A stretch of 64,000 bases of DNA from Nitrospirota bacterium (GCA_016212165.1 JACRGY010000104.1:45836-109835), one strand, 5' to 3'. Numbered from the stretch's first letter, positions 1 to 64,000 are shown. Made by a program: numbers and translations. Notes: generated from the sequence alone by a model not told the origin.

Positions 1-355
1 CATAGCCTTCAACAGAATTGACAAAGCCATTGGCAATATTGGCAATAGAATAGAGGAATATGGAACCAAACAGAATTTTTACTCTCCCTTTTTTATCTCC
101 GAGCACTCCCCATAGGATACCTCCGAGGAGCATCCCTGCCATCTGCGTGTTCAACAGGAAAACACCCTGGTCAAGAAGCTCCTGTCCCTGCAGTCCCAGG
201 GATTTTAAACTCGGAATCCTTACAATGCTGAAAAGCAACAGGTCATAAATATCAACAAAATATCCCAGCGAAGAGACGATAACAGGTATGGTAAGGATAC
301 CCATAATACCAACTCTTTCCTGTGGTACATCAACCTTGGTATTCTTCATGTCCAT
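1..355 (-). CDS. MFS transporter, N-terminal part (runs off window start)
   Basis: Minus-strand translation from ATG at 355: MDMKNTKVDVPQ...IVSSLGYFVDIYDLLLFSIVRIPSL...GILWGVLGDKKGRVKILFG, with MFS TM1 and motif A (GxLGDKxGR). Confidence 0.8.
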   Translation of the reverse strand, partial: MDMKNTKVDVPQERVGIMGILTIPVIVSSLGYFVDIYDLLLFSIVRIPSLKSLGLQGQELLDQGVFLLNTQMAGMLLGGILWGVLGDKKGRVKILFGSIFLYSIANIANGFVNSVEGY

Positions 356-361
356 AGCCTT

Positions 362-979
362 TTATTGCTTCCCGTAAAGTATTTTCAGGAAACCGGAAAT
401 GTTATCAGAAATATTACCCATCAGTATTGCCGAGGCAACCGCAACAGCATCAGCGCCTGAATCAAGAACAGACTGGAGATTTTCAGAAGTTATACCGCCG
501 ATGGCAATAACAGGGATATTTACATGTCTCTTTACTTCTTTTAGCATTTGGATGCCTTTGGGTTTGCCTGCATCTTTTGTCTTTGTATGAAATACCGGGC
601 CAAAGCCTACATAGTCAGCCCCTCCTGCTTCAGCTTCTATTGCCTGCTCAATGCTGTGTGTGGATATGCCTATTATTTTTGTTTTCCCGAGAATCTTCCT
701 TGCTTCTTTCAAAGGGAGGTCTTCCTGCCCAAGATGGACTCCCTCTGCATTTACTGCAAGGGCTATGTCGGCATGGTCGTTTACTATAAAGGAAGCCTTG
801 AATTCTGCTGTCAGTTTCCTTAACAGCGCTGCTTCATTGTAAATATCCCTGCGGGGTTTGTTTTTCTCCCTGTATTGAATCCATTTAATGCCTGCCCTGA
901 GAACTAAGGAAGACATTTCCTTAGATGTGAGGCCGCATATATTTCTGTCAGTAATAAAACAAAGACCGTCGAGATACAT
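362..979 (-). CDS. thiE: Thiamine-phosphate synthase
   Basis: Motifs QYREK, IVNDH, GVHLGQED, STHS, GPVFHTKTK, AIGGI. Confidence 0.95.
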   Translation of the reverse strand: MYLDGLCFITDRNICGLTSKEMSSLVLRAGIKWIQYREKNKPRRDIYNEAALLRKLTAEFKASFIVNDHADIALAVNAEGVHLGQEDLPLKEARKILGKTKIIGISTHSIEQAIEAEAGGADYVGFGPVFHTKTKDAGKPKGIQMLKEVKRHVNIPVIAIGGITSENLQSVLDSGADAVAVASAILMGNISDNISGFLKILYGKQ

Positions 980-984
980 ATGTG

Positions 985-1914
985 TCAGCCAAGTTCTGCC
1001 CTGTTGCGGCCATTCTTTTTTGCCTCATATAAGGCCATATCAGATGCATGGATAAGTTTTTCTTCGGTATCTATGGAAGGGTCAGGCACGCTGGCAATCC
1101 CGATGCTTATGGTAATCTGTTCGTTAGATATTTCTGGAAACTTATGCTCCGAAACTTTCTTTATAATCCTTACCGCAGACCGCAAGGCATCCTCTTTTTT
1201 TGTCTGGGGGAATAAGGCAATGAATTCCTCCCCTCCCCATCTTGCCACAGTATCTATCTCTCTGGCACACTCTGTTATTATTTGGGCCGTTTCTTTAATG
1301 ACCATGTCTCCTGTATGGTGACTGAATTTGTCATTAATCCTTTTAAAATGGTCTATATCTATCATTAGGCAGGTAAGCGGACTTTTGTATCTCACGGTTC
1401 TTCTGAATTCTTTTTCAAGAATAGTTATAAGACGTCTTCTGTTATAAATCCCTGTGAGCTGATCTGTAATTGCCATAATCTCAACCTGCTTTAAGAGGTT
1501 TTCCAACTGGCGGTTTTTTTGTCTTAATTCATCCTGCAAGGCCTTTGTCCTTAAAGATGCGTATATCCTTGCATTAAGTTCAATCTCATTATAGGGTTTG
1601 GGAAGGTAATCATCAGCGCCAGCCTCTAATCCGGCTACCTTGTCAGTTATGGCGTCCTTTGCCGTGAGCATTATTATAGGGATTCCCCTGGTATTTTCAT
1701 TGAGTTTCAGCCAGCGGCATACTTCATTACCGCTTATATCCGGCAGCATGAGGTCCAGGAGTATGATGTCTACACTCATGGTCTTGGCTGTTTTGATTGC
1801 AGATTTGCCGTTTTCGGCCCAGATTACTTCATATCCGATTTTTTCGAGGAAATCCCTTACGAGTCCTGCCTGGGCTTTACTGTCTTCAACAAGGAGAATC
1901 TTTGCCTTTGCCAT
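985..1914 (-). CDS. Response regulator diguanylate cyclase (REC-GGDEF)
   Basis: Receiver domain (LLVED...LLDLMLP...KPY), GGEEF motif, RxxD I-site (REID). ATG at 1914 has an RBS; the ORF track extends to 1956. Confidence 0.92.
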   Translation of the reverse strand: MAKAKILLVEDSKAQAGLVRDFLEKIGYEVIWAENGKSAIKTAKTMSVDIILLDLMLPDISGNEVCRWLKLNENTRGIPIIMLTAKDAITDKVAGLEAGADDYLPKPYNEIELNARIYASLRTKALQDELRQKNRQLENLLKQVEIMAITDQLTGIYNRRRLITILEKEFRRTVRYKSPLTCLMIDIDHFKRINDKFSHHTGDMVIKETAQIITECAREIDTVARWGGEEFIALFPQTKKEDALRSAVRIIKKVSEHKFPEISNEQITISIGIASVPDPSIDTEEKLIHASDMALYEAKKNGRNRAELG

Positions 1915-1977
1915 AACCTCTATGGTAACATTTTTCCCCTGCAAATTTGGCTTCAATTTTTAATTATCTGACGGGGT

Positions 1978-2778
1978 TTACTTGAAGCTCTGTTCTTCTG
2001 AAGGGAATGTGCCTTTTTCAACATCATCCTTGTAAGACTTTATTGCCTTTAATGCCTCGGCCTTTAAATTTGCATATCTTTTTACGAATTTTGGCGCGAA
2101 TCTTTCGAAAAGGCCGAGTACATCATGCAGCACAAGTATCTGCCCGTCACAGAACGGGCCTGCGCCGATTCCCATTGTCGGGATGGAGAGTTCTTCTGTA
2201 ATTTTTTTTGCAAGCTCCATTGGTATTGCCTCAAGCAGCAGTGAAAATGCGCCTGCGTCTTCTGCAATATGGGCTTCTTCGATTAATCTTTTTTGAGCCT
2301 CTTCTGTCTTCCCCTGGACCTTATATCCGCCCATCCTGTGGATTGACTGTGGCGTAAGGCCGATATGTGCCATAACAGGGATGTCCGACCTTGTCATTGC
2401 CTTTATATGTTCTGCGACCTCTGCGCCGCCTTCAAGTTTTATGGCTGAGGCGCCTGCCTCTTTGATAAACCTGCCTGCATTCCTCACAGCGTCTTCTATG
2501 CTTGCCTGATAGGACATGAAAGGCATGTCACCAATAACCATTGCATTTTTTACTGCCCTTGATACCATCTTTGTGTGGTAAATCATCTCATCCATTGTGA
2601 CAGGCAGGGTATTTTCAAGCCCCTGCACAACCATCCCAAGCGAGTCGCCGACAAGTATTCCGTCAAGCCCTGCCTCATCTACTATCTGCGCGAACGGGTA
2701 GTCATATGCAGTGAGCATTGTGATTTTGTTTTTCTCTGTTTTTTTCTTTAAAAAATCCTGAATGGTTATTTTTGGCAT
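1978..2778 (-). CDS. panB: 3-methyl-2-oxobutanoate hydroxymethyltransferase
   Basis: Motifs [38 protein letters not shown]. Confidence 0.97.
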
Positions 2779-2846
2779 ATATTGCTTCTCCTTGGATGCT
2801 TCGTATTATCTATTAATATATTATATGCAAGGCATAATATTTTCGC

Positions 2847-2875
2847 TTTCGCCTTGGCGAATCCGCTGGGGCGGA
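2847..2875. repeat. Dispersed 29-bp GC-rich palindromic repeat, copy 1
   Basis: tttcgccttggcgaatccgctggggcgga matches the reverse complement of 10871-10899 at 26/29. Confidence 0.7.
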
Positions 2876-2954
2876 CATTCTCTGACTATCGTCAAAATAA
2901 ACCGCTCAAATACAATGCCTTGCATGTTGGTCTATAGTTTGTATTTGTATAAAA

Positions 2955-3959
2955 TTAAAAATCAACTGCAACTTCCCTTGAAAATTCGCTTTCTTTTGAC
3001 GGCCCGACGGCAGTTATTTTATAGACATGCTTTGTGCCTGTTTTTTCTCTGTCGGTGAATGCAGGGGTTACGGGTTCTCCGGCAAGTTTGAACCCTTCTT
3101 CTTCATTTGTCTTGCGGTAAACCCTGTATTTTTTTACCCATGCCTCCGGATTTTCCTTCCATGATATAACGGCCTTATCACCCGCAAAGATTGCCTGAAG
3201 CCCCTCCGGCCTTGAGGGTATAAAGTCTACAGGGTTAACTCCTATTTCATCTGATGCAGGGCCTTCATTCCGGTATTCATTATTAAGCGCACCCCTGACC
3301 GTGTAATAGACAGTCTTGTCCATATCAAAATTATCAGAGTATGATGTTGTTTTTGTTGGCTCAGCGTTTACAGGATTAATGCCGTATTTCCCTTTCTCAT
3401 CGGTTCTGTAAATATTGTAAAGCACATTTTCGCCCGTGCTATCCCATGAAACGTTCAGGGCATCATTGCCAACCTTGAATGATATATTCTTCGGGGCAGG
3501 GGGGACGACTTCAGGCTTTATTATGATTATATTAGAATCATCGCTGAGGACTTTTTTCAGGCTTCCGGCAACGACTTTGTATTTGTAAAAAGCGCCTGTC
3601 TTAAAGTTAACGTCTGTGTAGGAACTTTCCTCCCTGGTTACAGACGCTATTTTCTGAAAACTGCTGTCTTCTGCCCTGAGAATATAAAATTCTTTAAGAT
3701 TTTCTTTTTTGTTATATGCCCAGGACAGGATAATATTGCTTTCTCTGTGGATTGCCTTAAGGCCCGACGGAGCATCGGGTTTTTCATAGGCCTTAAGCGT
3801 CGGAGGTTCTTTTTTGCCGCAGGCAACCGAAAGAACACAGAATACGCAAATAATAAAGAATAGACGAATGGGTGAATAGGTGAATGGGCGAATAGGTGAA
3901 TCGGATGACGGCTGATAGTCGTTGCGACTCAAAACCGAGCTGATAGCCGATAACCTCAT
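2955..3959 (-). CDS. Lipoprotein with fibronectin type III repeats
   Basis: Lipobox SVAC-G followed by three FN3-like repeats (PxxPxxL...LSW...Y.IYR...Y.D). Start uncertain; the N-terminus contains an octamer repeat tract. Confidence 0.75.
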
Positions 3960-5329
3960 TTTATTACTTGCTTCAGTCTCTTTATTTGCTTTTTTACTTC
4001 TGAAGGGGCTGTGCCGCCTCTCGATGTCTTTGCCTTTATGGAATCCCCGGCCCTGATGCGGGAGTAAATATCTTTATCAATAGCTGAAGAGAATTTTTTA
4101 AACTCATCGATGGAAAGCCCTTTAAGCTCTTTTTTATTTTTGATACAGTAAAGAACTATCTTCCCTGTTACCTCATGCGCCTCTCTGAAAGGGATTCTTT
4201 TCTTTGCCAGGTATTCAGCTATATCTGTTGCCGTGGAATATGCCTTTTCCGCAGCCCCATGCATCTTTTCCTTGTTAAATTTTATCTCAGGAAGCATCTG
4301 CGCGAGAACAGTGAGGCATGCCTTAACCGTATCTGTTGTATCGAAGACAGGCACCTTGTCCTCCTGCATATCCCTGTTATATGACAGAGGCAGGCCTTTC
4401 ATTATTGTCAGTAGAGATAACAGGTTCCCGTAAACCCTTCCGGTTTTTCCTCTTATAAGTTCTGCAACGTCAGGATTCTTTTTCTGCGGCATTATGCTCG
4501 ATCCTGTTGTAAATGCGTCAGGCAGTTCAATAAAAGAGAACTCTTCTGTTGACCATAGTATGAGTTCCTCTGCCAGTCGTGACAGGTGCATTATGAGTAT
4601 GGCCGCATCTGCTAAAAATTCTATTGCAAAGTCTCTGTCAGATACTGCATCCATGCTGTTTTCAGAGATGCCTTCAAACCCGAGCAGTTTAGCGGTATAA
4701 GCCCTGTCAATCGGAAGCGTTGTCCCGCTCAGGGCACACGAGCCGAGTGGAAGAATATTAATTCTTTTTAATGCATCTTCAAAGCGGTTTCTGTCTCTCT
4801 GAAGCATCTCGATGTATGCAAGGAGGTAATGTGACAAGAGCACCGGCTGAGCCCTCTGCAGATGTGTATATCCCGGCATGATAACACTGCTGTGTTTTTC
4901 TGCCATGCTGAGAATGGTCTTCTGAAGATTTTTAATAAGGGATATTATCCCTTTGGTTTCATCTCTCAGATAAAGTCTCAGGTCAAGCGCAACCTGGTCA
5001 TTCCTTGAACGGGCTGTATGAAGTTTCTTGCCCGCAGCCCCTGTTTTTTTTACGAGGGCCGCCTCTATGTTCATGTGAATATCCTCAAGTTCTTCGCTGA
5101 ATTTAAATTTCCCTGCCTCTATCCCTTTTGCTATGGATTTAAGCCCGGTGATTATCTTTGCGGAATCCTTATGCGGGATGATGCCCTGCCTGCCGAGCAT
5201 CATTGCATGCGCAATGCTTCCTTCGATGTCATATCTCCAGAGCCTTTTGTCAAAGGAAATAGATTCTGTGAAAGCCTCTGCTATCTTTGATGTTTTCCCG
5301 GCAAATCTTCCTGCCCATGGTTTTTTCAT
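3956..5329 (-). CDS. argH: Argininosuccinate lyase
   Basis: Motifs [33 protein letters not shown]. Confidence 0.97.
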
Positions 5330-5443
5330 GATGATGTAAGAATAAAATTTTAATCATGAAGTGTCAAGGGTTTTTATAAATCTCCTGCTCCGATAAAAAG
5401 GAATTATAGAGTAAAACAGCGAAACGCGGAAGTTTCTGCGGGG

Positions 5444-5473
5444 TTTACAGAATCAGAGACAGTATGTTATCCT
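5444..5473 (+). promoter_or_regulatory. Putative sigma70 promoter of rpsO
   Basis: TTTACA-N18-TATCCT with extended-10 TG, upstream of rpsO. Confidence 0.45.
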
Positions 5474-5512
5474 TATTAACTATAAAACAAAGTATAGGAA
5501 GGTGGTGATTCA

Positions 5513-5782
5513 ATGCCTCTCAGCAAGGAAAAGAAAGGTACAATTATAAGCGGCTTTAAGGTTCACGAAAAAGATACCGGCTCTCCAGAGGTGCAGCTGG
5601 CTATTTTAAGTGAGAGGATAAATTATCTTACAGAGCATTTTAGAGCCCATAGCGGTGACCACCATTCACGCCGCGGACTGCTGAAACTTGTTGGACAGAG
5701 AAGGAAATTGCTTGACTATCTCAAGGCCTCGAGCAAAGAACGCTATGCAAAGGTGATTGAGCGGTTAGGACTTAGAAAATAG
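5513..5782 (+). CDS. rpsO: 30S ribosomal protein S15
   Basis: Motifs [21 protein letters not shown]; upstream of pnp. Confidence 0.98.
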
Positions 5783-5795
5783 AGAGAGAGGATTA

Positions 5796-7886
5796 ATGAC
5801 TACAGTAGAAGTTGAGATTAAAGGCAAGAGGCTGATTATTGAGACAGGCGAGATGGCTAAACAATCAGATGGATCAGTTGTTTTAAGGTATGGAGACACA
5901 GTTGTACTGGCTACGGCAGTTGCAGCAAAGAAACCCAGAGAAGGGCTTGATTTTTTCCCGCTGACAGTTGATTACCAGGAGAAGACCTATTCTGCCGGCA
6001 AGATCCCCGGCGGATTCTTTAAGAGGGAAGGCAGGCCGACTGAAAAAGAAGTCCTGACATCCCGCCTGATAGACCGCCCGATTCGTCCGCTTTTCCCGAA
6101 AGGATTTTATTGTGAAACACAGGGTATAGTACAGGTTCTTTCATACGGCGACGAGAATGTATCCGACATCCTTGGAATAATCGGCATATCTGCTGCGCTG
6201 ATGATTTCCGATATCCCGTTTAAGGGGCCGATTGCAGCTGTTAAGGTGGGAAGGGTTAACGGAGAGTTTATTGTTAATCCGGACCTGTCTGAAGCAGGAA
6301 GTGTTGATATAAACCTTGTTGTTGCCGGGACAGAAAGTTCTGTTCTTATGGTGGAAGGCGAGGCGATGGAAGTTCAGGAGGAGGCGCTCCTTAAGGCTAT
6401 AGATTATGCACATGCAGAGATAAAGCGTATTATTGCAGTGCAGAAAGACCTGAGGGAAAAGGTCGGCAGGGCAAAACGTACGTTAACCCCGCCTGTATTT
6501 GATGAGGAACTCAGAAAGAATGTAGAGGCGCATGTCCTTGGAAAAATGAAAGACGCGGTCAAGATCCCCGGCAAACAGAGGAGACAGGAGGTGCTTGATA
6601 TTATGCTGGCTGAAACAATCAAGCATTTTAATACACCTGAGAAGGATATGACCAAGGAAATAGCTGATGCATTTTTTGAACTTGAAAAGAACCTTGTTAG
6701 AAGGATGATTATAGAGGAAGGAATCAGGGCTGACGGCAGAAGGCCTGATGAGATAAGACATATAACCTCAAGGGTAGGAATACTGCCGAGGACTCATGGC
6801 TCAGCGCTTTTCGTAAGGGGCGAGACACAGGCGCTTGCCGTAGCAACCCTCGGCACTGCGGATGATGAACAGAGAATAGACTCGCTCGATGGAGAAAGCC
6901 ATAAGTCATTTATGCTTCATTATAATTTCCCGCCGTTCAGCGTTGGAGAGGTCAAACCTTTGCGCTCTCCGGGCAGGCGCGAGATTGGGCATGGAGCGCT
7001 TGCTGAAAGGGCCTTAAGGGCTGTAATTCCGCCTAAAGAGGCATTCCCTTACACTATCAGGATTGTTTCGGACATACTTGAATCCAATGGCTCGTCTTCG
7101 ATGGCAACCGTATGCGGCGGAACACTGGCGCTTATGGATGCAGGTGTTCCAATAAAGGCGCCTGTGGCAGGTATTGCGATGGGATTGATACAGGAAGGCG
7201 ACAAGAATATTGTTCTTACAGATATACTTGGATTGGAAGACCATCTTGGCGACATGGATTTTAAGGTTACAGGAACAGAGAAGGGTGTGACAGCATTCCA
7301 GCTTGATGTAAAGACAGGCGGTATAAACGCTGATATTATGGAGAAGGCGCTTGAACAGGCAAGACAGGGAAGGCTTTTCATCCTTAATAAGATAAAAGAG
7401 GTGATTACATCACCGAGGGAAAAGTTGTCTCCGTACGCACCGCGGATATATACAATGCAGATTAAACAGGAAAAGATAAGGGATGTCATAGGAACAGGCG
7501 GCAAGGTTATAAGGGGAATAATAGAGAAGACAGGGGTTAAGATAAACATTGATGATGCAGGCGTGATAAACATTGCATCTATTGATGAAACATCAGCCCA
7601 GAAGGCAATAGATATAATAAACGGAATCATTGAAGAGGCGGAAGTCGGGAGGATATATCTCGGGACGGTGAAGCGTATTGTCGATTTTGGAGCATTTGTA
7701 GAGATAATACCAGGCACCGAAGGCCTTCTTCATATATCCCAGATAGATGAGAAGAGGATAGCAAAGGTAACTGATGTGCTCCACGAAGGAGAGGAAGTCC
7801 TTGTCAAAGTAATTGAGATGGACAGGACCGGCAAGATACGTTTAAGCAGAAAAGATGCACTGAGAGAAAAGGCAGCAAAAGAATAG
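5796..7886 (+). CDS. pnp: Polyribonucleotide nucleotidyltransferase
   Basis: Motifs GKIPGGFFKREGRP, RREIGHG, SNGSSSMA, GDMDFKV; C-terminal KH and S1 domains. Confidence 0.98.
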   Translation: MTTVEVEIKGKRLIIETGEMAKQSDGSVVLRYGDTVVLATAVAAKKPREGLDFFPLTVDYQEKTYSAGKIPGGFFKREGRPTEKEVLTSRLIDRPIRPLFPKGFYCETQGIVQVLSYGDENVSDILGIIGISAALMISDIPFKGPIAAVKVGRVNGEFIVNPDLSEAGSVDINLVVAGTESSVLMVEGEAMEVQEEALLKAIDYAHAEIKRIIAVQKDLREKVGRAKRTLTPPVFDEELRKNVEAHVLGKMKDAVKIPGKQRRQEVLDIMLAETIKHFNTPEKDMTKEIADAFFELEKNLVRRMIIEEGIRADGRRPDEIRHITSRVGILPRTHGSALFVRGETQALAVATLGTADDEQRIDSLDGESHKSFMLHYNFPPFSVGEVKPLRSPGRREIGHGALAERALRAVIPPKEAFPYTIRIVSDILESNGSSSMATVCGGTLALMDAGVPIKAPVAGIAMGLIQEGDKNIVLTDILGLEDHLGDMDFKVTGTEKGVTAFQLDVKTGGINADIMEKALEQARQGRLFILNKIKEVITSPREKLSPYAPRIYTMQIKQEKIRDVIGTGGKVIRGIIEKTGVKINIDDAGVINIASIDETSAQKAIDIINGIIEEAEVGRIYLGTVKRIVDFGAFVEIIPGTEGLLHISQIDEKRIAKVTDVLHEGEEVLVKVIEMDRTGKIRLSRKDALREKAAKE

Positions 7887-7923
7887 GTTCTAATTTTAGC
7901 TGAAGGTTGTCTTGTGCAGTAAA

Positions 7924-8090
7924 AAGTAGTGCTGTCTTTCGCTTTTTGTGATATTTTTCGACAGTGCTAAGTTCATTCCGCTACATCCTCGCAACTCGCC
8001 ATTCGGCTCAGACAGTCGAGGCTGTAGCCGCTTCATTTCACTAAGAACTGTTACCGAAAAATATCAATGTCGCTCTAGCCAACACTACTT
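7924..8090. repeat. Long nested imperfect inverted repeat (MITE/REP-like or structured RNA)
   Basis: Nested pairs aagtagtg/cactactt, tgatatttttcg/cgaaaaatatca, acagt/actgt, gctaca..ctcg/cgag..tgtagc. Confidence 0.7.
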
Positions 8091-8120
8091 ATTGGCGATT
8101 TGTGCCTAAGAAAGGACATT

Positions 8121-9368
8121 ATGTTCAAAAAAACATATCTTGAAAACGGCATACCTGTGGTTATGGAGCAGATTAAGAATGTCCGCTCTGTTGCTTTAGG
8201 CATATGGGTCAGGGTCGGTTCGAGAAATGAGCCGGCTGAAAAGAACGGCATATCTCATTTCCTCGAACATATGTTCTTCAAAGGAACCCAGAAGCGTTCT
8301 GCAAAGGATATAGCTATTGACACTGATTCTATCGGCGGAGACCTCAATGCGTTCACATCAAGGGAGATCACGACATTCTATATTAAGGTGCTGGACGAGT
8401 ACTTTGAAAAAGGCAATGAGCTTCTGGCCGATATATTCCTGCATTCTGCATTTCCTGAAAACGACGTGGAGAAGGAAAAGGGGATAATCAAGGAAGAGAT
8501 AAAAATGGTCGAGGATACTCCTGACGATTATATCCATGACCTCTTCAACCTCGATATATGGGGTGATGAAGGCATAGGCCAGGGTGTTCTCGGGAAAAGG
8601 AGTACGATTAAAACATTCAAAAGAGAAGACCTCTTAAGCCATATAAAGAAATATTACGGCACAAAAGATACGGTAATCGCCTGCGCTGGAAATTTCGAGT
8701 TCGATAAGCTTATTGATATGCTGAACCATAGCTTCGGCTCTCTGCGGAGAGGTTCGGAGCCCGAGAAAGGGAAGTCACCTGTATTTAGCAATAGGGTAAC
8801 AGTCCACAACAAGGAGCTTTCAGAGGCTCATCTGTGCATCGGGGTAGAGGGATTGCCACAGGCAAGCGACGAAAGGTATGTGCTTTTTCTCCTTAATACA
8901 ATCCTGGGCGCCGGCGTAAGCTCAAGGCTCTTTCAGGAGATAAGAGAGAAAAGAGGGCTTGCATATTCCATCTATTCATACATATCTGCATATCTCGACA
9001 CAGGCCTCTGGGCTGTCTATGCAGGCACAGGCAGGAAGAGGGTTGCGCAGGTGATGGAACTCATAGTCAAGGAGATGAGGGAACTGGCTGATAATGTGAC
9101 AGAGGCCGAGCTTGAACGGGCCAAGGCACAGCTTAAGGGCAATCTTATCCTCGGCCTTGAATCAACGTCCAGCAGGATGCAGAATATAGCAAGGCAGGAA
9201 ATATACTACGGAAAATATTTTTCGCCTTCTGAGTTAATAAAGGATATCAATGCAGTAGATTTAAAGCGCGTGAAGGAACTCTCGAAAAGGCTTATGTCCA
9301 AAAACGCCTTTGCTGTCACAGTCTTCGGCCCTGTGAACGAGGGGGATATTAAGGGGATAACCGGGTAG
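8121..9368 (+). CDS. M16 family zinc peptidase
   Basis: HFLEH (HxxEH), NAFTS, SSRLFQEIREKRGLAY; usual position downstream of pnp. Confidence 0.93.
   Translation: MFKKTYLENGIPVVMEQIKNVRSVALGIWVRVGSRNEPAEKNGISHFLEHMFFKGTQKRSAKDIAIDTDSIGGDLNAFTSREITTFYIKVLDEYFEKGNELLADIFLHSAFPENDVEKEKGIIKEEIKMVEDTPDDYIHDLFNLDIWGDEGIGQGVLGKRSTIKTFKREDLLSHIKKYYGTKDTVIACAGNFEFDKLIDMLNHSFGSLRRGSEPEKGKSPVFSNRVTVHNKELSEAHLCIGVEGLPQASDERYVLFLLNTILGAGVSSRLFQEIREKRGLAYSIYSYISAYLDTGLWAVYAGTGRKRVAQVMELIVKEMRELADNVTEAELERAKAQLKGNLILGLESTSSRMQNIARQEIYYGKYFSPSELIKDINAVDLKRVKELSKRLMSKNAFAVTVFGPVNEGDIKGITG
9316..9359 (+). repeat. 44-bp direct repeat copy A (3' end of M16 gene)
   Basis: tcacagtcttcggccctgtgaacgagggggatattaaggggata; second copy at 10771-10814 with 2 mismatches. 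Confidence 0.9.
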
Positions 9369-9408
9369 ACCCAATATTTTAAATAAGCAGGATCGTTGAA
9401 CACTTTCC

Positions 9409-10704
9409 TTATTGCTGCCCATCGCTCAACAACCAAAGATAAAGAGGAACAGCGCGAATCTTTATCTTTTCGACTTCGATATCCTCACGGGTTTCGCTTG
9501 TTATGATTGTGGCTTGCCTCAAGCCGAACTCCTTGCAGGCGTCGACAATACCTCTTAGCTCACGCCTCTTCGTCTTTTCATCCGCGAGCGTGTGAGACAC
9601 CTGTATAACTTCTGAAACCCTGTTGCCATCTCTTGTAATGAAGTCGCATTCGTATCGTTCCCTGTAAAAATAGATTTCCCTTCCTTTTTTTCTCAGTTCA
9701 AGAAATACGATTTGCTCTATTGCCTTGCCTCTGTCATCTGAAAATCTGAAATTTACCGCGTTCAGAAGCCCGTTATCTACGCAATAGACCTTCCGCTCGC
9801 CCAGTTCCCGGCTCACGAATTTATGGGCATGCTTTTTCAGGATAAATGCCAGATAAATGCTCTGGCATGCGTCCAGATATTCATAAAGCAGGTTTTTCCC
9901 CATTTTCAGGCCGGAAGATTTCAGCTCGTTATAAATGGTGTTGACCGACAATTGTTTCGTAGAAGATGCAAGCACCCGTTTTATGAAGAACTTCAATACG
10001 GCGGCATTCCTTATATCATATCGCTCCACAAGATCTCTGTAGATCATGACATTGAAATATTCCTGAAGCGTCTTTTCCCTTAGCTTTTCATCATAATTGA
10101 CGACTTCGGGAAATCCGCCGCTGTCGAGATACTTGTGAAGACTGTTGTTGATCTTTGCCACCGACCTTGAGCTGCGGAGGTCTACGACGATATTATTGAA
10201 ACGCAAGTATTCCCCGAAAGACAGCGGAAAGACCTCGTAGCTCAGTGTCCTTCCCCTGAGACTTGTCGCAATATCGCTGCTTAAGAACCTCGAGTTGGAA
10301 CCGGTGATAAAGATATTCTTTGTCGTCGAGTCATAAACCCTTCTGATAAACTTCTCCCAGTTTTCGATGTTCTGGATCTCGTCGAAAAAAAAGTGACATT
10401 CCTTCAGGTTCAGATCAGGATAAAGCTCCCTGTATGCCTGAAGGATCAGGTCGAGTTCGCCGGTTTTCAGATCCAGCCTTTCGTCTTCAAAATTCAGGTA
10501 GAGCACCTTTCTTATATCAACGCCGCTCTTTTTCAGTTTTCCGACAAGATTGAAAAGGACCGAGGTCTTGCCGCTCCGTCTGACACCTACAAGGGAGATA
10601 ATCTTGCCGGAAGTCAGAGGGACTTCAACGTCCCTGTCGAAAAGCTCCGGCAAAGGCTCAACGTGAAAATCCCTTATAATGCTCTTAAGTAAATCTTTCT
10701 TCAT
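9409..10704 (-). CDS. AAA_14/DUF4143-type ATP-binding protein
   Basis: Walker A GVRRSGKT, FFDEIQ, ITGSNS, GGFPE, KVYCVDNG, C-terminal ECDF...IQVS. Confidence 0.88.
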   Translation of the reverse strand: MKKDLLKSIIRDFHVEPLPELFDRDVEVPLTSGKIISLVGVRRSGKTSVLFNLVGKLKKSGVDIRKVLYLNFEDERLDLKTGELDLILQAYRELYPDLNLKECHFFFDEIQNIENWEKFIRRVYDSTTKNIFITGSNSRFLSSDIATSLRGRTLSYEVFPLSFGEYLRFNNIVVDLRSSRSVAKINNSLHKYLDSGGFPEVVNYDEKLREKTLQEYFNVMIYRDLVERYDIRNAAVLKFFIKRVLASSTKQLSVNTIYNELKSSGLKMGKNLLYEYLDACQSIYLAFILKKHAHKFVSRELGERKVYCVDNGLLNAVNFRFSDDRGKAIEQIVFLELRKKGREIYFYRERYECDFITRDGNRVSEVIQVSHTLADEKTKRRELRGIVDACKEFGLRQATIITSETREDIEVEKIKIRAVPLYLWLLSDGQQ

Positions 10705-10770
10705 AATAAGGAAATTATACACATAATCTTCTTTATTGTAAAGAAAACATTCAAAGACCTCTCAGCGCCC

Positions 10771-10814
10771 TCACAGTCCTCGGCCCTGTGAATGAGGGGG
10801 ATATTAAGGGGATA
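10771..10814 (+). repeat. 44-bp direct repeat copy B (orphan copy of M16 gene 3' end)
   Basis: tcacagtcctcggccctgtgaatgagggggatattaaggggata, followed by gtggattaa; reads LTVLGPVNEGDIKGIVD*. Confidence 0.9.
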
Positions 10815-10847
10815 GTGGATTAACGCATTTGCATTTCAATTGGATAG

Positions 10848-10994
10848 CCTTCTAACTCCCCTCTTTGGTTTCCGCCTCAGCGGATTCGCCGAGGAGAAAA
10901 GGAGGGGAACAAGGGGTGGTTTGGTTAGAATGAATCTCCTTTTTCCGCTTACCACCCTGTCCTTCGGACACCCCTCCTAAAATATGAGGGGAGC
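10848..10994. repeat. Composite palindromic element (CCCCTCC/GGAGGGG type) containing a copy of the 29-bp repeat
   Basis: Inverted arms aggaggggaacaaggggtggt / accaccctg...cacccctcct; 10871-10899 matches 2847-2875. Confidence 0.6.
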
Positions 10995-11005
10995 TATAAG
11001 CGCCC

Positions 11006-11040
11006 TTGATTTTATCATGTAAAGTAGCTACAATAGCTAC
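11006..11040 (+). promoter_or_regulatory. TA operon promoter with overlapping tandem palindromic operator
   Basis: TTGATT-N17-TACAAT. GTAGCTAC (11024-11031) and TAGCTAC (11034-11040) straddle the -10, as expected for type II TA autorepression. Confidence 0.65.
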
Positions 11041-11063
11041 ATAGTAATCAGGGAGGTGAAAGT

Positions 11064-11348
11064 ATGCATCAGGTAGGAATAAAAGAGCTAAAAAACAGGC
11101 TGACGTATTATCTTGGTCTCACCAAAAAAGGCGACAGCATAGTGGTTACGGACAGGGGAATGCCTGTGGCGGTGCTGCACAACCTTGATGCAGTTGAAGA
11201 AAACGCCGGCATAGAAGAAAGGCTCGCGAGCCTGGCAAAGCAGGGAAAGATAAGGCTGCCCTTAATAAACGCCAGATTGAAGCCGTTTAAGCCGATAAAA
11301 GTTAAGGGGAAGCCAATGTCTGAGACCATCATCGAGGAAAGAAGATGA
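11064..11348 (+). CDS. Phd/YefM family antitoxin
   Basis: VGIKELKNRLTYYL...GDSIVVTDRGMPVAVL; ATGA overlap with the PIN gene. Confidence 0.9.
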   Translation: MHQVGIKELKNRLTYYLGLTKKGDSIVVTDRGMPVAVLHNLDAVEENAGIEERLASLAKQGKIRLPLINARLKPFKPIKVKGKPMSETIIEERR

Positions 11349-11779
11349 TCTATTTTGACACGAGCGCATTAGCCAAGAAATATGTCATTGAGACCGGCTC
11401 CGAAGGAATCGCCCGGCTTATGACTGAAAAATCCATTATGGCAACGTCCAAATTAACCTACCCCGAAATGCTGTCTGCGCTTACAAGGCGCAGCAGGGAA
11501 GGTGATATACCGCATTTGAAATTAAAAGAGCTGCTGACTGAATTTGAGGCTGACTGGAAGTGTCTTCTCATTATTGATTTTCAGGATGAACTTCTTGTCA
11601 GTATAAAGAGACTGATAGAAAAATATTATCTCAGGGCCGCAGACAGCATCCATCTTGCCTCTGCATTGTGGCTGAAACACTCTACGAAGGAAAACATTAC
11701 TTTTGCAGCATCTGATACAAATCTCCTGAACGCAGCAAGGTCTGAAAAATTGTCCGTATTTAATCCGCAGGACTCCTAA
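11345..11779 (+). CDS. vapC: VapC family PIN-domain toxin
   Basis: Motifs YFDTSALAKKY..E, LRAADSIHLASA, FAASD..L..AA. Confidence 0.9.
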   Translation: MIYFDTSALAKKYVIETGSEGIARLMTEKSIMATSKLTYPEMLSALTRRSREGDIPHLKLKELLTEFEADWKCLLIIDFQDELLVSIKRLIEKYYLRAADSIHLASALWLKHSTKENITFAASDTNLLNAARSEKLSVFNPQDS

Positions 11780-11835
11780 GCAGATTGAGAGCGAAGGCTA
11801 CCCCATTGTTCCATTATTTTAATCCTTCTTCGTTA

Positions 11836-12502
11836 GTCAAGATTAAAGACCTGACCCCCTAATTTTCTACGTTTATCCCTTTATTTATCCCTTCCGCTGG
11901 TTGGCGGTTTTGAGCCGCTACGAATTATCTTTTTTTGTATCCTTATTTGTGAAGCAAGGTAAGGATTTCAACAATTCGATGGTTTTCTCCGAAATAGCAC
12001 CACCTTGTTCAATCAGAATAAGATTTTTTTGAGAGATTTTAATGAGGCGCTGAAATATATAGAAAACTCCGGCTTGAAATAGACAGAAACTACCCAGGAG
12101 GATGGTCATGAGAGATGATCGAGTCAATGGTTCTGATGATGTAAACTCTCTTATCAAAATCAAGGTGACGAACAAAAGGGAAATTCCATATATAATTTTC
12201 CAGAAAATGAGAGCGACAGAGCGCTTAGCGTGGGCTTCGCTTTGTGCATACTTTATCTTTATATTAATGATTGCGACTATAGCAGCTACAATTAAGCCTG
12301 TCAAAACGCCAATCACTATTGTAGTAAGTATATTGGAAATAATCATAGCGCTCCTTTGTTTGCGGAGAGTGAATAAGCTCCTTCGATTTTTGAAACGTTA
12401 TAGGAACGGTAGCATAACTTTAAATGGGTCGTCAATAAAAAAATAGCTTGACGTTATCTACTGAAGCTTACATTTATTTAAGGGGACAGTCGTCCCCTTT
12501 TC
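11836..12502. mobile_element. Putative non-autonomous single-gene cassette bounded by GTCA..TGACCCC and GGGACAG..TTTTC end motifs
   Basis: Left gtcaagattaaagacctgacccc (11836-11858); right aggggacagtcgtccccttttc (12481-12502). The same pair bounds 48708-52204. Confidence 0.5.
11918..12346 (-). CDS. Hypothetical membrane protein, about 3 TM helices
   Basis: AT-rich ORF with AAAGGAG RBS before the ATG and three hydrophobic segments; no family recognised. Confidence 0.7.
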   Translation of the reverse strand: MIISNILTTIVIGVLTGLIVAAIVAIINIKIKYAQSEAHAKRSVALIFWKIIYGISLLFVTLILIREFTSSEPLTRSSLMTILLGSFCLFQAGVFYIFQRLIKISQKNLILIEQGGAISEKTIELLKSLPCFTNKDTKKDNS

Positions 12503-12547
12503 TGCTCTTTAATGTTTCACATTTATCATTAGCTGGGCGTCAACTTT

Positions 12548-12580
12548 GAGATTGCCACGGACTTTGTCCTCGCAATGACA
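12548..12580. repeat. Short palindromic repeat (GAGATTGC...CGCAATGAC type)
   Basis: gagattgccacggactttgtcctcgcaatgaca forms a hairpin. Confidence 0.5.
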
Positions 12581-12614
12581 TCAAAAGAAATACTTTTCAA
12601 TGGTAATCCCCACT

Positions 12615-12672
12615 AAACCTGACCAATCCGCTCAACTAAATACTTGACAAGGTTAGTAGGGTATTTTAAAAT
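12615..12672 (+). promoter_or_regulatory. iscR promoter with two tandem 25-bp type-1 IscR-like boxes
   Basis: aaacctgaccaatccgctcaactaa (12615-12639) and atacttgacaaggttagtagggtat (12640-12664) resemble type-1 IscR sites; TTGACA-N17-TAAAAT. Confidence 0.7.
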
Positions 12673-12678
12673 TATCCT

Positions 12679-13128
12679 ATGCTCAGGTTATCTACAAAAG
12701 GACAGTATGGCGTGCGGGCCATGTTCGAAATAGCCAATGGCTATCCTGATAAGCCGGTTACTATAAAAGAGATATCGGAAAAACAGGCTGTTTCCGTTGC
12801 CTATCTCGAACAGATACTCAATAAGCTCAGGAATGGAGGGCTTATAAAAAGCATTAAGGGGCCGGGCGGCGGCTACCTGCTGAATAAAAAACCCGAGAAA
12901 ATAAGTATCAGTGCAATCCTTAAGGAACTCGAAGGGCCTGTTGCCATCACATCCTGTCTGGATCCGAAGGAGGGATGTGTCAGGGTGGACGGGTGTGTTA
13001 CTTATATGCTCTGGAAATCTCTCGGAGAAAAGATAGAGGGGTTTCTGGATACGGTCTCTCTGAAGGACTTGATTACAGGCGCGCTTTTAGAAAGAACGGC
13101 CGGGAAAATTAAGAAAAAGGCCTGCTAA
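12679..13128 (+). CDS. iscR: Rrf2 family Fe-S regulator (IscR-like)
   Basis: LSTKGQYGVRAM, YLEQIL, SIKGPGGGY, three Cys (CLDPKEGCVRVDGC); heads the iscS-iscU operon. Confidence 0.85.
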   Translation: MLRLSTKGQYGVRAMFEIANGYPDKPVTIKEISEKQAVSVAYLEQILNKLRNGGLIKSIKGPGGGYLLNKKPEKISISAILKELEGPVAITSCLDPKEGCVRVDGCVTYMLWKSLGEKIEGFLDTVSLKDLITGALLERTAGKIKKKAC

Positions 13129-13135
13129 TTTAAAA

Positions 13136-13393
13136 ATGAAATTCGTAGAAGATTTGAAGGCAGATGTAACAACTGATATAGTTTATATGATGTGCCCGAT
13201 GCACCTGCTGAAGCTGGAAGAGAAGATACACGAACTTGACGATGGACAGATACTGGAAATCATGACAGACTATGACGGAGCGCTTGAAGATATTCCGGGC
13301 TGGTGTGAAAAGACAGGCAATGAATTTTTAGGGATTAAGGAAACGGAAGATTTTTATAAATTTTATATAAGAAAGAAGGTGCGTAAGCAATGA
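13136..13393 (+). CDS. TusA family sulfur carrier
   Basis: D....MCPM...LEIMTD....DIPGWC...G fold pattern. Confidence 0.85.
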   Translation: MKFVEDLKADVTTDIVYMMCPMHLLKLEEKIHELDDGQILEIMTDYDGALEDIPGWCEKTGNEFLGIKETEDFYKFYIRKKVRKQ

Positions 13394-14589
13394 GGAAGTG
13401 TTATTTCGACCATGTAGCAACGAATCCTCTGGATTCCCGCGTACTTGACGAAATGATGCCTTATTTCAAAGAGGAATTCGGCAATCCTTTGAGCATGTAT
13501 GAACTAGGTTCCAAGGCAAAGGAGGCAATAGATAATGCAAGAGTACAGGTTGCATCATTAATTGGTTCAAAGGCTTCAGAGATAGTTTTTACTGCAAGCG
13601 GCGCTGAGGCAAATAATTTTGCATTGCGGGGCATTGCGCTTGCAAGGCAGAATGAAGGAAAACATGTAATCGTGTCAAAGATGGAGCACCATTCAATATT
13701 GAATTCCGCAAGGTTTCTTGAGAAGATGGGATTCGTGGTCACTTACCTTCCGGTTGATAAACACGGTGTTGTTGACCCTGATACTGTGAAAAGGGCGATT
13801 ATAAAAGATACAACACTGATATCTGTAACCCATGCAAGCAGCGAAGTCGGCACAATAGAGCCGATAAAAGAAATAGCAGCCATTGCCAGAGAGAAAAAGA
13901 TAATCTTTCATACAGATGCAGTAGCAACAGCAGGAAACATACCCATTAATATAAAAGACCTAGGGGTAGACCTTCTGAGCATGGCAGCACATCAGTTCTA
14001 CGGTCCGAAGGGCGCCGGAGCGCTCTATGTAAGGGAAGGGCTGAGAATAGTCCCTCTGATATATGGCGGAATACAGGAAAATGGAAGAAGGGCCGGCACC
14101 GAGAACGTACCTGCTATTGCCGGTATGGGCAAGGCAGCTGAATTTGCCGTGAATGAGATGAATTCCCGGATAGAGCACGGCAGAAGATTAAGAGACAAAC
14201 TTTTGAAAATTAAATCAAGCGCTGAAAATGTTCATCTTACAGGCCATCCTGAAAACAGGCTTCCGGGCCATGCAAGTTTTTGTGTTGAATTTATAGAGGG
14301 CGAGGCAATGCTTCTGTTGCTGTCAGCCAAGGGTGTGTATGCCGCCAGCGGTTCTGCATGTTCATCAAAGGCATTGAAGGCATCGCCTGTCCTGCTGTCA
14401 ATGGGCATACCTTCTGGCCTTGCGCAGGGTTCGATAGTCTTTACGCTCGGCAAAGATAACACGGACGATGATATAGAATACCTGCTTGCCGAATTCCCGC
14501 AGGTGATAAAAAGGCTGAGAGAAATCTCCCCCTACGGAAAGGGCTGGGGGATAGAAGGAGAAGGTGGACAATGTATAGTGCAAAAGTAA
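13390..14589 (+). CDS. iscS: Cysteine desulfurase (IscS/NifS; HQFYGPKG has Gln where the PLP-binding Lys of HKxxGPKG normally sits)
   Basis: Motifs YFDHVAT, HTDAV, YGPKGAGAL, RAGTEN, ASGSAC. Confidence 0.88.
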   Translation: MRKCYFDHVATNPLDSRVLDEMMPYFKEEFGNPLSMYELGSKAKEAIDNARVQVASLIGSKASEIVFTASGAEANNFALRGIALARQNEGKHVIVSKMEHHSILNSARFLEKMGFVVTYLPVDKHGVVDPDTVKRAIIKDTTLISVTHASSEVGTIEPIKEIAAIAREKKIIFHTDAVATAGNIPINIKDLGVDLLSMAAHQFYGPKGAGALYVREGLRIVPLIYGGIQENGRRAGTENVPAIAGMGKAAEFAVNEMNSRIEHGRRLRDKLLKIKSSAENVHLTGHPENRLPGHASFCVEFIEGEAMLLLLSAKGVYAASGSACSSKALKASPVLLSMGIPSGLAQGSIVFTLGKDNTDDDIEYLLAEFPQVIKRLREISPYGKGWGIEGEGGQCIVQK

Positions 14590-14942
14590 TGGACCATTTT
14601 TCAAACCCGAGGAATGTGGGTGATATGCCTGATGCCGATGGTGTGGGCACAGAGGGGAATCCTACCTGCGGGGATGTGATGCAGATTTTTATAAAGGTCA
14701 AGGACGGGAAGATAGTTGATGCAAAGTTTAAGACATTCGGGTGTGGCGCAGCTATTGCCGTAAGCAGCATGATTACAGAGCTGGTTAAGGGCAAGACTCT
14801 CGAAGAGGCATTGGCTATATCAAAGGAAACAGTGGCAAATGAATTGGGGGGGCTGCCCGCCCAGAAGATGCATTGCTCAAACCTTGGCGCAGATGCACTC
14901 AAAAAGGCTATTGAAGATTATAGAAGCAAGAACAAAACATAG
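14571..14942 (+). CDS. iscU: Fe-S scaffold protein IscU/NifU-N
   Basis: Motifs YSAKVMDHF, GNPTCGD, KTFGCG, KMHCS. Confidence 0.95.
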   Translation: MYSAKVMDHFSNPRNVGDMPDADGVGTEGNPTCGDVMQIFIKVKDGKIVDAKFKTFGCGAAIAVSSMITELVKGKTLEEALAISKETVANELGGLPAQKMHCSNLGADALKKAIEDYRSKNKT

Positions 14943-14943
14943 A

Positions 14944-15327
14944 CTGAACTGCGTAAGCGGTGCAGGAATTGTTGAGACACTGATAGTTATCATAGTCATC
15001 AGTATTTTGGCAGTTGTGGTCATTGACAGGTATAATAGTATTGTCTGGGAGGCAAAAAAGGTTGCGCTCAGGGCAGAACTGAATAACCTCAGGCAGGCTA
15101 TCCAGCTTTTTAAAATAACAAAAGGCAGATACCCTGAAAGTCTTAAAGAGCTTATTACAGAACATATTGTTGCGCCATATAAAGATACACTGATCAGCGC
15201 CAGGTATCTGGAGCCTTATTCTGTTGATAAGGATTTGAATGTGCTGGACCCCTTTGATTTGCCTATTGCCTACGACCATTTGACCGGCAAGGTCCGGTCT
15301 CAGAAAAAAGGTTTTGAGGACTGGTGA
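14944..15327 (+). CDS. Pilin/pseudopilin-like protein (start uncertain)
   Basis: Prepilin-like G-A-G-I-V-E followed by a hydrophobic helix, then GRYPESLKEL and DPF, GspG-like. Confidence 0.65.
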   Translation: MNCVSGAGIVETLIVIIVISILAVVVIDRYNSIVWEAKKVALRAELNNLRQAIQLFKITKGRYPESLKELITEHIVAPYKDTLISARYLEPYSVDKDLNVLDPFDLPIAYDHLTGKVRSQKKGFEDW

Positions 15328-15413
15328 AGCTCCACTCCGTTAAAAAACTCCAATCGGGCTTTCCGGCGGGGTTTACAAATCTAATTTTAGACTGTTAATA
15401 TATCAGGGTTTTA

Positions 15414-15506
15414 GGAGAGGTGGCCGAGTAGGTCGAAGGCAGCCGCCTGCTAAGCGGTTGTGGGGGTAAAACTTCACCCAGGGTTCGAATCCCTGCCTCT
15501 CCGCCA
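15414..15506 (+). tRNA. tRNA-Ser(GCT)
   Basis: Acceptor stem ggagagg/cctctcc, anticodon loop ctGCTaa, long variable arm, GTTCGAAT, encoded CCA. Confidence 0.97.
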
Positions 15507-15585
15507 GTGAACAGAAGTGAGAAGTTAGAAGTAAATTGTAACTTTTAACTTATAACTATATAATTTTTTTTAAAGGAGGTTCTAA

Positions 15586-16122
15586 ATGAACAAAAAGCTT
15601 ATGGCAGTAGCGCTCAGTGTTTTGCTTGTGGGTTCTTTTGCCTGCAAGAAAAAAGAACAGCAGCCTCTTCCGCAGACACCGGGTACACCTGGGATGGGGG
15701 CACTTCCTCCGGGACATCCTCAGCAAGGACAGGGAAACCAGGGCATAACCATGCCCAAGGGCGATCTCCAGGTTATTGTCCCTGCTAATGTAAAGGGTAA
15801 ATGGGGCGCTGTTAAGATTGTTGTTGAGGACAAGGCAACGAAAAAAGCGCAGGAATTCACTGTTAAACTTAACAGCGATCTGCAGATTCCAAATTCTAAC
15901 CTGAAAGTAGTTGTAGGAGAGTTTCTGCCTGATTTCAAGATGGATGTCGGCACAATAACTTCGATATCAAATGAGCCAAATAATCCGGCAGTTAGCATTA
16001 AGGTATTTGAAGGCGGCAAGGAAGTATTTAAGGGATGGCTCTACGCAAAGTTCCCTGCGATTCATCCGTTTGAGCATCCTAAAGTCGGCCTGGGCCTTAA
16101 AGAAGGAATTAAGAAGGGATAG
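15586..16122 (+). CDS. Lipoprotein with Pro/Gly/Gln linker (DUF2155-like C-terminal domain)
   Basis: Lipobox SFAC-KKK, strong RBS, FLPDF...NPA...FKGWL...FEHP. Confidence 0.75.
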   Translation: MNKKLMAVALSVLLVGSFACKKKEQQPLPQTPGTPGMGALPPGHPQQGQGNQGITMPKGDLQVIVPANVKGKWGAVKIVVEDKATKKAQEFTVKLNSDLQIPNSNLKVVVGEFLPDFKMDVGTITSISNEPNNPAVSIKVFEGGKEVFKGWLYAKFPAIHPFEHPKVGLGLKEGIKKG

Positions 16123-16123
16123 C

Positions 16124-16200
16124 GCGCCCTTAGCTCAGCTGGATAGAGCGTCGGACTACGAATCCGCAGGCCGGGGGTTCGAATCCCTCAGGGCGCGCCA
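16124..16200 (+). tRNA. tRNA-Arg(ACG)
   Basis: Acceptor gcgccct/agggcgc, TAGCTCAGCTGGATAGAGC, anticodon loop ctACGaa, GTTCGAAT, CCA; 77 nt. Confidence 0.97.
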
Positions 16201-16270
16201 GTATAAGGCGCTTGGAGGATTAGCTGAATGCTCCTGAAGGATTGGGCTATTTATTCTAGGATTGGTTTTG

Positions 16271-16313
16271 AAAAAGGGTTTGTCCCGAAAGCCTTCGGGA
16301 TGAACCCTTTTTT
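16271..16313 (+). terminator. Intrinsic terminator, copy A of a duplicated hairpin
   Basis: aaaaagggtttgtcccgaaagccttcgggatgaaccctttttt. Confidence 0.85.
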
Positions 16314-16393
16314 GTTTGTTTTTGATGGCAGCCCGTGACCTGACAATTGCTTTTTCAGGGATTAATATTTAAAATTGAACCAGGAGATTTTAA

Positions 16394-16708
16394 ATGAAGA
16401 AGAATTGCTGGGAAGTTAAGAAGTGCGGGAGGGAACCGGGGGGAGTTAATGTAAAAGAGCTGGGGGTGTGTCCTGCAGCCACTGAGGACAGGCTTGATGG
16501 CGTTCACGAAGGTAAAAACGCAGGGAGGGCATGCTGGGTAGTAGCCGGCACATTCTGTAAAGGTGAAGTTCAGGGATTTTTTGCCAGGAAGTATAAGGAT
16601 TGCGAGAAGTGTGATTTTTATCAAATGGTCAGGAAAGAGGAAGGCGCAAAGTTTACATTCTCATATGTTCTTTTAAATATGATAGGCTGGAAAGAAAAAG
16701 GCTCTTAA
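16394..16708 (+). CDS. Small Cys-rich two-CW domain protein
   Basis: NCWEVKKCGRE...CPA...GRACWVVAGTFC...CEKCDFY; AGGAG RBS. Confidence 0.8.
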   Translation: MKKNCWEVKKCGREPGGVNVKELGVCPAATEDRLDGVHEGKNAGRACWVVAGTFCKGEVQGFFARKYKDCEKCDFYQMVRKEEGAKFTFSYVLLNMIGWKEKGS

Positions 16709-16739
16709 ATGACCGGGCTATAGGTTTGGGTTGATTTTT

Positions 16740-16783
16740 AAAAGGGGTTTATCCCGAAAGCCTTTGGGATAAACCTCTTTTTT
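16740..16783 (+). terminator. Intrinsic terminator, copy B of a duplicated hairpin
   Basis: aaaaggggtttatcccgaaagcctttgggataaacctctttttt. Confidence 0.85.
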
Positions 16784-16824
16784 GTCAGGCTTGATATGCT
16801 GTTATCAGTCTGTGGAGGAGAAGA

Positions 16825-17070
16825 ATGGTCAGTGTGACTTTTTATCTTAAGGAAGGGTGCTGGATTTGCGATGCTACGCAGGAGATGCTAAACGGGCTTA
16901 CGGTAAAGTATGACCTTAAGGTTACAAAGGTTCATATTGACTCAAGCGATGAATTGTATGAGATGTACAGGTTTGATATCCCTGTGTTTGAATTCAGGGA
17001 CGGGTCAACACTTCACGGGCATATCAGGAAGAAAGATTTACTGAAGAAATTTGAAGAAAATAAGGAATAA
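16825..17070 (+). CDS. Glutaredoxin-like protein (DUF836-like)
   Basis: CWIC redox motif, YRFDIPV, 81 aa. Confidence 0.8.
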   Translation: MVSVTFYLKEGCWICDATQEMLNGLTVKYDLKVTKVHIDSSDELYEMYRFDIPVFEFRDGSTLHGHIRKKDLLKKFEENKE

Positions 17071-17086
17071 AAAAGCTGGTTATAAT

Positions 17087-17545
17087 ATGGACATGAAAGA
17101 ACAGGATATATATTTTATGAAACTGGCGCTTGAGGAGGCCGGCATTGCTTTTTCAGAGGGAGAGGTTCCCGTAGGAGCTGTATTGGTGAGCGAAGGCGAT
17201 ATTATTTCAAAGGCCCATAACACGCGTGAGGCATCAAAAGACCCGACTGCACACGCAGAGATACTTGCAATACGAAAAGGAGTAGAAAAGAGCGACAGCT
17301 GGCGGTTAAGCAATGCCATGCTTTATGTAACAAAAGAACCCTGCATCATGTGTGCAGGTGCGATGGTTAATGCAAGAATTAAGAGGCTTATTTACGGTTG
17401 TAAAGATGAAAAAGGCGGCGCAGCCAGGAGCCTGTATCATCTTCTTTCGGATAAGAGGCTTAATCATCAGGTGGAGATAGTCTCAGGTTTTCTTGAGGAT
17501 GAATGCGCAGGGATATTGAAAAGGTTTTTTCAGGAGAAAAGATAG
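17087..17545 (+). CDS. tadA: tRNA adenosine(34) deaminase
   Basis: Motifs GEVPVGAV, HAE, EPCIMC; ATG at 17087 or 17093. Confidence 0.95.
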   Translation: MDMKEQDIYFMKLALEEAGIAFSEGEVPVGAVLVSEGDIISKAHNTREASKDPTAHAEILAIRKGVEKSDSWRLSNAMLYVTKEPCIMCAGAMVNARIKRLIYGCKDEKGGAARSLYHLLSDKRLNHQVEIVSGFLEDECAGILKRFFQEKR

Positions 17546-17683
17546 TTTCAGAAGAGATGCATATAGTATTCTCGCTCTATGCCTGTATTTTATCTGTATT
17601 CCTTAATTTATTGTCTTGTTGTAAACTAAAAACTGTTCACTATCCGCTTTAAGCTGACTGCTGAACGCTGATAGCTTTGATTT

Positions 17684-17773
17684 GGAGGGGTGCCAGAGCG
17701 GTTGAATGGGACGGTCTCGAAAATCGTTGTGGGGGCAACTCCACCCAGGGTTCGAATCCCTGCCCCTCCGCCA
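17684..17773 (+). tRNA. tRNA-Ser(CGA)
   Basis: Acceptor ggagggg/cccctcc, anticodon loop ctCGAaa, long variable arm, CCA. Confidence 0.96.
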
Positions 17774-17848
17774 GAAAAGTTAGAAGGGTAAAGTGAAAAG
17801 TTAAATGAAGAAAAGTTTTAAAACTCTTAACTTCATAGAGGAGGGAAG

Positions 17849-18892
17849 ATGGACATTAATATAAAGAAGATACTTATCCCTGCAATTATAGCCCTGTCGT
17901 CCATATCCGTATTACTCATAATCAGGGGGATTAGCTTCAGATTGCTCCACAGATGGGCTGAAAAGACGGCGACGAAGCTTGACGACATAATAATCATGGT
18001 ACTTAAAACGCCGTCTGTTTACTGGTGCGTTGCCATAGGGCTTTATACAGGGATTGCAATTTCGGAACTTCCTGAAAGATACGTCTTTTATCTAAGCAGG
18101 ACGATTAATGTGATTGTAATATTATCCATTACCATTGCAGCGGCAAACCTTGCGGGTAAGATATTCAGAAATTATGTCCAGAAATCCAACCTTCCTGTTC
18201 CAACAACAGGCCTTGCATACGGGATATTAAAGGGAACAATACTGGCCCTGGGGCTCTTGATAATACTGAGTTTCCTCGGGATTTCTATAACGCCCTTAAT
18301 TACAGCATTAGGTGTTGGAGGCCTTGCAGTTGCGCTTGCGCTTCAGGATACCCTTGCAAACCTTTTTGCTGGGATGCATATCCTTGTGGAAAAATCCATC
18401 AGGGTAGGTGATTTTATCAAACTCGAAACAGGGCAGGAAGGCTATGTTGAAGACATAACCTGGAGGACAACAAGGATAAAGATGCTTCCAAATAATATGG
18501 TCGTGATTCCAAATAATAAGCTTGCACAGAGCATCGTCACAAATTATTATCTGCCTGAAAAAAGGATGTCTCTGTCTATCCCAGTCTCTGTCAGTTATAA
18601 TTCTGATATAGATAAACTTGAAAGAATCCTCACCGAAGAGGCAAAGAAGGCGGTTGAAGAAATTTCAGGACTTCTTGGGGATCCTGAGCCTGCTGTAAGG
18701 TTTATCCCCGGATTTGGCGAAAGCTCCCTTGATTTTACCCTGGTATGTCATGTGCGGGAATTTACAGACCAGTTTCCTGTTCAGCATGAACTGAGAAAGA
18801 GGCTATTTAAGAGATTTAAAGAAGAAGGCATTGAAATTCCATTCCCTCAAAGGACAGTATACCTTAGAGAAGATAAGAACTGGAAGCCGTAA
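17849..18892 (+). CDS. MscS family mechanosensitive channel
   Basis: Motifs GLAVALALQDTLANLFAG, GDFIK, IPNNKL, FGESSLDF, IEIPFPQR. Confidence 0.93.
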   Translation: MDINIKKILIPAIIALSSISVLLIIRGISFRLLHRWAEKTATKLDDIIIMVLKTPSVYWCVAIGLYTGIAISELPERYVFYLSRTINVIVILSITIAAANLAGKIFRNYVQKSNLPVPTTGLAYGILKGTILALGLLIILSFLGISITPLITALGVGGLAVALALQDTLANLFAGMHILVEKSIRVGDFIKLETGQEGYVEDITWRTTRIKMLPNNMVVIPNNKLAQSIVTNYYLPEKRMSLSIPVSVSYNSDIDKLERILTEEAKKAVEEISGLLGDPEPAVRFIPGFGESSLDFTLVCHVREFTDQFPVQHELRKRLFKRFKEEGIEIPFPQRTVYLREDKNWKP

Positions 18893-18975
18893 TATTTACA
18901 CCGGTTGTTTTTTAAATTCACTCAGATATCCAGACAGGGATTGACATAAATTTCAGGTTTCCGATAATTTATTTA

Positions 18976-19070
18976 GCAGAGAGGAGTAGTTTGGGGAAGT
19001 GGGTATCGTCAATATGGCTGAAGGCCTGATACCACTGGTCAGATAAACCTGGTATAAGCAGGACCTTTAT
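18976..19070 (+). ncRNA. yybP-ykoY (Mn2+) riboswitch aptamer
   Basis: gaggagtag...atcgtcaata...ctggt...agcaggacctt hallmarks; TTGACA..GATAAT promoter at 18941-18968; upstream of a P-type ATPase operon. Confidence 0.8.
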
Positions 19071-19105
19071 CACGATTAAATATAATGTTGTGGTAGGGTT
19101 TTTTT
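19063..19105 (+). terminator. Riboswitch expression-platform terminator
   Basis: acctttatcacgat...gttgtggtagggt followed by a T run, overlapping the 3' strand of the aptamer. Confidence 0.7.
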
Positions 19106-19121
19106 ATGGAGGGAGTCTTAG

Positions 19122-19574
19122 ATGGAAAATTTGTTGAGTAAAAGCAAGCATTTGATATTGATTGCAGTTGTCGCTTTATTTATTGCATCTGCAGCCGCAT
19201 TTTTGTGGGGAGCGGCAAAGGTTCTTTTCCTTATAATAAATCTTGTTAAAACTTACGGCAAGGATCCATTATCTGCAATAGCTTTCATAGAGGTTATGGA
19301 CACATTTCTTATAGCTGCTGCCCTTCTCATATTTGCGGTCGGGATATATGAACTTTCCATAGAAGCTGTAAGTCTTCCTGAATGGCTTGTAATTAATGAT
19401 CTCCGGGACCTTAAGGCAAAGCTCAGCAGTATTGCAATACTTATTATGGTTTTTACATTTATAAGACATCTTGTAGAATGGAGAGACCCGCAGGGAACAT
19501 ATTACTTTGGCATTGCAGTGGCATTGGTTTCAGCATCGCTTGTAGCATTCAACCATTTTGACCGAAAAAGCTGA
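19122..19574 (+). CDS. YqhA/UPF0114 family membrane protein
   Basis: IEVMDTFLIA...GIYELSI...PEWLVINDLRDLKAKL; about 4 TMs. Confidence 0.85.
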   Translation: MENLLSKSKHLILIAVVALFIASAAAFLWGAAKVLFLIINLVKTYGKDPLSAIAFIEVMDTFLIAAALLIFAVGIYELSIEAVSLPEWLVINDLRDLKAKLSSIAILIMVFTFIRHLVEWRDPQGTYYFGIAVALVSASLVAFNHFDRKS

Positions 19575-19647
19575 AAGGCGTAAGAGCTTTACCAGTGAGA
19601 ATATCAGGTGGAGTAAGCAAGGCCAACTATTGTTAAGGAAAGAGATT

Positions 19648-22344
19648 ATGCTCTGGCATCAGAAAAAAACAGAGGATATATTGGAGCAACTGGTATCTTC
19701 TTCAGTAGGGCTTTCATCCGAAGATGCGCTGAGACGACTCAAGGAATACGGCCCCAATGAATTAAAAGAGAAGAAAAAGAGGCCTGCGCTTATGATGTTC
19801 CTTGACCAATTCAGGGACTTCATGATTCTGGTCCTTATTGCTGCTGCAGTCATATCAGGGATTATCGGCGAGCTCTCAGACACTATTGCGATAGTTGTGA
19901 TTGTTGTCATTAATGCCGCCATTGGATTTATTCAGGAATACAGGGCTGAAAAGGCAATGGCTTCGCTCAGGAAGATGTCTACACCAGTTGCAACAGTTCT
20001 CAGGGACGGAGTCCATACAAACATCTCAGCATCAAAGATTGTGCCGGGAGATATCGTGCTGCTTGATGCAGGAAAGTTTGTGCCGGCAGATATGAGGGTG
20101 TTGGAGACAACACAGCTAAGGATAGAAGAGGCAGCGCTTACAGGAGAATCGGTCCCTGTTGAAAAGCATATCAGGCCGCTCGATGACGGGATGCTCTCGC
20201 TTGGCGACAGAAAGAACATGGCATATAAGGGTACTATGGTTTCTTATGGAAGGGGAAGCGGAATTGTTGTAACTACCGGCATGAATACCGAGCTTGGGAA
20301 GATTGCCACCATGCTTCAGGAAGAGGAGGAGGTAAAGACACCGCTTCAAAAAAGACTTTCGGGATTTGGCCAGAAACTTGCGCTTGCTGTCCTCGGCATA
20401 TGTGCCATTGTTTTCGGAGTTGGAATAATAAGAGGGGAACAGCCTTTGTTAATGTTTCTTACGGCTATTTCTCTGGCGGTTGCAGCAATACCTGAGGCGC
20501 TTCCTGCCGTGGTAACCATCTCCCTTGCCCTTGGCGCTAAAAAATTGGTTAAGCAGAATGCATTAATAAGAAAACTCCCCGCTGTTGAGACCCTCGGCTC
20601 GGTCACATATATATGCTCTGATAAGTCAGGAACACTGACGCAGAACAGGATGAGCGTGGAGGAAATGTATATTGACGGAAGGATTGTAGGGGTAGACCCA
20701 CGTGTCTACCCAAAAGAAAAGGGCGAACACATGGGTTCGCCTCTACAAATATTTTTTACTGCCCTTGCCCTGAACAATGACGCACAGATTGATAAGGGCG
20801 GAAATATTATTGGAGACCCGACAGAAATCGCCCTTTTCGCAATAGCAAGAGAGTATGGATTCAATAAATCAGAGCTTGAAATAAATTTACCCCGCGTCTC
20901 TGAGATTCCGTTCGATTCCGAAAGAAAGTGCATGACGACATTTCATAAGATACATGATGCAGGATTCATGATACAGGATGAAAAAAATAATACATCGGAT
21001 ATCTTGCATCGTGCATCGTTTGTCTCTTTCACCAAAGGCGCTATCGAGGTTCTGATAGATAAATCGGAGAGTATATTAAAAAACGGCGGGATTGCAATGC
21101 TTGACAGGGAAGAGGTTCACAAGGTTAATGAGAGAATGGCTGCTGACGGGCTCAGGGTTCTCGGCATTGCAATGAGAGGCTGGGATGAGCTTCCATCAGA
21201 GATGTCTCATGAGAATGTGGAGAAAGGACTCACAATCATCGGCCTTGCCGGGATAATGGACCCTCCAAGGGAAGAGGCAAAGGAAGCTGTCTTAATGTGC
21301 AGGAGAGCAGGAATAGTGCCGGTGATGATTACAGGCGACCATCCCATCACTGCATGGGCTGTTGCAAGAAGGGTAGGCATTATCGCGGAGGATGACATAC
21401 ATTTCAATACGATAACAGGAAAGGAACTCGAAAAATTATCTTTCAGGGAATTTGAAGACAGGGTTGAAAATATAAAGGTATATGCACGTGTGGCGCCTGA
21501 GCAGAAGCTTAAGATTGTGAAGGCCTTGCAGGATAAGGGGCAGTTCATTGCCATGACAGGGGATGGAGTGAATGACGCTCCTGCATTAAAAAGAGCAGAC
21601 ATAGGCATTGCCATGGGAATCACAGGAACAGATGTGGCAAAAGAGGCAAGCCATATGATACTTCTCGATGATAATTTTGCAACGATTGTGAGGGCAATTA
21701 AAGAAGGAAGGAAGATATATGACAACATCAGGAAATTCATTAAATATCTGCTTACCACCAATTCCGGCGAGATATGGACTCTGTTCCTGGCTCCTTTAAT
21801 CGGGCTTCCGATTCCTTTGCTTCCAATCCATATCCTCTGGATAAATCTGATGACAGACGGCCTGCCTGCACTTGCGCTTTCTGTTGAGCCTGCTGAATCA
21901 GATGTGATGAAAAGGCCTCCCCGGAATCCCAAAGAAAGCGTGTTTGCCCATGGATTGGGTTATCACGCAATATGGGTTGGGCTTTTAATGGCAGGTATAG
22001 TTTTGTTTGTTCAGTCATGGGCTGTTAAGACAGGAAATTCGCATTGGCAGACAATGGTATTTACAGTTTTGTGCCTTACACAGCTTGGCCATGTGCTTGC
22101 AATAAGGTCAGAAAAAGAATCACTCTTTAAAATAGGACTATTCTCTAACAAGCCTCTGTTGGGTGCTGTGCTGATAAGTTTTGGTTTCCAGATGGCAACA
22201 ATATATATCCCTTTTTTAAATCAGATATTTAAAACGCAGCCATTGAGTTTTAATGAATTGATGTTTACAATAGCTGCGTCATCTATTGTTTTCTTTGCGG
22301 TGGAAGGGGAGAAGTTCTTCAAACGCAGATTAGTAAAAGCTTAG
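19648..22344 (+). CDS. P2A-type cation-transporting P-type ATPase (Ca2+/Mn2+)
   Basis: TGES, AIPEAL, DKSGTLT (variant of DKTGTLT), KGA, MITGD, MTGDGVNDAPAL, WINLMTDG; ATG at 19648. Confidence 0.93.
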   Translation: MLWHQKKTEDILEQLVSSSVGLSSEDALRRLKEYGPNELKEKKKRPALMMFLDQFRDFMILVLIAAAVISGIIGELSDTIAIVVIVVINAAIGFIQEYRAEKAMASLRKMSTPVATVLRDGVHTNISASKIVPGDIVLLDAGKFVPADMRVLETTQLRIEEAALTGESVPVEKHIRPLDDGMLSLGDRKNMAYKGTMVSYGRGSGIVVTTGMNTELGKIATMLQEEEEVKTPLQKRLSGFGQKLALAVLGICAIVFGVGIIRGEQPLLMFLTAISLAVAAIPEALPAVVTISLALGAKKLVKQNALIRKLPAVETLGSVTYICSDKSGTLTQNRMSVEEMYIDGRIVGVDPRVYPKEKGEHMGSPLQIFFTALALNNDAQIDKGGNIIGDPTEIALFAIAREYGFNKSELEINLPRVSEIPFDSERKCMTTFHKIHDAGFMIQDEKNNTSDILHRASFVSFTKGAIEVLIDKSESILKNGGIAMLDREEVHKVNERMAADGLRVLGIAMRGWDELPSEMSHENVEKGLTIIGLAGIMDPPREEAKEAVLMCRRAGIVPVMITGDHPITAWAVARRVGIIAEDDIHFNTITGKELEKLSFREFEDRVENIKVYARVAPEQKLKIVKALQDKGQFIAMTGDGVNDAPALKRADIGIAMGITGTDVAKEASHMILLDDNFATIVRAIKEGRKIYDNIRKFIKYLLTTNSGEIWTLFLAPLIGLPIPLLPIHILWINLMTDGLPALALSVEPAESDVMKRPPRNPKESVFAHGLGYHAIWVGLLMAGIVLFVQSWAVKTGNSHWQTMVFTVLCLTQLGHVLAIRSEKESLFKIGLFSNKPLLGAVLISFGFQMATIYIPFLNQIFKTQPLSFNELMFTIAASSIVFFAVEGEKFFKRRLVKA
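20685..20747. repeat. GTAG-footed REP doublet (REPIN-like), 63 bp, in frame inside the ATPase
   Basis: gtaggggtagacccacgtgtctaccc-aaaagaaaa-gggcgaacacatgggttcgcctctac. Confidence 0.8.
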
Positions 22345-22382
22345 ATACCTTTTGGAATGCCTTGCAAGCAAGGAGGGGTAAC

Positions 22383-24812
22383 ATGTCTGCTAAGTTCAAA
22401 ATCTTAATTTTATTTTGTGCTATTTTTCTTGCCTCGTGCATGCCAACAAGCATCATACCAACAACAACACCAAAGATTAATCTGAAAAGTGGAGATATGA
22501 CTATGGAACTGACACAACCCGCATACAGAGTCTTTTCAACAGATTTTTCATCTGATGGGCGATATGTTTTGGCAGGAGATGTCGGTGAGGTTTTCAGGCT
22601 TTGGGATATTGAAATGGGGACAATGATAAGAAAATTTACCGGACATCCTGTCTCCTATCGGGGTGGTGGTATTGTTGCGGCTTTTTCTCCAGACGGTAAG
22701 TATGCCCTGTCTGCTGGAAAGGGTCTCAAGCTATGGGATTTATCTACTGGAAAAGAAATAAGGACTTTTGGGGATAAGCAAGTTGATGCTATTGCTTTTT
22801 CCCATGACGGAAAACATGCCCTATCCGGAGAAATGAACCCGATGTATCCTCTTTCTCGTCGTCCGGGGCACGTCGCACTTTGGGATGTCGAAAAAGGGAA
22901 AGAAATATGGTCAATTCCTGTAACAGCTTGGTCGGTCGCTGTTTCCCCTGACGGCAGATATGCTTTAACAGGCGGATTTGGTATAAAAATGCTTCTATTG
23001 GATATTTCAACGGGCAAAGTGATAAAGGAATTCAATATAAACGATGCTTTATCCGTAAACTTTTCTTCTGATGGTAGATATGCCTTGTCAGGAGGCCTTG
23101 ATGGTGTAATCAAAGTTTGGGACCTACTTACCGGGGCGCAGATAAAAGCGTTCAAAGGACATACCGGAGGGAACGGAATATTTTCTGTAGCTTTTTCCCC
23201 TGACGGCAAATATGCCTTATCAGGAGGCGGCTCTGATGGACTTGTAAAACTTTGGGATATTTCTTCCGGAACAGAGGTAAGAGTATTTCAAGGGCATTCA
23301 CCCGATTTTATAGTGGCGGTTACATCCGTAAAATTTTTGCCTAACGGTAGATATATACTCACAGGGGGAGATTCTTCGGTAAGGCTATGGGACATCTCCA
23401 CAGGCAGAGAGATTGCAATGATGGTTACCTTCGAAAATGGCGAATGGATTGCTATAACAAGTGATGGCTATTACAACTCATCCGAAAAAGGCGCCCAATA
23501 TCTCAGCGTTAAAGTAGGCGAGACTTCTTACAGTGTTGACAGTTTTTATGATGTCTTTTACCGTCCCGATATAGTAGCGGCTAAACTAAGAGGAGAAGAT
23601 ATTAAGGACTTAATAACAATAACCATGAAAGACGCGATAAAGAGCCCTCCTCCTGGTGTAGAGATAAACCCAATCACAGCATCTCCAGCATCTCCGAAGG
23701 CAAAGGTCTGCTATAACGTAAAAAGCACCGGCGGAGGGATTGGAGAAGTCAGATTATTCCATAACGGCAAACTCATAGAATCAGACGGATACTATAAAGA
23801 CATGGCTAAGACAACATCAGACAAAACCCAGTTAATCGCTATGAACAGCAAGGCAATCTACGAAGACATGAGAAGCGTAAAGATAAAAGAAAAAGGAATA
23901 GAGACAGGCACAACCACAACCAAATCAAAAGGAGAAGTCTTTAATGACTGTAAGGAAATAGATGCAATATCAGGAGAAAACGAGATAAGCATAACAGCCT
24001 TTAATAAAGACAACACAGTGCAGGGCTACATGCAGACAGCAAAATTTAACTCAACAGTCAAACAGGAAGATTCACATCTTTACATCCTTTCAATAGGCAT
24101 AGACCAATATAAAGACGATACAATCAACCTTAAATACGCAGTCAAAGACTCAAAAGACATAGAAGAAAAGATTCTAAAACAAGCATCTACACTATACAAA
24201 CCAGAAAACATCCACTACGAACTACTTACAGATAACAATGCCACAAAGACAAACATTACAAATAAAATCACTGAACTGTCGAAGAAGATAAAACCAACAG
24301 ACAGCTTTATCCTCTTTGTGGCAGGGCACGGAGTGCTTCTTCAAAACCAGTACTACATGCTTACATCCGAGTATGATGGAAAGGTAAATGAAGATAGCCT
24401 CATAAGCTCAAACGAAATAGTAGAGATATCAAAGAAGATAAAGTCGTTAAGCCAGCTATTCATATTTGACACCTGCCATGCAGGAGGAGTTGATACGATA
24501 GTAAGCGGTCTATACGATGCAAGGATGTCAGTATTGGCAAAGAAGATGGGATTACATATATATGCCTCAGCTAATTCGAAACAAGCTGCAATGGACGGAT
24601 ATCAGGGAAACGGCCTCTTTACATACACACTTCTTGACGGACTAAACGACAAAAAAGAGGCAGATAAAAACAAAGACAGCAAAATCAGCCTTGTAGAACT
24701 CGGTGAATATTCAAAGCAGACAACAACAGACTTATCGAAAAAAATAGGGCACCAGCAGACGCCCTTGATAATAAATTTTGGAAAAGATAATACTGTATAT
24801 AATTTAAGGTAA
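22383..24812 (+). CDS. Lipoprotein with WD40 beta-propeller and C-terminal caspase-like (peptidase C14) domain
   Basis: Lipobox LASC; about 7 WD repeats ([11 protein letters not shown]...LWD); catalytic dyad contexts AGHG and DTCHAG. Confidence 0.9.
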
Positions 24813-24844
24813 AATATAGGCTCAATAAAGTTTATGCGGAGGCA

Positions 24845-25726
24845 ATGATGGCGGAAGTGATACTGGAGACAAATTTAAAGGATGTTAAATTTCTCAGGCG
24901 CGGGAAAGTGCGTGATGTCTATGAGATAGATGATTACCTTCTGATAATTGCAACTGACAGGGTCTCTGCATTCGATGTGGTATTGCCGAACGGGATTGCA
25001 GGAAAGGGAAGGGTCTTAACACAGATATCGCTTTACTGGTTCAATCAGATGAGGGATATTATCGAAAACCATATAGTGGCAACTGAAGTGAAAGATTATC
25101 CGTCAGCGCTCCATAAATATAAGGATATTTTAGAAGGCAGGAGCATGTTGGTAAAAAAGGCAAAGCCGATGCCTGTTGAATGCGTTGTAAGGGGATATCT
25201 TTCAGGCTCAGGATGGAAGGAATACAAAAAATCAGGCACAGTCTGCGGCATAAAACTTCCCGCAGGGCTTGTTGAGTCATCAAGGCTTGATGAGCCTATA
25301 TTCACTCCGAGCACTAAAGCAGAGGTTGGGCATGATATAAATATAACTTTTGAAGAAACGAAAAAAATTGTCGGAGACGATGCTGCAAATAAACTCAGGG
25401 ATTCAAGCCTTAAGATTTATAAAAAGGCAAGAGAGCTTGCTGAGAAGAAGGGGATAATAATAGCTGATACTAAGATGGAATTCGGTCTTTTTAATGATAG
25501 GCTTATTCTTATAGATGAAATTCTCACTCCTGATTCATCAAGGTTCTGGTCTATGAAGGGCTATAAACCCGGCAAAGGCCAGGACAGCTTTGACAAGCAG
25601 ATTGTCCGCGATTACCTCTTAACTCTTGATTGGAACCAGACATATCCCGGCCCGAAACTTCCGGATGAGATTATTGAAAAGACCGCTGCGAGGTACAGGG
25701 AGATATTGGGGATATTGACAGGGTAA
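24845..25726 (+). CDS. purC: SAICAR synthase
   Basis: Motifs [46 protein letters not shown]. Confidence 0.97.
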
Positions 25727-25799
25727 AGGGTTTGGTTCGGCTATTGGTGGCAGTGCAAAAGAAACCCTAATGGTTTGGACGAAAGTCTTTTGCTCCATC

Positions 25800-26525
25800 T
25801 TATACGCAGCGTTTCTGTTTCTCTATTTCCTTTAATGGATGCCATTCATACGCTGGCTTCATACGACGACGTATGAATTTATAAAATACTTCAGTTCCTT
25901 TAGGGTCAATAATATCGGCATTCATATTATAAATATCGACGACTTTCTCAAAGTGCCATCTAACCATTTCGCCGTATTTGTTAAGATAAGGGTCATTATA
26001 TTTTTTGAAGTCCTTGATTAACCTTTTTTTGGCATCCTTGCAGTCAACTGCTCTTATAATAACTATACGTTCTTCAACTTTTTGAAACCCTTTGATTTGG
26101 CCTTCTATCTGGATTGCAAAATGTGCTTTTACTGCAAACCATAATTTTCCCTTTCTTATTTTTCGTTTTCTCATCCTTTCAATTTCTTCTATCCAAATAT
26201 CCTGTAGAAAGTTTTTATTTACAAACTTTCTTATATCAGTAGCTCTTAAGTGACCGGAAATACCACCCGGTTTCTTTTTTGAGCCAATGACTGTATAGTC
26301 CTTTGAAGGCCAAATATCTTTTAATTTATTAAACAGTCTTTTTTCTGCTTCATTTAATTTCTTTTTCCTTATTTCAGGAGTAAAGGGAAATAAGGGTTTG
26401 CGATTAATATAGGCGATATGCGCTCTCAGTTTTACTGTCCGGTCTTTAAAAGATACTAATTTTTTTAAGGACAAACCGTAGTCATCAAGTCCATAAATTG
26501 TTGGCTTAATAATTTTTTTCTTCAT
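25800..26525 (-). CDS. Hypothetical protein with C-terminal DUF4288-like domain
   Basis: WFAVK...EERIVIIRA...A...Y.N..GEMV.W.F..VVDIY; AT-rich and very basic. Confidence 0.65.
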   Translation of the reverse strand: MKKKIIKPTIYGLDDYGLSLKKLVSFKDRTVKLRAHIAYINRKPLFPFTPEIRKKKLNEAEKRLFNKLKDIWPSKDYTVIGSKKKPGGISGHLRATDIRKFVNKNFLQDIWIEEIERMRKRKIRKGKLWFAVKAHFAIQIEGQIKGFQKVEERIVIIRAVDCKDAKKRLIKDFKKYNDPYLNKYGEMVRWHFEKVVDIYNMNADIIDPKGTEVFYKFIRRRMKPAYEWHPLKEIEKQKRCV

Positions 26526-26706
26526 TTTCTTTTAAACGTGGTGAGTAGCGTTTGGTATAGACTAAATCGAGTTTGTCTATCACCCCTAAAACAGTATAAA
26601 AATCGCACTTTTCTCCTCATATTTTCTGAACTATACACTTTCCATGCGGGGTTTTCCAGTGGGAGATGAAGGAAAGGAGGTTTTGAGGCGTTCATCCGAA
26701 GAGAGG

Positions 26707-26922
26707 TTACATCTTTATCGGCTCAAACACATGCTCTACCTTATAACTTACAACCTTTTTCCTGATTGTTTTTTCTTTGTGCTTAGTCGGCATGTCTTTG
26801 TCTATGAAATCAAGCTCGGCTCCGTCTGCTATGGTATTTAGAATATCAGGATGTTCGATTAGATGCCTTACAAAATCTAATGTCATACCGATATTTCTTT
26901 CAGCATATTCTTTTTTTGTCAT
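26707..26922 (-). CDS. Small hypothetical protein (DUF5647-like, putative antitoxin)
   Basis: NIGMTLDFVRHLIEHPDILNTI.DGAEL; TAATG coupling to the upstream gene. Confidence 0.6.
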   Translation of the reverse strand: MTKKEYAERNIGMTLDFVRHLIEHPDILNTIADGAELDFIDKDMPTKHKEKTIRKKVVSYKVEHVFEPIKM

Positions 26923-27239
26923 TATTTCGTCCCCTTTCTAAATTTTTCTTTATACCATTCCCATCTGTCTTTTATATCCTGTTCTGCATACGTCAATGCA
27001 TCGTTGAGATTCTTTATAGGAATTGGCTGCTTAATTTTTTCTCCTTTCGGATTCAGAATGTCCCTATGGAAAAACCCATGTGAACAGTCATATCTCACAA
27101 TGGGATACCACCTGTCCTTTATTTTTGACTCGTACTGAATAACAACATCTGTTACTCTGCCTCTTTCAGTAATGATTTTTATCCTTAATCTGTCAGTTCC
27201 ATCAGGTACCAGTATTTTTGTAAATTCCTTGCTGCCCAT
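26922..27239 (-). CDS. Small hypothetical protein with RYDxxHGxxHxD motif (putative toxin)
   Basis: VVIQYE....W.PIVRYDCSHGFFHRD; coupled two-gene unit. Confidence 0.6.
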   Translation of the reverse strand: MGSKEFTKILVPDGTDRLRIKIITERGRVTDVVIQYESKIKDRWYPIVRYDCSHGFFHRDILNPKGEKIKQPIPIKNLNDALTYAEQDIKDRWEWYKEKFRKGTK

Positions 27240-27346
27240 GTTTTCTTAATTATAGCAAAATTAATCAGATTTTAATTTTTTTAGATAGGTTGATTGAAAA
27301 ATTCAGACAGGGTTTTCGAGTGGGGGATGCAGAAAAATCTCTTAAT

Positions 27347-28093
27347 TCATTTCCCTTTTAATTTTGAACGAATCATGCCGATGTATTTGTTTATCGGGTT
27401 GCCTCGTGAAAGAAACGGCAGCGGTGGATTTTTCCTTGTGCCGAGTTTCTTTAATTCCCAGAGCAGGTCATGGTTTTTTTTAGCAAAGGTTAATCCATTA
27501 TTGAAGGCCTCGATAGCCTGTTCTTTCTGCCCGCCGGCAAGATATGCCCTTCCAAGATTCAGGTAAAACGTGGCATGAACGGATTTTTCAGTTGCGGCGT
27601 CAAGTTTTCCTAAAGCCTTTTGGCATAGTTCTATCCCCTTGTCAAATTTTTTTTCAACAACAGCAGTTAAAGAGCCATAATAAGACATAATAAACAGGTC
27701 TTCAGGAAATTCCCCGAACCCCTCTTTTAATATTCTTAGCGCTTGTCTGTTGTTACCGCTTCTGAGTAATTTTTTTACGGTATCAAAATATTCTGCCTTT
27801 TGCTTTTCTCTTTCAATATTTCCTGTGAACGCTTCTATGGCGCTTTTGTGCTGGGTTTCCATCATGCCATGCAGCTTTTCATTATAATCTTCTGCATTCA
27901 GGATATCTGAATAATCGGTCTTTTTCGAATAAACAATTTCGCCTTTGTAGTAGATATGAGTTGTGATCTCAGGATTTTTTCTGTCTCCTTGCTCTGTTTG
28001 GATGTGATAGGTTTTTCCGTCTGCGGTGATGTTTATATTGAACCCCTCCGGGATATTTACTGTAATATGAACCTTTTCAGCTCTTTTCGCCAT
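27347..28093 (-). CDS. TPR-containing protein
   Basis: N-terminal GFNINI...YHIQTE domain, TPR helices (FYLNLGRAYL), C-terminal LPFLSRGNPINKYIG. Confidence 0.75.
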   Translation of the reverse strand: MAKRAEKVHITVNIPEGFNINITADGKTYHIQTEQGDRKNPEITTHIYYKGEIVYSKKTDYSDILNAEDYNEKLHGMMETQHKSAIEAFTGNIEREKQKAEYFDTVKKLLRSGNNRQALRILKEGFGEFPEDLFIMSYYGSLTAVVEKKFDKGIELCQKALGKLDAATEKSVHATFYLNLGRAYLAGGQKEQAIEAFNNGLTFAKKNHDLLWELKKLGTRKNPPLPFLSRGNPINKYIGMIRSKLKGK

Positions 28094-28166
28094 ACCTCAT
28101 AATATTACAAAAAATTGTTATTTAATCAAGTTGAAACCAAAAAGAGTCTTTGTTATAATCTTCCGA

Positions 28167-28736
28167 ATGGAAAGAAAAGTAGTATATTTTGAAAAGGCCG
28201 GCAGGGAAAACACAGCTGCATGTCTTGATGTTGTCAAACAAGCAATAAAAAATAGCGGCTACAGGCACCTTGTTGTTGCAACAACAGGAGGAGATAACGG
28301 GCTTCTGTTTTCGGAAGCTGTAAAGTCCTCCGGGATTAATCTGGTTGTTGTGACCCACTCTTCGGGCTTTAAAGAAGCTAATACCTTTGAGATGCCTGAT
28401 AATGTCAGGGAAAAGATAAAGGCGCACGGCGCAAGGATATATACAGGCACTATACTTACCCATTCATTGGAGACATCGCTTGCTTCCAAATTCAACGGTA
28501 TTTATCCTGCAATGATTATTGCGCAGGCCTTAAGAAGGTTTGGCGAGGGAGCAAAGGTATGCTGTGAGATTGTGATGATGGCTGTTGACGCGGGCCTTAT
28601 TCCTGAAGGAGAAGAAGTCCTTGCATCTGCAGGCACAGGAAGGGGCGCTGACACAGTGCTGGTTATCAGGTCTGCGGCATCAAAGAGGTTCCTTGAACTT
28701 AAGGTTCTTGAGATACTTGCAAAGCCAAGGGCATAA
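28167..28736 (+). CDS. Stand-alone pyruvate kinase alpha/beta-domain-like protein
   Basis: YFEKAGRENT, VVATTGG, VVVTH, GEGAKVCCEI..MAVDAG, GTGRGADT. Confidence 0.8.
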   Translation: MERKVVYFEKAGRENTAACLDVVKQAIKNSGYRHLVVATTGGDNGLLFSEAVKSSGINLVVVTHSSGFKEANTFEMPDNVREKIKAHGARIYTGTILTHSLETSLASKFNGIYPAMIIAQALRRFGEGAKVCCEIVMMAVDAGLIPEGEEVLASAGTGRGADTVLVIRSAASKRFLELKVLEILAKPRA

Positions 28737-28778
28737 TTCCTGCTTGTAAATAGTAAAGTCCATTTTTTAAAATAATTC

Positions 28779-29453
28779 ATGCACCTGATACTGTTTGATA
28801 TTGACGGCACATTAATAGATTCGGGAGGGGCAGGCGTCCGCTCTCTCGACCTTGCATTCATGGAACTGTTTTCCATCAAAGATGCTTTCCATGGTATAAA
28901 CATGGCAGGCAAGACAGACTCTCAGATAATCAAAGAGGGTTTGATTAAACACGGCATATTAATAAACGCCCATCTCGATGCTGTTACAAGCGCTTACATC
29001 AGGCACCTCGGGAAGGAGATTAATAATAAAAAAAGACGTATCCATCCAGGAATATATGACGTGTTAAGGGAATTAAGTTTCATGGAGGATGTGAGGTTAG
29101 GCCTTCTTACAGGCAATCTTGAGGATGGCGCAAGGATAAAGCTTGAGCCTTTCAATATAAACAGATATTTCCCGACAGGTGCATTTGGAAGCGATGACGA
29201 AGACAGGGACAATCTTCTGCCAATAGCAATACGGAGGTCTGAGGAATTATACAAGGCAAGAATAAAGTTTTATAACTGTACAGTGGTAGGGGATACCCCG
29301 CGTGATATATATTGTTCAAAGCCGTATGGCGCAAAATCTATTGGCGTTGCTACAGGCCAGTATACCGCAGATGCGCTTAAGAAGGCAGGCGCAGATCATA
29401 TTTTCGAGGACCTGTCAGATAATACCAATTTCCTCCAGCTTTTCGCTTCCTGA
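28779..29453 (+). CDS. HAD family hydrolase
   Basis: Motifs LFDIDGTL, LLTGN, GAFGSD, VVGDTPRD. Confidence 0.9.
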   Translation: MHLILFDIDGTLIDSGGAGVRSLDLAFMELFSIKDAFHGINMAGKTDSQIIKEGLIKHGILINAHLDAVTSAYIRHLGKEINNKKRRIHPGIYDVLRELSFMEDVRLGLLTGNLEDGARIKLEPFNINRYFPTGAFGSDDEDRDNLLPIAIRRSEELYKARIKFYNCTVVGDTPRDIYCSKPYGAKSIGVATGQYTADALKKAGADHIFEDLSDNTNFLQLFAS

Positions 29454-29478
29454 GATATTGTTAGCGTAGGGTTTTTAA

Positions 29479-29587
29479 AGGCTGAGATAGTATCTCCGCT
29501 CATTCTCGCTTTGCTCCGAGGTTTTGCCTGTCCATGCATTCTGCATAGAGGCAGGCAAAAAAGCCGCTCAGACACTATCCCCAGCCT
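29479..29587. repeat. Nested inverted-repeat element
   Basis: Outer aggctgagatagtatct / agacactatccccagcct; inner ttttgcctg / caggcaaaa; core atgca-ttc-tgcat. Confidence 0.65.
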
Positions 29588-29653
29588 GAATATAGATATT
29601 TCTTGAATAAATCAGCTAAAATTCCATCAATTAATTTTATTCAGGAGATGAAA

Positions 29654-31108
29654 ATGAATATATCCATAAAAAACATCAGAGAAACAGATTGCATTTGCGA
29701 CGCCTTGATACTGCCTGTTACAGAAGGAGATTCAAAACTCTATGACAAACTTGGCGTATCAGTTCAACGTCTTGTAAGGAAAGTATTTTCAAAAGAATTC
29801 AAAGGCAAACAAAACGAGGTTTTATTGGTCCCCGCACCCAAAGATATTAAACCTGAGAGAATTCTGTTTGTGGGCCTTGGCAAAAAAAGTGAAATTTCTG
29901 CTGAAAGGATAAGACAGGCCGGCGGAAGGGCAGCGGTTTATCTGCGTGATATGGGGATGAAAAAGGTTGCTTTGTCAACGGGCGGTATAGCATCTCTTCA
30001 TTTATCTCAGGTGAGTTTTATAGAAGGGGCTTTACTCGGACTTTATACATTTAAGAGATACAAGGAAGAGAAAAACAATAAGGCAATAGGCAGCATTACG
30101 ATACTTTCGAAGCCGTCTAAAGAACTGGCTAATGAACTTAACCGGACTAAGACCGTGGCATCATCAGTTTGTTTTGCAAGGGATTTGATAAGTACTCCAG
30201 CAAATGACATGACGCCAACACATCTTGCAAAGGCAGCTTTATCCCTGAAAAGAAAAAATCTCTCGGTAAAAGTATTGGATAGAAAAGATGCCGAAAGGCT
30301 GGGTATGGGAGCATATCTTTCTGTTGCCAAAGGTTCTAATGAGCCGCCAAAGTTTATTGTGCTCGAATATAAAGGGGCTGAAGGCAGGCCGTTAGCGCTT
30401 ATAGGCAAGTCAATTACCTTTGACAGCGGCGGCATATCATTAAAGCCAGCTGACGGCATGGAAAAGATGAAATATGATATGGCAGGAGGCGCCGCAGTTT
30501 TGGGAATAATTAAAGCAGCCTCGGAATTAAAACTTCCGGTTAATCTTGTCGGCATACTCCCCGCAACAGAAAATCTTCCCGGAGGCTCTGCAACAAAACC
30601 CGGTGATATTGTTAAATCAATTACCGGGAAAACCGTTGAGATAATCAATACTGATGCGGAAGGGCGGCTGGTTCTTGCTGATGCAATTGGTTATGCAAAA
30701 CGTTTTAAGCCGGGCGCTATCATAGATATCGCAACTCTGACAGGCGCATGTTCCATAGCCCTGGGCAGTGAGGCTATGGCAATGATGGGCAATGACAGTG
30801 GATTAATGGATAAGATTAAAAGATCTGCCGGCAATACGTATGAGCGTGTATGGGAGATGCCTTTGTTTGATGAATACAGGGAATATATAAAGAGCGATAT
30901 CGCTGAGATAAAAAATACCGGGGGTAAAAACGGTTCACTGGTTACAGCAGCATATTTCCTCTATGAATTTGCAGAAAAAACCCCGTGGGTTCATCTTGAT
31001 ATTGCAGGCACTGCCTGGACAGAAAAAGACAAGCCTTATATTCCAAAAGGAGCATCAGGGATTGGGGTTAGGCTGGTAATGGATTTGCTTAAAGATTTCA
31101 GGCCGTAG
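29654..31108 (+). CDS. pepA: Leucyl aminopeptidase (M17)
   Basis: Motifs GKSITFDSGG, MKYDMAG, NTDAEGRL, ATLTGAC, HLDIAGT. Confidence 0.96.
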   Translation: MNISIKNIRETDCICDALILPVTEGDSKLYDKLGVSVQRLVRKVFSKEFKGKQNEVLLVPAPKDIKPERILFVGLGKKSEISAERIRQAGGRAAVYLRDMGMKKVALSTGGIASLHLSQVSFIEGALLGLYTFKRYKEEKNNKAIGSITILSKPSKELANELNRTKTVASSVCFARDLISTPANDMTPTHLAKAALSLKRKNLSVKVLDRKDAERLGMGAYLSVAKGSNEPPKFIVLEYKGAEGRPLALIGKSITFDSGGISLKPADGMEKMKYDMAGGAAVLGIIKAASELKLPVNLVGILPATENLPGGSATKPGDIVKSITGKTVEIINTDAEGRLVLADAIGYAKRFKPGAIIDIATLTGACSIALGSEAMAMMGNDSGLMDKIKRSAGNTYERVWEMPLFDEYREYIKSDIAEIKNTGGKNGSLVTAAYFLYEFAEKTPWVHLDIAGTAWTEKDKPYIPKGASGIGVRLVMDLLKDFRP

Positions 31109-31150
31109 CTTTAGTAAGCAGGCCATGCCATGCCCTGCTTACAACTTAGC

Positions 31151-32221
31151 TTATTTTAGATATCCTTCAACCAAAATATCTTCTCCGATGCGTTTCACAT
31201 TTATATCTTTTAACTTATATGCCTCGGAAAGTTTTCTGAATACCTTTCCGCCTACGGCAGGGAATGAATCCTTGCCCCCGATAATCTTTGGAGCTATAAA
31301 GAACATAACCTTGTCAACGATGCCGTCTTCAAGGGCATGGCTGTTCAATGAAGAACCACCTTCTATGAGAACTGATGTTATATCCATTTTGCCAAGTTTT
31401 TCCATCAGCCATTTGAGGTCAAGCCTTCCTGTGTAATGGATAAGCTTTACCCCTGCCTCCTCAATCTTCTTTGCTTTATTGCCTGTATCTTCGGTAATGA
31501 TGATTGTTTCCGGCGGAGCGTTTAAAATTCGCGAATCTAAAGGTGTCTCAAGAGCAGGGTCTATGATAATCCTTAATGGGTCTTTTTTACCTTTTATCCT
31601 TGCTGTAAGGCGGGGATTATCAGCTTTAACAGTTCCTATAGCTGTGATTATTGCATCAACGCTGCTTCTTAGCCTGCGGACTTTTTCTCTTGCCTTTTCT
31701 CCTGTAATCCATTTCGACTCGCCTTCAGGTGTTGCTATCTTTCCGTCGAGGGTCATAGCTACTTTTAATATTACGAATGGTTTTCGGGTTATGATGTATT
31801 TGATATAAGCTTCGTTTAATTTTTCAGCTTCCTTTTCCAAAATTCCTGATATAACTTTTATCCCTGCCTTTTCAAGTTCTTCTATCCCTTTCCCTGCGAC
31901 TTTAGGATTGGGGTCTTTCATGCCTGTTACAACTTTTTTGATCCCTGCATTTATAATCGCCTTTGTGCATGGCGGGGTTCTTTTATCCGTATGGCAGCAT
32001 GGTTCAAGGTTTACATAGAGTGTTGCCCCTTTTGCCTTCTCTCCTGCCTTTTGGATAACAAGCGCCTCTGCGTGAGGTGTGCCGGGCTTTCTGTGATAGT
32101 CTTCAGCAATGAGCTTCCCATTCTTGGCAAGTACAGCTCCGACCATAGGATTCGGGCTTGTCATGCCGCTTGCCTTTGCTGCAAGCCTTAAAACCTTTTT
32201 CATCATCAATGCATTTTCCAT
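31151..32221 (-). CDS. ribD: Riboflavin biosynthesis deaminase/reductase
   Basis: Motifs PNPMVG, HAE, LEPCCH...TPPC, TLDGKIA, IEGG. Confidence 0.96.
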   Translation of the reverse strand: MENALMMKKVLRLAAKASGMTSPNPMVGAVLAKNGKLIAEDYHRKPGTPHAEALVIQKAGEKAKGATLYVNLEPCCHTDKRTPPCTKAIINAGIKKVVTGMKDPNPKVAGKGIEELEKAGIKVISGILEKEAEKLNEAYIKYIITRKPFVILKVAMTLDGKIATPEGESKWITGEKAREKVRRLRSSVDAIITAIGTVKADNPRLTARIKGKKDPLRIIIDPALETPLDSRILNAPPETIIITEDTGNKAKKIEEAGVKLIHYTGRLDLKWLMEKLGKMDITSVLIEGGSSLNSHALEDGIVDKVMFFIAPKIIGGKDSFPAVGGKVFRKLSEAYKLKDINVKRIGEDILVEGYLK

Positions 32222-32235
32222 AGGTCAGCCTGTTT

Positions 32236-34170
32236 TTACTTCTTTGTATAAGGCAGCAGCCCGCCTTTGAGGATAATTTCTTTCTGTCTGTCATTCAAAT
32301 CCGAGACCACTTCAAATGTGCTGGCCTTTGTAATGTTTTCGACTCTATAGACCTGAGAGCCCTTGAGAGAATTTATCACATCCTTTATGACAAGGACATT
32401 GCCTTTTTCAATATTTTCATAATCAGAAAGATTTCTGAACTGCAAAGGCAATATCCCGAAGTTTATGAGGTTAGCCTTGTGAATCCTTGCGAATGATTTC
32501 ACAATCACTGCCTGAAGCCCAAGATGCATCGGCGCAATTGCCGCATGCTCGCGTGATGAACCCTGACCGTAATTTTCACCTCCGACTACAAGGCACCCGC
32601 CTTTAGCCTTTGCCTCACTTGCCCTTGAACTGAACGTAGGGTCAATCCCGCTGAAGACAAATTCTGAAATCTCTGGAATGTTCGAACGGAACGGAAGGAC
32701 TTTTGAACCTGCCGGCATGATGTCGTCTGTTGTGATGTTATCACCGAGCTTGAGCAATACCTCTGCCTCAATTTTATCTTTTAGCGGTTCTTTAACTGAA
32801 ATGTCCTTGATATTCGGGCCTTTCACAACAACTACCTTAGACGTATCTTTTTTCGGAGAAATTATGAAACTTTTGTTTATCAGATATTTTTTTGGCTCTG
32901 AAAATTTTCCTGTCTTAAGGCCGGATTTGCGGGGGTCAACTATTTTTCCTTTTACTGCAAACACAGCGCAGGATACAGGGCTTGCAAGATACACAGACGC
33001 ATCCTTTGTCCCGCTTCTTCCTTTAAAGTTCCTGTTATATGAGCGCACTGATACCTGCCCGCTTCCCGGTGCTCCTCCCATGCCGATGCAAGGCCCGCAT
33101 GAAGACTCAAGCATTCTCGCGCCTGCTGAAATCATTGCGGAGGTAAGGCTCTCTTTTGATATCATCTGGTAAACCTGCTTTGAGCCCGGATTGATCAGGA
33201 GATTAACGCCTTCTGAGACATTATTATTTTTTAGTATTGCTGCCACTGCCTTCATGGACTGATATGATGAGTTTGTGCAGCTTCCTATGCAGACCTGGTC
33301 AACCTTTGTGCCTGCAAGGCTTTTGACAGTTACGACATTGTCAGGGCTGTGGGGCTGTGCAATCATTGGTTCGATTGTGCCCAGGTCAAGATTTATTATC
33401 TCCGGATATTCAGCGTCTTTATCTGCCTTAAGTTCTGCCCAGTTATTTTTTCTTCCTACGGCAGTAAGATAAAACTTTGTTCTTTCGTCACTGGGAAAGA
33501 TTGAAGTTGTTGCTCCGAGTTCTGCTCCCATATTTGTTATGGTTGCCCTCTCTGTCACATTCAGGTCTTTTACACCGGGGCCTCCGTATTCAAATATCTT
33601 TCCTACGCCGCCTTTGACAGTAAGTTTCCTTAAGATTTCCAGAATTACATCCATTGCCGTGACATAGGGGCGGCTGAGTTTTCCTTTAAGATTTATCTTT
33701 ACGACCTGCGGCATGGTAAGTTCAAAAGGAGCGCCTGCCATAACAGTTGCTGCATCAAGCCCGCCCACGCCTATAGCAATCATTCCCATACCGCCGTTTG
33801 TCGGCGTGTGGCTGTCAGTTCCCAGAGCTATTTTCCCCGGAGCAGCGAACTGTTCAAGATGAACCTGATGGCATATGCCATTGCCCGGCCTTGAAAAATA
33901 TGCGCCATATTTTGCCGCGACTGTCTGGAGGAATTTGTGGTCGTCAGGATTCATATAGTCTGTCTGAAGCATGTTGTGGTCTACATATGAGACTGCCAGA
34001 GGAACCTTGACCCTGTCTATCCCTATGGCCTCGAACTGAAGCCAGGTCATTGTGCCTGTTGCATCCTGTGTATATACCTGGTCAACTTTAAGCCCGACTG
34101 TACTGCCTGCTTTCAATTCGCCGTAAGCCTTATGCGCTTCAAATATTTTTTCAACTATATTCTTTCCCAC
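32236..34170 (-). CDS. Aconitate hydratase (single-chain type)
   Basis: Motifs TQDATGT, GICHQ, DSHT, GSCTN, CGPCIG, NRNF, ITTDDI, GSSREHA; GTG start. Confidence 0.92.
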   Translation of the reverse strand: MGKNIVEKIFEAHKAYGELKAGSTVGLKVDQVYTQDATGTMTWLQFEAIGIDRVKVPLAVSYVDHNMLQTDYMNPDDHKFLQTVAAKYGAYFSRPGNGICHQVHLEQFAAPGKIALGTDSHTPTNGGMGMIAIGVGGLDAATVMAGAPFELTMPQVVKINLKGKLSRPYVTAMDVILEILRKLTVKGGVGKIFEYGGPGVKDLNVTERATITNMGAELGATTSIFPSDERTKFYLTAVGRKNNWAELKADKDAEYPEIINLDLGTIEPMIAQPHSPDNVVTVKSLAGTKVDQVCIGSCTNSSYQSMKAVAAILKNNNVSEGVNLLINPGSKQVYQMISKESLTSAMISAGARMLESSCGPCIGMGGAPGSGQVSVRSYNRNFKGRSGTKDASVYLASPVSCAVFAVKGKIVDPRKSGLKTGKFSEPKKYLINKSFIISPKKDTSKVVVVKGPNIKDISVKEPLKDKIEAEVLLKLGDNITTDDIMPAGSKVLPFRSNIPEISEFVFSGIDPTFSSRASEAKAKGGCLVVGGENYGQGSSREHAAIAPMHLGLQAVIVKSFARIHKANLINFGILPLQFRNLSDYENIEKGNVLVIKDVINSLKGSQVYRVENITKASTFEVVSDLNDRQKEIILKGGLLPYTKK

Positions 34171-34312
34171 TTTATACCTCGCATTTGATATTTAGAATGT
34201 TATTTTACATGGCGGATGTTGATTGAATCAAGGTAAACAATGCTTTTTTTGACTTTCTGCAAGGGCATGTGTAAAAATATAGAGCAAAAAATAAAAATAA
34301 TCAGAGGTTGTG

Positions 34313-35569
34313 ATGCATTTTTTCAAATACAAAGGCAACGAATTATTTGCCGAAGATGTCCCTGTAAGGAAACTTGCAGAAAAATACGGCACCCCTTTGT
34401 ATGTCTACAGCCACGCCACTCTGCTCAGGCATTTCAAGGCATACGACGATGCATTTGACGGTTACCCCCACATAATCTGTTTTGCGGTCAAGGCGAACTC
34501 GAACCTGGCAATACTCCGGCTCTTTGCAGAAAACAACGGAGGCGCTGATATTGTGTCAGGGGGAGAACTTTTCAGGGCTTTAAAAGCAGGTGTTTCTCCG
34601 AAAAGGATTGTTTATGCAGGCGTTGGAAAGACTGACGATGAAATAAGGTTTGCATTGAGGTCGAAGATACTCATGTTCAATGTTGAATCCGAAGCTGAAT
34701 TACAGAGGATTAATGAAGTCGCAGGAAAGATGAAGACAAAGGCTCCTGTTGCGCTGAGGATCAACCCGGACATAGACCCTCAGACACATCCGTATATATC
34801 CACCGGCCTAAAAAAACATAAGTTCGGCATACCGATTGAGGATGCAATCGAATATTACAGGGCTGCAAACAGGCTTAAAAATATCTCTATTGTCGGAATA
34901 CACAAACACATAGGTTCCCAGATTACAAAGGTGTCTCCTTTTGTTGATGCCCTGAAAAGAATTCTGTTTTTGATTGATGAGCTTAATGCTCAGGGAGTAA
35001 ACATAAAATACCTCGATATGGGTGGCGGGCTCGGTATCCCGTACAAGGACGAGGAACCTCCTGTGCCAAAAGACCTTGCAAAAAACATTCTGCCATTGCT
35101 CAATGGAAGAAAGATGACGCTCATAATGGAACCCGGCAGGTCTATTGTCGGAAATGCAGGCATACTTGTTACAAAGACGCTTTATCTGAAACAGGGGCAT
35201 GAGAAGGAATTTATCATAGTGGACGCAGGGATGAACGACCTGATGAGGCCGTCATTGTACGGCGCATACCACGGAATAATTCCGCTCAAAAGGTATAGGA
35301 GGGCGAATACATTTGCTGACGTTGTGGGGCCGATATGCGAGTCAGGAGATTTTTTTGCAAAGGAAAGGGAAATGACCGGGGTCAGACAGGGTGAATATCT
35401 TGCTGTTATGAGCGCGGGCGCGTATGGTTTTTCGATGAGCTCAAATTATAACAGCCGCCCGAGGCCGGCTGAGGTGATGGTGAAAGGCAGGAAACATTTT
35501 CTGATAAGGGAGAGGGAGACATATAAAACTCTGACTGATAACGAGAAGATTCCCGGGTTCATGAAATGA
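34313..35569 (+). CDS. lysA: Diaminopimelate decarboxylase
   Basis: Motifs AVKAN, HIGSQ, GGGLG, EPGR, GPICESGD, GAYG, SSNYN. Confidence 0.97.
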   Translation: MHFFKYKGNELFAEDVPVRKLAEKYGTPLYVYSHATLLRHFKAYDDAFDGYPHIICFAVKANSNLAILRLFAENNGGADIVSGGELFRALKAGVSPKRIVYAGVGKTDDEIRFALRSKILMFNVESEAELQRINEVAGKMKTKAPVALRINPDIDPQTHPYISTGLKKHKFGIPIEDAIEYYRAANRLKNISIVGIHKHIGSQITKVSPFVDALKRILFLIDELNAQGVNIKYLDMGGGLGIPYKDEEPPVPKDLAKNILPLLNGRKMTLIMEPGRSIVGNAGILVTKTLYLKQGHEKEFIIVDAGMNDLMRPSLYGAYHGIIPLKRYRRANTFADVVGPICESGDFFAKEREMTGVRQGEYLAVMSAGAYGFSMSSNYNSRPRPAEVMVKGRKHFLIRERETYKTLTDNEKIPGFMK

Positions 35570-36406
35570 TTAATATTGCCGCTGCAGGCGGCCCCTTTTA
35601 ATTTTTTTGCCGTCACTCTCGAAGGCTATATCACCATCCCTGTAAGTGAAAAATATTTTGACGCCATTATTTTTCAATCTCTCTGTCACATCTGGGTCAG
35701 GGCCGCCCTTTGCATTGTCTTTTTTGTCTGCCGATATAACTGCATACTCAGGGGAGACGGCTTTAATAAACTCTTCCGATGATGCATCCTTGGCGCCGTG
35801 ATGACCTGTTTTAAGAAGATTGGCCTTTAACCCTGTGCTGTTTTTCAGCAATGATTTTTCTATCCCGGTATTTGCATCTCCCATGAGGATGAAAGATGTT
35901 TCACCGTAAATTATTTTCAATACTAGCGTATTTTCATTCCAGTCTGAAGTAAACCTGTAAGGCCAGAGGATATTAATGGCAACCTTTCCCATGGGAATGC
36001 TGTCCCCGGCCTTTAAAGCTCTGTAATTGCCATTTCTATAGATGGAACTATACCGCCTGTATATATCATAATCGCTGCTGTTATCCAATTCCTGCCCGTT
36101 GTCGTAAAGGGCGTTTGCCTTTATCTCCTGAAGTATATGGAACACCCCTCCGGCATGGTCAGGATGAGGATGTGTGATAATAAGGATATCAAGTTTTTTG
36201 ATTCCTCTTTTTTTAAGGAATTGAACTACCTTGTAGCCGCTGATGATGTTCCCTGTATCTATAAGTATTCTTTGCGTATCCGGTGTCTCGATATATATGG
36301 CGTCTCCCTCACCAACATCCAGAAAGAAAAACTTAAGGCTTTCTGCCTGCACAGGGGCATGACAAAAGATAAGGATTAACGCCGGGACCAGAATTTTTCT
36401 ACCCAT
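35570..36406 (-). CDS. Secreted ComEC/Rec2-type metallo-beta-lactamase fold protein
   Basis: Signal peptide; DVGEGD, THPHPDHAGG, MGD, GHHG. Confidence 0.88.
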   Translation of the reverse strand: MGRKILVPALILIFCHAPVQAESLKFFFLDVGEGDAIYIETPDTQRILIDTGNIISGYKVVQFLKKRGIKKLDILIITHPHPDHAGGVFHILQEIKANALYDNGQELDNSSDYDIYRRYSSIYRNGNYRALKAGDSIPMGKVAINILWPYRFTSDWNENTLVLKIIYGETSFILMGDANTGIEKSLLKNSTGLKANLLKTGHHGAKDASSEEFIKAVSPEYAVISADKKDNAKGGPDPDVTERLKNNGVKIFFTYRDGDIAFESDGKKIKRGRLQRQY

Positions 36407-36876
36407 AATCCAAGAACTCCTCCTGTTGCGTTCATTAAGACATCCCTTAAGTCCCCAACCCTGTTTGGAAGCAGTAATTGGATAAATTCGTCTACGCTGC
36501 CAATCAGGACTATTAACAACAGGGCCCGGATGAGATGTCTCGAACCGGTTCCCATTGCCGTTGAAACTAAAAACCCGAGTATACCGTATTCCAGAAAATG
36601 CACTCTCTCTTCAGGCCGCTCCATCTGATAGATAAATATAAGCGCTGCGATCAGTGGGGTGATCACTATTGCAGACCTTGCAACCCCTTTCTTTAGAAAT
36701 AAAAATAAAATGAGACAGGGTATGACAAAGAGAACTATATCGAGAGAAACTGCCAGATTTCTTCTTCCGATAGATGAGTACAAAAGATTGAGGAAAGCGC
36801 GCATAACAGGAAGAGTCAGATAAATGGCAGCGACATAGATTATTATAATTTTCCAGATTTTGGGTATCCTGGTCAT
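36376..36876 (-). CDS. VanZ family membrane protein
   Basis: HFLEYG, DEFIQ..LPNR....DV..N..G. Confidence 0.85.
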   Translation of the reverse strand: MTRIPKIWKIIIIYVAAIYLTLPVMRAFLNLLYSSIGRRNLAVSLDIVLFVIPCLILFLFLKKGVARSAIVITPLIAALIFIYQMERPEERVHFLEYGILGFLVSTAMGTGSRHLIRALLLIVLIGSVDEFIQLLLPNRVGDLRDVLMNATGGVLGLWVEKFWSRR

Positions 36877-37144
36877 AAGTTGAGTAATAATATTTCCTCT
36901 TGAAAGTTATTAGCAGCCATTTTTTATCGCTGATATTTTGGATTATAACATGCAGGTTTGTTTATATTCGCTGCAAATCTTTGGATTTTCAGCGGCATAT
37001 TCGTACAAAGTTAGTCTTAATGGTACGGTTGTTTTTTAAAGAGTTTCTTTTTCTTGAGGGCAAGGCCTTGCGAAAATCCTTGACTTTTCTATGGTTTAGC
37101 AATAAAATTTTGAGAAATGTATAAATACATAGAAGGAGTAAATT

Positions 37145-38233
37145 ATGGCGCGTAAGCTGCTTCTTGCCGATGATAGCATTACAATACAGAAAGTCGTAGA
37201 GCTTGTCCTTGCTGAGGAGGGCTTTGAGATAAAGGCTGTTAATAACGGCGAGGAGGCGCTTGCTGCTGCCGCGACATTTAAACCCGATATAGTCCTTGCC
37301 GACATTGAGATGCCGAAAATGAACGGTTATCAGTTATGCGAAAAACTGAAAATGAATCCCTCAACCAAAAATGTTCCTGTTATACTTCTGTCCGGCGCCT
37401 TTGAACCGCTTGATGAAGAACTTGCGAGACAGGTAAAGGCAGACAGTTTTGTTATAAAACCGTTTGAGTCCCAGGAGTTAATCAGTAGAATAAACGCTTC
37501 TCTTGTACCGCAGGCAGCAACTGCAGAAGCAGAGGCAGTAGAAGCTGTGGCAGTAGAAGCTGAAGAAGAAGCCGTTGTTGCAGAGGCTGTCAGCGGCGAG
37601 GAAGACCTCTGGTCAATGGAGGCAATGGAAGAGGCCCCTGCAGAGACAGCGGCACTGGAAGAAGTACTGGCGGAAGCTGTGCCCGAAGAGGTTGTCTTTT
37701 CTGATGCATTTGCAACCGCAGAACCTGAAGAAATAAATGTTGCCGAGGCATTAGAGGTTGCTGAAGAGGCAGATCTAAGCGCAGAGGCAGTTTTTGCAGA
37801 GGCAGTTGAAGCCACTCCGGTGGAAGCAGCAGATGCAGGAAAGATGGCAGCGCCTGTCTATGAGGAAAAAATTGTTTCTGCCCCTGCAGATTTACGAAGG
37901 CAAAGGGAAATGCCCGCTATAGAGCTTCCGTCAAAACAGGAACTATCATCCATGTTTAAAAAGGCAGTGGATGAAAGGGTTGCGTCATTCCTGTCAACAA
38001 TGGATATTAAAAGTGCGCTGCTTTCGTCAATTACACCCGCGTTAAAGGATTCTATTGAAAAAGTTTTATGGGAGGTTGCCCCTGAACTTACTGAAAAGCT
38101 CCTCAAAGAGATACTTCAGAGTTCGCTTGCATCATTAAGCAAGGAAATTGAAAAGGTTATATGGGAGACTGTTCCTGAGGTTGCAGAAAGGTTGATTGCA
38201 AAGGAAATAGAAAAGATTAAGTCAGAGTTATAG
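37145..38233 (+). CDS. RomR-like response regulator (REC, acidic linker, duplicated C-terminal helix motif)
   Basis: LLLADDSITIQKVV receiver; Glu/Ala-rich linker; IEKVLWEVAPEL and IEKVIWETVPEV; directly upstream of valS. Confidence 0.75.
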   Translation: MARKLLLADDSITIQKVVELVLAEEGFEIKAVNNGEEALAAAATFKPDIVLADIEMPKMNGYQLCEKLKMNPSTKNVPVILLSGAFEPLDEELARQVKADSFVIKPFESQELISRINASLVPQAATAEAEAVEAVAVEAEEEAVVAEAVSGEEDLWSMEAMEEAPAETAALEEVLAEAVPEEVVFSDAFATAEPEEINVAEALEVAEEADLSAEAVFAEAVEATPVEAADAGKMAAPVYEEKIVSAPADLRRQREMPAIELPSKQELSSMFKKAVDERVASFLSTMDIKSALLSSITPALKDSIEKVLWEVAPELTEKLLKEILQSSLASLSKEIEKVIWETVPEVAERLIAKEIEKIKSEL

Positions 38234-38286
38234 ACACAGGTATCAGGCCAAGCCCTGATCCCCAACCCCAATCCCCGGACTAATTT

Positions 38287-41001
38287 ATGGCAGAATTAAA
38301 TAAAAGTTATACTCCAGAAGGCATAGAAGAAAAGTGGTATGAGATATGGGTTAGCAGAGGATATTTCAAGCCGGAGATAAATCCCTCAGGAAAGCCGTAT
38401 TCGATTGTTATCCCGCCGCCGAATGTAACAGGCTCATTGCACATGGGGCATGCCCTTAATGTGACATTGCAGGATGTTCTGGCCAGGTGGAAGAGAATGT
38501 GCGGTTTTAAAGTGCTCTGGGTTCCAGGCACTGACCATGCCGGCATTGCGACCCAGAACGTGGTTGAGCGCCAGCTCGCATCAGAGAAAATTACCAGGCA
38601 GCAGCTCGGAAGAGATGCATTCATTGAAAGGGTATGGAAATGGAAAGCTGAATACGGCGGAAGGATAATCCATCAGCTCAAAAGCATGGGCGCTTCATGT
38701 GACTGGTCCAGAGAAAGGTTTACACTTGATGAGGGCCTTTCAAAGGCTGTAAAAGAAGTTTTTGTCAGGCTCTACGAAGAGGGGCTTATATACCAGGACA
38801 ACAGGCTGATAAACTGGTGTCCCCGCTGCCATACAGCCTTATCAGACCTCGAGGTTGAGCACGAAGAACTTGACGGCTCATTGACCCATATCAGATATCC
38901 ATTCTCAGACGGAAGCGGACACCTCACAGTTGCCACAACAAGGCCTGAGACCATGCTCGGCGATACAGCAGTTGCCGTAAACCCGGCAGACGAAAGGTAT
39001 AAGGATTTAATAGGAAAAACCATCTCTCTTCCTTTGACAGACAGAAATATCCCTGTTGTTTCTGACACAGCTGTTGACATGGCCTTCGGCACAGGCGCAG
39101 TCAAGGTGACCCCTGCTCATGATTTTAATGACGAGGCCATTGCAAAAAGACAGAGCCCTTCGCTCCCTTTTCTGATTGTCATAGATGATAATGCAAAGAT
39201 GACCCCTGAGGCCGGGCCGGAATATTCAGGGCTTGACAGGTATGAGTGCAGAAAACGTGTTTTAATCGAACTCAGAGAACTGAATCTCATAGAAAAAGAA
39301 GAAAAACACAGGCATGCAATAGGGCACTGTTACAGGTGCAAGACGATGATTGAGCCGTTGCCGACACTTCAGTGGTATGTGAATGTGCAGTCTCTGGCAA
39401 AAGATGCAATGAATGTTGTGAGGGAGAAGAAGATCAGGATATCTCCCGAGTCATGGGAAAATGCATATTTCGGGTGGATGGAAAATATAAAGGACTGGTG
39501 TATCTCACGCCAGATATGGTGGGGGCACAGAATTCCTGCATGGTACTGTCAGGAAATGCAAAATGCAAAATGCAAAATGCAAAAGGGGATTATTGTATCC
39601 CGTGAAACACCAAAGGAATGCCCTTTCTGCGGCTCTCAGAAGCTCGTACAGGATGAGGATGTGCTTGACACATGGTTTTCATCTGCCCTCTGGCCTTTTT
39701 CAACCCTTGGCTGGCCTGAAGGCACACCCGAGCTGAAGGCCTTCTATCCAACGAGTGTCCTTGTTACGGCATTTGACATACTTTTCTTCTGGGTTGCAAG
39801 GATGATAATGATGGGGCTTAAGTTTATGGGTGATGTGCCTTTCCGGCATGTATATATACACGCAATTATCAGGGACGCATCCGGCCAGAAGATGTCCAAA
39901 TCAAAGGGCAATGTAGTTGACCCGCTGGTCCTGATTGAAAAATACGGCACAGATGCATTCAGGTTTACGCTTTGCGCATTTGCTGCACAGGGCAGGGACA
40001 TAAAATTCTCAGAGGAAAGAGTTGAAGGATACAGGCATTTTGTAAACAAGCTCTGGAACGCGACAAGATTTATAATGATGAATATAGAGCCGGTCAGCGG
40101 TCAGCGGTCAGCTATCAGCATAAAGAGACCGGAGAAACTTGATCTTGCAAGCAGGTGGATATTGACCAGGCTGAGCGCAACTGTTGATGAAGTGAATACA
40201 GCTCTTGATGATTACAGATTTAATGACGCAGCAAACAGTATCTATCAGTTTGTATGGCATGAGTTCTGTGACTGGTATATTGAATTATCGAAATCCGAAA
40301 TCCAAAATCCAAAGTCCAGAGATGGCGTTTTATGGTGCCTGCTTCATACGCTTGAGACATCCCTCAGGCTTCTGCACCCGTTTATGCCTTATGTGACAGA
40401 GGAGATATGGCAGAATATACCTAAGATTAGAGCAGAGGGCAGAGAGCAGAGAGCAGAGAGCAAAGAAAGCATAGTCATCTCGGATTATCCAAGATCTCTG
40501 CCGGGGGACCAGAAGGCAGAGGCAGAGATGTCTTATGTAATAGAGGCTGTAACCGGCATACGGACTATAAAGGGCGAACTCAATATCCCGCTGTCTGCCG
40601 GAGTGAAGGTATCAATAAAGACCTTTTCTGATGAGGCGGCAGGTATCCTGAAAGACAATCTGTATTACATAAGAAGGCTCTCAAGGGCAGCAGAAATAGA
40701 GATAGGCCGCGATATAACAAAGCCAATGGATTCTGCAGCATGCGTAAGGGCTTCTATGGAAATATATATACCGCTTAAAGGACTTTTGAATATTGATACA
40801 GAAATTGACAGGCATAGTAAAGAGATGAAAAAGGTTGATGAGGCAATGGCTTTTCTTGACAGTAAACTTCTGAGCGAAGATTTTTTACAGAGGGCGCCTG
40901 AGGCTGTTGTAAAAAAGGAGAAGGCCAAGTACGGGGAGCTTGCAGCAAAAAAGGAAAGGATAAAAGAGAATATTAAGAAATTAAAAGGGATGGCAGGATA
41001 A
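38287..41001 (+). CDS. valS: Valine--tRNA ligase
   Basis: Motifs PPPNVTGSLHMGH, DWCISRQ, KMSKS; C-terminal coiled coil. Confidence 0.98.
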   Translation: MAELNKSYTPEGIEEKWYEIWVSRGYFKPEINPSGKPYSIVIPPPNVTGSLHMGHALNVTLQDVLARWKRMCGFKVLWVPGTDHAGIATQNVVERQLASEKITRQQLGRDAFIERVWKWKAEYGGRIIHQLKSMGASCDWSRERFTLDEGLSKAVKEVFVRLYEEGLIYQDNRLINWCPRCHTALSDLEVEHEELDGSLTHIRYPFSDGSGHLTVATTRPETMLGDTAVAVNPADERYKDLIGKTISLPLTDRNIPVVSDTAVDMAFGTGAVKVTPAHDFNDEAIAKRQSPSLPFLIVIDDNAKMTPEAGPEYSGLDRYECRKRVLIELRELNLIEKEEKHRHAIGHCYRCKTMIEPLPTLQWYVNVQSLAKDAMNVVREKKIRISPESWENAYFGWMENIKDWCISRQIWWGHRIPAWYCQEMQNAKCKMQKGIIVSRETPKECPFCGSQKLVQDEDVLDTWFSSALWPFSTLGWPEGTPELKAFYPTSVLVTAFDILFFWVARMIMMGLKFMGDVPFRHVYIHAIIRDASGQKMSKSKGNVVDPLVLIEKYGTDAFRFTLCAFAAQGRDIKFSEERVEGYRHFVNKLWNATRFIMMNIEPVSGQRSAISIKRPEKLDLASRWILTRLSATVDEVNTALDDYRFNDAANSIYQFVWHEFCDWYIELSKSEIQNPKSRDGVLWCLLHTLETSLRLLHPFMPYVTEEIWQNIPKIRAEGREQRAESKESIVISDYPRSLPGDQKAEAEMSYVIEAVTGIRTIKGELNIPLSAGVKVSIKTFSDEAAGILKDNLYYIRRLSRAAEIEIGRDITKPMDSAACVRASMEIYIPLKGLLNIDTEIDRHSKEMKKVDEAMAFLDSKLLSEDFLQRAPEAVVKKEKAKYGELAAKKERIKENIKKLKGMAG

Positions 41002-41003
41002 TT

Positions 41004-41846
41004 ATGAAAATACCGCACAGCGTCAGGGAAATAATCCGCATGGCCCTTGAGGAAGACATAGGCAACGGAGATATTACAACCTCGTTCCTTATACCGGAAG
41101 ACCAGGAATCAAGGGCCTTGATAATGGCAAAGGGAAATTTTGTTGTTGCCGGGCTCCCGTTTGTGAAGGAAGTCTTTGCCATGATTTCTGCAGGAGCGAG
41201 ATTTACTGTTTTTATCAATGACGGTTTAAAGGTGACAAAAGGGGATATGATTGCCGAGGTATATGGAAAGACAAGGGCACTGCTTGCAGGAGAAAGGGTC
41301 GGCCTTAATATACTTCAGCGCCTTTCCGGCATTGCAACGCTTACAAATATGTTTGCGGAAAAGGTGAGTGGCCTGAATGCAAGGATTGTAGATACAAGGA
41401 AGACCACCCCGGGCCTCAGGTTCATGGAAAAATATGCTGTGAGGACAGGCGGGGGCAGCAATCACAGGTTCGGCCTTTTTGACGGCATACTGATAAAGGA
41501 TAACCACATAGAGGCTGTCGGAAGCATAACAGAGGCCCTGCGCCTGGCCAAAGAAGGGCATCATCTTGCAAAGGTCGAGGTTGAGGTGGAAAACCTCAAG
41601 GACCTCAAAGAGGCAGTAGAAGGAGGCGCTGACATTGTGATGCTTGATAACATGTCTGTTGAGAATATGAAAGAGGCTGTAAAGATTGCACGCGGCATAC
41701 AAAGAAATATAATCCTTGAGGCTTCAGGGAATGTAACCCTGAACAATGTCAGGGATATTGCTGAAACAGGCGTGGATCTGATATCAATAGGCGCGCTTAC
41801 CCATTCAGCAACAGCAGCGGATATAAGCATGAAAATAGTGAGGTAA
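41004..41846 (+). CDS. nadC: Nicotinate-nucleotide diphosphorylase
   Basis: Motifs DTRKTTPG, HRFGL, IKDNH, EVEVE, MLDN, EASG, GALTHS. Confidence 0.97.
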   Translation: MKIPHSVREIIRMALEEDIGNGDITTSFLIPEDQESRALIMAKGNFVVAGLPFVKEVFAMISAGARFTVFINDGLKVTKGDMIAEVYGKTRALLAGERVGLNILQRLSGIATLTNMFAEKVSGLNARIVDTRKTTPGLRFMEKYAVRTGGGSNHRFGLFDGILIKDNHIEAVGSITEALRLAKEGHHLAKVEVEVENLKDLKEAVEGGADIVMLDNMSVENMKEAVKIARGIQRNIILEASGNVTLNNVRDIAETGVDLISIGALTHSATAADISMKIVR

Positions 41847-41883
41847 TGTTTCGGGCGCTTGAGAAGGGCGAAGCCTCTGGGTA

Positions 41884-43584
41884 TCAGCCTGAAGCGCTCT
41901 TTTCCAGGCTCATCATGCCTTCCCTGGCCCTTTGATGTGCCGGAGATAATTTCAGCACTGCCTCAAATGTACTTTTTGCCCTTCCCTGGAATCCAAGCCT
42001 AAGATAGATATGTCCTGCCTCTGCCATATAATCGGCATTAGCGGGCTCGATCTTCAATGCCCTCTGGACTGCCTTCTCAGCCTCTTTTAATCTGCCGAGT
42101 TTGTTGAGGGTCAACCCATAATAGTAATGATATTTCGCAATAGAGTTATGAAGATATGCTGCCTGGCCGAAAAGCTCCAATGCCTGTGTTAAGTTGCGCT
42201 TTGCGAATTCAATCGTGCCTTCCCCAAACTTTTCCTTTGCAAGTTCGTCATTTGAGACTGTCCGTACAGATTTATGGGATAACTGTTTATCGTACTGCCT
42301 TCTTTTTTCAGGGTCAGACAGTGTTGTATACGCCTGCGTCACAAAAGAAAATATTGCGTTAAGTTTTGCCTTCAGGTCGTCAGATTCAAGATTGAAATGC
42401 ATGTCAGGATGAAATTCTTTTGCAACTTTATAATATGCCTTTTTAATCTCATCATGTGCTGCCCGTTCCTTAACAGCAAAAACTCCGTAATAACCGAGCC
42501 TCTCGTAGCTGTTATACATATTCTCTATCCTGTCTATGACCTCCTGCGGCACACTCACATCCGGCTTTTCAATTATTTCTTCAGGAGATATTTCTACAAC
42601 ACCCTCTTCCTTGCCCTCCGACACATCAATTATCCTGGTGTTTAAAAGCGCATAAATAGTCTTAAGAGTTTCGAATGCATTAAAGCGGGAAAGCAAAAGC
42701 ATGTCTTTGATTGAGGTCTTGCCTGTTATATAAGAGAGTATTTCCTTGGCTGTTTCATCTAATGTTATTGACTGGAACAGGTTTAAGGGGTCAGGAGAAA
42801 AGACAAGGGTCGCATCCATAAGTGCATTGAGATAATCTTTGGCCTTTTGAATATCGCTGTTTATCTTTATTCCCCTGTAGATAAGATTTGCAGCAGAGAG
42901 CTTAAGTATTATGACCTCATCAGTAGGAAGCGGGCCTTCATTGAATTCAAAATTTCCATCTTCAAGTCCAAAAAGGCTTATAATTATTTCTTCAACCTGA
43001 TGTTTTACTGCATGGATAAGCTCCTGTGGCCTGAGATAACCGAGTTCAACAAGTGCAGTGCCCTGCCTTTTGCCTGTTTTTTTTAAGACCTCTACAGAAT
43101 GGTTATATTGTTCAAGATTTATCTTTTTCTCTCTGAGAAGAATATCGCCGAGCCTGTCAGCCTCCTGGTTCGATGCTGAAAATATCATATCCCCGTCTTT
43201 GGTATAGACTTTTTTCAGGATCGAGCCGCTTTTTATCCCGAGTATGCCTGTAATCTTGCTCCGTTGAAGTCCCATAAGAATATCCGCAAGCATATGGTGT
43301 TTCAAAGAACCCTTTACAGGGCCTGTCATTTTCAGCCCGGCCCTTGTGTGTGTTTTTGATTTTTTTAACCAGACTACTTCCCCCTTTGTATGAATGGCAG
43401 TATCCTTGATATTGAGGTCAAGAATTGTTCCCTCAGCAATAGGCGGAGAATCTTCTATGATAAGTTTAACGCCATCGGCAGAATAATCAACTGTCTCTGC
43501 CCCGAAGGACTTTCCCCCGAGCAAAAGATTGAACTTTGAGTGTTTCTTGTATCTCCTGAAATGTCTTTTTTCCTTGTTAGCCAT
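41884..43584 (-). CDS. PilZ-DUF4388-DnaJ-TPR multidomain protein
   Basis: N-terminal EKRHFRR...DYSADG (PilZ), middle domain with RLGDIL...G.F.F, J domain with HPD, C-terminal TPRs. Confidence 0.8.
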   Translation of the reverse strand: MANKEKRHFRRYKKHSKFNLLLGGKSFGAETVDYSADGVKLIIEDSPPIAEGTILDLNIKDTAIHTKGEVVWLKKSKTHTRAGLKMTGPVKGSLKHHMLADILMGLQRSKITGILGIKSGSILKKVYTKDGDMIFSASNQEADRLGDILLREKKINLEQYNHSVEVLKKTGKRQGTALVELGYLRPQELIHAVKHQVEEIIISLFGLEDGNFEFNEGPLPTDEVIILKLSAANLIYRGIKINSDIQKAKDYLNALMDATLVFSPDPLNLFQSITLDETAKEILSYITGKTSIKDMLLLSRFNAFETLKTIYALLNTRIIDVSEGKEEGVVEISPEEIIEKPDVSVPQEVIDRIENMYNSYERLGYYGVFAVKERAAHDEIKKAYYKVAKEFHPDMHFNLESDDLKAKLNAIFSFVTQAYTTLSDPEKRRQYDKQLSHKSVRTVSNDELAKEKFGEGTIEFAKRNLTQALELFGQAAYLHNSIAKYHYYYGLTLNKLGRLKEAEKAVQRALKIEPANADYMAEAGHIYLRLGFQGRAKSTFEAVLKLSPAHQRAREGMMSLEKSASG

Positions 43585-43671
43585 TATAATCTTTATTATT
43601 TTACCCCTTCTTCCCCTCGTATATCAACCGCTGGTACAGGAGTGCCCCGTAGTTGTATTCGCCCTTCCGCA

Positions 43672-43704
43672 CTTTTGACTTTTGAACTTATGCTCTGTTG
43701 CTTT
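43672..43704 (+). repeat. 33-bp direct repeat copy A
   Basis: cttttgacttttgaacttatgctctgttgcttt; copy B at 45949-45981 with 2 mismatches. Confidence 0.85.
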
Positions 43705-43887
43705 CACTTGACCCTTGAACCCTCGACCCCTTGAACCCTCGAAGTTTAGGCTTCCGCGCTTGCTAGCTTTCCAGCTTTGAGCCTGGAATCAGCCCGGGCT
43801 TGATTTAGGTTCATGGTTAGTGGACAATATGAGTGTAGAAAAATACCTGGCGAGCAGGAAATTCAGGACAGAATTCAGGAGAGACAT

Positions 43888-45528
43888 ATGGAGAGCAGGC
43901 ATAAGCGGATACTGATAAACGCAATCTACCCGGAAGAAAAAAGGGTCGCGATTGCAGAGGGGGAGACCCTTGTTGATTTCTACGTGGAACTATCGGAAAA
44001 GGAGCATCTCAAGGGGAATATTTACAAGGGCATCGTTATCAGGATTGAGCCGGGCCTTCAGGCGGCCTTTGTAGATTTCGGCCAGAAGAAACACGGCTTC
44101 CTTCAGTTCAGGGAGATAAGCCGTGAATACTTCAAGGAGAAAAAGGAAGGCCGGCAGAGGCCGAGGATACAGGATGTTATTGAAAAGGGGCAGGAGATTG
44201 TTGTGCAGGTCGAGAAGGACGCGCGTGACACAAAGGGCGCGAGCCTGACCACTTTTATCTCGCTTCCGGGGAGGTACATAGTTATGCTGCCGGGGCAGGA
44301 ACGGGTCGGCATTTCAAGAAAGATAGAGGCGCTCGAGGACCGCGAGAGGCTAAAGGAGATATTTAAATCTCTGAAGCTTCCGAAGCATACCGGGTTCATA
44401 CTCCGCACTGCCTGCAGCGAGCGGACAGGAGAGGAGTTGAACAACGACCTCAAGTATCTGACAAAGCTTTGGGACAGGATACAGGCCGAGGCAAAAAAGG
44501 CCTCTGCGCCTGCGCTTATATACAAAGAGCACGATATCGCGCTACGCACGGTCAGGGACTACCTTACTTCAGACGTTAGCGAGGTGCTCATTGACGACCC
44601 CGCGACATTTAAGAAGACAAAGGATTTCCTGCGGAAGGCGGCTCCGTGGCTGAAAACGAGCATCCGCCTCTACAGCGGGAAGAAACCGATTTTTTCCCAT
44701 CACGATATTGAAGGACAGATAGCAAAGCTTGGCGAGCGCTACGTCCACCTTCCTTCAAAGGGCTACTTTGTGATAGATAAGGCCGAGGCGCTCACAGCAA
44801 TAGACGTCAACTCCGGCAGAAGCAGGAAAGAAGAACATATCGAAGGAACTGCTCTCAGGACCAATCTTGAGGCAGCGGACGAGATAGCGCGCCATCTCAG
44901 GCTCAGAGATATCGGCGGCCTTATCGTAATAGATTTTATTGATATGGAGTCATTAAAAAACCGGCGGGAAGTTGAGAACAGGCTGGAAGAGGCAATGAGC
45001 GCTGACAAGGCCCATTTCGAGCTGACAGGGATATCCAAATTCGGGCTTATCGAGATGACGCGCGAGCGCCTGCGGCCTGCATTTGCCCAGGCCGTGAGCC
45101 GTGTGTGCGAAACCTGCGAGGGCACAGGGGCCATAAAATCGGATGAATCAATCGCGATAGCAGCGTTGAAGAATATCCAGGCGCGCGCTGCCAGGGGAGA
45201 CTGTGATTCCATTGCGTGCGACATGCCTGTCGGAAGCATGAACTATCTCATCAACACGAAGAGAGAAGACCTGCTGAGGATAGAGAAGGACTTTGGCATC
45301 CCGGTTAAGCTTCGCGCGGACAATAGCCTGTCAGGCAGGTTCCTGCTTAAGGCCGTCGAGAAAAAGACTGAGGCTGTGCAAGAGGCAGGCATTGTTTCCA
45401 GTGAGGGCGGCATTCAGGGTTCAGCGGCAACGGCATCAGGGCAGGCCATGTTGGAAGGGCAGGGCGGTCAGAGGAGAAAAAGAAGAAGGCGCAGGAAGAA
45501 AAAAAGTCCTGAAGAAATAAGCGGATGA
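43888..45528 (+). CDS. Ribonuclease E/G family
   Basis: KGNIYKG, AAFVDFG, KGASLT, AIDVNSG, LRDIGGLIVIDFIDM, CxxCxGxG Zn-link; short Arg-rich tail; ATG 43888 with RBS. Confidence 0.93.
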   Translation: MESRHKRILINAIYPEEKRVAIAEGETLVDFYVELSEKEHLKGNIYKGIVIRIEPGLQAAFVDFGQKKHGFLQFREISREYFKEKKEGRQRPRIQDVIEKGQEIVVQVEKDARDTKGASLTTFISLPGRYIVMLPGQERVGISRKIEALEDRERLKEIFKSLKLPKHTGFILRTACSERTGEELNNDLKYLTKLWDRIQAEAKKASAPALIYKEHDIALRTVRDYLTSDVSEVLIDDPATFKKTKDFLRKAAPWLKTSIRLYSGKKPIFSHHDIEGQIAKLGERYVHLPSKGYFVIDKAEALTAIDVNSGRSRKEEHIEGTALRTNLEAADEIARHLRLRDIGGLIVIDFIDMESLKNRREVENRLEEAMSADKAHFELTGISKFGLIEMTRERLRPAFAQAVSRVCETCEGTGAIKSDESIAIAALKNIQARAARGDCDSIACDMPVGSMNYLINTKREDLLRIEKDFGIPVKLRADNSLSGRFLLKAVEKKTEAVQEAGIVSSEGGIQGSAATASGQAMLEGQGGQRRKRRRRRKKKSPEEISG

Positions 45529-45538
45529 TGCCTGCAGG

Positions 45539-45943
45539 ATGAAGTGGAAAACAATGAACCTGCCAACACGCCTTTACCTCATCAGCGCTATTATCCTGCT
45601 GGTTGGCCTGGGCAGCGCCCTCTGGATTTATCTTGCAGCCGGGGATAATTCTGAAAGCGTTTTGGGTTATGAAATATCAGGCGGGAATGCTTATCTCGTT
45701 GCGCCTGAAAATTCCAAAAAGTATGTACATGATTTAAAACTCATTGGTGGAAATGCGGCTGTGTTTGCGGATGAATTCAGCCGCTGGTTTATCGGGCTGT
45801 GGCATGGAAAATCACTCGCATTTACAACGGCCTGCATTGCCGGCTTTATATCCCTTGTGTTTTTCTTTGCTGCCAGAATCGCACTATCCCACTTAACATC
45901 CGGCGCCCGTGATGAAAATAACAGGGCCGGGAACGAGACTTGA
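45539..45943 (+). CDS. Hypothetical 2-TM membrane protein
   Basis: Two hydrophobic helices flanking SKKY.HDL..IGG.A...F..WF.GLWHG. Confidence 0.7.
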   Translation: MKWKTMNLPTRLYLISAIILLVGLGSALWIYLAAGDNSESVLGYEISGGNAYLVAPENSKKYVHDLKLIGGNAAVFADEFSRWFIGLWHGKSLAFTTACIAGFISLVFFFAARIALSHLTSGARDENNRAGNET

Positions 45944-45948
45944 AGCAG

Positions 45949-45981
45949 CTTTTGACTTTTGCATTTATGCTCTGTTGCTTT
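45949..45981 (+). repeat. 33-bp direct repeat copy B
   Basis: cttttgacttttgcatttatgctctgttgcttt. Confidence 0.85.
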
Positions 45982-46009
45982 TCCTTCTCAGATTTGATGT
46001 AATATCCTT

Positions 46010-46411
46010 ATGCTAGTTCAGTATGAGGACGAGTCCCAGACCAACCGCAAACATCAGAGATATCCGATTTCTGCGACGGCGTTGATAAGGATTAAAAATA
46101 AGGATAACTCTTCAATTGATACTTTGGTTGCAAATATTTCCAAGCCGGGGTTAGGGCTCTATTCATATGTCTCGATTCCGGATGGAACGCCTGTATCCAT
46201 AGAACTCTCTTTTATCGGAATAAAAGGGCTTGAAAAAGACACCATCGAAGGGAAGGTAATACACTCGTCAAAACTGGGCAGCCTTTATTATGTCGGCGTT
46301 TTATTCGATGAGGAAATAAATGCCGCGGCACAGCCCTTGTTATACGGACACTTCTGGAAAATAGTTGAGTTGGAGAAAATAATCTTCTTTAAGCGAATGC
46401 CGGTTGATTGA
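46010..46411 (+). CDS. Stand-alone PilZ domain protein
   Basis: RKHQR (RxxxR) and NISKPG (NxSxxG) motifs. Confidence 0.85.
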   Translation: MLVQYEDESQTNRKHQRYPISATALIRIKNKDNSSIDTLVANISKPGLGLYSYVSIPDGTPVSIELSFIGIKGLEKDTIEGKVIHSSKLGSLYYVGVLFDEEINAAAQPLLYGHFWKIVELEKIIFFKRMPVD

Positions 46412-46474
46412 AGCTCTCTTGCTTTAGAATTTTCATTTTGTGGATTTAAGAACCGAGCATCATCGAATGTCGGC

Positions 46475-48088
46475 CTAAAGTTTTTTCCCATTTTCGAGCA
46501 GCACAGCCATATCCTTTTTGTCCAATGGCTTCGAAAACAGATATCCCTGATAATAATCGCATTTCAACTTTCTCAATTCTTCTAGCTGATTAACCGCTTC
46601 GACCCCCTCAGCAATTACCTCCATTTTCATGTTATGAGCCATTGATATTATTGTTTTAACAATTTCCATTGCCCATTCATTGTCGCACATGGCCTGTATG
46701 AAAGATCGGTCTATTTTAAGAGCATCGAGTGGAAACTTATGAAGATACCCCAAAGAGGAATAACCTGTTCCAAAATCATCCATATGAACCTTTATATTCA
46801 GTTCCTTTAATTTCATGAATACGGCTGCTGCGATTTCAGGGTTGCGCATGATGACACTTTCAGTACTTTCCAGGTTCAGCTTATCCGGACTAAGCCCGGT
46901 TTCGTCCAGGACTTGTTTTATTGTATCTACAATATCGAGCGTGAACTGCCTTGTTGAGATATTCACGCTTATTGCCAGGCGCGAGAATGAGGGAAACTGC
47001 TCATGACATATAAGCATATGTCTGCAAGCTTCGCTGAGCACCCATCTGCCGATTGGGATTATCAGTCCCGTCTCCTCGGCAACAGGAATAAACTCAGCGG
47101 GCGGAATCAACTTTCCCTCCAAACATTTACAGCGCAAGAGGGCCTCAAATCCCGATAGTTCGTTGGTGTCACAAGAAATAATAGGCTGATAATTCAGGAA
47201 AAAATCGTTTTTTTCAACCGCCCGGCGCAAATTGTTTTCCAGTTTCAGATATGATGTCGCCTCGGTATGCAGGGTTTCATCGAAAATGACATAGCAATCC
47301 CTGCCAAGCTCTTTGGCCTTAAACACTGCGGTATCTGCGTCCCGCAGCATATCTTCGGGCTTCTCATAACCTGTTCTGCTTATGGTTATCCCGATGCTTG
47401 CAGTAATATATACTTCACGTTCGGATACGTTTATTGAAAGTTTGATTATGTTTTGAAGCCGCTTTGCCACGCTTATTACATCCATGATATTCCTGACATC
47501 TGACAACAAGATTGCAAACTCGTCTCCTCCGAACCTTGCAACCGTATCAGGTTCTGCAACTCTCGCGACCGTATCATAGGGGCGTATTTGCTTTTTCAGC
47601 CTTCCGGCTATTTCTATCAGGAGTTGGTCTCCAACCCCATGGCCCAGGCTATCATTTACATTTTTAAAACGGTCGAGGTCTAAAAAAAGAATAGCAAACA
47701 TATGGTCTTTTTGCCGGTGTACACGAGAGATTGATGCCATTATCTCGTCTAAAAACAATGTCCGGTTAGGCAATTGAGTCAGCACATCATAATGGGTGAC
47801 TTGTCTCAAGTGCAACTCGGTAGTTTTTTTTATGAGCTTAGTCCGTTCATTAATAAGATGACTTATTACGGTTAAGATAAATGGGGCCAACAATATTAAG
47901 GCATGAAACTTGATACCGTTTTGCTCTATAGATAAAAAGTGTTGTAAAACTGTGATGGTGAACCCCTGCTCTTGAGTAATGTTATAGATATAAAGACCAA
48001 GAATAATCCAGGCAAGGATAACGGTATAGGTTGCCAGCCTGGATAGTAATCCATATTCCGGAGTCTTTATTTGTGGAATGTCGCTCAA
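46475..48088 (-). CDS. Membrane-anchored GGDEF-EAL protein
   Basis: 2 TMs, FGGDEF, EALLR, DDFGTGYSS, KIDRSF, AEGVE, QGY; start uncertain. Confidence 0.92.
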   Translation of the reverse strand: MSDIPQIKTPEYGLLSRLATYTVILAWIILGLYIYNITQEQGFTITVLQHFLSIEQNGIKFHALILLAPFILTVISHLINERTKLIKKTTELHLRQVTHYDVLTQLPNRTLFLDEIMASISRVHRQKDHMFAILFLDLDRFKNVNDSLGHGVGDQLLIEIAGRLKKQIRPYDTVARVAEPDTVARFGGDEFAILLSDVRNIMDVISVAKRLQNIIKLSINVSEREVYITASIGITISRTGYEKPEDMLRDADTAVFKAKELGRDCYVIFDETLHTEATSYLKLENNLRRAVEKNDFFLNYQPIISCDTNELSGFEALLRCKCLEGKLIPPAEFIPVAEETGLIIPIGRWVLSEACRHMLICHEQFPSFSRLAISVNISTRQFTLDIVDTIKQVLDETGLSPDKLNLESTESVIMRNPEIAAAVFMKLKELNIKVHMDDFGTGYSSLGYLHKFPLDALKIDRSFIQAMCDNEWAMEIVKTIISMAHNMKMEVIAEGVEAVNQLEELRKLKCDYYQGYLFSKPLDKKDMAVLLENGKKL

Positions 48089-48203
48089 TATTATCGCTTG
48101 CCTTAGTCAGTTTTTTGGGTCTCAGGGTTAGTTGATGTTCTAGCAGCATAAAATGTGCAGCTAGCATCAGAAAGTAAAACTTCATATTGGCTCATAGCAG
48201 TCT

Positions 48204-48413
48204 TTAGACTTTCGGTTGTTGAGTTTCAGTTAATTCCCTGTACCTGTCTTTAAGCCTGTTCAGATGATATTCTTCCCCCCTGGCAAATTCCTCAAAGAGT
48301 TTCTTACTTTCGGGATCCGAAGTATTCATCGCGGCCTTTTGATAAAAGCCGAATGCTTCGCTTTTGTTCTCAATAGCCATTTTAAAGATGATAAAAAGGT
48401 CCTCCCTGTCCAT
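48204..48413 (-). CDS. Small rubrerythrin/ferritin-like protein
   Basis: AIENK.EA..FY..AA......K.LF..FA..E..H; GGAGGGGG RBS. Confidence 0.75.
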   Translation of the reverse strand: MDREDLFIIFKMAIENKSEAFGFYQKAAMNTSDPESKKLFEEFARGEEYHLNRLKDRYRELTETQQPKV

Positions 48414-48771
48414 GCCCCCTCCCTGCCGAACAGATTTTACACTATATATCGGCAGCGCAAAGATAAACTTTAATCTAAAAGGGGGTTATTTTCTCTAGGA
48501 ATATCGAGAAGTTAGGACTAGAAGGTGAAGTCCGCAAGTTCTTGTTAAGGCTGTGTAGAAATACTATTAAAGTCCCCGCTTCTGCGCTTGCCCGCTTGCA
48601 GCCTTCAGCGCTAAACACCTTGTCAAAATAGTCCTTGCTTTAACAGGCATAGCGTATTATTATTAATTAATTTTTTGCGGGATGATTGATGGAAGAAAAG
48701 GAGAGATGTCAAAATGCAAGATTTGACCCCAAAAGCCCGTAAAAACACTGAAGCCGTGAAAGGAGAATGTT

Positions 48772-48999
48772 ATGGAGCGATACAAAAATCTTGGAGGCAG
48801 TTCCGGGGTGGCGGCCTACGAAGTTGGAGATGATTCTATAAAGGTTCAGTTTGATGATGGGTCTCTTTATCTGTACAACTACCAAAGCGCAGGGAGCAAC
48901 GATATTGAGCAAATGAAACGGTTGGCTATTGCGGGGAGGGGGTTGAATAGTTTTATAAGCAGGGTTGTTAAAAAAAGGTATGCCTCAAAACTGAGATAA
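48772..48999 (+). CDS. KTSC-like small protein
   Basis: SGVAAYE....I.VQF.DG..Y.Y...........M..LA..G.GLNSFI, KTSC-like pattern; AAAGGAGA RBS. Confidence 0.65.
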   Translation: MERYKNLGGSSGVAAYEVGDDSIKVQFDDGSLYLYNYQSAGSNDIEQMKRLAIAGRGLNSFISRVVKKRYASKLR

Positions 49000-49076
49000 A
49001 CATTATCTTTCTGAGGTGCCTGCTGAGGAAGTCAAAATCTAATTATCTACAAACACATGATTAATGATTGCTAACA

Positions 49077-49538
49077 ATGGAAAATTTAAATCTTAAAATA
49101 TATTTTGAAGAACCTAAAAAGTTTGAGATACAAAATATTAAGCCGCTTTCGGGGATTATAGGGCTATATTTTATTTTTTTAACAAACACACAAATTCCCT
49201 ACCCGTTTGCTACTTCAAAACTTGTCTACATAGGTATGAGTGAAAAGAGAACAAACAGTATCGGAAGTCGGTTAATGGGTCATTTTGATGGTCAGTCCGG
49301 CAACATCGGGTTAACTAGCTATAGGAAAGTTGAACAATTGAATTTTACTTATTTAAATTTTGAAATGCTAAAAACAGTCTGGAAATACAGAATAGAAGAC
49401 TTGGAAAGCTATTTCATTCTCGATTTTGTGAAACAATATGGAGTATATCCAATTTGCAACAATAAAACGGGCTTTGAAATTTTAGAGTTAAATCTTGCAG
49501 TAAGCCTTGAAATTGACTGGAGTTATTTTAAAAAATAA
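49077..49538 (+). CDS. GIY-YIG family nuclease
   Basis: GLYFI...LVYIGMS...SRLMGH...LES...PICN gives the GIY, YIG, Arg, Glu and Asn catalytic set. Confidence 0.8.
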   Translation: MENLNLKIYFEEPKKFEIQNIKPLSGIIGLYFIFLTNTQIPYPFATSKLVYIGMSEKRTNSIGSRLMGHFDGQSGNIGLTSYRKVEQLNFTYLNFEMLKTVWKYRIEDLESYFILDFVKQYGVYPICNNKTGFEILELNLAVSLEIDWSYFKK

Positions 49539-49544
49539 AGACTT

Positions 49545-49736
49545 ATGGATAATCAAGTAAAAAGTGGAAAAGAAATCCTTGATGATTTTTTTGGCAACAT
49601 TACGAACTTGCCAGGTGTGGACAGAGAAATTGCCGAAAAAATTCTCGAATTATACAAGGCAGGGAAACTGACGAGTACAAACATAGCTAATGCGCTTGTA
49701 ACATTAAGGGAAGAAAATGCCAGCGGTAAAAATTAA
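49545..49736 (+). CDS. 63-aa helical hypothetical protein
   Basis: Starts 6 nt after the nuclease stop and overlaps the ATPase start by 20 nt; amphipathic helical pattern. Confidence 0.7.
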   Translation: MDNQVKSGKEILDDFFGNITNLPGVDREIAEKILELYKAGKLTSTNIANALVTLREENASGKN

Positions 49737-52146
49737 AAATATTCATATACAGGGATTAAGGGGTGTAAAAGATGAACTAGTACTGCCTTTGGAGGAAAAA
49801 TCCATTGTTCTTTATGGCGACAATGGTACAGGCAAAAGCAGCATCACAGATTCCATAGAGTGGTTTTACTACGGCAAAATTGCACATTTATCAGGCGAAG
49901 AAATCGGCAAATTAGGCTTAGAAGCTTTGCGAAATATTTCGTTGCCAGACGATAAAAAGGGTTCATTGGAAATAAAATATTCAAATAGTAGCTTAAATTG
50001 TTCTAAAAATATTGAAATTAAAAAAGGGATACTCAAAACTGATTCTACCAATAAAAATACTTCATTCGTTGAATTCATCAAAGCATCGCAAAGGGAAAGA
50101 CTGATCCTGCACTATGCCGAGCTAGTCAATTTCATTTTAAGCACCAAAACAGAAAAATTAGCAAATGTATCTGAGATTATTGGTTTTTCGGAAGTAACCA
50201 GTACGAGAACAGTTTTGAAGAAAGCACTGAATGACTTGGCGAGAGAATTGAAAAATAAAAACCTTGACGGCACTATTAATATTCAACAGGGTAATCTTTT
50301 GAAGCAACTTAACCAAAACATTACATCGGAGCCGCATTTCATCAATGCGATAAACGAACTAATTTCGCCGCTAAAACTTGGCAAGAAGATCGAAAAATTC
50401 TCAGATATTAACGCTATTATTATGGCGATCAAAAAACCAACTGATAATACAATAATAGAACAGCAGAGTTTTTATTCAGGAATCAGAGACCATGTCGGAA
50501 AATTGAAACTGAAAATTGATTCATTTGATGAAGCATACAGGGAATACGAAACCCAATATAATAAGCTTTCTGGTGATGCAGACAACCTAAAAAAGATTAT
50601 TCTTAACGATCTTCTCGGTGCTGGAGAAAAAATATTAAAGGAAGGTCATTACACAGATAGTAGTTGTCCTCTATGCTTGCAGCCTAAAGACAGTAAATAT
50701 CTCCTCAAAGAGATACAAGAAAGAATAGATGACATTAAGAAAGTAAGGGCTGAACAGAAAAAATTATCAGATATTAAGACTCAATTCGAAGCCACAATAA
50801 AAGAAGTTGCTTATGATGTTAATGGACTATTGAAGAATAAGTATTTTATTGACCCGAGTAATGCGAAGTTAAAAGCTAAAGTTGAAATTGTCAAAAATGC
50901 CTTGTCGAAATATTCTCAAGAATTAATTGTTGATATTGCAGCCGACAAAAAGATAAAAACTTCAGCAGAGCTAAAGATAAAGCCAAACTCGCTTAATGAA
51001 GTTGAGGCAATTTGTAGTCAGAAATATGATCAGCTTAAATCACAGATAAAAGATGATAAGGCAACAGATATTGTCGTAAAGATTGAACTGTCGAAATCGG
51101 CTTATTCGCAGATTGAGGCTCTAAAAAAAGAAAAAGAATTAATTGAGGAACAAAAAGCCACTTTTGAAATTATTTATGCAGATTTTGTAAAGAAGCAAAA
51201 AGAGGGACTTGAATCATTCATCAATAATTTTTCAGGCATAATTAATGAATATTATCAATTCATGAATCCTGAAGAGCAGATAAAAGAGATAAAGCTGAAA
51301 ACCATAGAAAATGAAGATGAACTAGTCGGTTTGACAGTAAGCTTTAAATATTATGATTCTGAGGTCTCTCCACCCCACAAATATTTTAGTGAGTCTCATC
51401 TTAATTGTTTCGGATTAGCTTTTTTCCTCGCATCCGTGAGGGCATTTAACAAAGAGAATAAATTCATCTTGATGGATGATGTGATATCAAGTTTCGATGC
51501 AAACCATAGAAAGAGATTCGCTGATCTTTTGATTGAAAAATTTGCAGAGTATCAAATTATTTTGCTGACACATGAAAAACAGTGGTTTGATTATGTAAAG
51601 TCTGTTGTGCAAAATAAAAACTGGCAAATAAGCGAAATTAAATGGAGCGAAGCTAAAGGAGCTCATCTTGAGGAAAGCGCTGGCAGCCTTCGTCAAAGAA
51701 TAGAATATAAAATAACAAATAATGTAGATGACGACTTAGGTAATAATATAAGAGTTTATCTTGAGCATATATTGAAAAATATAGCTTCCACTTTGAAGGT
51801 CAAAGTTGAATTTCAATTCAACGATAAAAACGAAGATAGGATGTGTCATGAGTTACTTTCTGAGTTAAAAGGAAAAGCAGCTAAATCAAGCACAGATTTC
51901 ACTGTTTATTCACCTTTGTTCGGTAGAACGTTAGCCTCAACATTTATAGCCAATAAAGATTCTCATGACAGTTCATTTAACCCGAGCATGGGTGATTTAA
52001 AGGCTTTGTGGAAAGACGCTCAAGATATTGAAAATCTATTTTATTGTGTTACATGTCAAAAATTCGTTTCGCTAAAATATTATGATGAAGGCAATAAAAA
52101 AGTGAAATGCAAGTGTGGCGCTAAAGAATATTCATGGAAAAAATGA
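49717..52146 (+). CDS. Rad50/RloC-like zinc-hook ABC-ATPase with HEPN-like domain and C-terminal Zn ribbon
   Basis: Walker A GDNGTGKS, coiled coil with CPLC, signature FSESH, Walker B LMDDVISSFD, LLTH; then GNNIRVYLE...ANKDSH and CVTC...CKCG. Confidence 0.8.
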   Translation: MPAVKIKNIHIQGLRGVKDELVLPLEEKSIVLYGDNGTGKSSITDSIEWFYYGKIAHLSGEEIGKLGLEALRNISLPDDKKGSLEIKYSNSSLNCSKNIEIKKGILKTDSTNKNTSFVEFIKASQRERLILHYAELVNFILSTKTEKLANVSEIIGFSEVTSTRTVLKKALNDLARELKNKNLDGTINIQQGNLLKQLNQNITSEPHFINAINELISPLKLGKKIEKFSDINAIIMAIKKPTDNTIIEQQSFYSGIRDHVGKLKLKIDSFDEAYREYETQYNKLSGDADNLKKIILNDLLGAGEKILKEGHYTDSSCPLCLQPKDSKYLLKEIQERIDDIKKVRAEQKKLSDIKTQFEATIKEVAYDVNGLLKNKYFIDPSNAKLKAKVEIVKNALSKYSQELIVDIAADKKIKTSAELKIKPNSLNEVEAICSQKYDQLKSQIKDDKATDIVVKIELSKSAYSQIEALKKEKELIEEQKATFEIIYADFVKKQKEGLESFINNFSGIINEYYQFMNPEEQIKEIKLKTIENEDELVGLTVSFKYYDSEVSPPHKYFSESHLNCFGLAFFLASVRAFNKENKFILMDDVISSFDANHRKRFADLLIEKFAEYQIILLTHEKQWFDYVKSVVQNKNWQISEIKWSEAKGAHLEESAGSLRQRIEYKITNNVDDDLGNNIRVYLEHILKNIASTLKVKVEFQFNDKNEDRMCHELLSELKGKAAKSSTDFTVYSPLFGRTLASTFIANKDSHDSSFNPSMGDLKALWKDAQDIENLFYCVTCQKFVSLKYYDEGNKKVKCKCGAKEYSWKK

Positions 52147-52319
52147 AGTGAGAGGAAAAATAAATAGGAAAGGAAAAATAAATAGGGACAGCGACCGGTT
52201 TTTCACAAGCGAGCAAAATTGCAAGAGAGGAAGTGTGCAAGTGAGCAAGTTTGCAAGCGTGGTCGCCTCAGGCGACTCTACGCTGCGCTTCGAAAAGCGC
52301 AGCGGGCAGAATTAAATCC

Positions 52320-53501
52320 TTAGTTTGCTGGTGAGGTTTTGCGGCGCGGTGATATAACTTGCTCCTGCAGAAACTTTTTCCAGTTCATGATGAGAATATT
52401 CCCAAGCCTGTAAGGCTCATCAGTATTGCAAATAACATGACACGGCACACCCGGATAGTCTTCCTGAAAAGACTTTAATCCGGTAAGCTGCGAGGTGGTA
52501 ATTGTCTTAGACCACTTTATTTCATAAGCGCCTGTAAGCTTTCCTGACTGTTCTATTATCAAGTCTACCTCTGTTCCTGTGTTTGTCCGCCAGTAGTATG
52601 GCTTGATCATCTTCTGTGACGTCTTTATCCCTTTTATGGTTTCGATAATAATAAACTGCTCGAATAATCTTCCAAGGAGATAAGGGTCTGAAATGGCATG
52701 GTCATAACGGTTAATGATGTTCGTAACGCCATTGTCGAACAAGTAGAATTTGGGATGTCCTGAGAGGCGTTTTCGCACGCTCTTTCTCCACGGCTCCAGA
52801 CGAAAACCGATAAGGGTGTCAACGAGGATTTCATAATATGTCTTGACAGTCATGACAGCCTGCTGGCATTCACGTGCAACTGTCGAATAGTTAACGATCT
52901 CTCCAAACTGGCTGGCTGCCATATCGAGAAACCTTGAAAAAGCGCCTATCTGCCGGACAATGCCCTCGGCCTGAATCTCTTCGCGCAGATAGATATCAAC
53001 ATATGCGTTCAGAAGGTCAATCTTGTCGGTCTCTTTTTCAGCAAGAAAAACAGGAGGAAGCGACCCAAAACTCAGAAAATGCGTAAGCCCGGCCTTCTCA
53101 GAGACTTCATTCCACATAAAAGGGAAAAGAAATCGTTGCACTGCCCGTCCACCGAGGAGATTTGCATATCCGCGTTTGAGTTTTCTTGCGCTGGAACCGG
53201 ACATAATAAAATGCAGTGATGTGCTGTCAATAAGATGCTGAACTTCATTCAAAAGTTCAGGGACGCGCTGTATCTCGTCTATAAAGACATGCTTGATGTT
53301 TTTCTTTTTCTCCATGATTTCTTTCCTCTGAAGTGAGGGGTCTTTTGAATACTTAAAGAACTGATCGCTCAGCAGAAGGTTGATCTTATAAACCTTGTCC
53401 TTAAAAAGACTGTTGATAAGGGTGGTCTTCCCTGATTGGCGGGGACCAAACAGGAAGAATGATTTGTCCAAAGGCAGCTTCTGGCTTCTATCAATCATCA
53501 T
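52320..53501 (-). CDS. AAA_14/DUF4143-type ATP-binding protein
   Basis: Motifs GPRQSGKT, FIDEIQ, SGSSARKL, NLLGGRA, PKFYLFDNG, YWRT...EVD...EIK. Confidence 0.9.
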   Translation of the reverse strand: MMIDRSQKLPLDKSFFLFGPRQSGKTTLINSLFKDKVYKINLLLSDQFFKYSKDPSLQRKEIMEKKKNIKHVFIDEIQRVPELLNEVQHLIDSTSLHFIMSGSSARKLKRGYANLLGGRAVQRFLFPFMWNEVSEKAGLTHFLSFGSLPPVFLAEKETDKIDLLNAYVDIYLREEIQAEGIVRQIGAFSRFLDMAASQFGEIVNYSTVARECQQAVMTVKTYYEILVDTLIGFRLEPWRKSVRKRLSGHPKFYLFDNGVTNIINRYDHAISDPYLLGRLFEQFIIIETIKGIKTSQKMIKPYYWRTNTGTEVDLIIEQSGKLTGAYEIKWSKTITTSQLTGLKSFQEDYPGVPCHVICNTDEPYRLGNILIMNWKKFLQEQVISPRRKTSPAN

Positions 53502-53587
53502 GTAAAAGTGTATTACATTTTTACAGCGATGTCAAGATGGCTTGGTGAAGTTTAAGTCTAACGGGGTAAAGAACCGGAAAGTTTAAC

Positions 53588-54628
53588 TTACGGAAACAAG
53601 GCTATTGTCTCAATGCCGGTTGTCTCTTTGAAGCCCATCATCAGGTTCATGTTGTGCACGGCCTGTCCTGCTGCGCCTTTCATGAGGTTGTCTATGGCAG
53701 TAACTATGATGAGGGTGTTTGTCCTGTTATTCACAGTAAGTCCGATGTCACAGAGATTGCTTCCGCGGACGTTTTTCACATTCGGGTATTTGCCTTCCGC
53801 AAGCACTCTTACAAACGGCTCTTTCTGATAAAGCTTTTTATATGTGCCGAGGACTTTTTTAGTTTCGATGTTCTTTTTAAGTCTTGCATAGATGGTTGAG
53901 AGTATTCCCCTGTCATAAGGCCCAAGATGTGGAGTGAAATCAACCGTAATATTTTTATTGGCAACAGCGGAAAGTTCCTGTTCTATCTCAGGCGTATGCC
54001 TGTGCACAGCAACTGAATATGCCCTGAACCCCTCATTTACCTCGCAATATGAAAATGCAGTCTCGCCTTTTCTGCCTGCTCCAGTTGTTCCGGAGGTTGA
54101 ATCTATGATAATGGAATCAGTGTCTATGAGCTTATTTTTCAATGCGGGATAAAGCCCGAGTATTGCGCCTGTAGGGTAGCAGCCCGGATTTGCTATAAGA
54201 GATGACTTCCCAATCTTATTTCTGTACAGCTCAGGCAGCCCGTAAACAGCTTTTCTCAGAGTTCCCTTGTACTTATGGGATGCCTTGTACCATTCTTCAT
54301 ATATCTCAGGGGAGCGGAGCCTGTAATCTGCGGAGAGGTCTATTATCTTTTTTCTGTTTCTGAAGAAAAAATCCACTGCCTCCTGGGACTCTGCATGGGG
54401 CAGGGCCATAAAAAACAGGTCAGCCCTGTTGAGCAGTTTCTCTTTTTTTAGCGGCTCGTATACAAGATTGGAATGATTGTTAAGGTGCGGGAATAAATCA
54501 CTGACAGGCTTTCCTGCTGATCTTTCTGAGGTAACAGCAGTTATTCTGACAAAAGGGTGCTTTGAAAGGAGGCGAATAAGCTCGCCTCCTGCATATCCAC
54601 TGCCGCCGCATATAGCTGCTTTTAACAT
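53588..54628 (-). CDS. argC: N-acetyl-gamma-glutamyl-phosphate reductase
   Basis: Motifs GGSGYAG, DLSADYR, YGLPE, ANPGCYPT, HRHTPEI, DNLMKGAAGQA. Confidence 0.97.
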   Translation of the reverse strand: MLKAAICGGSGYAGGELIRLLSKHPFVRITAVTSERSAGKPVSDLFPHLNNHSNLVYEPLKKEKLLNRADLFFMALPHAESQEAVDFFFRNRKKIIDLSADYRLRSPEIYEEWYKASHKYKGTLRKAVYGLPELYRNKIGKSSLIANPGCYPTGAILGLYPALKNKLIDTDSIIIDSTSGTTGAGRKGETAFSYCEVNEGFRAYSVAVHRHTPEIEQELSAVANKNITVDFTPHLGPYDRGILSTIYARLKKNIETKKVLGTYKKLYQKEPFVRVLAEGKYPNVKNVRGSNLCDIGLTVNNRTNTLIIVTAIDNLMKGAAGQAVHNMNLMMGFKETTGIETIALFP

Positions 54629-54687
54629 TTTTTCGATAAGTAAATATTTAACTGCTGACGGCTGTTAGCTGACAGCTGTTAGCTAAA

Positions 54688-55080
54688 TTATCTCTTCGAG
54701 AACTGGAATCTCTTTCTTGCGCCCTTCTGGCCGTACTTCTTTCTCTCTTTTTCTCTCGGGTCTCTTGTTAAAAAACCTTCTTTTTTAAGTTTCAGCCTGA
54801 GGTCACTATCTATGGAAACGAGCGCCCTTGAGATGCCATGCCTTAGTGCGCCTGCCTGGCCGGTTGGCCCGCCGCCTATAACCTTTGCGCTTATGTTGTA
54901 TTTGCCTGACATACCCGCAAGTTCCAGTGGCTGCCTTATCATCATCTGCAGAGTTTCACGGGGGAAATATGCGGCAAGAGATTTTTCGTTGACAAGTATC
55001 TGCCCGCTGCCCGGAGACATATTCACCCTTGCAATAGATGTCTTTCTTCTGCCTGTGGCGCTATATTTGATTTCAGCCAT
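54688..55080 (-). CDS. rpsI: 30S ribosomal protein S9
   Basis: Motifs [26 protein letters not shown]. Confidence 0.98.
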
Positions 55081-55518
55081 TTAAAACTCCTTATATTGTA
55101 AAATTTCTGGTTTCTGGGCCATATGCGGGTGTTCGTTTCCTCTGTATACCTTGAGCTTCTTCAACATTGCCCTTCCGAGCCTGGTCTTTGGAAGCATTCC
55201 CCATACAGCATCTGTTATAACCTTGTCAGGTTCTTTGGCAAGCCGTTCCTTGAGAGGTTTGGCCTTTATGCCGCCGGGATAGCCTGAGTGATGATAATAA
55301 ATCTTGTCATCGAGTTTTTTGCCTGTAACCCTGACCTTCTCGGCATTCACGACTACAACAAAATCGCCTGTATCAACATTTGGGGTGAACACAGCTTTAT
55401 TTTTACCGCGCAGATGTACGGCAATCTTTACAGCAAGCCTTCCAAGGATTGCGTCCCTGGCATCTACAACGTACCACTTATGTTCAGTATCAGTTTTTTT
55501 AGCAAATTGGGTTTTCAT
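55081..55518 (-). CDS. rplM: 50S ribosomal protein L13
   Basis: Motifs [31 protein letters not shown]; ATG at 55518. Confidence 0.98.
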
Positions 55519-55796
55519 CCCTTCACCTTCCCTTGAGATTTCCTCGTAAAGATTGATCCGCATGAGCGGAAAGAGTAATCATAATAATAGAAATGCCCAT
55601 GAATTGTCAATATCAGCGCTGCTAAGTTTTAAAATCCGGACAGATGATATTACTTTAAACATCAGGCCAAATGCAGAAGATTGCTCTTGTTATAAACCGG
55701 TTATCAGCCTGTCATTACAGAATTTAAAGGGTATATTAAGGCTATGACTGTTAATTGACACTCTTTGTCCATATATGATATTTTTAATATAGGAAT

Positions 55797-58109
55797 ATGT
55801 CGGATAAAGCAGCGATAATAAAAGAAGCCCAGAAGTATCTTGCGAGGGGCCAGGTAGATAAGGCAATAGCTGAATGGGAAAAGCTTGCAAAAGAGACCCC
55901 TGATGCTAATATCTATAATACTATCGGAGACCTCTATTTCAAGAAAGGCGATAAAGCTCCTGCTGTAGAATTTTTCCATAAGGCGGCGCGTTTTTTCAGG
56001 GATGAAGGATTTTCTCTTAAGGCCTTGGCCCTGTATAAGAAGATATTAAATATTGACCCTTCGAATACAGATGCTATGAATGCCCTTGGTGAGTTAAGCG
56101 AGGAAAAAGGGTTGGCAACTGACGCCATAAAATATTATCTTGCCAGCGCAGACATACTTTCCAAGGAAGGCAAGAAAGATGCCCTGCTGCGCACTTATGA
56201 CAAAATCCTGAACCTTTCTCCGTCTAACATTTCATTGAGAAATAAGGTCGCGGAGCTTTTTATAAAGGAAGGCCTTCAGATCGAGGCGGCAAAAGAATAT
56301 CTGCACATAGCAAGATTGTACGACGATAAGGATGACATCAATAATGCGAAAGGATATTTCAAAAAGGCGCTGGAACTCCAGCCTAATAACAAAGAGGCAT
56401 TGCTTGGGCTGAGTTCTGTATTTGAGAAAACAGGAGATTCAAAGCAGTCTTTAGAGTATGCAAAAAAGGCAGTTGAGCTTTCTCCGGATGATGCTGTGCT
56501 TTCCTTAAAATGTGCGCAGCTTCTGGTCGCCCAGGAGTCTTTTGCAGATGCATTGCAATATGTATCCAGGGTTATTGAGGCAGAGCCATCAAATATCACG
56601 GCAAGAAAACTGCTCGGAGAAATATACCTGAAGGAAGGGGACGAACAAAAGGCATGGAAAGAATACAGCATGGTGATAGATGAGATGGTGTTTGAGGAGA
56701 AGATTGATGAGGCCATAGACACCCTGACATTGTTTAAGGATGTTGAACCTGTTGAGACAAGGAAGAAGCTGGTGTCGCTCTACAAACAAAAAGAGAATCA
56801 CGAGGCTGCATTTATTGAACTCGTTTTTCTGGGCGATGCTTTTGTCCTCTCAGATGGAATGCTGAAGGAGGCCTTGAATTGTTATCGTGAGGCAGCACAG
56901 ATACATCCTGATGATACTGAGATACAGGGCAAAGTAGCTGACATTGAAAGGGAGTTGGGAGAAGATCAGGTGTCGGTAAAAGCTGAAAAATCAGTTGAGG
57001 AGTCTCTGGCAGAGGCAGACATATTTCTCAGATATGGCCTTTACGACGAAGCAAAGGCGCTTCTTGAAAATCTTAAGGTAAGAGAACCCCGGGATATTGA
57101 TATTCATGCAAAACTTAAAACTTTATACATAGACACAGGTGATAAAGAACAGGCCGTGGCCGAGTGCCTTGTTCTTGCAGAGCTTTACGGCAGCGCAGGC
57201 AATATGGAACAGAAAGAAGGGATACTCAAAGAAGCCTATGATATAAGCCCTGAGGATCCCAGGCTGCTCGAAAGGGCATCCATGCAGCCTTCGGCAGAAT
57301 TCGTAGCGCCTGTTTCAGAAATGGCTGCTCCGGGTGCAGGTATTGAGGACTACAGTGAAGACATGTCAGAGGCCGAGTTCTATTTAAGGCAGGGGTTATC
57401 CGAGGAGGCAAAGGTCATATATCATAAACTCCTGAAGCTTTTCCCTGACAACGATGAGATAAAGCAGAAACTTTTGTCGGCAGAAGTCTCTACGCCGGAA
57501 GAAGCCGTCGCAAAAGAAGAGGCAATAAAAGAGTTTGCCGAAAAGCCGGTTGAGGAATTTGTGGCCCCTGAAGCGCTTGAGGCGCATGAAGCGCCGGAGC
57601 CTGCACTGGAAAACGACGTGCTTGATATATTCGAGGAGTTTAAAAAAGGCCTTGAAAAAGAGGTAGGGGCAGAGGATTCAGAGACGCACTATAATCTCGG
57701 TATTGCCTATAAGGAGATGGGGCTGATAGACGATGCAATAAGAGAGTTTCAGGTATCGAAGAATGATCCAAAGAGATTGACCCAGTCGATAAATATGCTC
57801 GGGATATGTTATATGTCTAAGGGCCTGTTTTCCCTTGCAATTGAATCTTTCAGCAATGTGCTTGGGAAAATAGAAACAAGGGATGAGTCATACTGGGGTG
57901 TAAAATACGACCTTGCAGAGGCATATGAAAAAAACGGAGATGTTGCAGAGGCGCTTGAGTTCTATACAGGAGTGTACGGGTGGAATTCAAAGTTCAGGAA
58001 TGTTTCAGAGAAGATTAATCTGTTGAAAGTAATGGTTGCAGGAGCATCTGCAAAACCTGTAATATCAGAAAAGCAGAAGATAAAAAAGGAAAGGGTTTCT
58101 TACTTGTAG
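55797..58109 (+). CDS. Large TPR-repeat protein
   Basis: Many TPRs, repeated EADIF.RYGL / EAEFY.RQGL modules, ETHYNLGIAYKEMGL. Confidence 0.85.
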   Translation: MSDKAAIIKEAQKYLARGQVDKAIAEWEKLAKETPDANIYNTIGDLYFKKGDKAPAVEFFHKAARFFRDEGFSLKALALYKKILNIDPSNTDAMNALGELSEEKGLATDAIKYYLASADILSKEGKKDALLRTYDKILNLSPSNISLRNKVAELFIKEGLQIEAAKEYLHIARLYDDKDDINNAKGYFKKALELQPNNKEALLGLSSVFEKTGDSKQSLEYAKKAVELSPDDAVLSLKCAQLLVAQESFADALQYVSRVIEAEPSNITARKLLGEIYLKEGDEQKAWKEYSMVIDEMVFEEKIDEAIDTLTLFKDVEPVETRKKLVSLYKQKENHEAAFIELVFLGDAFVLSDGMLKEALNCYREAAQIHPDDTEIQGKVADIERELGEDQVSVKAEKSVEESLAEADIFLRYGLYDEAKALLENLKVREPRDIDIHAKLKTLYIDTGDKEQAVAECLVLAELYGSAGNMEQKEGILKEAYDISPEDPRLLERASMQPSAEFVAPVSEMAAPGAGIEDYSEDMSEAEFYLRQGLSEEAKVIYHKLLKLFPDNDEIKQKLLSAEVSTPEEAVAKEEAIKEFAEKPVEEFVAPEALEAHEAPEPALENDVLDIFEEFKKGLEKEVGAEDSETHYNLGIAYKEMGLIDDAIREFQVSKNDPKRLTQSINMLGICYMSKGLFSLAIESFSNVLGKIETRDESYWGVKYDLAEAYEKNGDVAEALEFYTGVYGWNSKFRNVSEKINLLKVMVAGASAKPVISEKQKIKKERVSYL

Positions 58110-58112
58110 AGT

Positions 58113-58940
58113 ATGGATTATCTTGAGTATTACAGCTTAAAAGAGCACCCGTTTTCGAATGTTGTTGATAACAGGTTTTACTATAAGGGCACACAGCATT
58201 CAGAAGCGCTGGTAAGGCTGAAATACGCCATTGATACAAAAAAGGGGCTGGCTGTTGTTATCGGCGATATAGGGACAGGCAAGACTACATTGGCGCGCAG
58301 GCTTCTCGAGGAGCTTGACGAGAGTGTCTATGAGGCAGTCCTTCTTGTTGTAATCCATTCTGCGGTAAGCGCTGACTGGCTGCTGAAAAAACTCGCAATA
58401 CAGCTTGGCGTGGCAGATGTAAAAGACGACAAGGTTGAGCTTCTGAGCCAGATATACAGAAGGCTTTATGAACTGGGTGAGCAGGGGAAAGCGGCAGTAG
58501 TTATTATTGATGAGGTCCAGATGCTTAAGTCCAAAGAGATAATGGAAGAATTCAGGGGCCTGTTAAATATGGAGATGCCCGAAGGAAAGATGGTGAACTT
58601 CATATTTGTCGGCCTGCCTGACCTGGACAGCGTGCTGTCGCTTGACGAGCCCTTAAAACAGAGGGTTGCTGTAAGGGTGAGGCTGAGGGCGCTTTCTGAA
58701 GAAAATACAAAGGATTATGTAGTCCATAGAATGCATGTAGCCGGCTGTCCCAAAAATCCGTTTACGGATGGAGCAATAAAGGTTATCTTCCAGTATTCAA
58801 GCGGAGTTCCGCGGCTGATAAATACTATTTGCGACAACGCGCTTCTTGATGGATATCTGTTCAAGGCGAATGCAATAGACGAGGCAATTATAAGGGCAGT
58901 TGCCGTTGATCTCGGGCTGAACGGGGAAGGAAAGATATAG
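58113..58940 (+). CDS. ExeA/GspA-like AAA ATPase (ATPase domain only)
   Basis: YLEYYSLKEHPF, GDIGTGKTT, IIDEVQ, GVPRLINTICDNAL. Confidence 0.9.
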   Translation: MDYLEYYSLKEHPFSNVVDNRFYYKGTQHSEALVRLKYAIDTKKGLAVVIGDIGTGKTTLARRLLEELDESVYEAVLLVVIHSAVSADWLLKKLAIQLGVADVKDDKVELLSQIYRRLYELGEQGKAAVVIIDEVQMLKSKEIMEEFRGLLNMEMPEGKMVNFIFVGLPDLDSVLSLDEPLKQRVAVRVRLRALSEENTKDYVVHRMHVAGCPKNPFTDGAIKVIFQYSSGVPRLINTICDNALLDGYLFKANAIDEAIIRAVAVDLGLNGEGKI

Positions 58941-59634
58941 TCTTTATCTGTAGTTTCACTGTATATCTTGAGAGTTCTATCTTTATCTTTGAGGGGTACC
59001 AGAAATTTCCATTGCTTACAGGGCCCTCATACAAAATCCTGAGTTCCCTGCCGTTATCAAGTTCTATTGTCTGATGAGTCGGCAGCATTGTTTTTTTATC
59101 AATAGCAATGCTCTGCCATGAATTCCTGAGCTGATAGATTCCATTTTGCTCTTCTATGTTATAGTCTTTAATCGTCCACCAGAGAATGCTGTTTCGTAAA
59201 CCGTCTACAAGGATTATTTTTTTATTTCTGCTGAGTTCGGGCTCGCTTTTAATAATGCCGTTTGCCTCTGTCAGTTCTGCTACGAGGAAACCTAATGAGT
59301 AAATCCGCAGGTCTAAAGTCTCATCTGTGAGTTCAAGGGCTGCATCTCCTGTTATTATGCTGTCATCTTTTTCAAACTCAACATAGAAGGTTGCTGCAAC
59401 GCTTTTTATGTCGCTGCGCTCGGCAATGGTTTTTTTTATATCGCTGCCTTCGTAACTGGGCAGTTCTACTCTCTTTGTTGAGCAGGAAGTCAGCAAAACC
59501 AGAGCAGAAAAGCAAAAGAGCAGAAGTCCTGCAGAATAAAAAATCTTTTTTATTATTTTGCTGATAGCTGACAGCTGACAGCTGACAGCTATCTTTTTAC
59601 CGTATCCCAATGGCTTCAAGCGCATCTTCAACAT
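58888..59634 (-). CDS. Lipoprotein, LolB/DUF4292-like (start uncertain)
   Basis: Lipobox LTSC; beta-rich body ending WYPSKIKIE; heptamer repeat near the 5' end. Confidence 0.6.
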   Translation of the reverse strand: MLKMRLKPLGYGKKIAVSCQLSAISKIIKKIFYSAGLLLFCFSALVLLTSCSTKRVELPSYEGSDIKKTIAERSDIKSVAATFYVEFEKDDSIITGDAALELTDETLDLRIYSLGFLVAELTEANGIIKSEPELSRNKKIILVDGLRNSILWWTIKDYNIEEQNGIYQLRNSWQSIAIDKKTMLPTHQTIELDNGRELRILYEGPVSNGNFWYPSKIKIELSRYTVKLQIKTISFLPRSARDQRQLPL

Positions 59635-60952
59635 CCTTTACCCCGAATATCTCAAGTCCAAAAAATTCCTTGAGCCTGCCCTGATTGGTCCTGGACATTA
59701 CCGCCTTCTTAAACCCTATCTTTGCAGCCTCTTTAATCCTCTGTTCTGCGTATGCAACGGCCCTTATCTCACCGGAAAGGCCGACCTCTCCAAACATGAA
59801 TACCTTTGGGTCAATGGGTATTTCCCTGAGAGAAGATGCTATTGTTGTTACAATCCCCAGGTCAATTGCAGGCTCGATGATTTTAAGCCCGCCGACAACA
59901 TTTATGAATATATCCATCCCTCCCAGGTGCAGCCCTGCATTTTTCTCAAGCACTGCGGTCAGAAGATTTACCCTGTTAAAATCTACTCCGATACTTGTCC
60001 TTCTCGGCATCCCGAATGTTGTCGGCGATACCAATGCCTGAATCTCAACCATCAAGGGCCTTGTGCCTTCTATGCTTGCAATGACTGTTGAACCCGAGAC
60101 ATTAAGAGGCCTTTCTGCCAGAAATAATTCAGAAGGGTTTTCTATTTCAGAAAGCCCTGCATCAGTCATCTCAAATACGCCTATCTCATTTGTTGAACCG
60201 AAACGGTTCTTGACAGTCCGTAATATTCTATAGGGATGCCCCCTGTCTCCTTCAAAATAAAGGACTGTATCAACGATATGTTCCAGTACCCTGGGGCCTG
60301 CAATTGCGCCTTCTTTCGTAACATGGCCGATTATGAATACAGGGATTTCAGATTTCTTGGCAAAAAGCATGAGCCTTGCCGCACACTCCCTCACCTGGCC
60401 GACTGAACCCGGCGCTGAGAATATCTCCTCTGTGTACATTGTCTGGATTGAGTCAACGACAATCACACCCGGGTTGAGTTTTGAGGCTGTATCAATAATG
60501 CCTTCAAGAGATGTTTCAGCAAGAAGGATTATCCTGTCAGAATCTATAGAGAGCCGCTCCGCCCTCATCTTTATCTGTTCGGGAGATTCCTCGCCTGACA
60601 CATAAAGGGCGCTCTCATATTTTTTTGAGAGCCCTAACATTGCCTGCATGAGAACTGTTGATTTTCCTATTCCCGGGTCGCCGCCGACAAGAATCACAGA
60701 GCCTGCAACTACTCCTCCGCCCAAAACCCTGTCAAGCTCTTTAATGCCTGTGGTTGTACGTTTTTCTTTTCCGCTGGTTATTGTATTCAGGGGCTGGGGT
60801 TCCGGCCTGCCTGGCGGCCTTCTGCCCTGCCTGCTCTCTTTTTTCTCCTCGACAAGGGTGTTCCATTCCCCGCAGTCAGGACATTTGCCGAGCCATTTGG
60901 GGCTGACATATCCGCATGCCTGGCACTGGAAGAAGGTCTTAACTTTTGCCAT
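59597..60952 (-). CDS. radA: DNA repair protein RadA/Sms
   Basis: CQACG...CPDCG Zn finger, GGDPGIGKST, KNRFG, C-terminal Lon-like domain. Confidence 0.97.
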   Translation of the reverse strand: MAKVKTFFQCQACGYVSPKWLGKCPDCGEWNTLVEEKKESRQGRRPPGRPEPQPLNTITSGKEKRTTTGIKELDRVLGGGVVAGSVILVGGDPGIGKSTVLMQAMLGLSKKYESALYVSGEESPEQIKMRAERLSIDSDRIILLAETSLEGIIDTASKLNPGVIVVDSIQTMYTEEIFSAPGSVGQVRECAARLMLFAKKSEIPVFIIGHVTKEGAIAGPRVLEHIVDTVLYFEGDRGHPYRILRTVKNRFGSTNEIGVFEMTDAGLSEIENPSELFLAERPLNVSGSTVIASIEGTRPLMVEIQALVSPTTFGMPRRTSIGVDFNRVNLLTAVLEKNAGLHLGGMDIFINVVGGLKIIEPAIDLGIVTTIASSLREIPIDPKVFMFGEVGLSGEIRAVAYAEQRIKEAAKIGFKKAVMSRTNQGRLKEFFGLEIFGVKDVEDALEAIGIR

Positions 60953-60954
60953 TC

Positions 60955-61833
60955 TCAAGCTATCTCCGTCCCTATGCCCTCTTTTGTAAATATCTCAAGC
61001 AGGAGGCAGTGAGAGATGCGGCCGTCAATGATATGCGTCTTTGAAACCCCGCTTTCAATGGCTTTGACGCAGGCGTTTACCTTTGGTATCATGCCGCCGG
61101 AGATTGTGTTGTCAGAAAGCAATTTTTTAATATTTTTCTCTGTGAGAGTTGAGATTGTATTTCCTTTTTTATCTCTTATGCCCGGCACATCTGTGAGGAG
61201 TATGAGTTTTTCAGCCTTTAGTTTTGAGGCTATGGCTGAGGCGACAAAATCAGCATTTATATTAAGAGTTTCTCCGTGCCGGCCTATGCCAATCGGAGAT
61301 ATGACAGGTATGAAATTTTCCTTTTCAAGGCTTTTGATAACCTGTGAGTTTATATCTGTTACCTCGCCAACCAGCCCAAGGTCAATTATCTCTTCAACGG
61401 CTGTATCGGCTGAAGTCTTTTTCATGAGTTTCTTTTTTGCCTTTATTAGTTCTCCGTCTTTTCCGCTTAAGCCGATGGCTTTTCCGCCGTGCTTGTTTAT
61501 CAATGAAACTATCTCCTTGTTCACAAGCCCGCCGAGCACCATCTCAACAATGTCCATTGTCTCTTTGTCAGTGACACGCTGGCCCTGAATAAAGGTGGGC
61601 TTCTTGCCCATCTTCTCCATTGTTGAGCTTATCTTTGGCCCGCCGCCGTGCACAATCACAGGCCGGATCCCTATGAAGCTCAGAAGCGATATGTCTTGGG
61701 CAAAGGAATCTTTTAAATTTTCCTCAACTTGTGCAGCTCCGCCGTATTTTATGACAAAGGTCTTTCCCGAGAAAGTCCTGATATACGGCAATGCCTCAAT
61801 AAGTATGTTTGCTTTTGTGATTATGTCTTTCAT
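60955..61833 (-). CDS. argB: Acetylglutamate kinase
   Basis: Motifs EALPYI, IKYGG, VHGGG, NINAD, LTDVPG, GGMIPK. Confidence 0.97.
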   Translation of the reverse strand: MKDIITKANILIEALPYIRTFSGKTFVIKYGGAAQVEENLKDSFAQDISLLSFIGIRPVIVHGGGPKISSTMEKMGKKPTFIQGQRVTDKETMDIVEMVLGGLVNKEIVSLINKHGGKAIGLSGKDGELIKAKKKLMKKTSADTAVEEIIDLGLVGEVTDINSQVIKSLEKENFIPVISPIGIGRHGETLNINADFVASAIASKLKAEKLILLTDVPGIRDKKGNTISTLTEKNIKKLLSDNTISGGMIPKVNACVKAIESGVSKTHIIDGRISHCLLLEIFTKEGIGTEIA

Positions 61834-61884
61834 AATAGCGACTCCATTATAAATAATTTTATGTAATGAGAGGAATATTTCTTC

Positions 61885-62466
61885 TCATTTTTTTTCAAAA
61901 CACGGCATACACACCATCTTACCATTTTTCACCCTCAACCTCGGCTCCATGGTCTTCTCACCACACTTTTCACACCTGACGCTCGGGTATATCCTTGCCG
62001 CATCAGGCAGAGTGACCGTTACATTTTTGATTTTAAAGAGTTCGCTATCTTTTGCCTTTAGAATCGAATCTATTTTTTTTGTTTTTCTTTTGTGGACAGC
62101 TTTCATGACTGTAGTTGAGCGATTGCCCTTCATATATCTCTGCCACATCTCTTTTTCTTTTTCTGTCTCAGGAGGAGGCGTCCAGTCAATAGATATCCTG
62201 ATAGCCTTGCCTGAAGGCCTTTTTATGAATGTGTAGACCTGTTTGCCATAGTCTTTAAATATCAGATTCCCTTTCCCGAAGGTGCATCCTGTCATGACCT
62301 GAACTGCGTCAACAGCGCATGAGTTGTTTTCGACAATTGCAACAATCTCTTCGTCAGAGGCTTTCCTGCCGAGTTCTTTCAGGGCAAATGCAGATACCCT
62401 GTAACCGAGCGCAAGGCCCGGGCACATATGGCCGTGAAACTTAACAACCTCATCAAGTTTTTTCAT
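61885..62466 (-). CDS. FmdE family protein with C-terminal Zn finger
   Basis: FHGHMCPGL, CAVDAVQ...GCTFGKGN, CEKCGE...CMPC. Confidence 0.9.
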   Translation of the reverse strand: MKKLDEVVKFHGHMCPGLALGYRVSAFALKELGRKASDEEIVAIVENNSCAVDAVQVMTGCTFGKGNLIFKDYGKQVYTFIKRPSGKAIRISIDWTPPPETEKEKEMWQRYMKGNRSTTVMKAVHKRKTKKIDSILKAKDSELFKIKNVTVTLPDAARIYPSVRCEKCGEKTMEPRLRVKNGKMVCMPCFEKK

Positions 62467-62475
62467 GGATTGATT

Positions 62476-63273
62476 TTATATCCTCTCGTCATAATGCTTA
62501 ATTAAGGTGCTGTAACCCTCATCTGCAAGGGCCTTTGCAACGCGGTAGGCATCATCCTTTGTGCTGAATTTTCCAATATTAACCCTGAAATAGGCGCTGT
62601 CATTCACTTCTGCCTTTGTGATATAGACCTTGCTGTATTTAAACTCAAGTGCTGTTTTCATGCGCGTGGCATTGGACATATCTTTATACGAGCCAACCTG
62701 TATTGTGAAGGGCCCTTCACTGCCTGCCCTTGCAGGAGAATACCGCACCTCTTTAACATATCTTGTATCCCTGCCGAGATGTTCAATCCTGACCTTGCCT
62801 GTTCCGGTGCCTATCAAGCCTATCTCTTTTGCACACGCGTAAGAGAGGTCCAAATCCCTTCCGGCAATAAACGGCCCGCGGTCATTTACGGTGCACTCCA
62901 CACTTTTGTCGTTTGATATATTTGTCACCTTGAGCCTTGTTCCAAAAGGGTATTCCTTATGAGCGCATGTTTTTGTATACATATTATAAAGCTCTCCTGA
63001 TGACGTTGGCCTGCCATGGAAATCAGACCCGTACCATGAGGCAACTATATTTTTAGATTTAGGGACAGCCGCATCAGACGGTTTTGTACGAGTCGGTTTT
63101 GTCTCAGACGGGCTTGCCTTTGGATAGCTTGTCTCAGGATACGCCTCATAATGTATCGGCGCGCAGGAGGCAAATATAAAAAGTATCAGGATGCAAGATG
63201 CAAGATGCATGATGCGGGATAAAAATATCATGCGTTTTGAATCATGTGTTATGCATTGTATATCGTGAATCAT
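62476..63273 (-). CDS. rlpA: Septal ring lytic transglycosylase RlpA with SPOR domain
   Basis: Lipobox FASC, ASWYG..FHG, VNDRGPF, DLS, IQVGSY (SPOR); start uncertain because of a heptamer repeat tract. Confidence 0.88.
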   Translation of the reverse strand: MIHDIQCITHDSKRMIFLSRIMHLASCILILFIFASCAPIHYEAYPETSYPKASPSETKPTRTKPSDAAVPKSKNIVASWYGSDFHGRPTSSGELYNMYTKTCAHKEYPFGTRLKVTNISNDKSVECTVNDRGPFIAGRDLDLSYACAKEIGLIGTGTGKVRIEHLGRDTRYVKEVRYSPARAGSEGPFTIQVGSYKDMSNATRMKTALEFKYSKVYITKAEVNDSAYFRVNIGKFSTKDDAYRVAKALADEGYSTLIKHYDERI

Positions 63274-63290
63274 GTATCTTGTATCTTGCT

Positions 63291-64000
63291 TTAGAGTATA
63301 TACCTGCTTAGATCCTCGTCTTTAACAATATCAGCAAGTTTGCTTTTTACGTATTCCCTGTCTATGGATAATTTCCCGTTTTTCTTTTCAGGCGCTTCAA
63401 AGGATATATCTTCAAGGAGCTTCTCAAGGACTGTGTGAAGCCTTCTTGCGCCTATGTTTTCAGTCTTCTCATTAACAGTTGCTGCAATGCCGGCTATCTC
63501 TTCTATGGCGTCTTTCCTGAAATCTATCTCTACATCCTCTGTTGCCAGGAGCGCTGTGTATTGTTTTGTGAGGGCATTATAGGGTTCTGTAAGAATTCTC
63601 ACAAATTCATTTTTCCCCAATGGGTCAAGCTCAACCCTGATAGGAAACCTTCCCTGAAGCTCGGGAATGAGGTCGGATGGTTTTGACATATGGAATGCGC
63701 CTGCTGCTATAAAAAGGATGTGGTCTGTTTTCACAGGGCCGTGTTTTGTTGTGACAGTTGTGCCTTCAACTACCGGCAGGAGGTCTCTCTGCACTCCTTC
63801 CCTTGATACATCAGGCCCGTGGCTTGAGCCCCTGCTTGCTATCTTATCTATCTCGTCTATAAATATAATTCCTGTCTGTTGTATCCTGTCAATTGCCTCT
63901 TTGGTGACCTTGTCCATGTCAATGAGTTTGTTTGCCTCTTCCTGCACCAGCAGCCTCAGGGCCTCGGGTACTTTTACTTTTTTTCTTTTGGCCTTTTCAG
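63291..64000 (-). CDS. hslU: ATP-dependent protease ATPase subunit HslU, C-terminal part (start outside window)
   Basis: Motifs [44 protein letters not shown]. Confidence 0.96.

Follow-up and report, generated by a model that had tools for sequence, protein, structure and literature searches.

Probable stray transposase-gene repeats, not matched cassette ends, lie beside two variable islands of a Nitrospirota genome

In a 64,000-nt stretch of a Nitrospirota genome (the window, by which we mean the whole stretch of DNA analysed), two unrelated AT-rich segments appear to share left motifs (L1 and L2) and right motifs (R1 and R2), which raises the question of whether these motifs are the two ends of a family of mobile cassettes. 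A first-pass annotation had read them in this way, as transposase-less cassettes moved in trans by a Y1/HUH enzyme in integron-like fashion. Both segments are indeed low in GC, at 0.378 (11836 to 12502) and 0.342 (48708 to 52204) vs. 0.433 for the whole window, and neither has a recombinase gene inside. We found that the shared end motifs are stray transposase-gene repeats and not matched ends of a mobile cassette. Our best explanation, to which we assign a probability of roughly three in four, is that L1, L2 and R2 are solo terminal inverted repeats of RAYT-like Y1/HUH genes, lying beside strain-variable islands.

L1 (11836 to 11858) and L2 (48708 to 48730) were found where the first-pass annotation had placed them and with the same 18/23 identity. 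Both are read as solo class B TIRYT-type repeats on the minus strand (GGGGTCAGGTCTTTAATCTTGAC for L1 and GGGGTCAAATCTTGCATTTTGAC for L2), being the reverse complements of the class B repeat, which reads GGGGTCA...TTGAC beside genes in sister genomes. The inner ends of both (TTGAC in L1) face left, off the cargo, and their reverse complements fit the motif GGGGWSAS at 8/8 positions for L1 and 7/8 for L2. The 18/23 match alone is weak evidence (for a given 23-mer, our own arithmetic gives about 0.7 chance matches at this level in the genome); we take the two as kin because an independent class B profile ranks both high. This profile was built from six sequences, all transposase-gene flanks of other genomes, with L1 and L2 left out. 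Run over the whole genome, it placed L1 first (E = 0.0033; 3.5e-05 in a smaller search set) and L2 third (E = 0.16; 0.0017 in the smaller set). The GTCA..TGAC palindromes ascribed to the L motifs proved weak, with a stem of only 6 bp in each and single-strand fold z-scores of -1.8 (L2) and -0.14 (L1). L2 is also the end of a dispersed repeat of about 100 nt (48630 to 48730, minus strand, by alignment) of which contig C176 holds two further copies and relatives hold others, and L1 overlaps a minus-strand promoter-like match, TTGACT-16-AATAAT (10/12).

We read R2 (52181 to 52204, plus strand; TAGGGACAGCGACCGGTTTT) as a solo TIRYT-type repeat of class A whose inner end points right, off the cargo. 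It belongs to the TAGGGACAGCG... repeat that flanks Y1/HUH transposase genes of 221-245 aa and fits GGGGWSAS at 7/8 positions; 18 of the 19 nt from 52180 to 52198 agree with the 3' repeat at locus L097, the closest named homologue. The exact R2 pattern, whose four variable bases take three forms only, occurs 26 times in 20 family genomes vs. once for the reversed control, and this genome holds seven exact copies and 7-11 copies of R2 type. The class A profile finds R2, weakly, in a genome-wide search (9.9 bits, E = 2.9). The solo subfamily of R2 (...CCGGTTTT) is identical to no gene-flanking repeat seen; the gene-flanking repeats continue ...CCCATATT, ...GCGACTATTTT or ...GCGCCCGTTTT, and the DNA 3' of the R2-type core varies from copy to copy.

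The right-hand motifs were likewise recovered where they had been reported (12481-12502 and 52184-52204), but their reported similarity did not hold. R1 (12480 to 12502, plus strand) is an 8-bp hairpin followed by TTTTC (-8.1 kcal/mol, z = -5.4), whereas R2 has no structure as a single strand (z = 0.37), and the class A profile, which detects R2, does not find R1; R1 has no detectable membership in either repeat class. A strict terminator scan did not call R1; R1 is a terminator-like hairpin of the membrane-protein gene.

These flanking repeats go with tyrosine (HUH) transposase genes of a class that has been little studied. The sole intact Y1/HUH gene in this genome, on contig C110, encodes 227 aa and matches Pfam Y1_Tnp (E = 3e-14); it scores 67 bits against NCBIfam REP_Tyr_transpos, under the 80-bit cut-off, and two sister proteins score 87-88 bits. 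Its HUH histidines (H66 and H68) and catalytic tyrosine (Y125) are invariant in 25/25 aligned homologues, and the best solved relative of the family profile is E. coli TnpA-REP (4er8, E = 1.4e-06). This class A gene lies between the arms of a perfect 18-nt inverted repeat, the first 14 nt of which are shared with R2; the repeat fits GGGGWSAS at 7/8 positions, and its core variant differs from that of R2 by 2-3 nt.

The first-pass annotation had also proposed looking for motif copies abutting Y1 transposase genes, and related cores were found there. At 30 homologous family loci, drawn from 16 of the 20 family genomes, 45 of the 60 gene ends have a core of type GGGAC (39) or GGGTCA (6) within 80 nt, in inverted orientation. 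Across phyla, an inverted repeat of at least 11 nt is present at 51 of the 64 loci with full flanks, nearly always with a GGGGAC- or GGTGAC-type core, which agrees with the published consensus GGGGWSAS as given in the parts of the source available to us. Within this bacterial family the repeats would fall into two classes, with R2 as a solo subfamily of class A and L1 and L2 as class B. Class A genes (221-245 aa) have flanks of the form ...TA-GGGACA(C/G)-6 nt-AT-rich-TTGACA; class B genes, whose products of 308-326 aa bear a DnaA-C-like tail, have flanks of the form GGGGTCA-...-TTGACAAA. L1 and L2 would be without a cognate enzyme here, because no class B gene was found in the assembly (202 contigs, from which a gene could be missing) beyond a 35-residue remnant with a repeat beside it (C78:9441-9545). 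L1, L2 and R2 belong to the repeats that flank Y1/HUH genes; hence, the first-pass guess at a RAYT-like enzyme was right in kind, and sequence comparison supports viewing the three as the kind of site that would go with such an enzyme.

Short duplications had been reported just inside one end of each segment, and both are present. A 10-nt unit is repeated in tandem with a period of 12 at 11872 to 11893 (copies starting at 11872 and 11884), 13 nt from the core of L1 on its outer side, and a 16-nt unit with a period of 18 at 52153 to 52186 (plus strand; copies starting at 52153 and 52171) abuts the outer edge of R2. We found such outer-edge duplications at 23 of 84 gene-flanking ends across phyla, vs. 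4/84 at the inner side and 5/82 at 90 nt farther out, and at 11 of 26 solo copies vs. 2 and 1 in the controls. A short duplication is thus a general feature of the outer edge of these repeats. The duplications would probably arise where the Y1 enzyme nicks single-stranded DNA at the outer edge and replication slips.

Both segments differ from G001, a genome of the same genus with 94-97% identity in the flanks. At the first site, the differing segment runs from 11780 to 12609, from a PIN stop codon to an Rrf2 promoter; here G001 has 2.9 kb with four other ORFs and neither L1 nor R1, and G003 has 1.3 kb with three ORFs. The cargo in our genome is a 114-aa ORF (12102 to 12446, plus strand) with two hydrophobic stretches (by eye) and no family match, a probable small membrane protein.

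The cargo of the second site is a conserved three-gene operon on the plus strand, preceded by a 75-aa ORF (48772 to 48999, plus strand) that has no family match and does not accompany the operon in other genomes. The first gene (49068 to 49538) encodes a 156-aa protein without a Pfam or PADLOC match; its Atlas feature score of 0.99 to clusters named GIY-YIG is a lead that it is possibly a GIY-YIG nuclease, and copies 64-71% identical adjoin an SMC-like gene in three other genomes. The second gene (49545 to 49736) encodes a 63-aa protein; in three other genomes, copies with 40-53% identity occupy the same position. The third (49717 to 52146) encodes an 809-aa SMC-like ATPase that resembles LmuB of Lamassu (PADLOC LmuB, E = 2.9e-32; Pfam SMC_N, E = 8.9e-14) and for which homologues were found in 4 of the 300 other genomes searched from the phylum; the three-gene order is kept in three of the other genomes. 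No LmuA or LmuC model matched the operon, which, with a GC of 0.33, would have been acquired from elsewhere.

In a related strain (run X4), 3786 nt are missing (48509 to 52294), bounded by an imperfect 8-nt direct repeat (TCGAGAAG / TCGAAAAG). One contig of 1212 nt joins 48508 to 52295, covering 64 nt of one flank and 1148 nt of the other (16 differences). The empty site thus extends past both motifs, by 200 nt beyond L2 on the left and by 90 nt beyond R2 on the right, and R2 is lost along with the cargo. Our genome and G001 both have the left arm (48509 to 48612), which the X4 strain lacks. The right arm (52205 to 52294, plus strand), with a GCAAG-rich stretch and two hairpins (z = -4.8), is present in G001 in diverged form and likewise absent from X4; the hairpins pass the indel boundary at 52294 because they span 52262 to 52304, and their module is a dispersed repeat itself. 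In G001, homology ends at 48612 on the left and at 52184 on the right, and this genome keeps the R2 core and all DNA right of it, with other cargo and without L2. The motifs had been taken as the limits of the variable DNA; the limits observed are 48508/52295 for X4, and 48612/52184 and 11779/12609 for G001.

Elsewhere in the genome, solo copies would be scattered REP-like through intergenic DNA, usually just 3' of the stop codon of an accessory gene of toxin-antitoxin or defence type. We read off the positions of the 11 R2-type copies, and nine lie 0-125 nt 3' of a same-strand ORF; the upstream genes are LmuB-like, CopG, TumE, TIR, a 176-aa ORF next to HicAB and a 577-aa ORF in a GIY-YIG/RAMA island. 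A limit of variable DNA falls within about 100 nt of the solo core at 5/6 loci (raw count, n = 6), and the repeats may therefore have a causal part in cargo exchange. According to our reading, the solos sit in mosaics of other short repeats that would border the segments differing between strains, and both supposed cassettes would be hypervariable intergenic spots, one holding a small membrane-protein gene and the other the Lamassu-like three-gene operon. The most likely route of cargo exchange would be ordinary recombination within or close to the repeat mosaics rather than excision at L and R.

The alternative that survives best, although we consider it improbable, is that the solos are resident and that foreign DNA is inserted or swapped at their outer edge time and again, Y1 nicking creating a recombination hot spot and the tandem duplications being scars of such events. 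Consistent with this, homology begins exactly at the core's outer edge at C53 (vs. G001) and C183 (vs. G002), with differing DNA outside; the duplications concentrate at that same edge, variable segments of G001 and G002 hold several cores, and most R2-type copies follow a same-strand ORF, the annotated upstream genes being mostly of toxin-antitoxin or defence type. However, at C134, C124 and C90 the core lies within variable DNA, whose limit is 14-92 nt past the inner end, at C82 it sits midway in a 1254-nt insertion, and the X4 empty site takes R2 away with the cargo. Moreover, REP-type repeats lie downstream of genes anyway, as stated in the portions of that literature at our disposal.

Far less credible is the original proposal, with L and R as the ends of integron-like cassettes mobilized in trans by a Y1/HUH enzyme. 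In its favour, the motifs are of the Y1-transposase repeat type, both segments are strain-variable and low in GC, and pairs of R2-type solos in the same orientation, at a spacing of 1.1-1.5 kb, enclose small accessory genes on C124, on C134 and in G001. The proposal fails because L and R2 are of different classes (with no class B gene found in the assembly), because both face off the cargo where repeats around transposase genes point inward at them, and because the X4 empty site, at 48508|52295, lies outside both L2 and R2. It also fails because the sister genome G001 keeps R2, and not L2, while its cargo has changed, and because the operon occurs in three other genomes with no such repeat within 1.5 kb. 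In addition, G001 is without L1 and R1 at the first site, and R1 is in neither repeat class. Hence, the model of two-ended cassettes is largely refuted.

Chance likeness, or regulatory signals held in common (a -35-like TTGAC box or terminators) and unrelated to any transposase, is the best reading for R1, a plain hairpin, and is unlikely for L1, L2 and R2, and as an account of the whole it merits very little credence: an 18/23 match is not rare alone and L1 overlaps a promoter-like match, but L1 comes first and L2 third genome-wide with the independent profile, the R2 pattern outnumbers its control 26 to 1, and inverted copies flank Y1 genes.

We compared the solo repeats and their cargo with known systems. 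With respect to Lamassu, the LmuB-like protein is accompanied here by the 156-aa partner (GIY-YIG-like as an Atlas lead only) and the 63-aa protein. Integron cassettes carry the attC site just 3' of the stop codon of promoterless-looking accessory genes. The repeats here resemble them in following an accessory gene's stop codon directly and in forming some same-orientation pairs (C124 and C134); unlike attC, R2 has no imperfect palindrome and arrays here reach at most two sites, and integron integrase is absent from the genome (best TIGR02249 match 79.8 bits vs. a cut-off of 265). The enzyme superfamily is shared with IS200/IS605, the profile matching TnpA of ISDra2 (E about 1e-3). However, according to the parts of PMC6006769 available to us, IS200/IS605 elements carry hairpins subterminally and lack terminal inverted repeats, whereas the elements here have inverted-repeat ends and proteins of 220-326 aa.

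Our comparison with REP/REPIN-RAYT systems is limited to excerpts of the published accounts. Common to both are short dispersed intergenic repeats that lie mostly downstream of genes, a cognate Y1 gene between inverted copies and BIME-like mosaic clusters with other repeats. In contrast to the stable 20-40 nt hairpins of REP/REPIN, R2 has no hairpin and L1 and L2 only the 6-bp stem; there is no GTAG or CGTC tag in L1, L2 or R2, the copies in this genome number 7-11 instead of hundreds, and sister genomes hold up to seven transposase copies where a RAYT is typically single.

The closest description is that of TIRYT genes and TIRtrons, with the repeat consensus GGGGWSAS (Di Nocera, De Gregorio and Rocco 2013, PMC3733652); in the scheme of Quentin et al. 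2018 (PMC6006769), most TIRYTs are of subclass 2.1, both sources being available to us in part. As far as the accessible text of PMC3733652 goes, TIRtrons share with our elements a RAYT-like Y1/HUH gene between terminal inverted repeats carrying a GGGGWSAS-type motif, moderately abundant solo copies elsewhere in the genome, and a DnaA-C-like tail on some proteins. Beyond that portion of the description, class B solos are kept here in a 202-contig assembly in which no class B gene was found, a -35-like TTGACA lies at a fixed distance inside the 5' repeat, outer-edge tandem duplications are copy-specific, and solos lie just 3' of toxin-antitoxin and defence genes, in strain-variable segments. 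The element is of a known kind, with modest new detail.

We found all four motifs that the first-pass annotation had read as the ends of two transposase-less cassettes: the left motifs L1 (11836-11858) and L2 (48708-48730), identical at 18 of 23 positions, and the right motifs R1 (12481-12502) and R2 (52184-52204). Segment 1 (11836-12502) and segment 2 (48708-52204) have a GC content of 0.378 and 0.342, respectively, relative to 0.433 for the window, and no recombinase is found among the genes of either. Both short duplications near the ends are present: the pair at 11872 and 11884 has a unit of 10 nt, and the pair at 52153 and 52171 one of 16 nt. The earlier observation is real as to the sequence letters.

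The imperfect palindromes described for L1 and L2 exist as 6-bp stems, but they are weak (fold z of -0.14 and -1.8, respectively). The likeness claimed for R1 and R2 is lost on folding, since R1 is a good 8-bp hairpin (z of -5.4) and R2 is unstructured (z of 0.37); hence, these are different things. A strict intrinsic terminator scan made no call at R1 because it has too few T's, so we retain "terminator-like" for its fold only. An Rfam search of the whole window at gathering scores returned three tRNAs (15414-17770) and nothing at the motifs. We also dropped a sigma-70 promoter seen by eye in the 100-nt repeat containing L2, as a promoter scan of 48400-48900 found none.

The lone membrane-protein gene described for segment 1 corresponds to a 114-aa ORF with two hydrophobic stretches. 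Segment 2 has ORFs of 75, 156 and 63 aa and an 809-aa SMC-like protein that matches PADLOC LmuB (E of 2.9e-32).

The R2 core proved to be dispersed: across 20 family genomes there are 26 occurrences of GGGACA-N4-CCGGTTTT (7 in G000, the genome holding the window) relative to one for the reversed control. N4 takes just three forms among these copies, and G000 has four additional near-copies. A near-copy on contig C110 precedes, by 50 nt, a gene for a 227-aa protein in which Pfam finds a Y1_Tnp domain, and the stop codon of this gene is followed directly by the reverse complement of the same 18 nt. Hence, inverted R2-like copies flank the sole intact Y1/HUH transposase gene of G000. A second Y1-like gene (contig C140, 99-695, minus strand, 198 aa, REP_Tyr_transpos 63.5 bits) is flanked by 22-nt repeats that are direct, not inverted.

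Homologues of the C110 protein occur in 16 of the 20 family genomes, with at most seven matches per genome, and the 30 homologous loci that we read form two classes. In class A (proteins of 221-245 aa), the inverted flanks have the form TA-GGGACA(C/G), an AT-rich stretch and TTGACA; in class B (proteins of 308-326 aa), the protein has a tail like the DnaA C-terminal domain, and the inverted flanks are GGGGTCA...TTGACAAA. By script count, cores lie within 80 nt of the gene end at 45 of the 60 ends of these family loci (39 class A and 6 class B), and the 5' repeat incorporates a -35-like box. Across phyla, an inverted repeat of at least 11 nt was found in 51 of the 64 loci with full flanks, and its core is nearly always of the GGGGAC or GGTGAC type. 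All 25 aligned proteins have the HUH histidines and the tyrosine. Among solved structures, E. coli TnpA-REP (4er8) is the best relative by protein profile (E of 1.4e-06); a single-sequence search of such structures gave no match. The closest named homologue of the transposase is from a Nitrospirae MAG (68% identity), and the runs containing the window are labelled groundwater and wetland metagenomes.

A class B profile, built from only the six class B gene flanks, all from other genomes, ranks L1 first (E of 0.0033) and L2 third (E of 0.16) in the 2.79-Mb genome. By this profile match, L1 and L2 read as reverse complements are class B repeats, and their proposed relatedness stands. With R2-like inverted copies flanking a Y1 gene and L1 and L2 matching class B flanks, the HUH/Y1 (RAYT-like) enzyme class was well guessed. 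Class A is represented in G000 by one gene and class B by only a 35-residue remnant with an adjoining repeat on contig C78.

Elements of this kind are in print. Di Nocera et al. 2013 (PMC3733652) coined "TIRYT" and "TIRtrons" for RAYT-like genes with terminal inverted repeats on either side, and describe moderately abundant repeat families with the motif GGGGWSAS in common. Quentin et al. 2018 (PMC6006769) assign most TIRYTs to their subclass 2.1, note a Bac_DnaA_C tail in some of them, and report no REP-like hairpins adjoining these genes. A full-text literature search for the two names returned these two papers only; Figure 9 and Additional file 5 of the former and the supplementary figures of the latter may already display some of the repeat features described here. 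L1, L2 and R2 belong to this little-studied kind of element, and what appeared to be a new cassette system becomes a known but barely studied element.

The proposed cassette mechanism is not supported. Integron-like movement was rejected, since G000 has no integron integrase and no attC-like fold or palindrome is seen. As for L and R motifs forming paired ends, L1 and L2 are of a different class (B) from R2 (A). At transposase genes, the TTGACA side of both repeats points toward the gene and the variable side outward; the repeats at both cargos face the opposite way, so the cargo lies outside the repeats.

The limits of the variable DNA in relatives do not coincide with the motifs either. For site 2, metagenome run X4 contains a related strain in which 48508 is directly followed by 52295 on a contig of 1212 nt (16 differences over 1148 nt), and depth for that strain is zero across 48706-52122. 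This empty site begins 200 nt left of L2 and ends 90 nt right of R2, and its junction has an imperfect 8-nt direct repeat. Runs X1, X2 and X6 have no contig spanning segment 2, and their coverage gaps were left out of the evidence. As units, the left and right arms of the 3786-nt segment have no second copy in G000, where only modules of 15-23 nt recur; hence, arm-bounded islands do not form a family.

In the same-genus genome G001, the flanks of site 2 are 94-95% identical, and homology extends to 48612 and resumes exactly at the R2 core and rightward. Hence, R2 is part of the resident flank and L2 is part of the variable DNA. Between these points G001 has a 367-aa ORF, a glyoxalase gene, a second R2-type core and an extra AAA_14/DUF4143 gene. 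An TTGACCCC 8-mer at the matching place was considered as a third L motif and dropped, as the class B profile has no match there. Genes of the AAA_14/DUF4143 family adjoin R2-type cores at 52320-53501 and twice in G001; another such ATPase gene (9409-10722, minus strand) is missing at the syntenic place in G001.

At site 1, homology to G001 ends with the PIN stop codon (11779) and returns at about 12610; in between, G001 has four other ORFs and lacks both L1 and R1. The relative G003 has yet another gene set, closing with an adjoining pair of class A and class B cores. Two further dispersed repeats lie nearby. One (12540-12586, containing gccacggactttgtcctcgcaatgac) has 87-97% identical copies in at least six relatives and lies past R1 but short of the actual right limit of variable segment 1. 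The other (about 100-150 nt, at 10853-11000) separates the AAA_14 gene from the Phd/PIN pair, has copies of 78-90% identity on six G000 contigs (C156, C163, C123, C117, C97 and C9) and in G001-G003, and shows no TIRYT-type core by eye.

The cargo of segment 2 is likewise not tied to the motifs. The operon at 49068-52146 encodes the 156-aa, 63-aa and 809-aa proteins, and this unit is conserved at 40-71% identity in three other genomes of the order (300 other phylum genomes sampled), where the class A and class B profiles find no repeat within 1.5 kb. The GIY-YIG likeness of the 156-aa protein comes from Atlas and is a lead only; the operon may be a compact Lamassu-type system.

The two sites are hypervariable spots between genes, and the short-repeat mosaics that border them include solo TIRYT repeats (copies with no transposase gene) of both classes. 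In G000, 9 of 11 R2-type copies sit 0-125 nt after a same-strand ORF (our reading of their positions), and the annotated genes upstream are mostly toxin-antitoxin or defence genes. Comparison with sister genomes placed the limit of strain-variable DNA within about 100 nt of the core at five of six loci, the side not being fixed: exactly at the outer edge for contigs C53 (relative to G001) and C183 (relative to G002), and 14-92 nt past the inner end for C134 (relative to G002) and C124 and C90 (both relative to G001). At C82, with clean empty sites in G001-G003, the core lies midway in a 1254-nt insertion. The nearness of solo cores to limits of variable DNA is an association only.

That insertion (C82, 3486-4739) takes the place of the dapA terminator hairpin and has a 27-nt copy of the right-hand target directly after its R2-type core. 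Two minus-strand ORFs at this insertion were rejected as paralogues, since they have just an 18-residue stretch in common, which comes from the duplicated 27-nt target.

Cargo also moves by routes besides these repeats. The antitoxin and PIN module of the C124 island (3403-4156) recurs at a different place in G001 (C44:77185-77934) at 90% identity; hence, the toxin-antitoxin cassette itself has moved. Other multi-copy DNA was seen as well. For a MITE-like repeat of about 125 nt (C124, 1673-1798; C183, 8476-8618), G001 and G003 hold dozens of copies with identities of 72-100%. Many contig ends of G000 carry a multi-copy insertion sequence (e.g. at C11:24785, C34:1912 and, outside the window, C53:122443); there are 47 occurrences of its 16-nt subterminal word, two subterminal sites stand in tandem at one end, and its target duplications seem to be 15-16 bp, starting directly after a target GTCAA (two matched flank pairs).

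The duplications at the motifs are a general feature of these repeats. Using repeat ends from 42 loci of many phyla, we found a tandem copy of 8-22 nt ending a few bases from the core's outer edge at 23 of 84 gene-flanking ends, relative to 4 of 84 for the inner side and 5 of 82 when the test was shifted outward by 90 nt. Solo copies had it in 11 of 26 cases, relative to 2 and 1 in the controls. Genomes ranging from the Nitrospirae type to Proteobacteria and Acidobacteria show these duplications, and the available parts of PMC3733652 and PMC6006769 do not mention them. The duplicated unit often includes the core's first bases and is specific to each copy, which argues that the duplications record local events, not a common binding site.

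A Y1 enzyme nicking at the outer edge, followed by slippage, would produce such tandem duplications. On the boldest reading, solo TIRYT repeats might be resident Y1/HUH nick sites rather than inert debris, with toxin-antitoxin and defence genes captured and swapped time and again at their outer edge and the duplications as scars; we consider this unlikely, at roughly a 15% chance. The outer-edge duplications, the -35-like box in the 5' repeat and the solo copies beside limits of strain-variable toxin-antitoxin and defence segments may be of use to the HUH transposase field. If capture at solo repeats does occur, it would provide a mechanism for the turnover of defence islands, and the repeats would be, across many phyla, a single-strand-nickase counterpart of the integron attI site.
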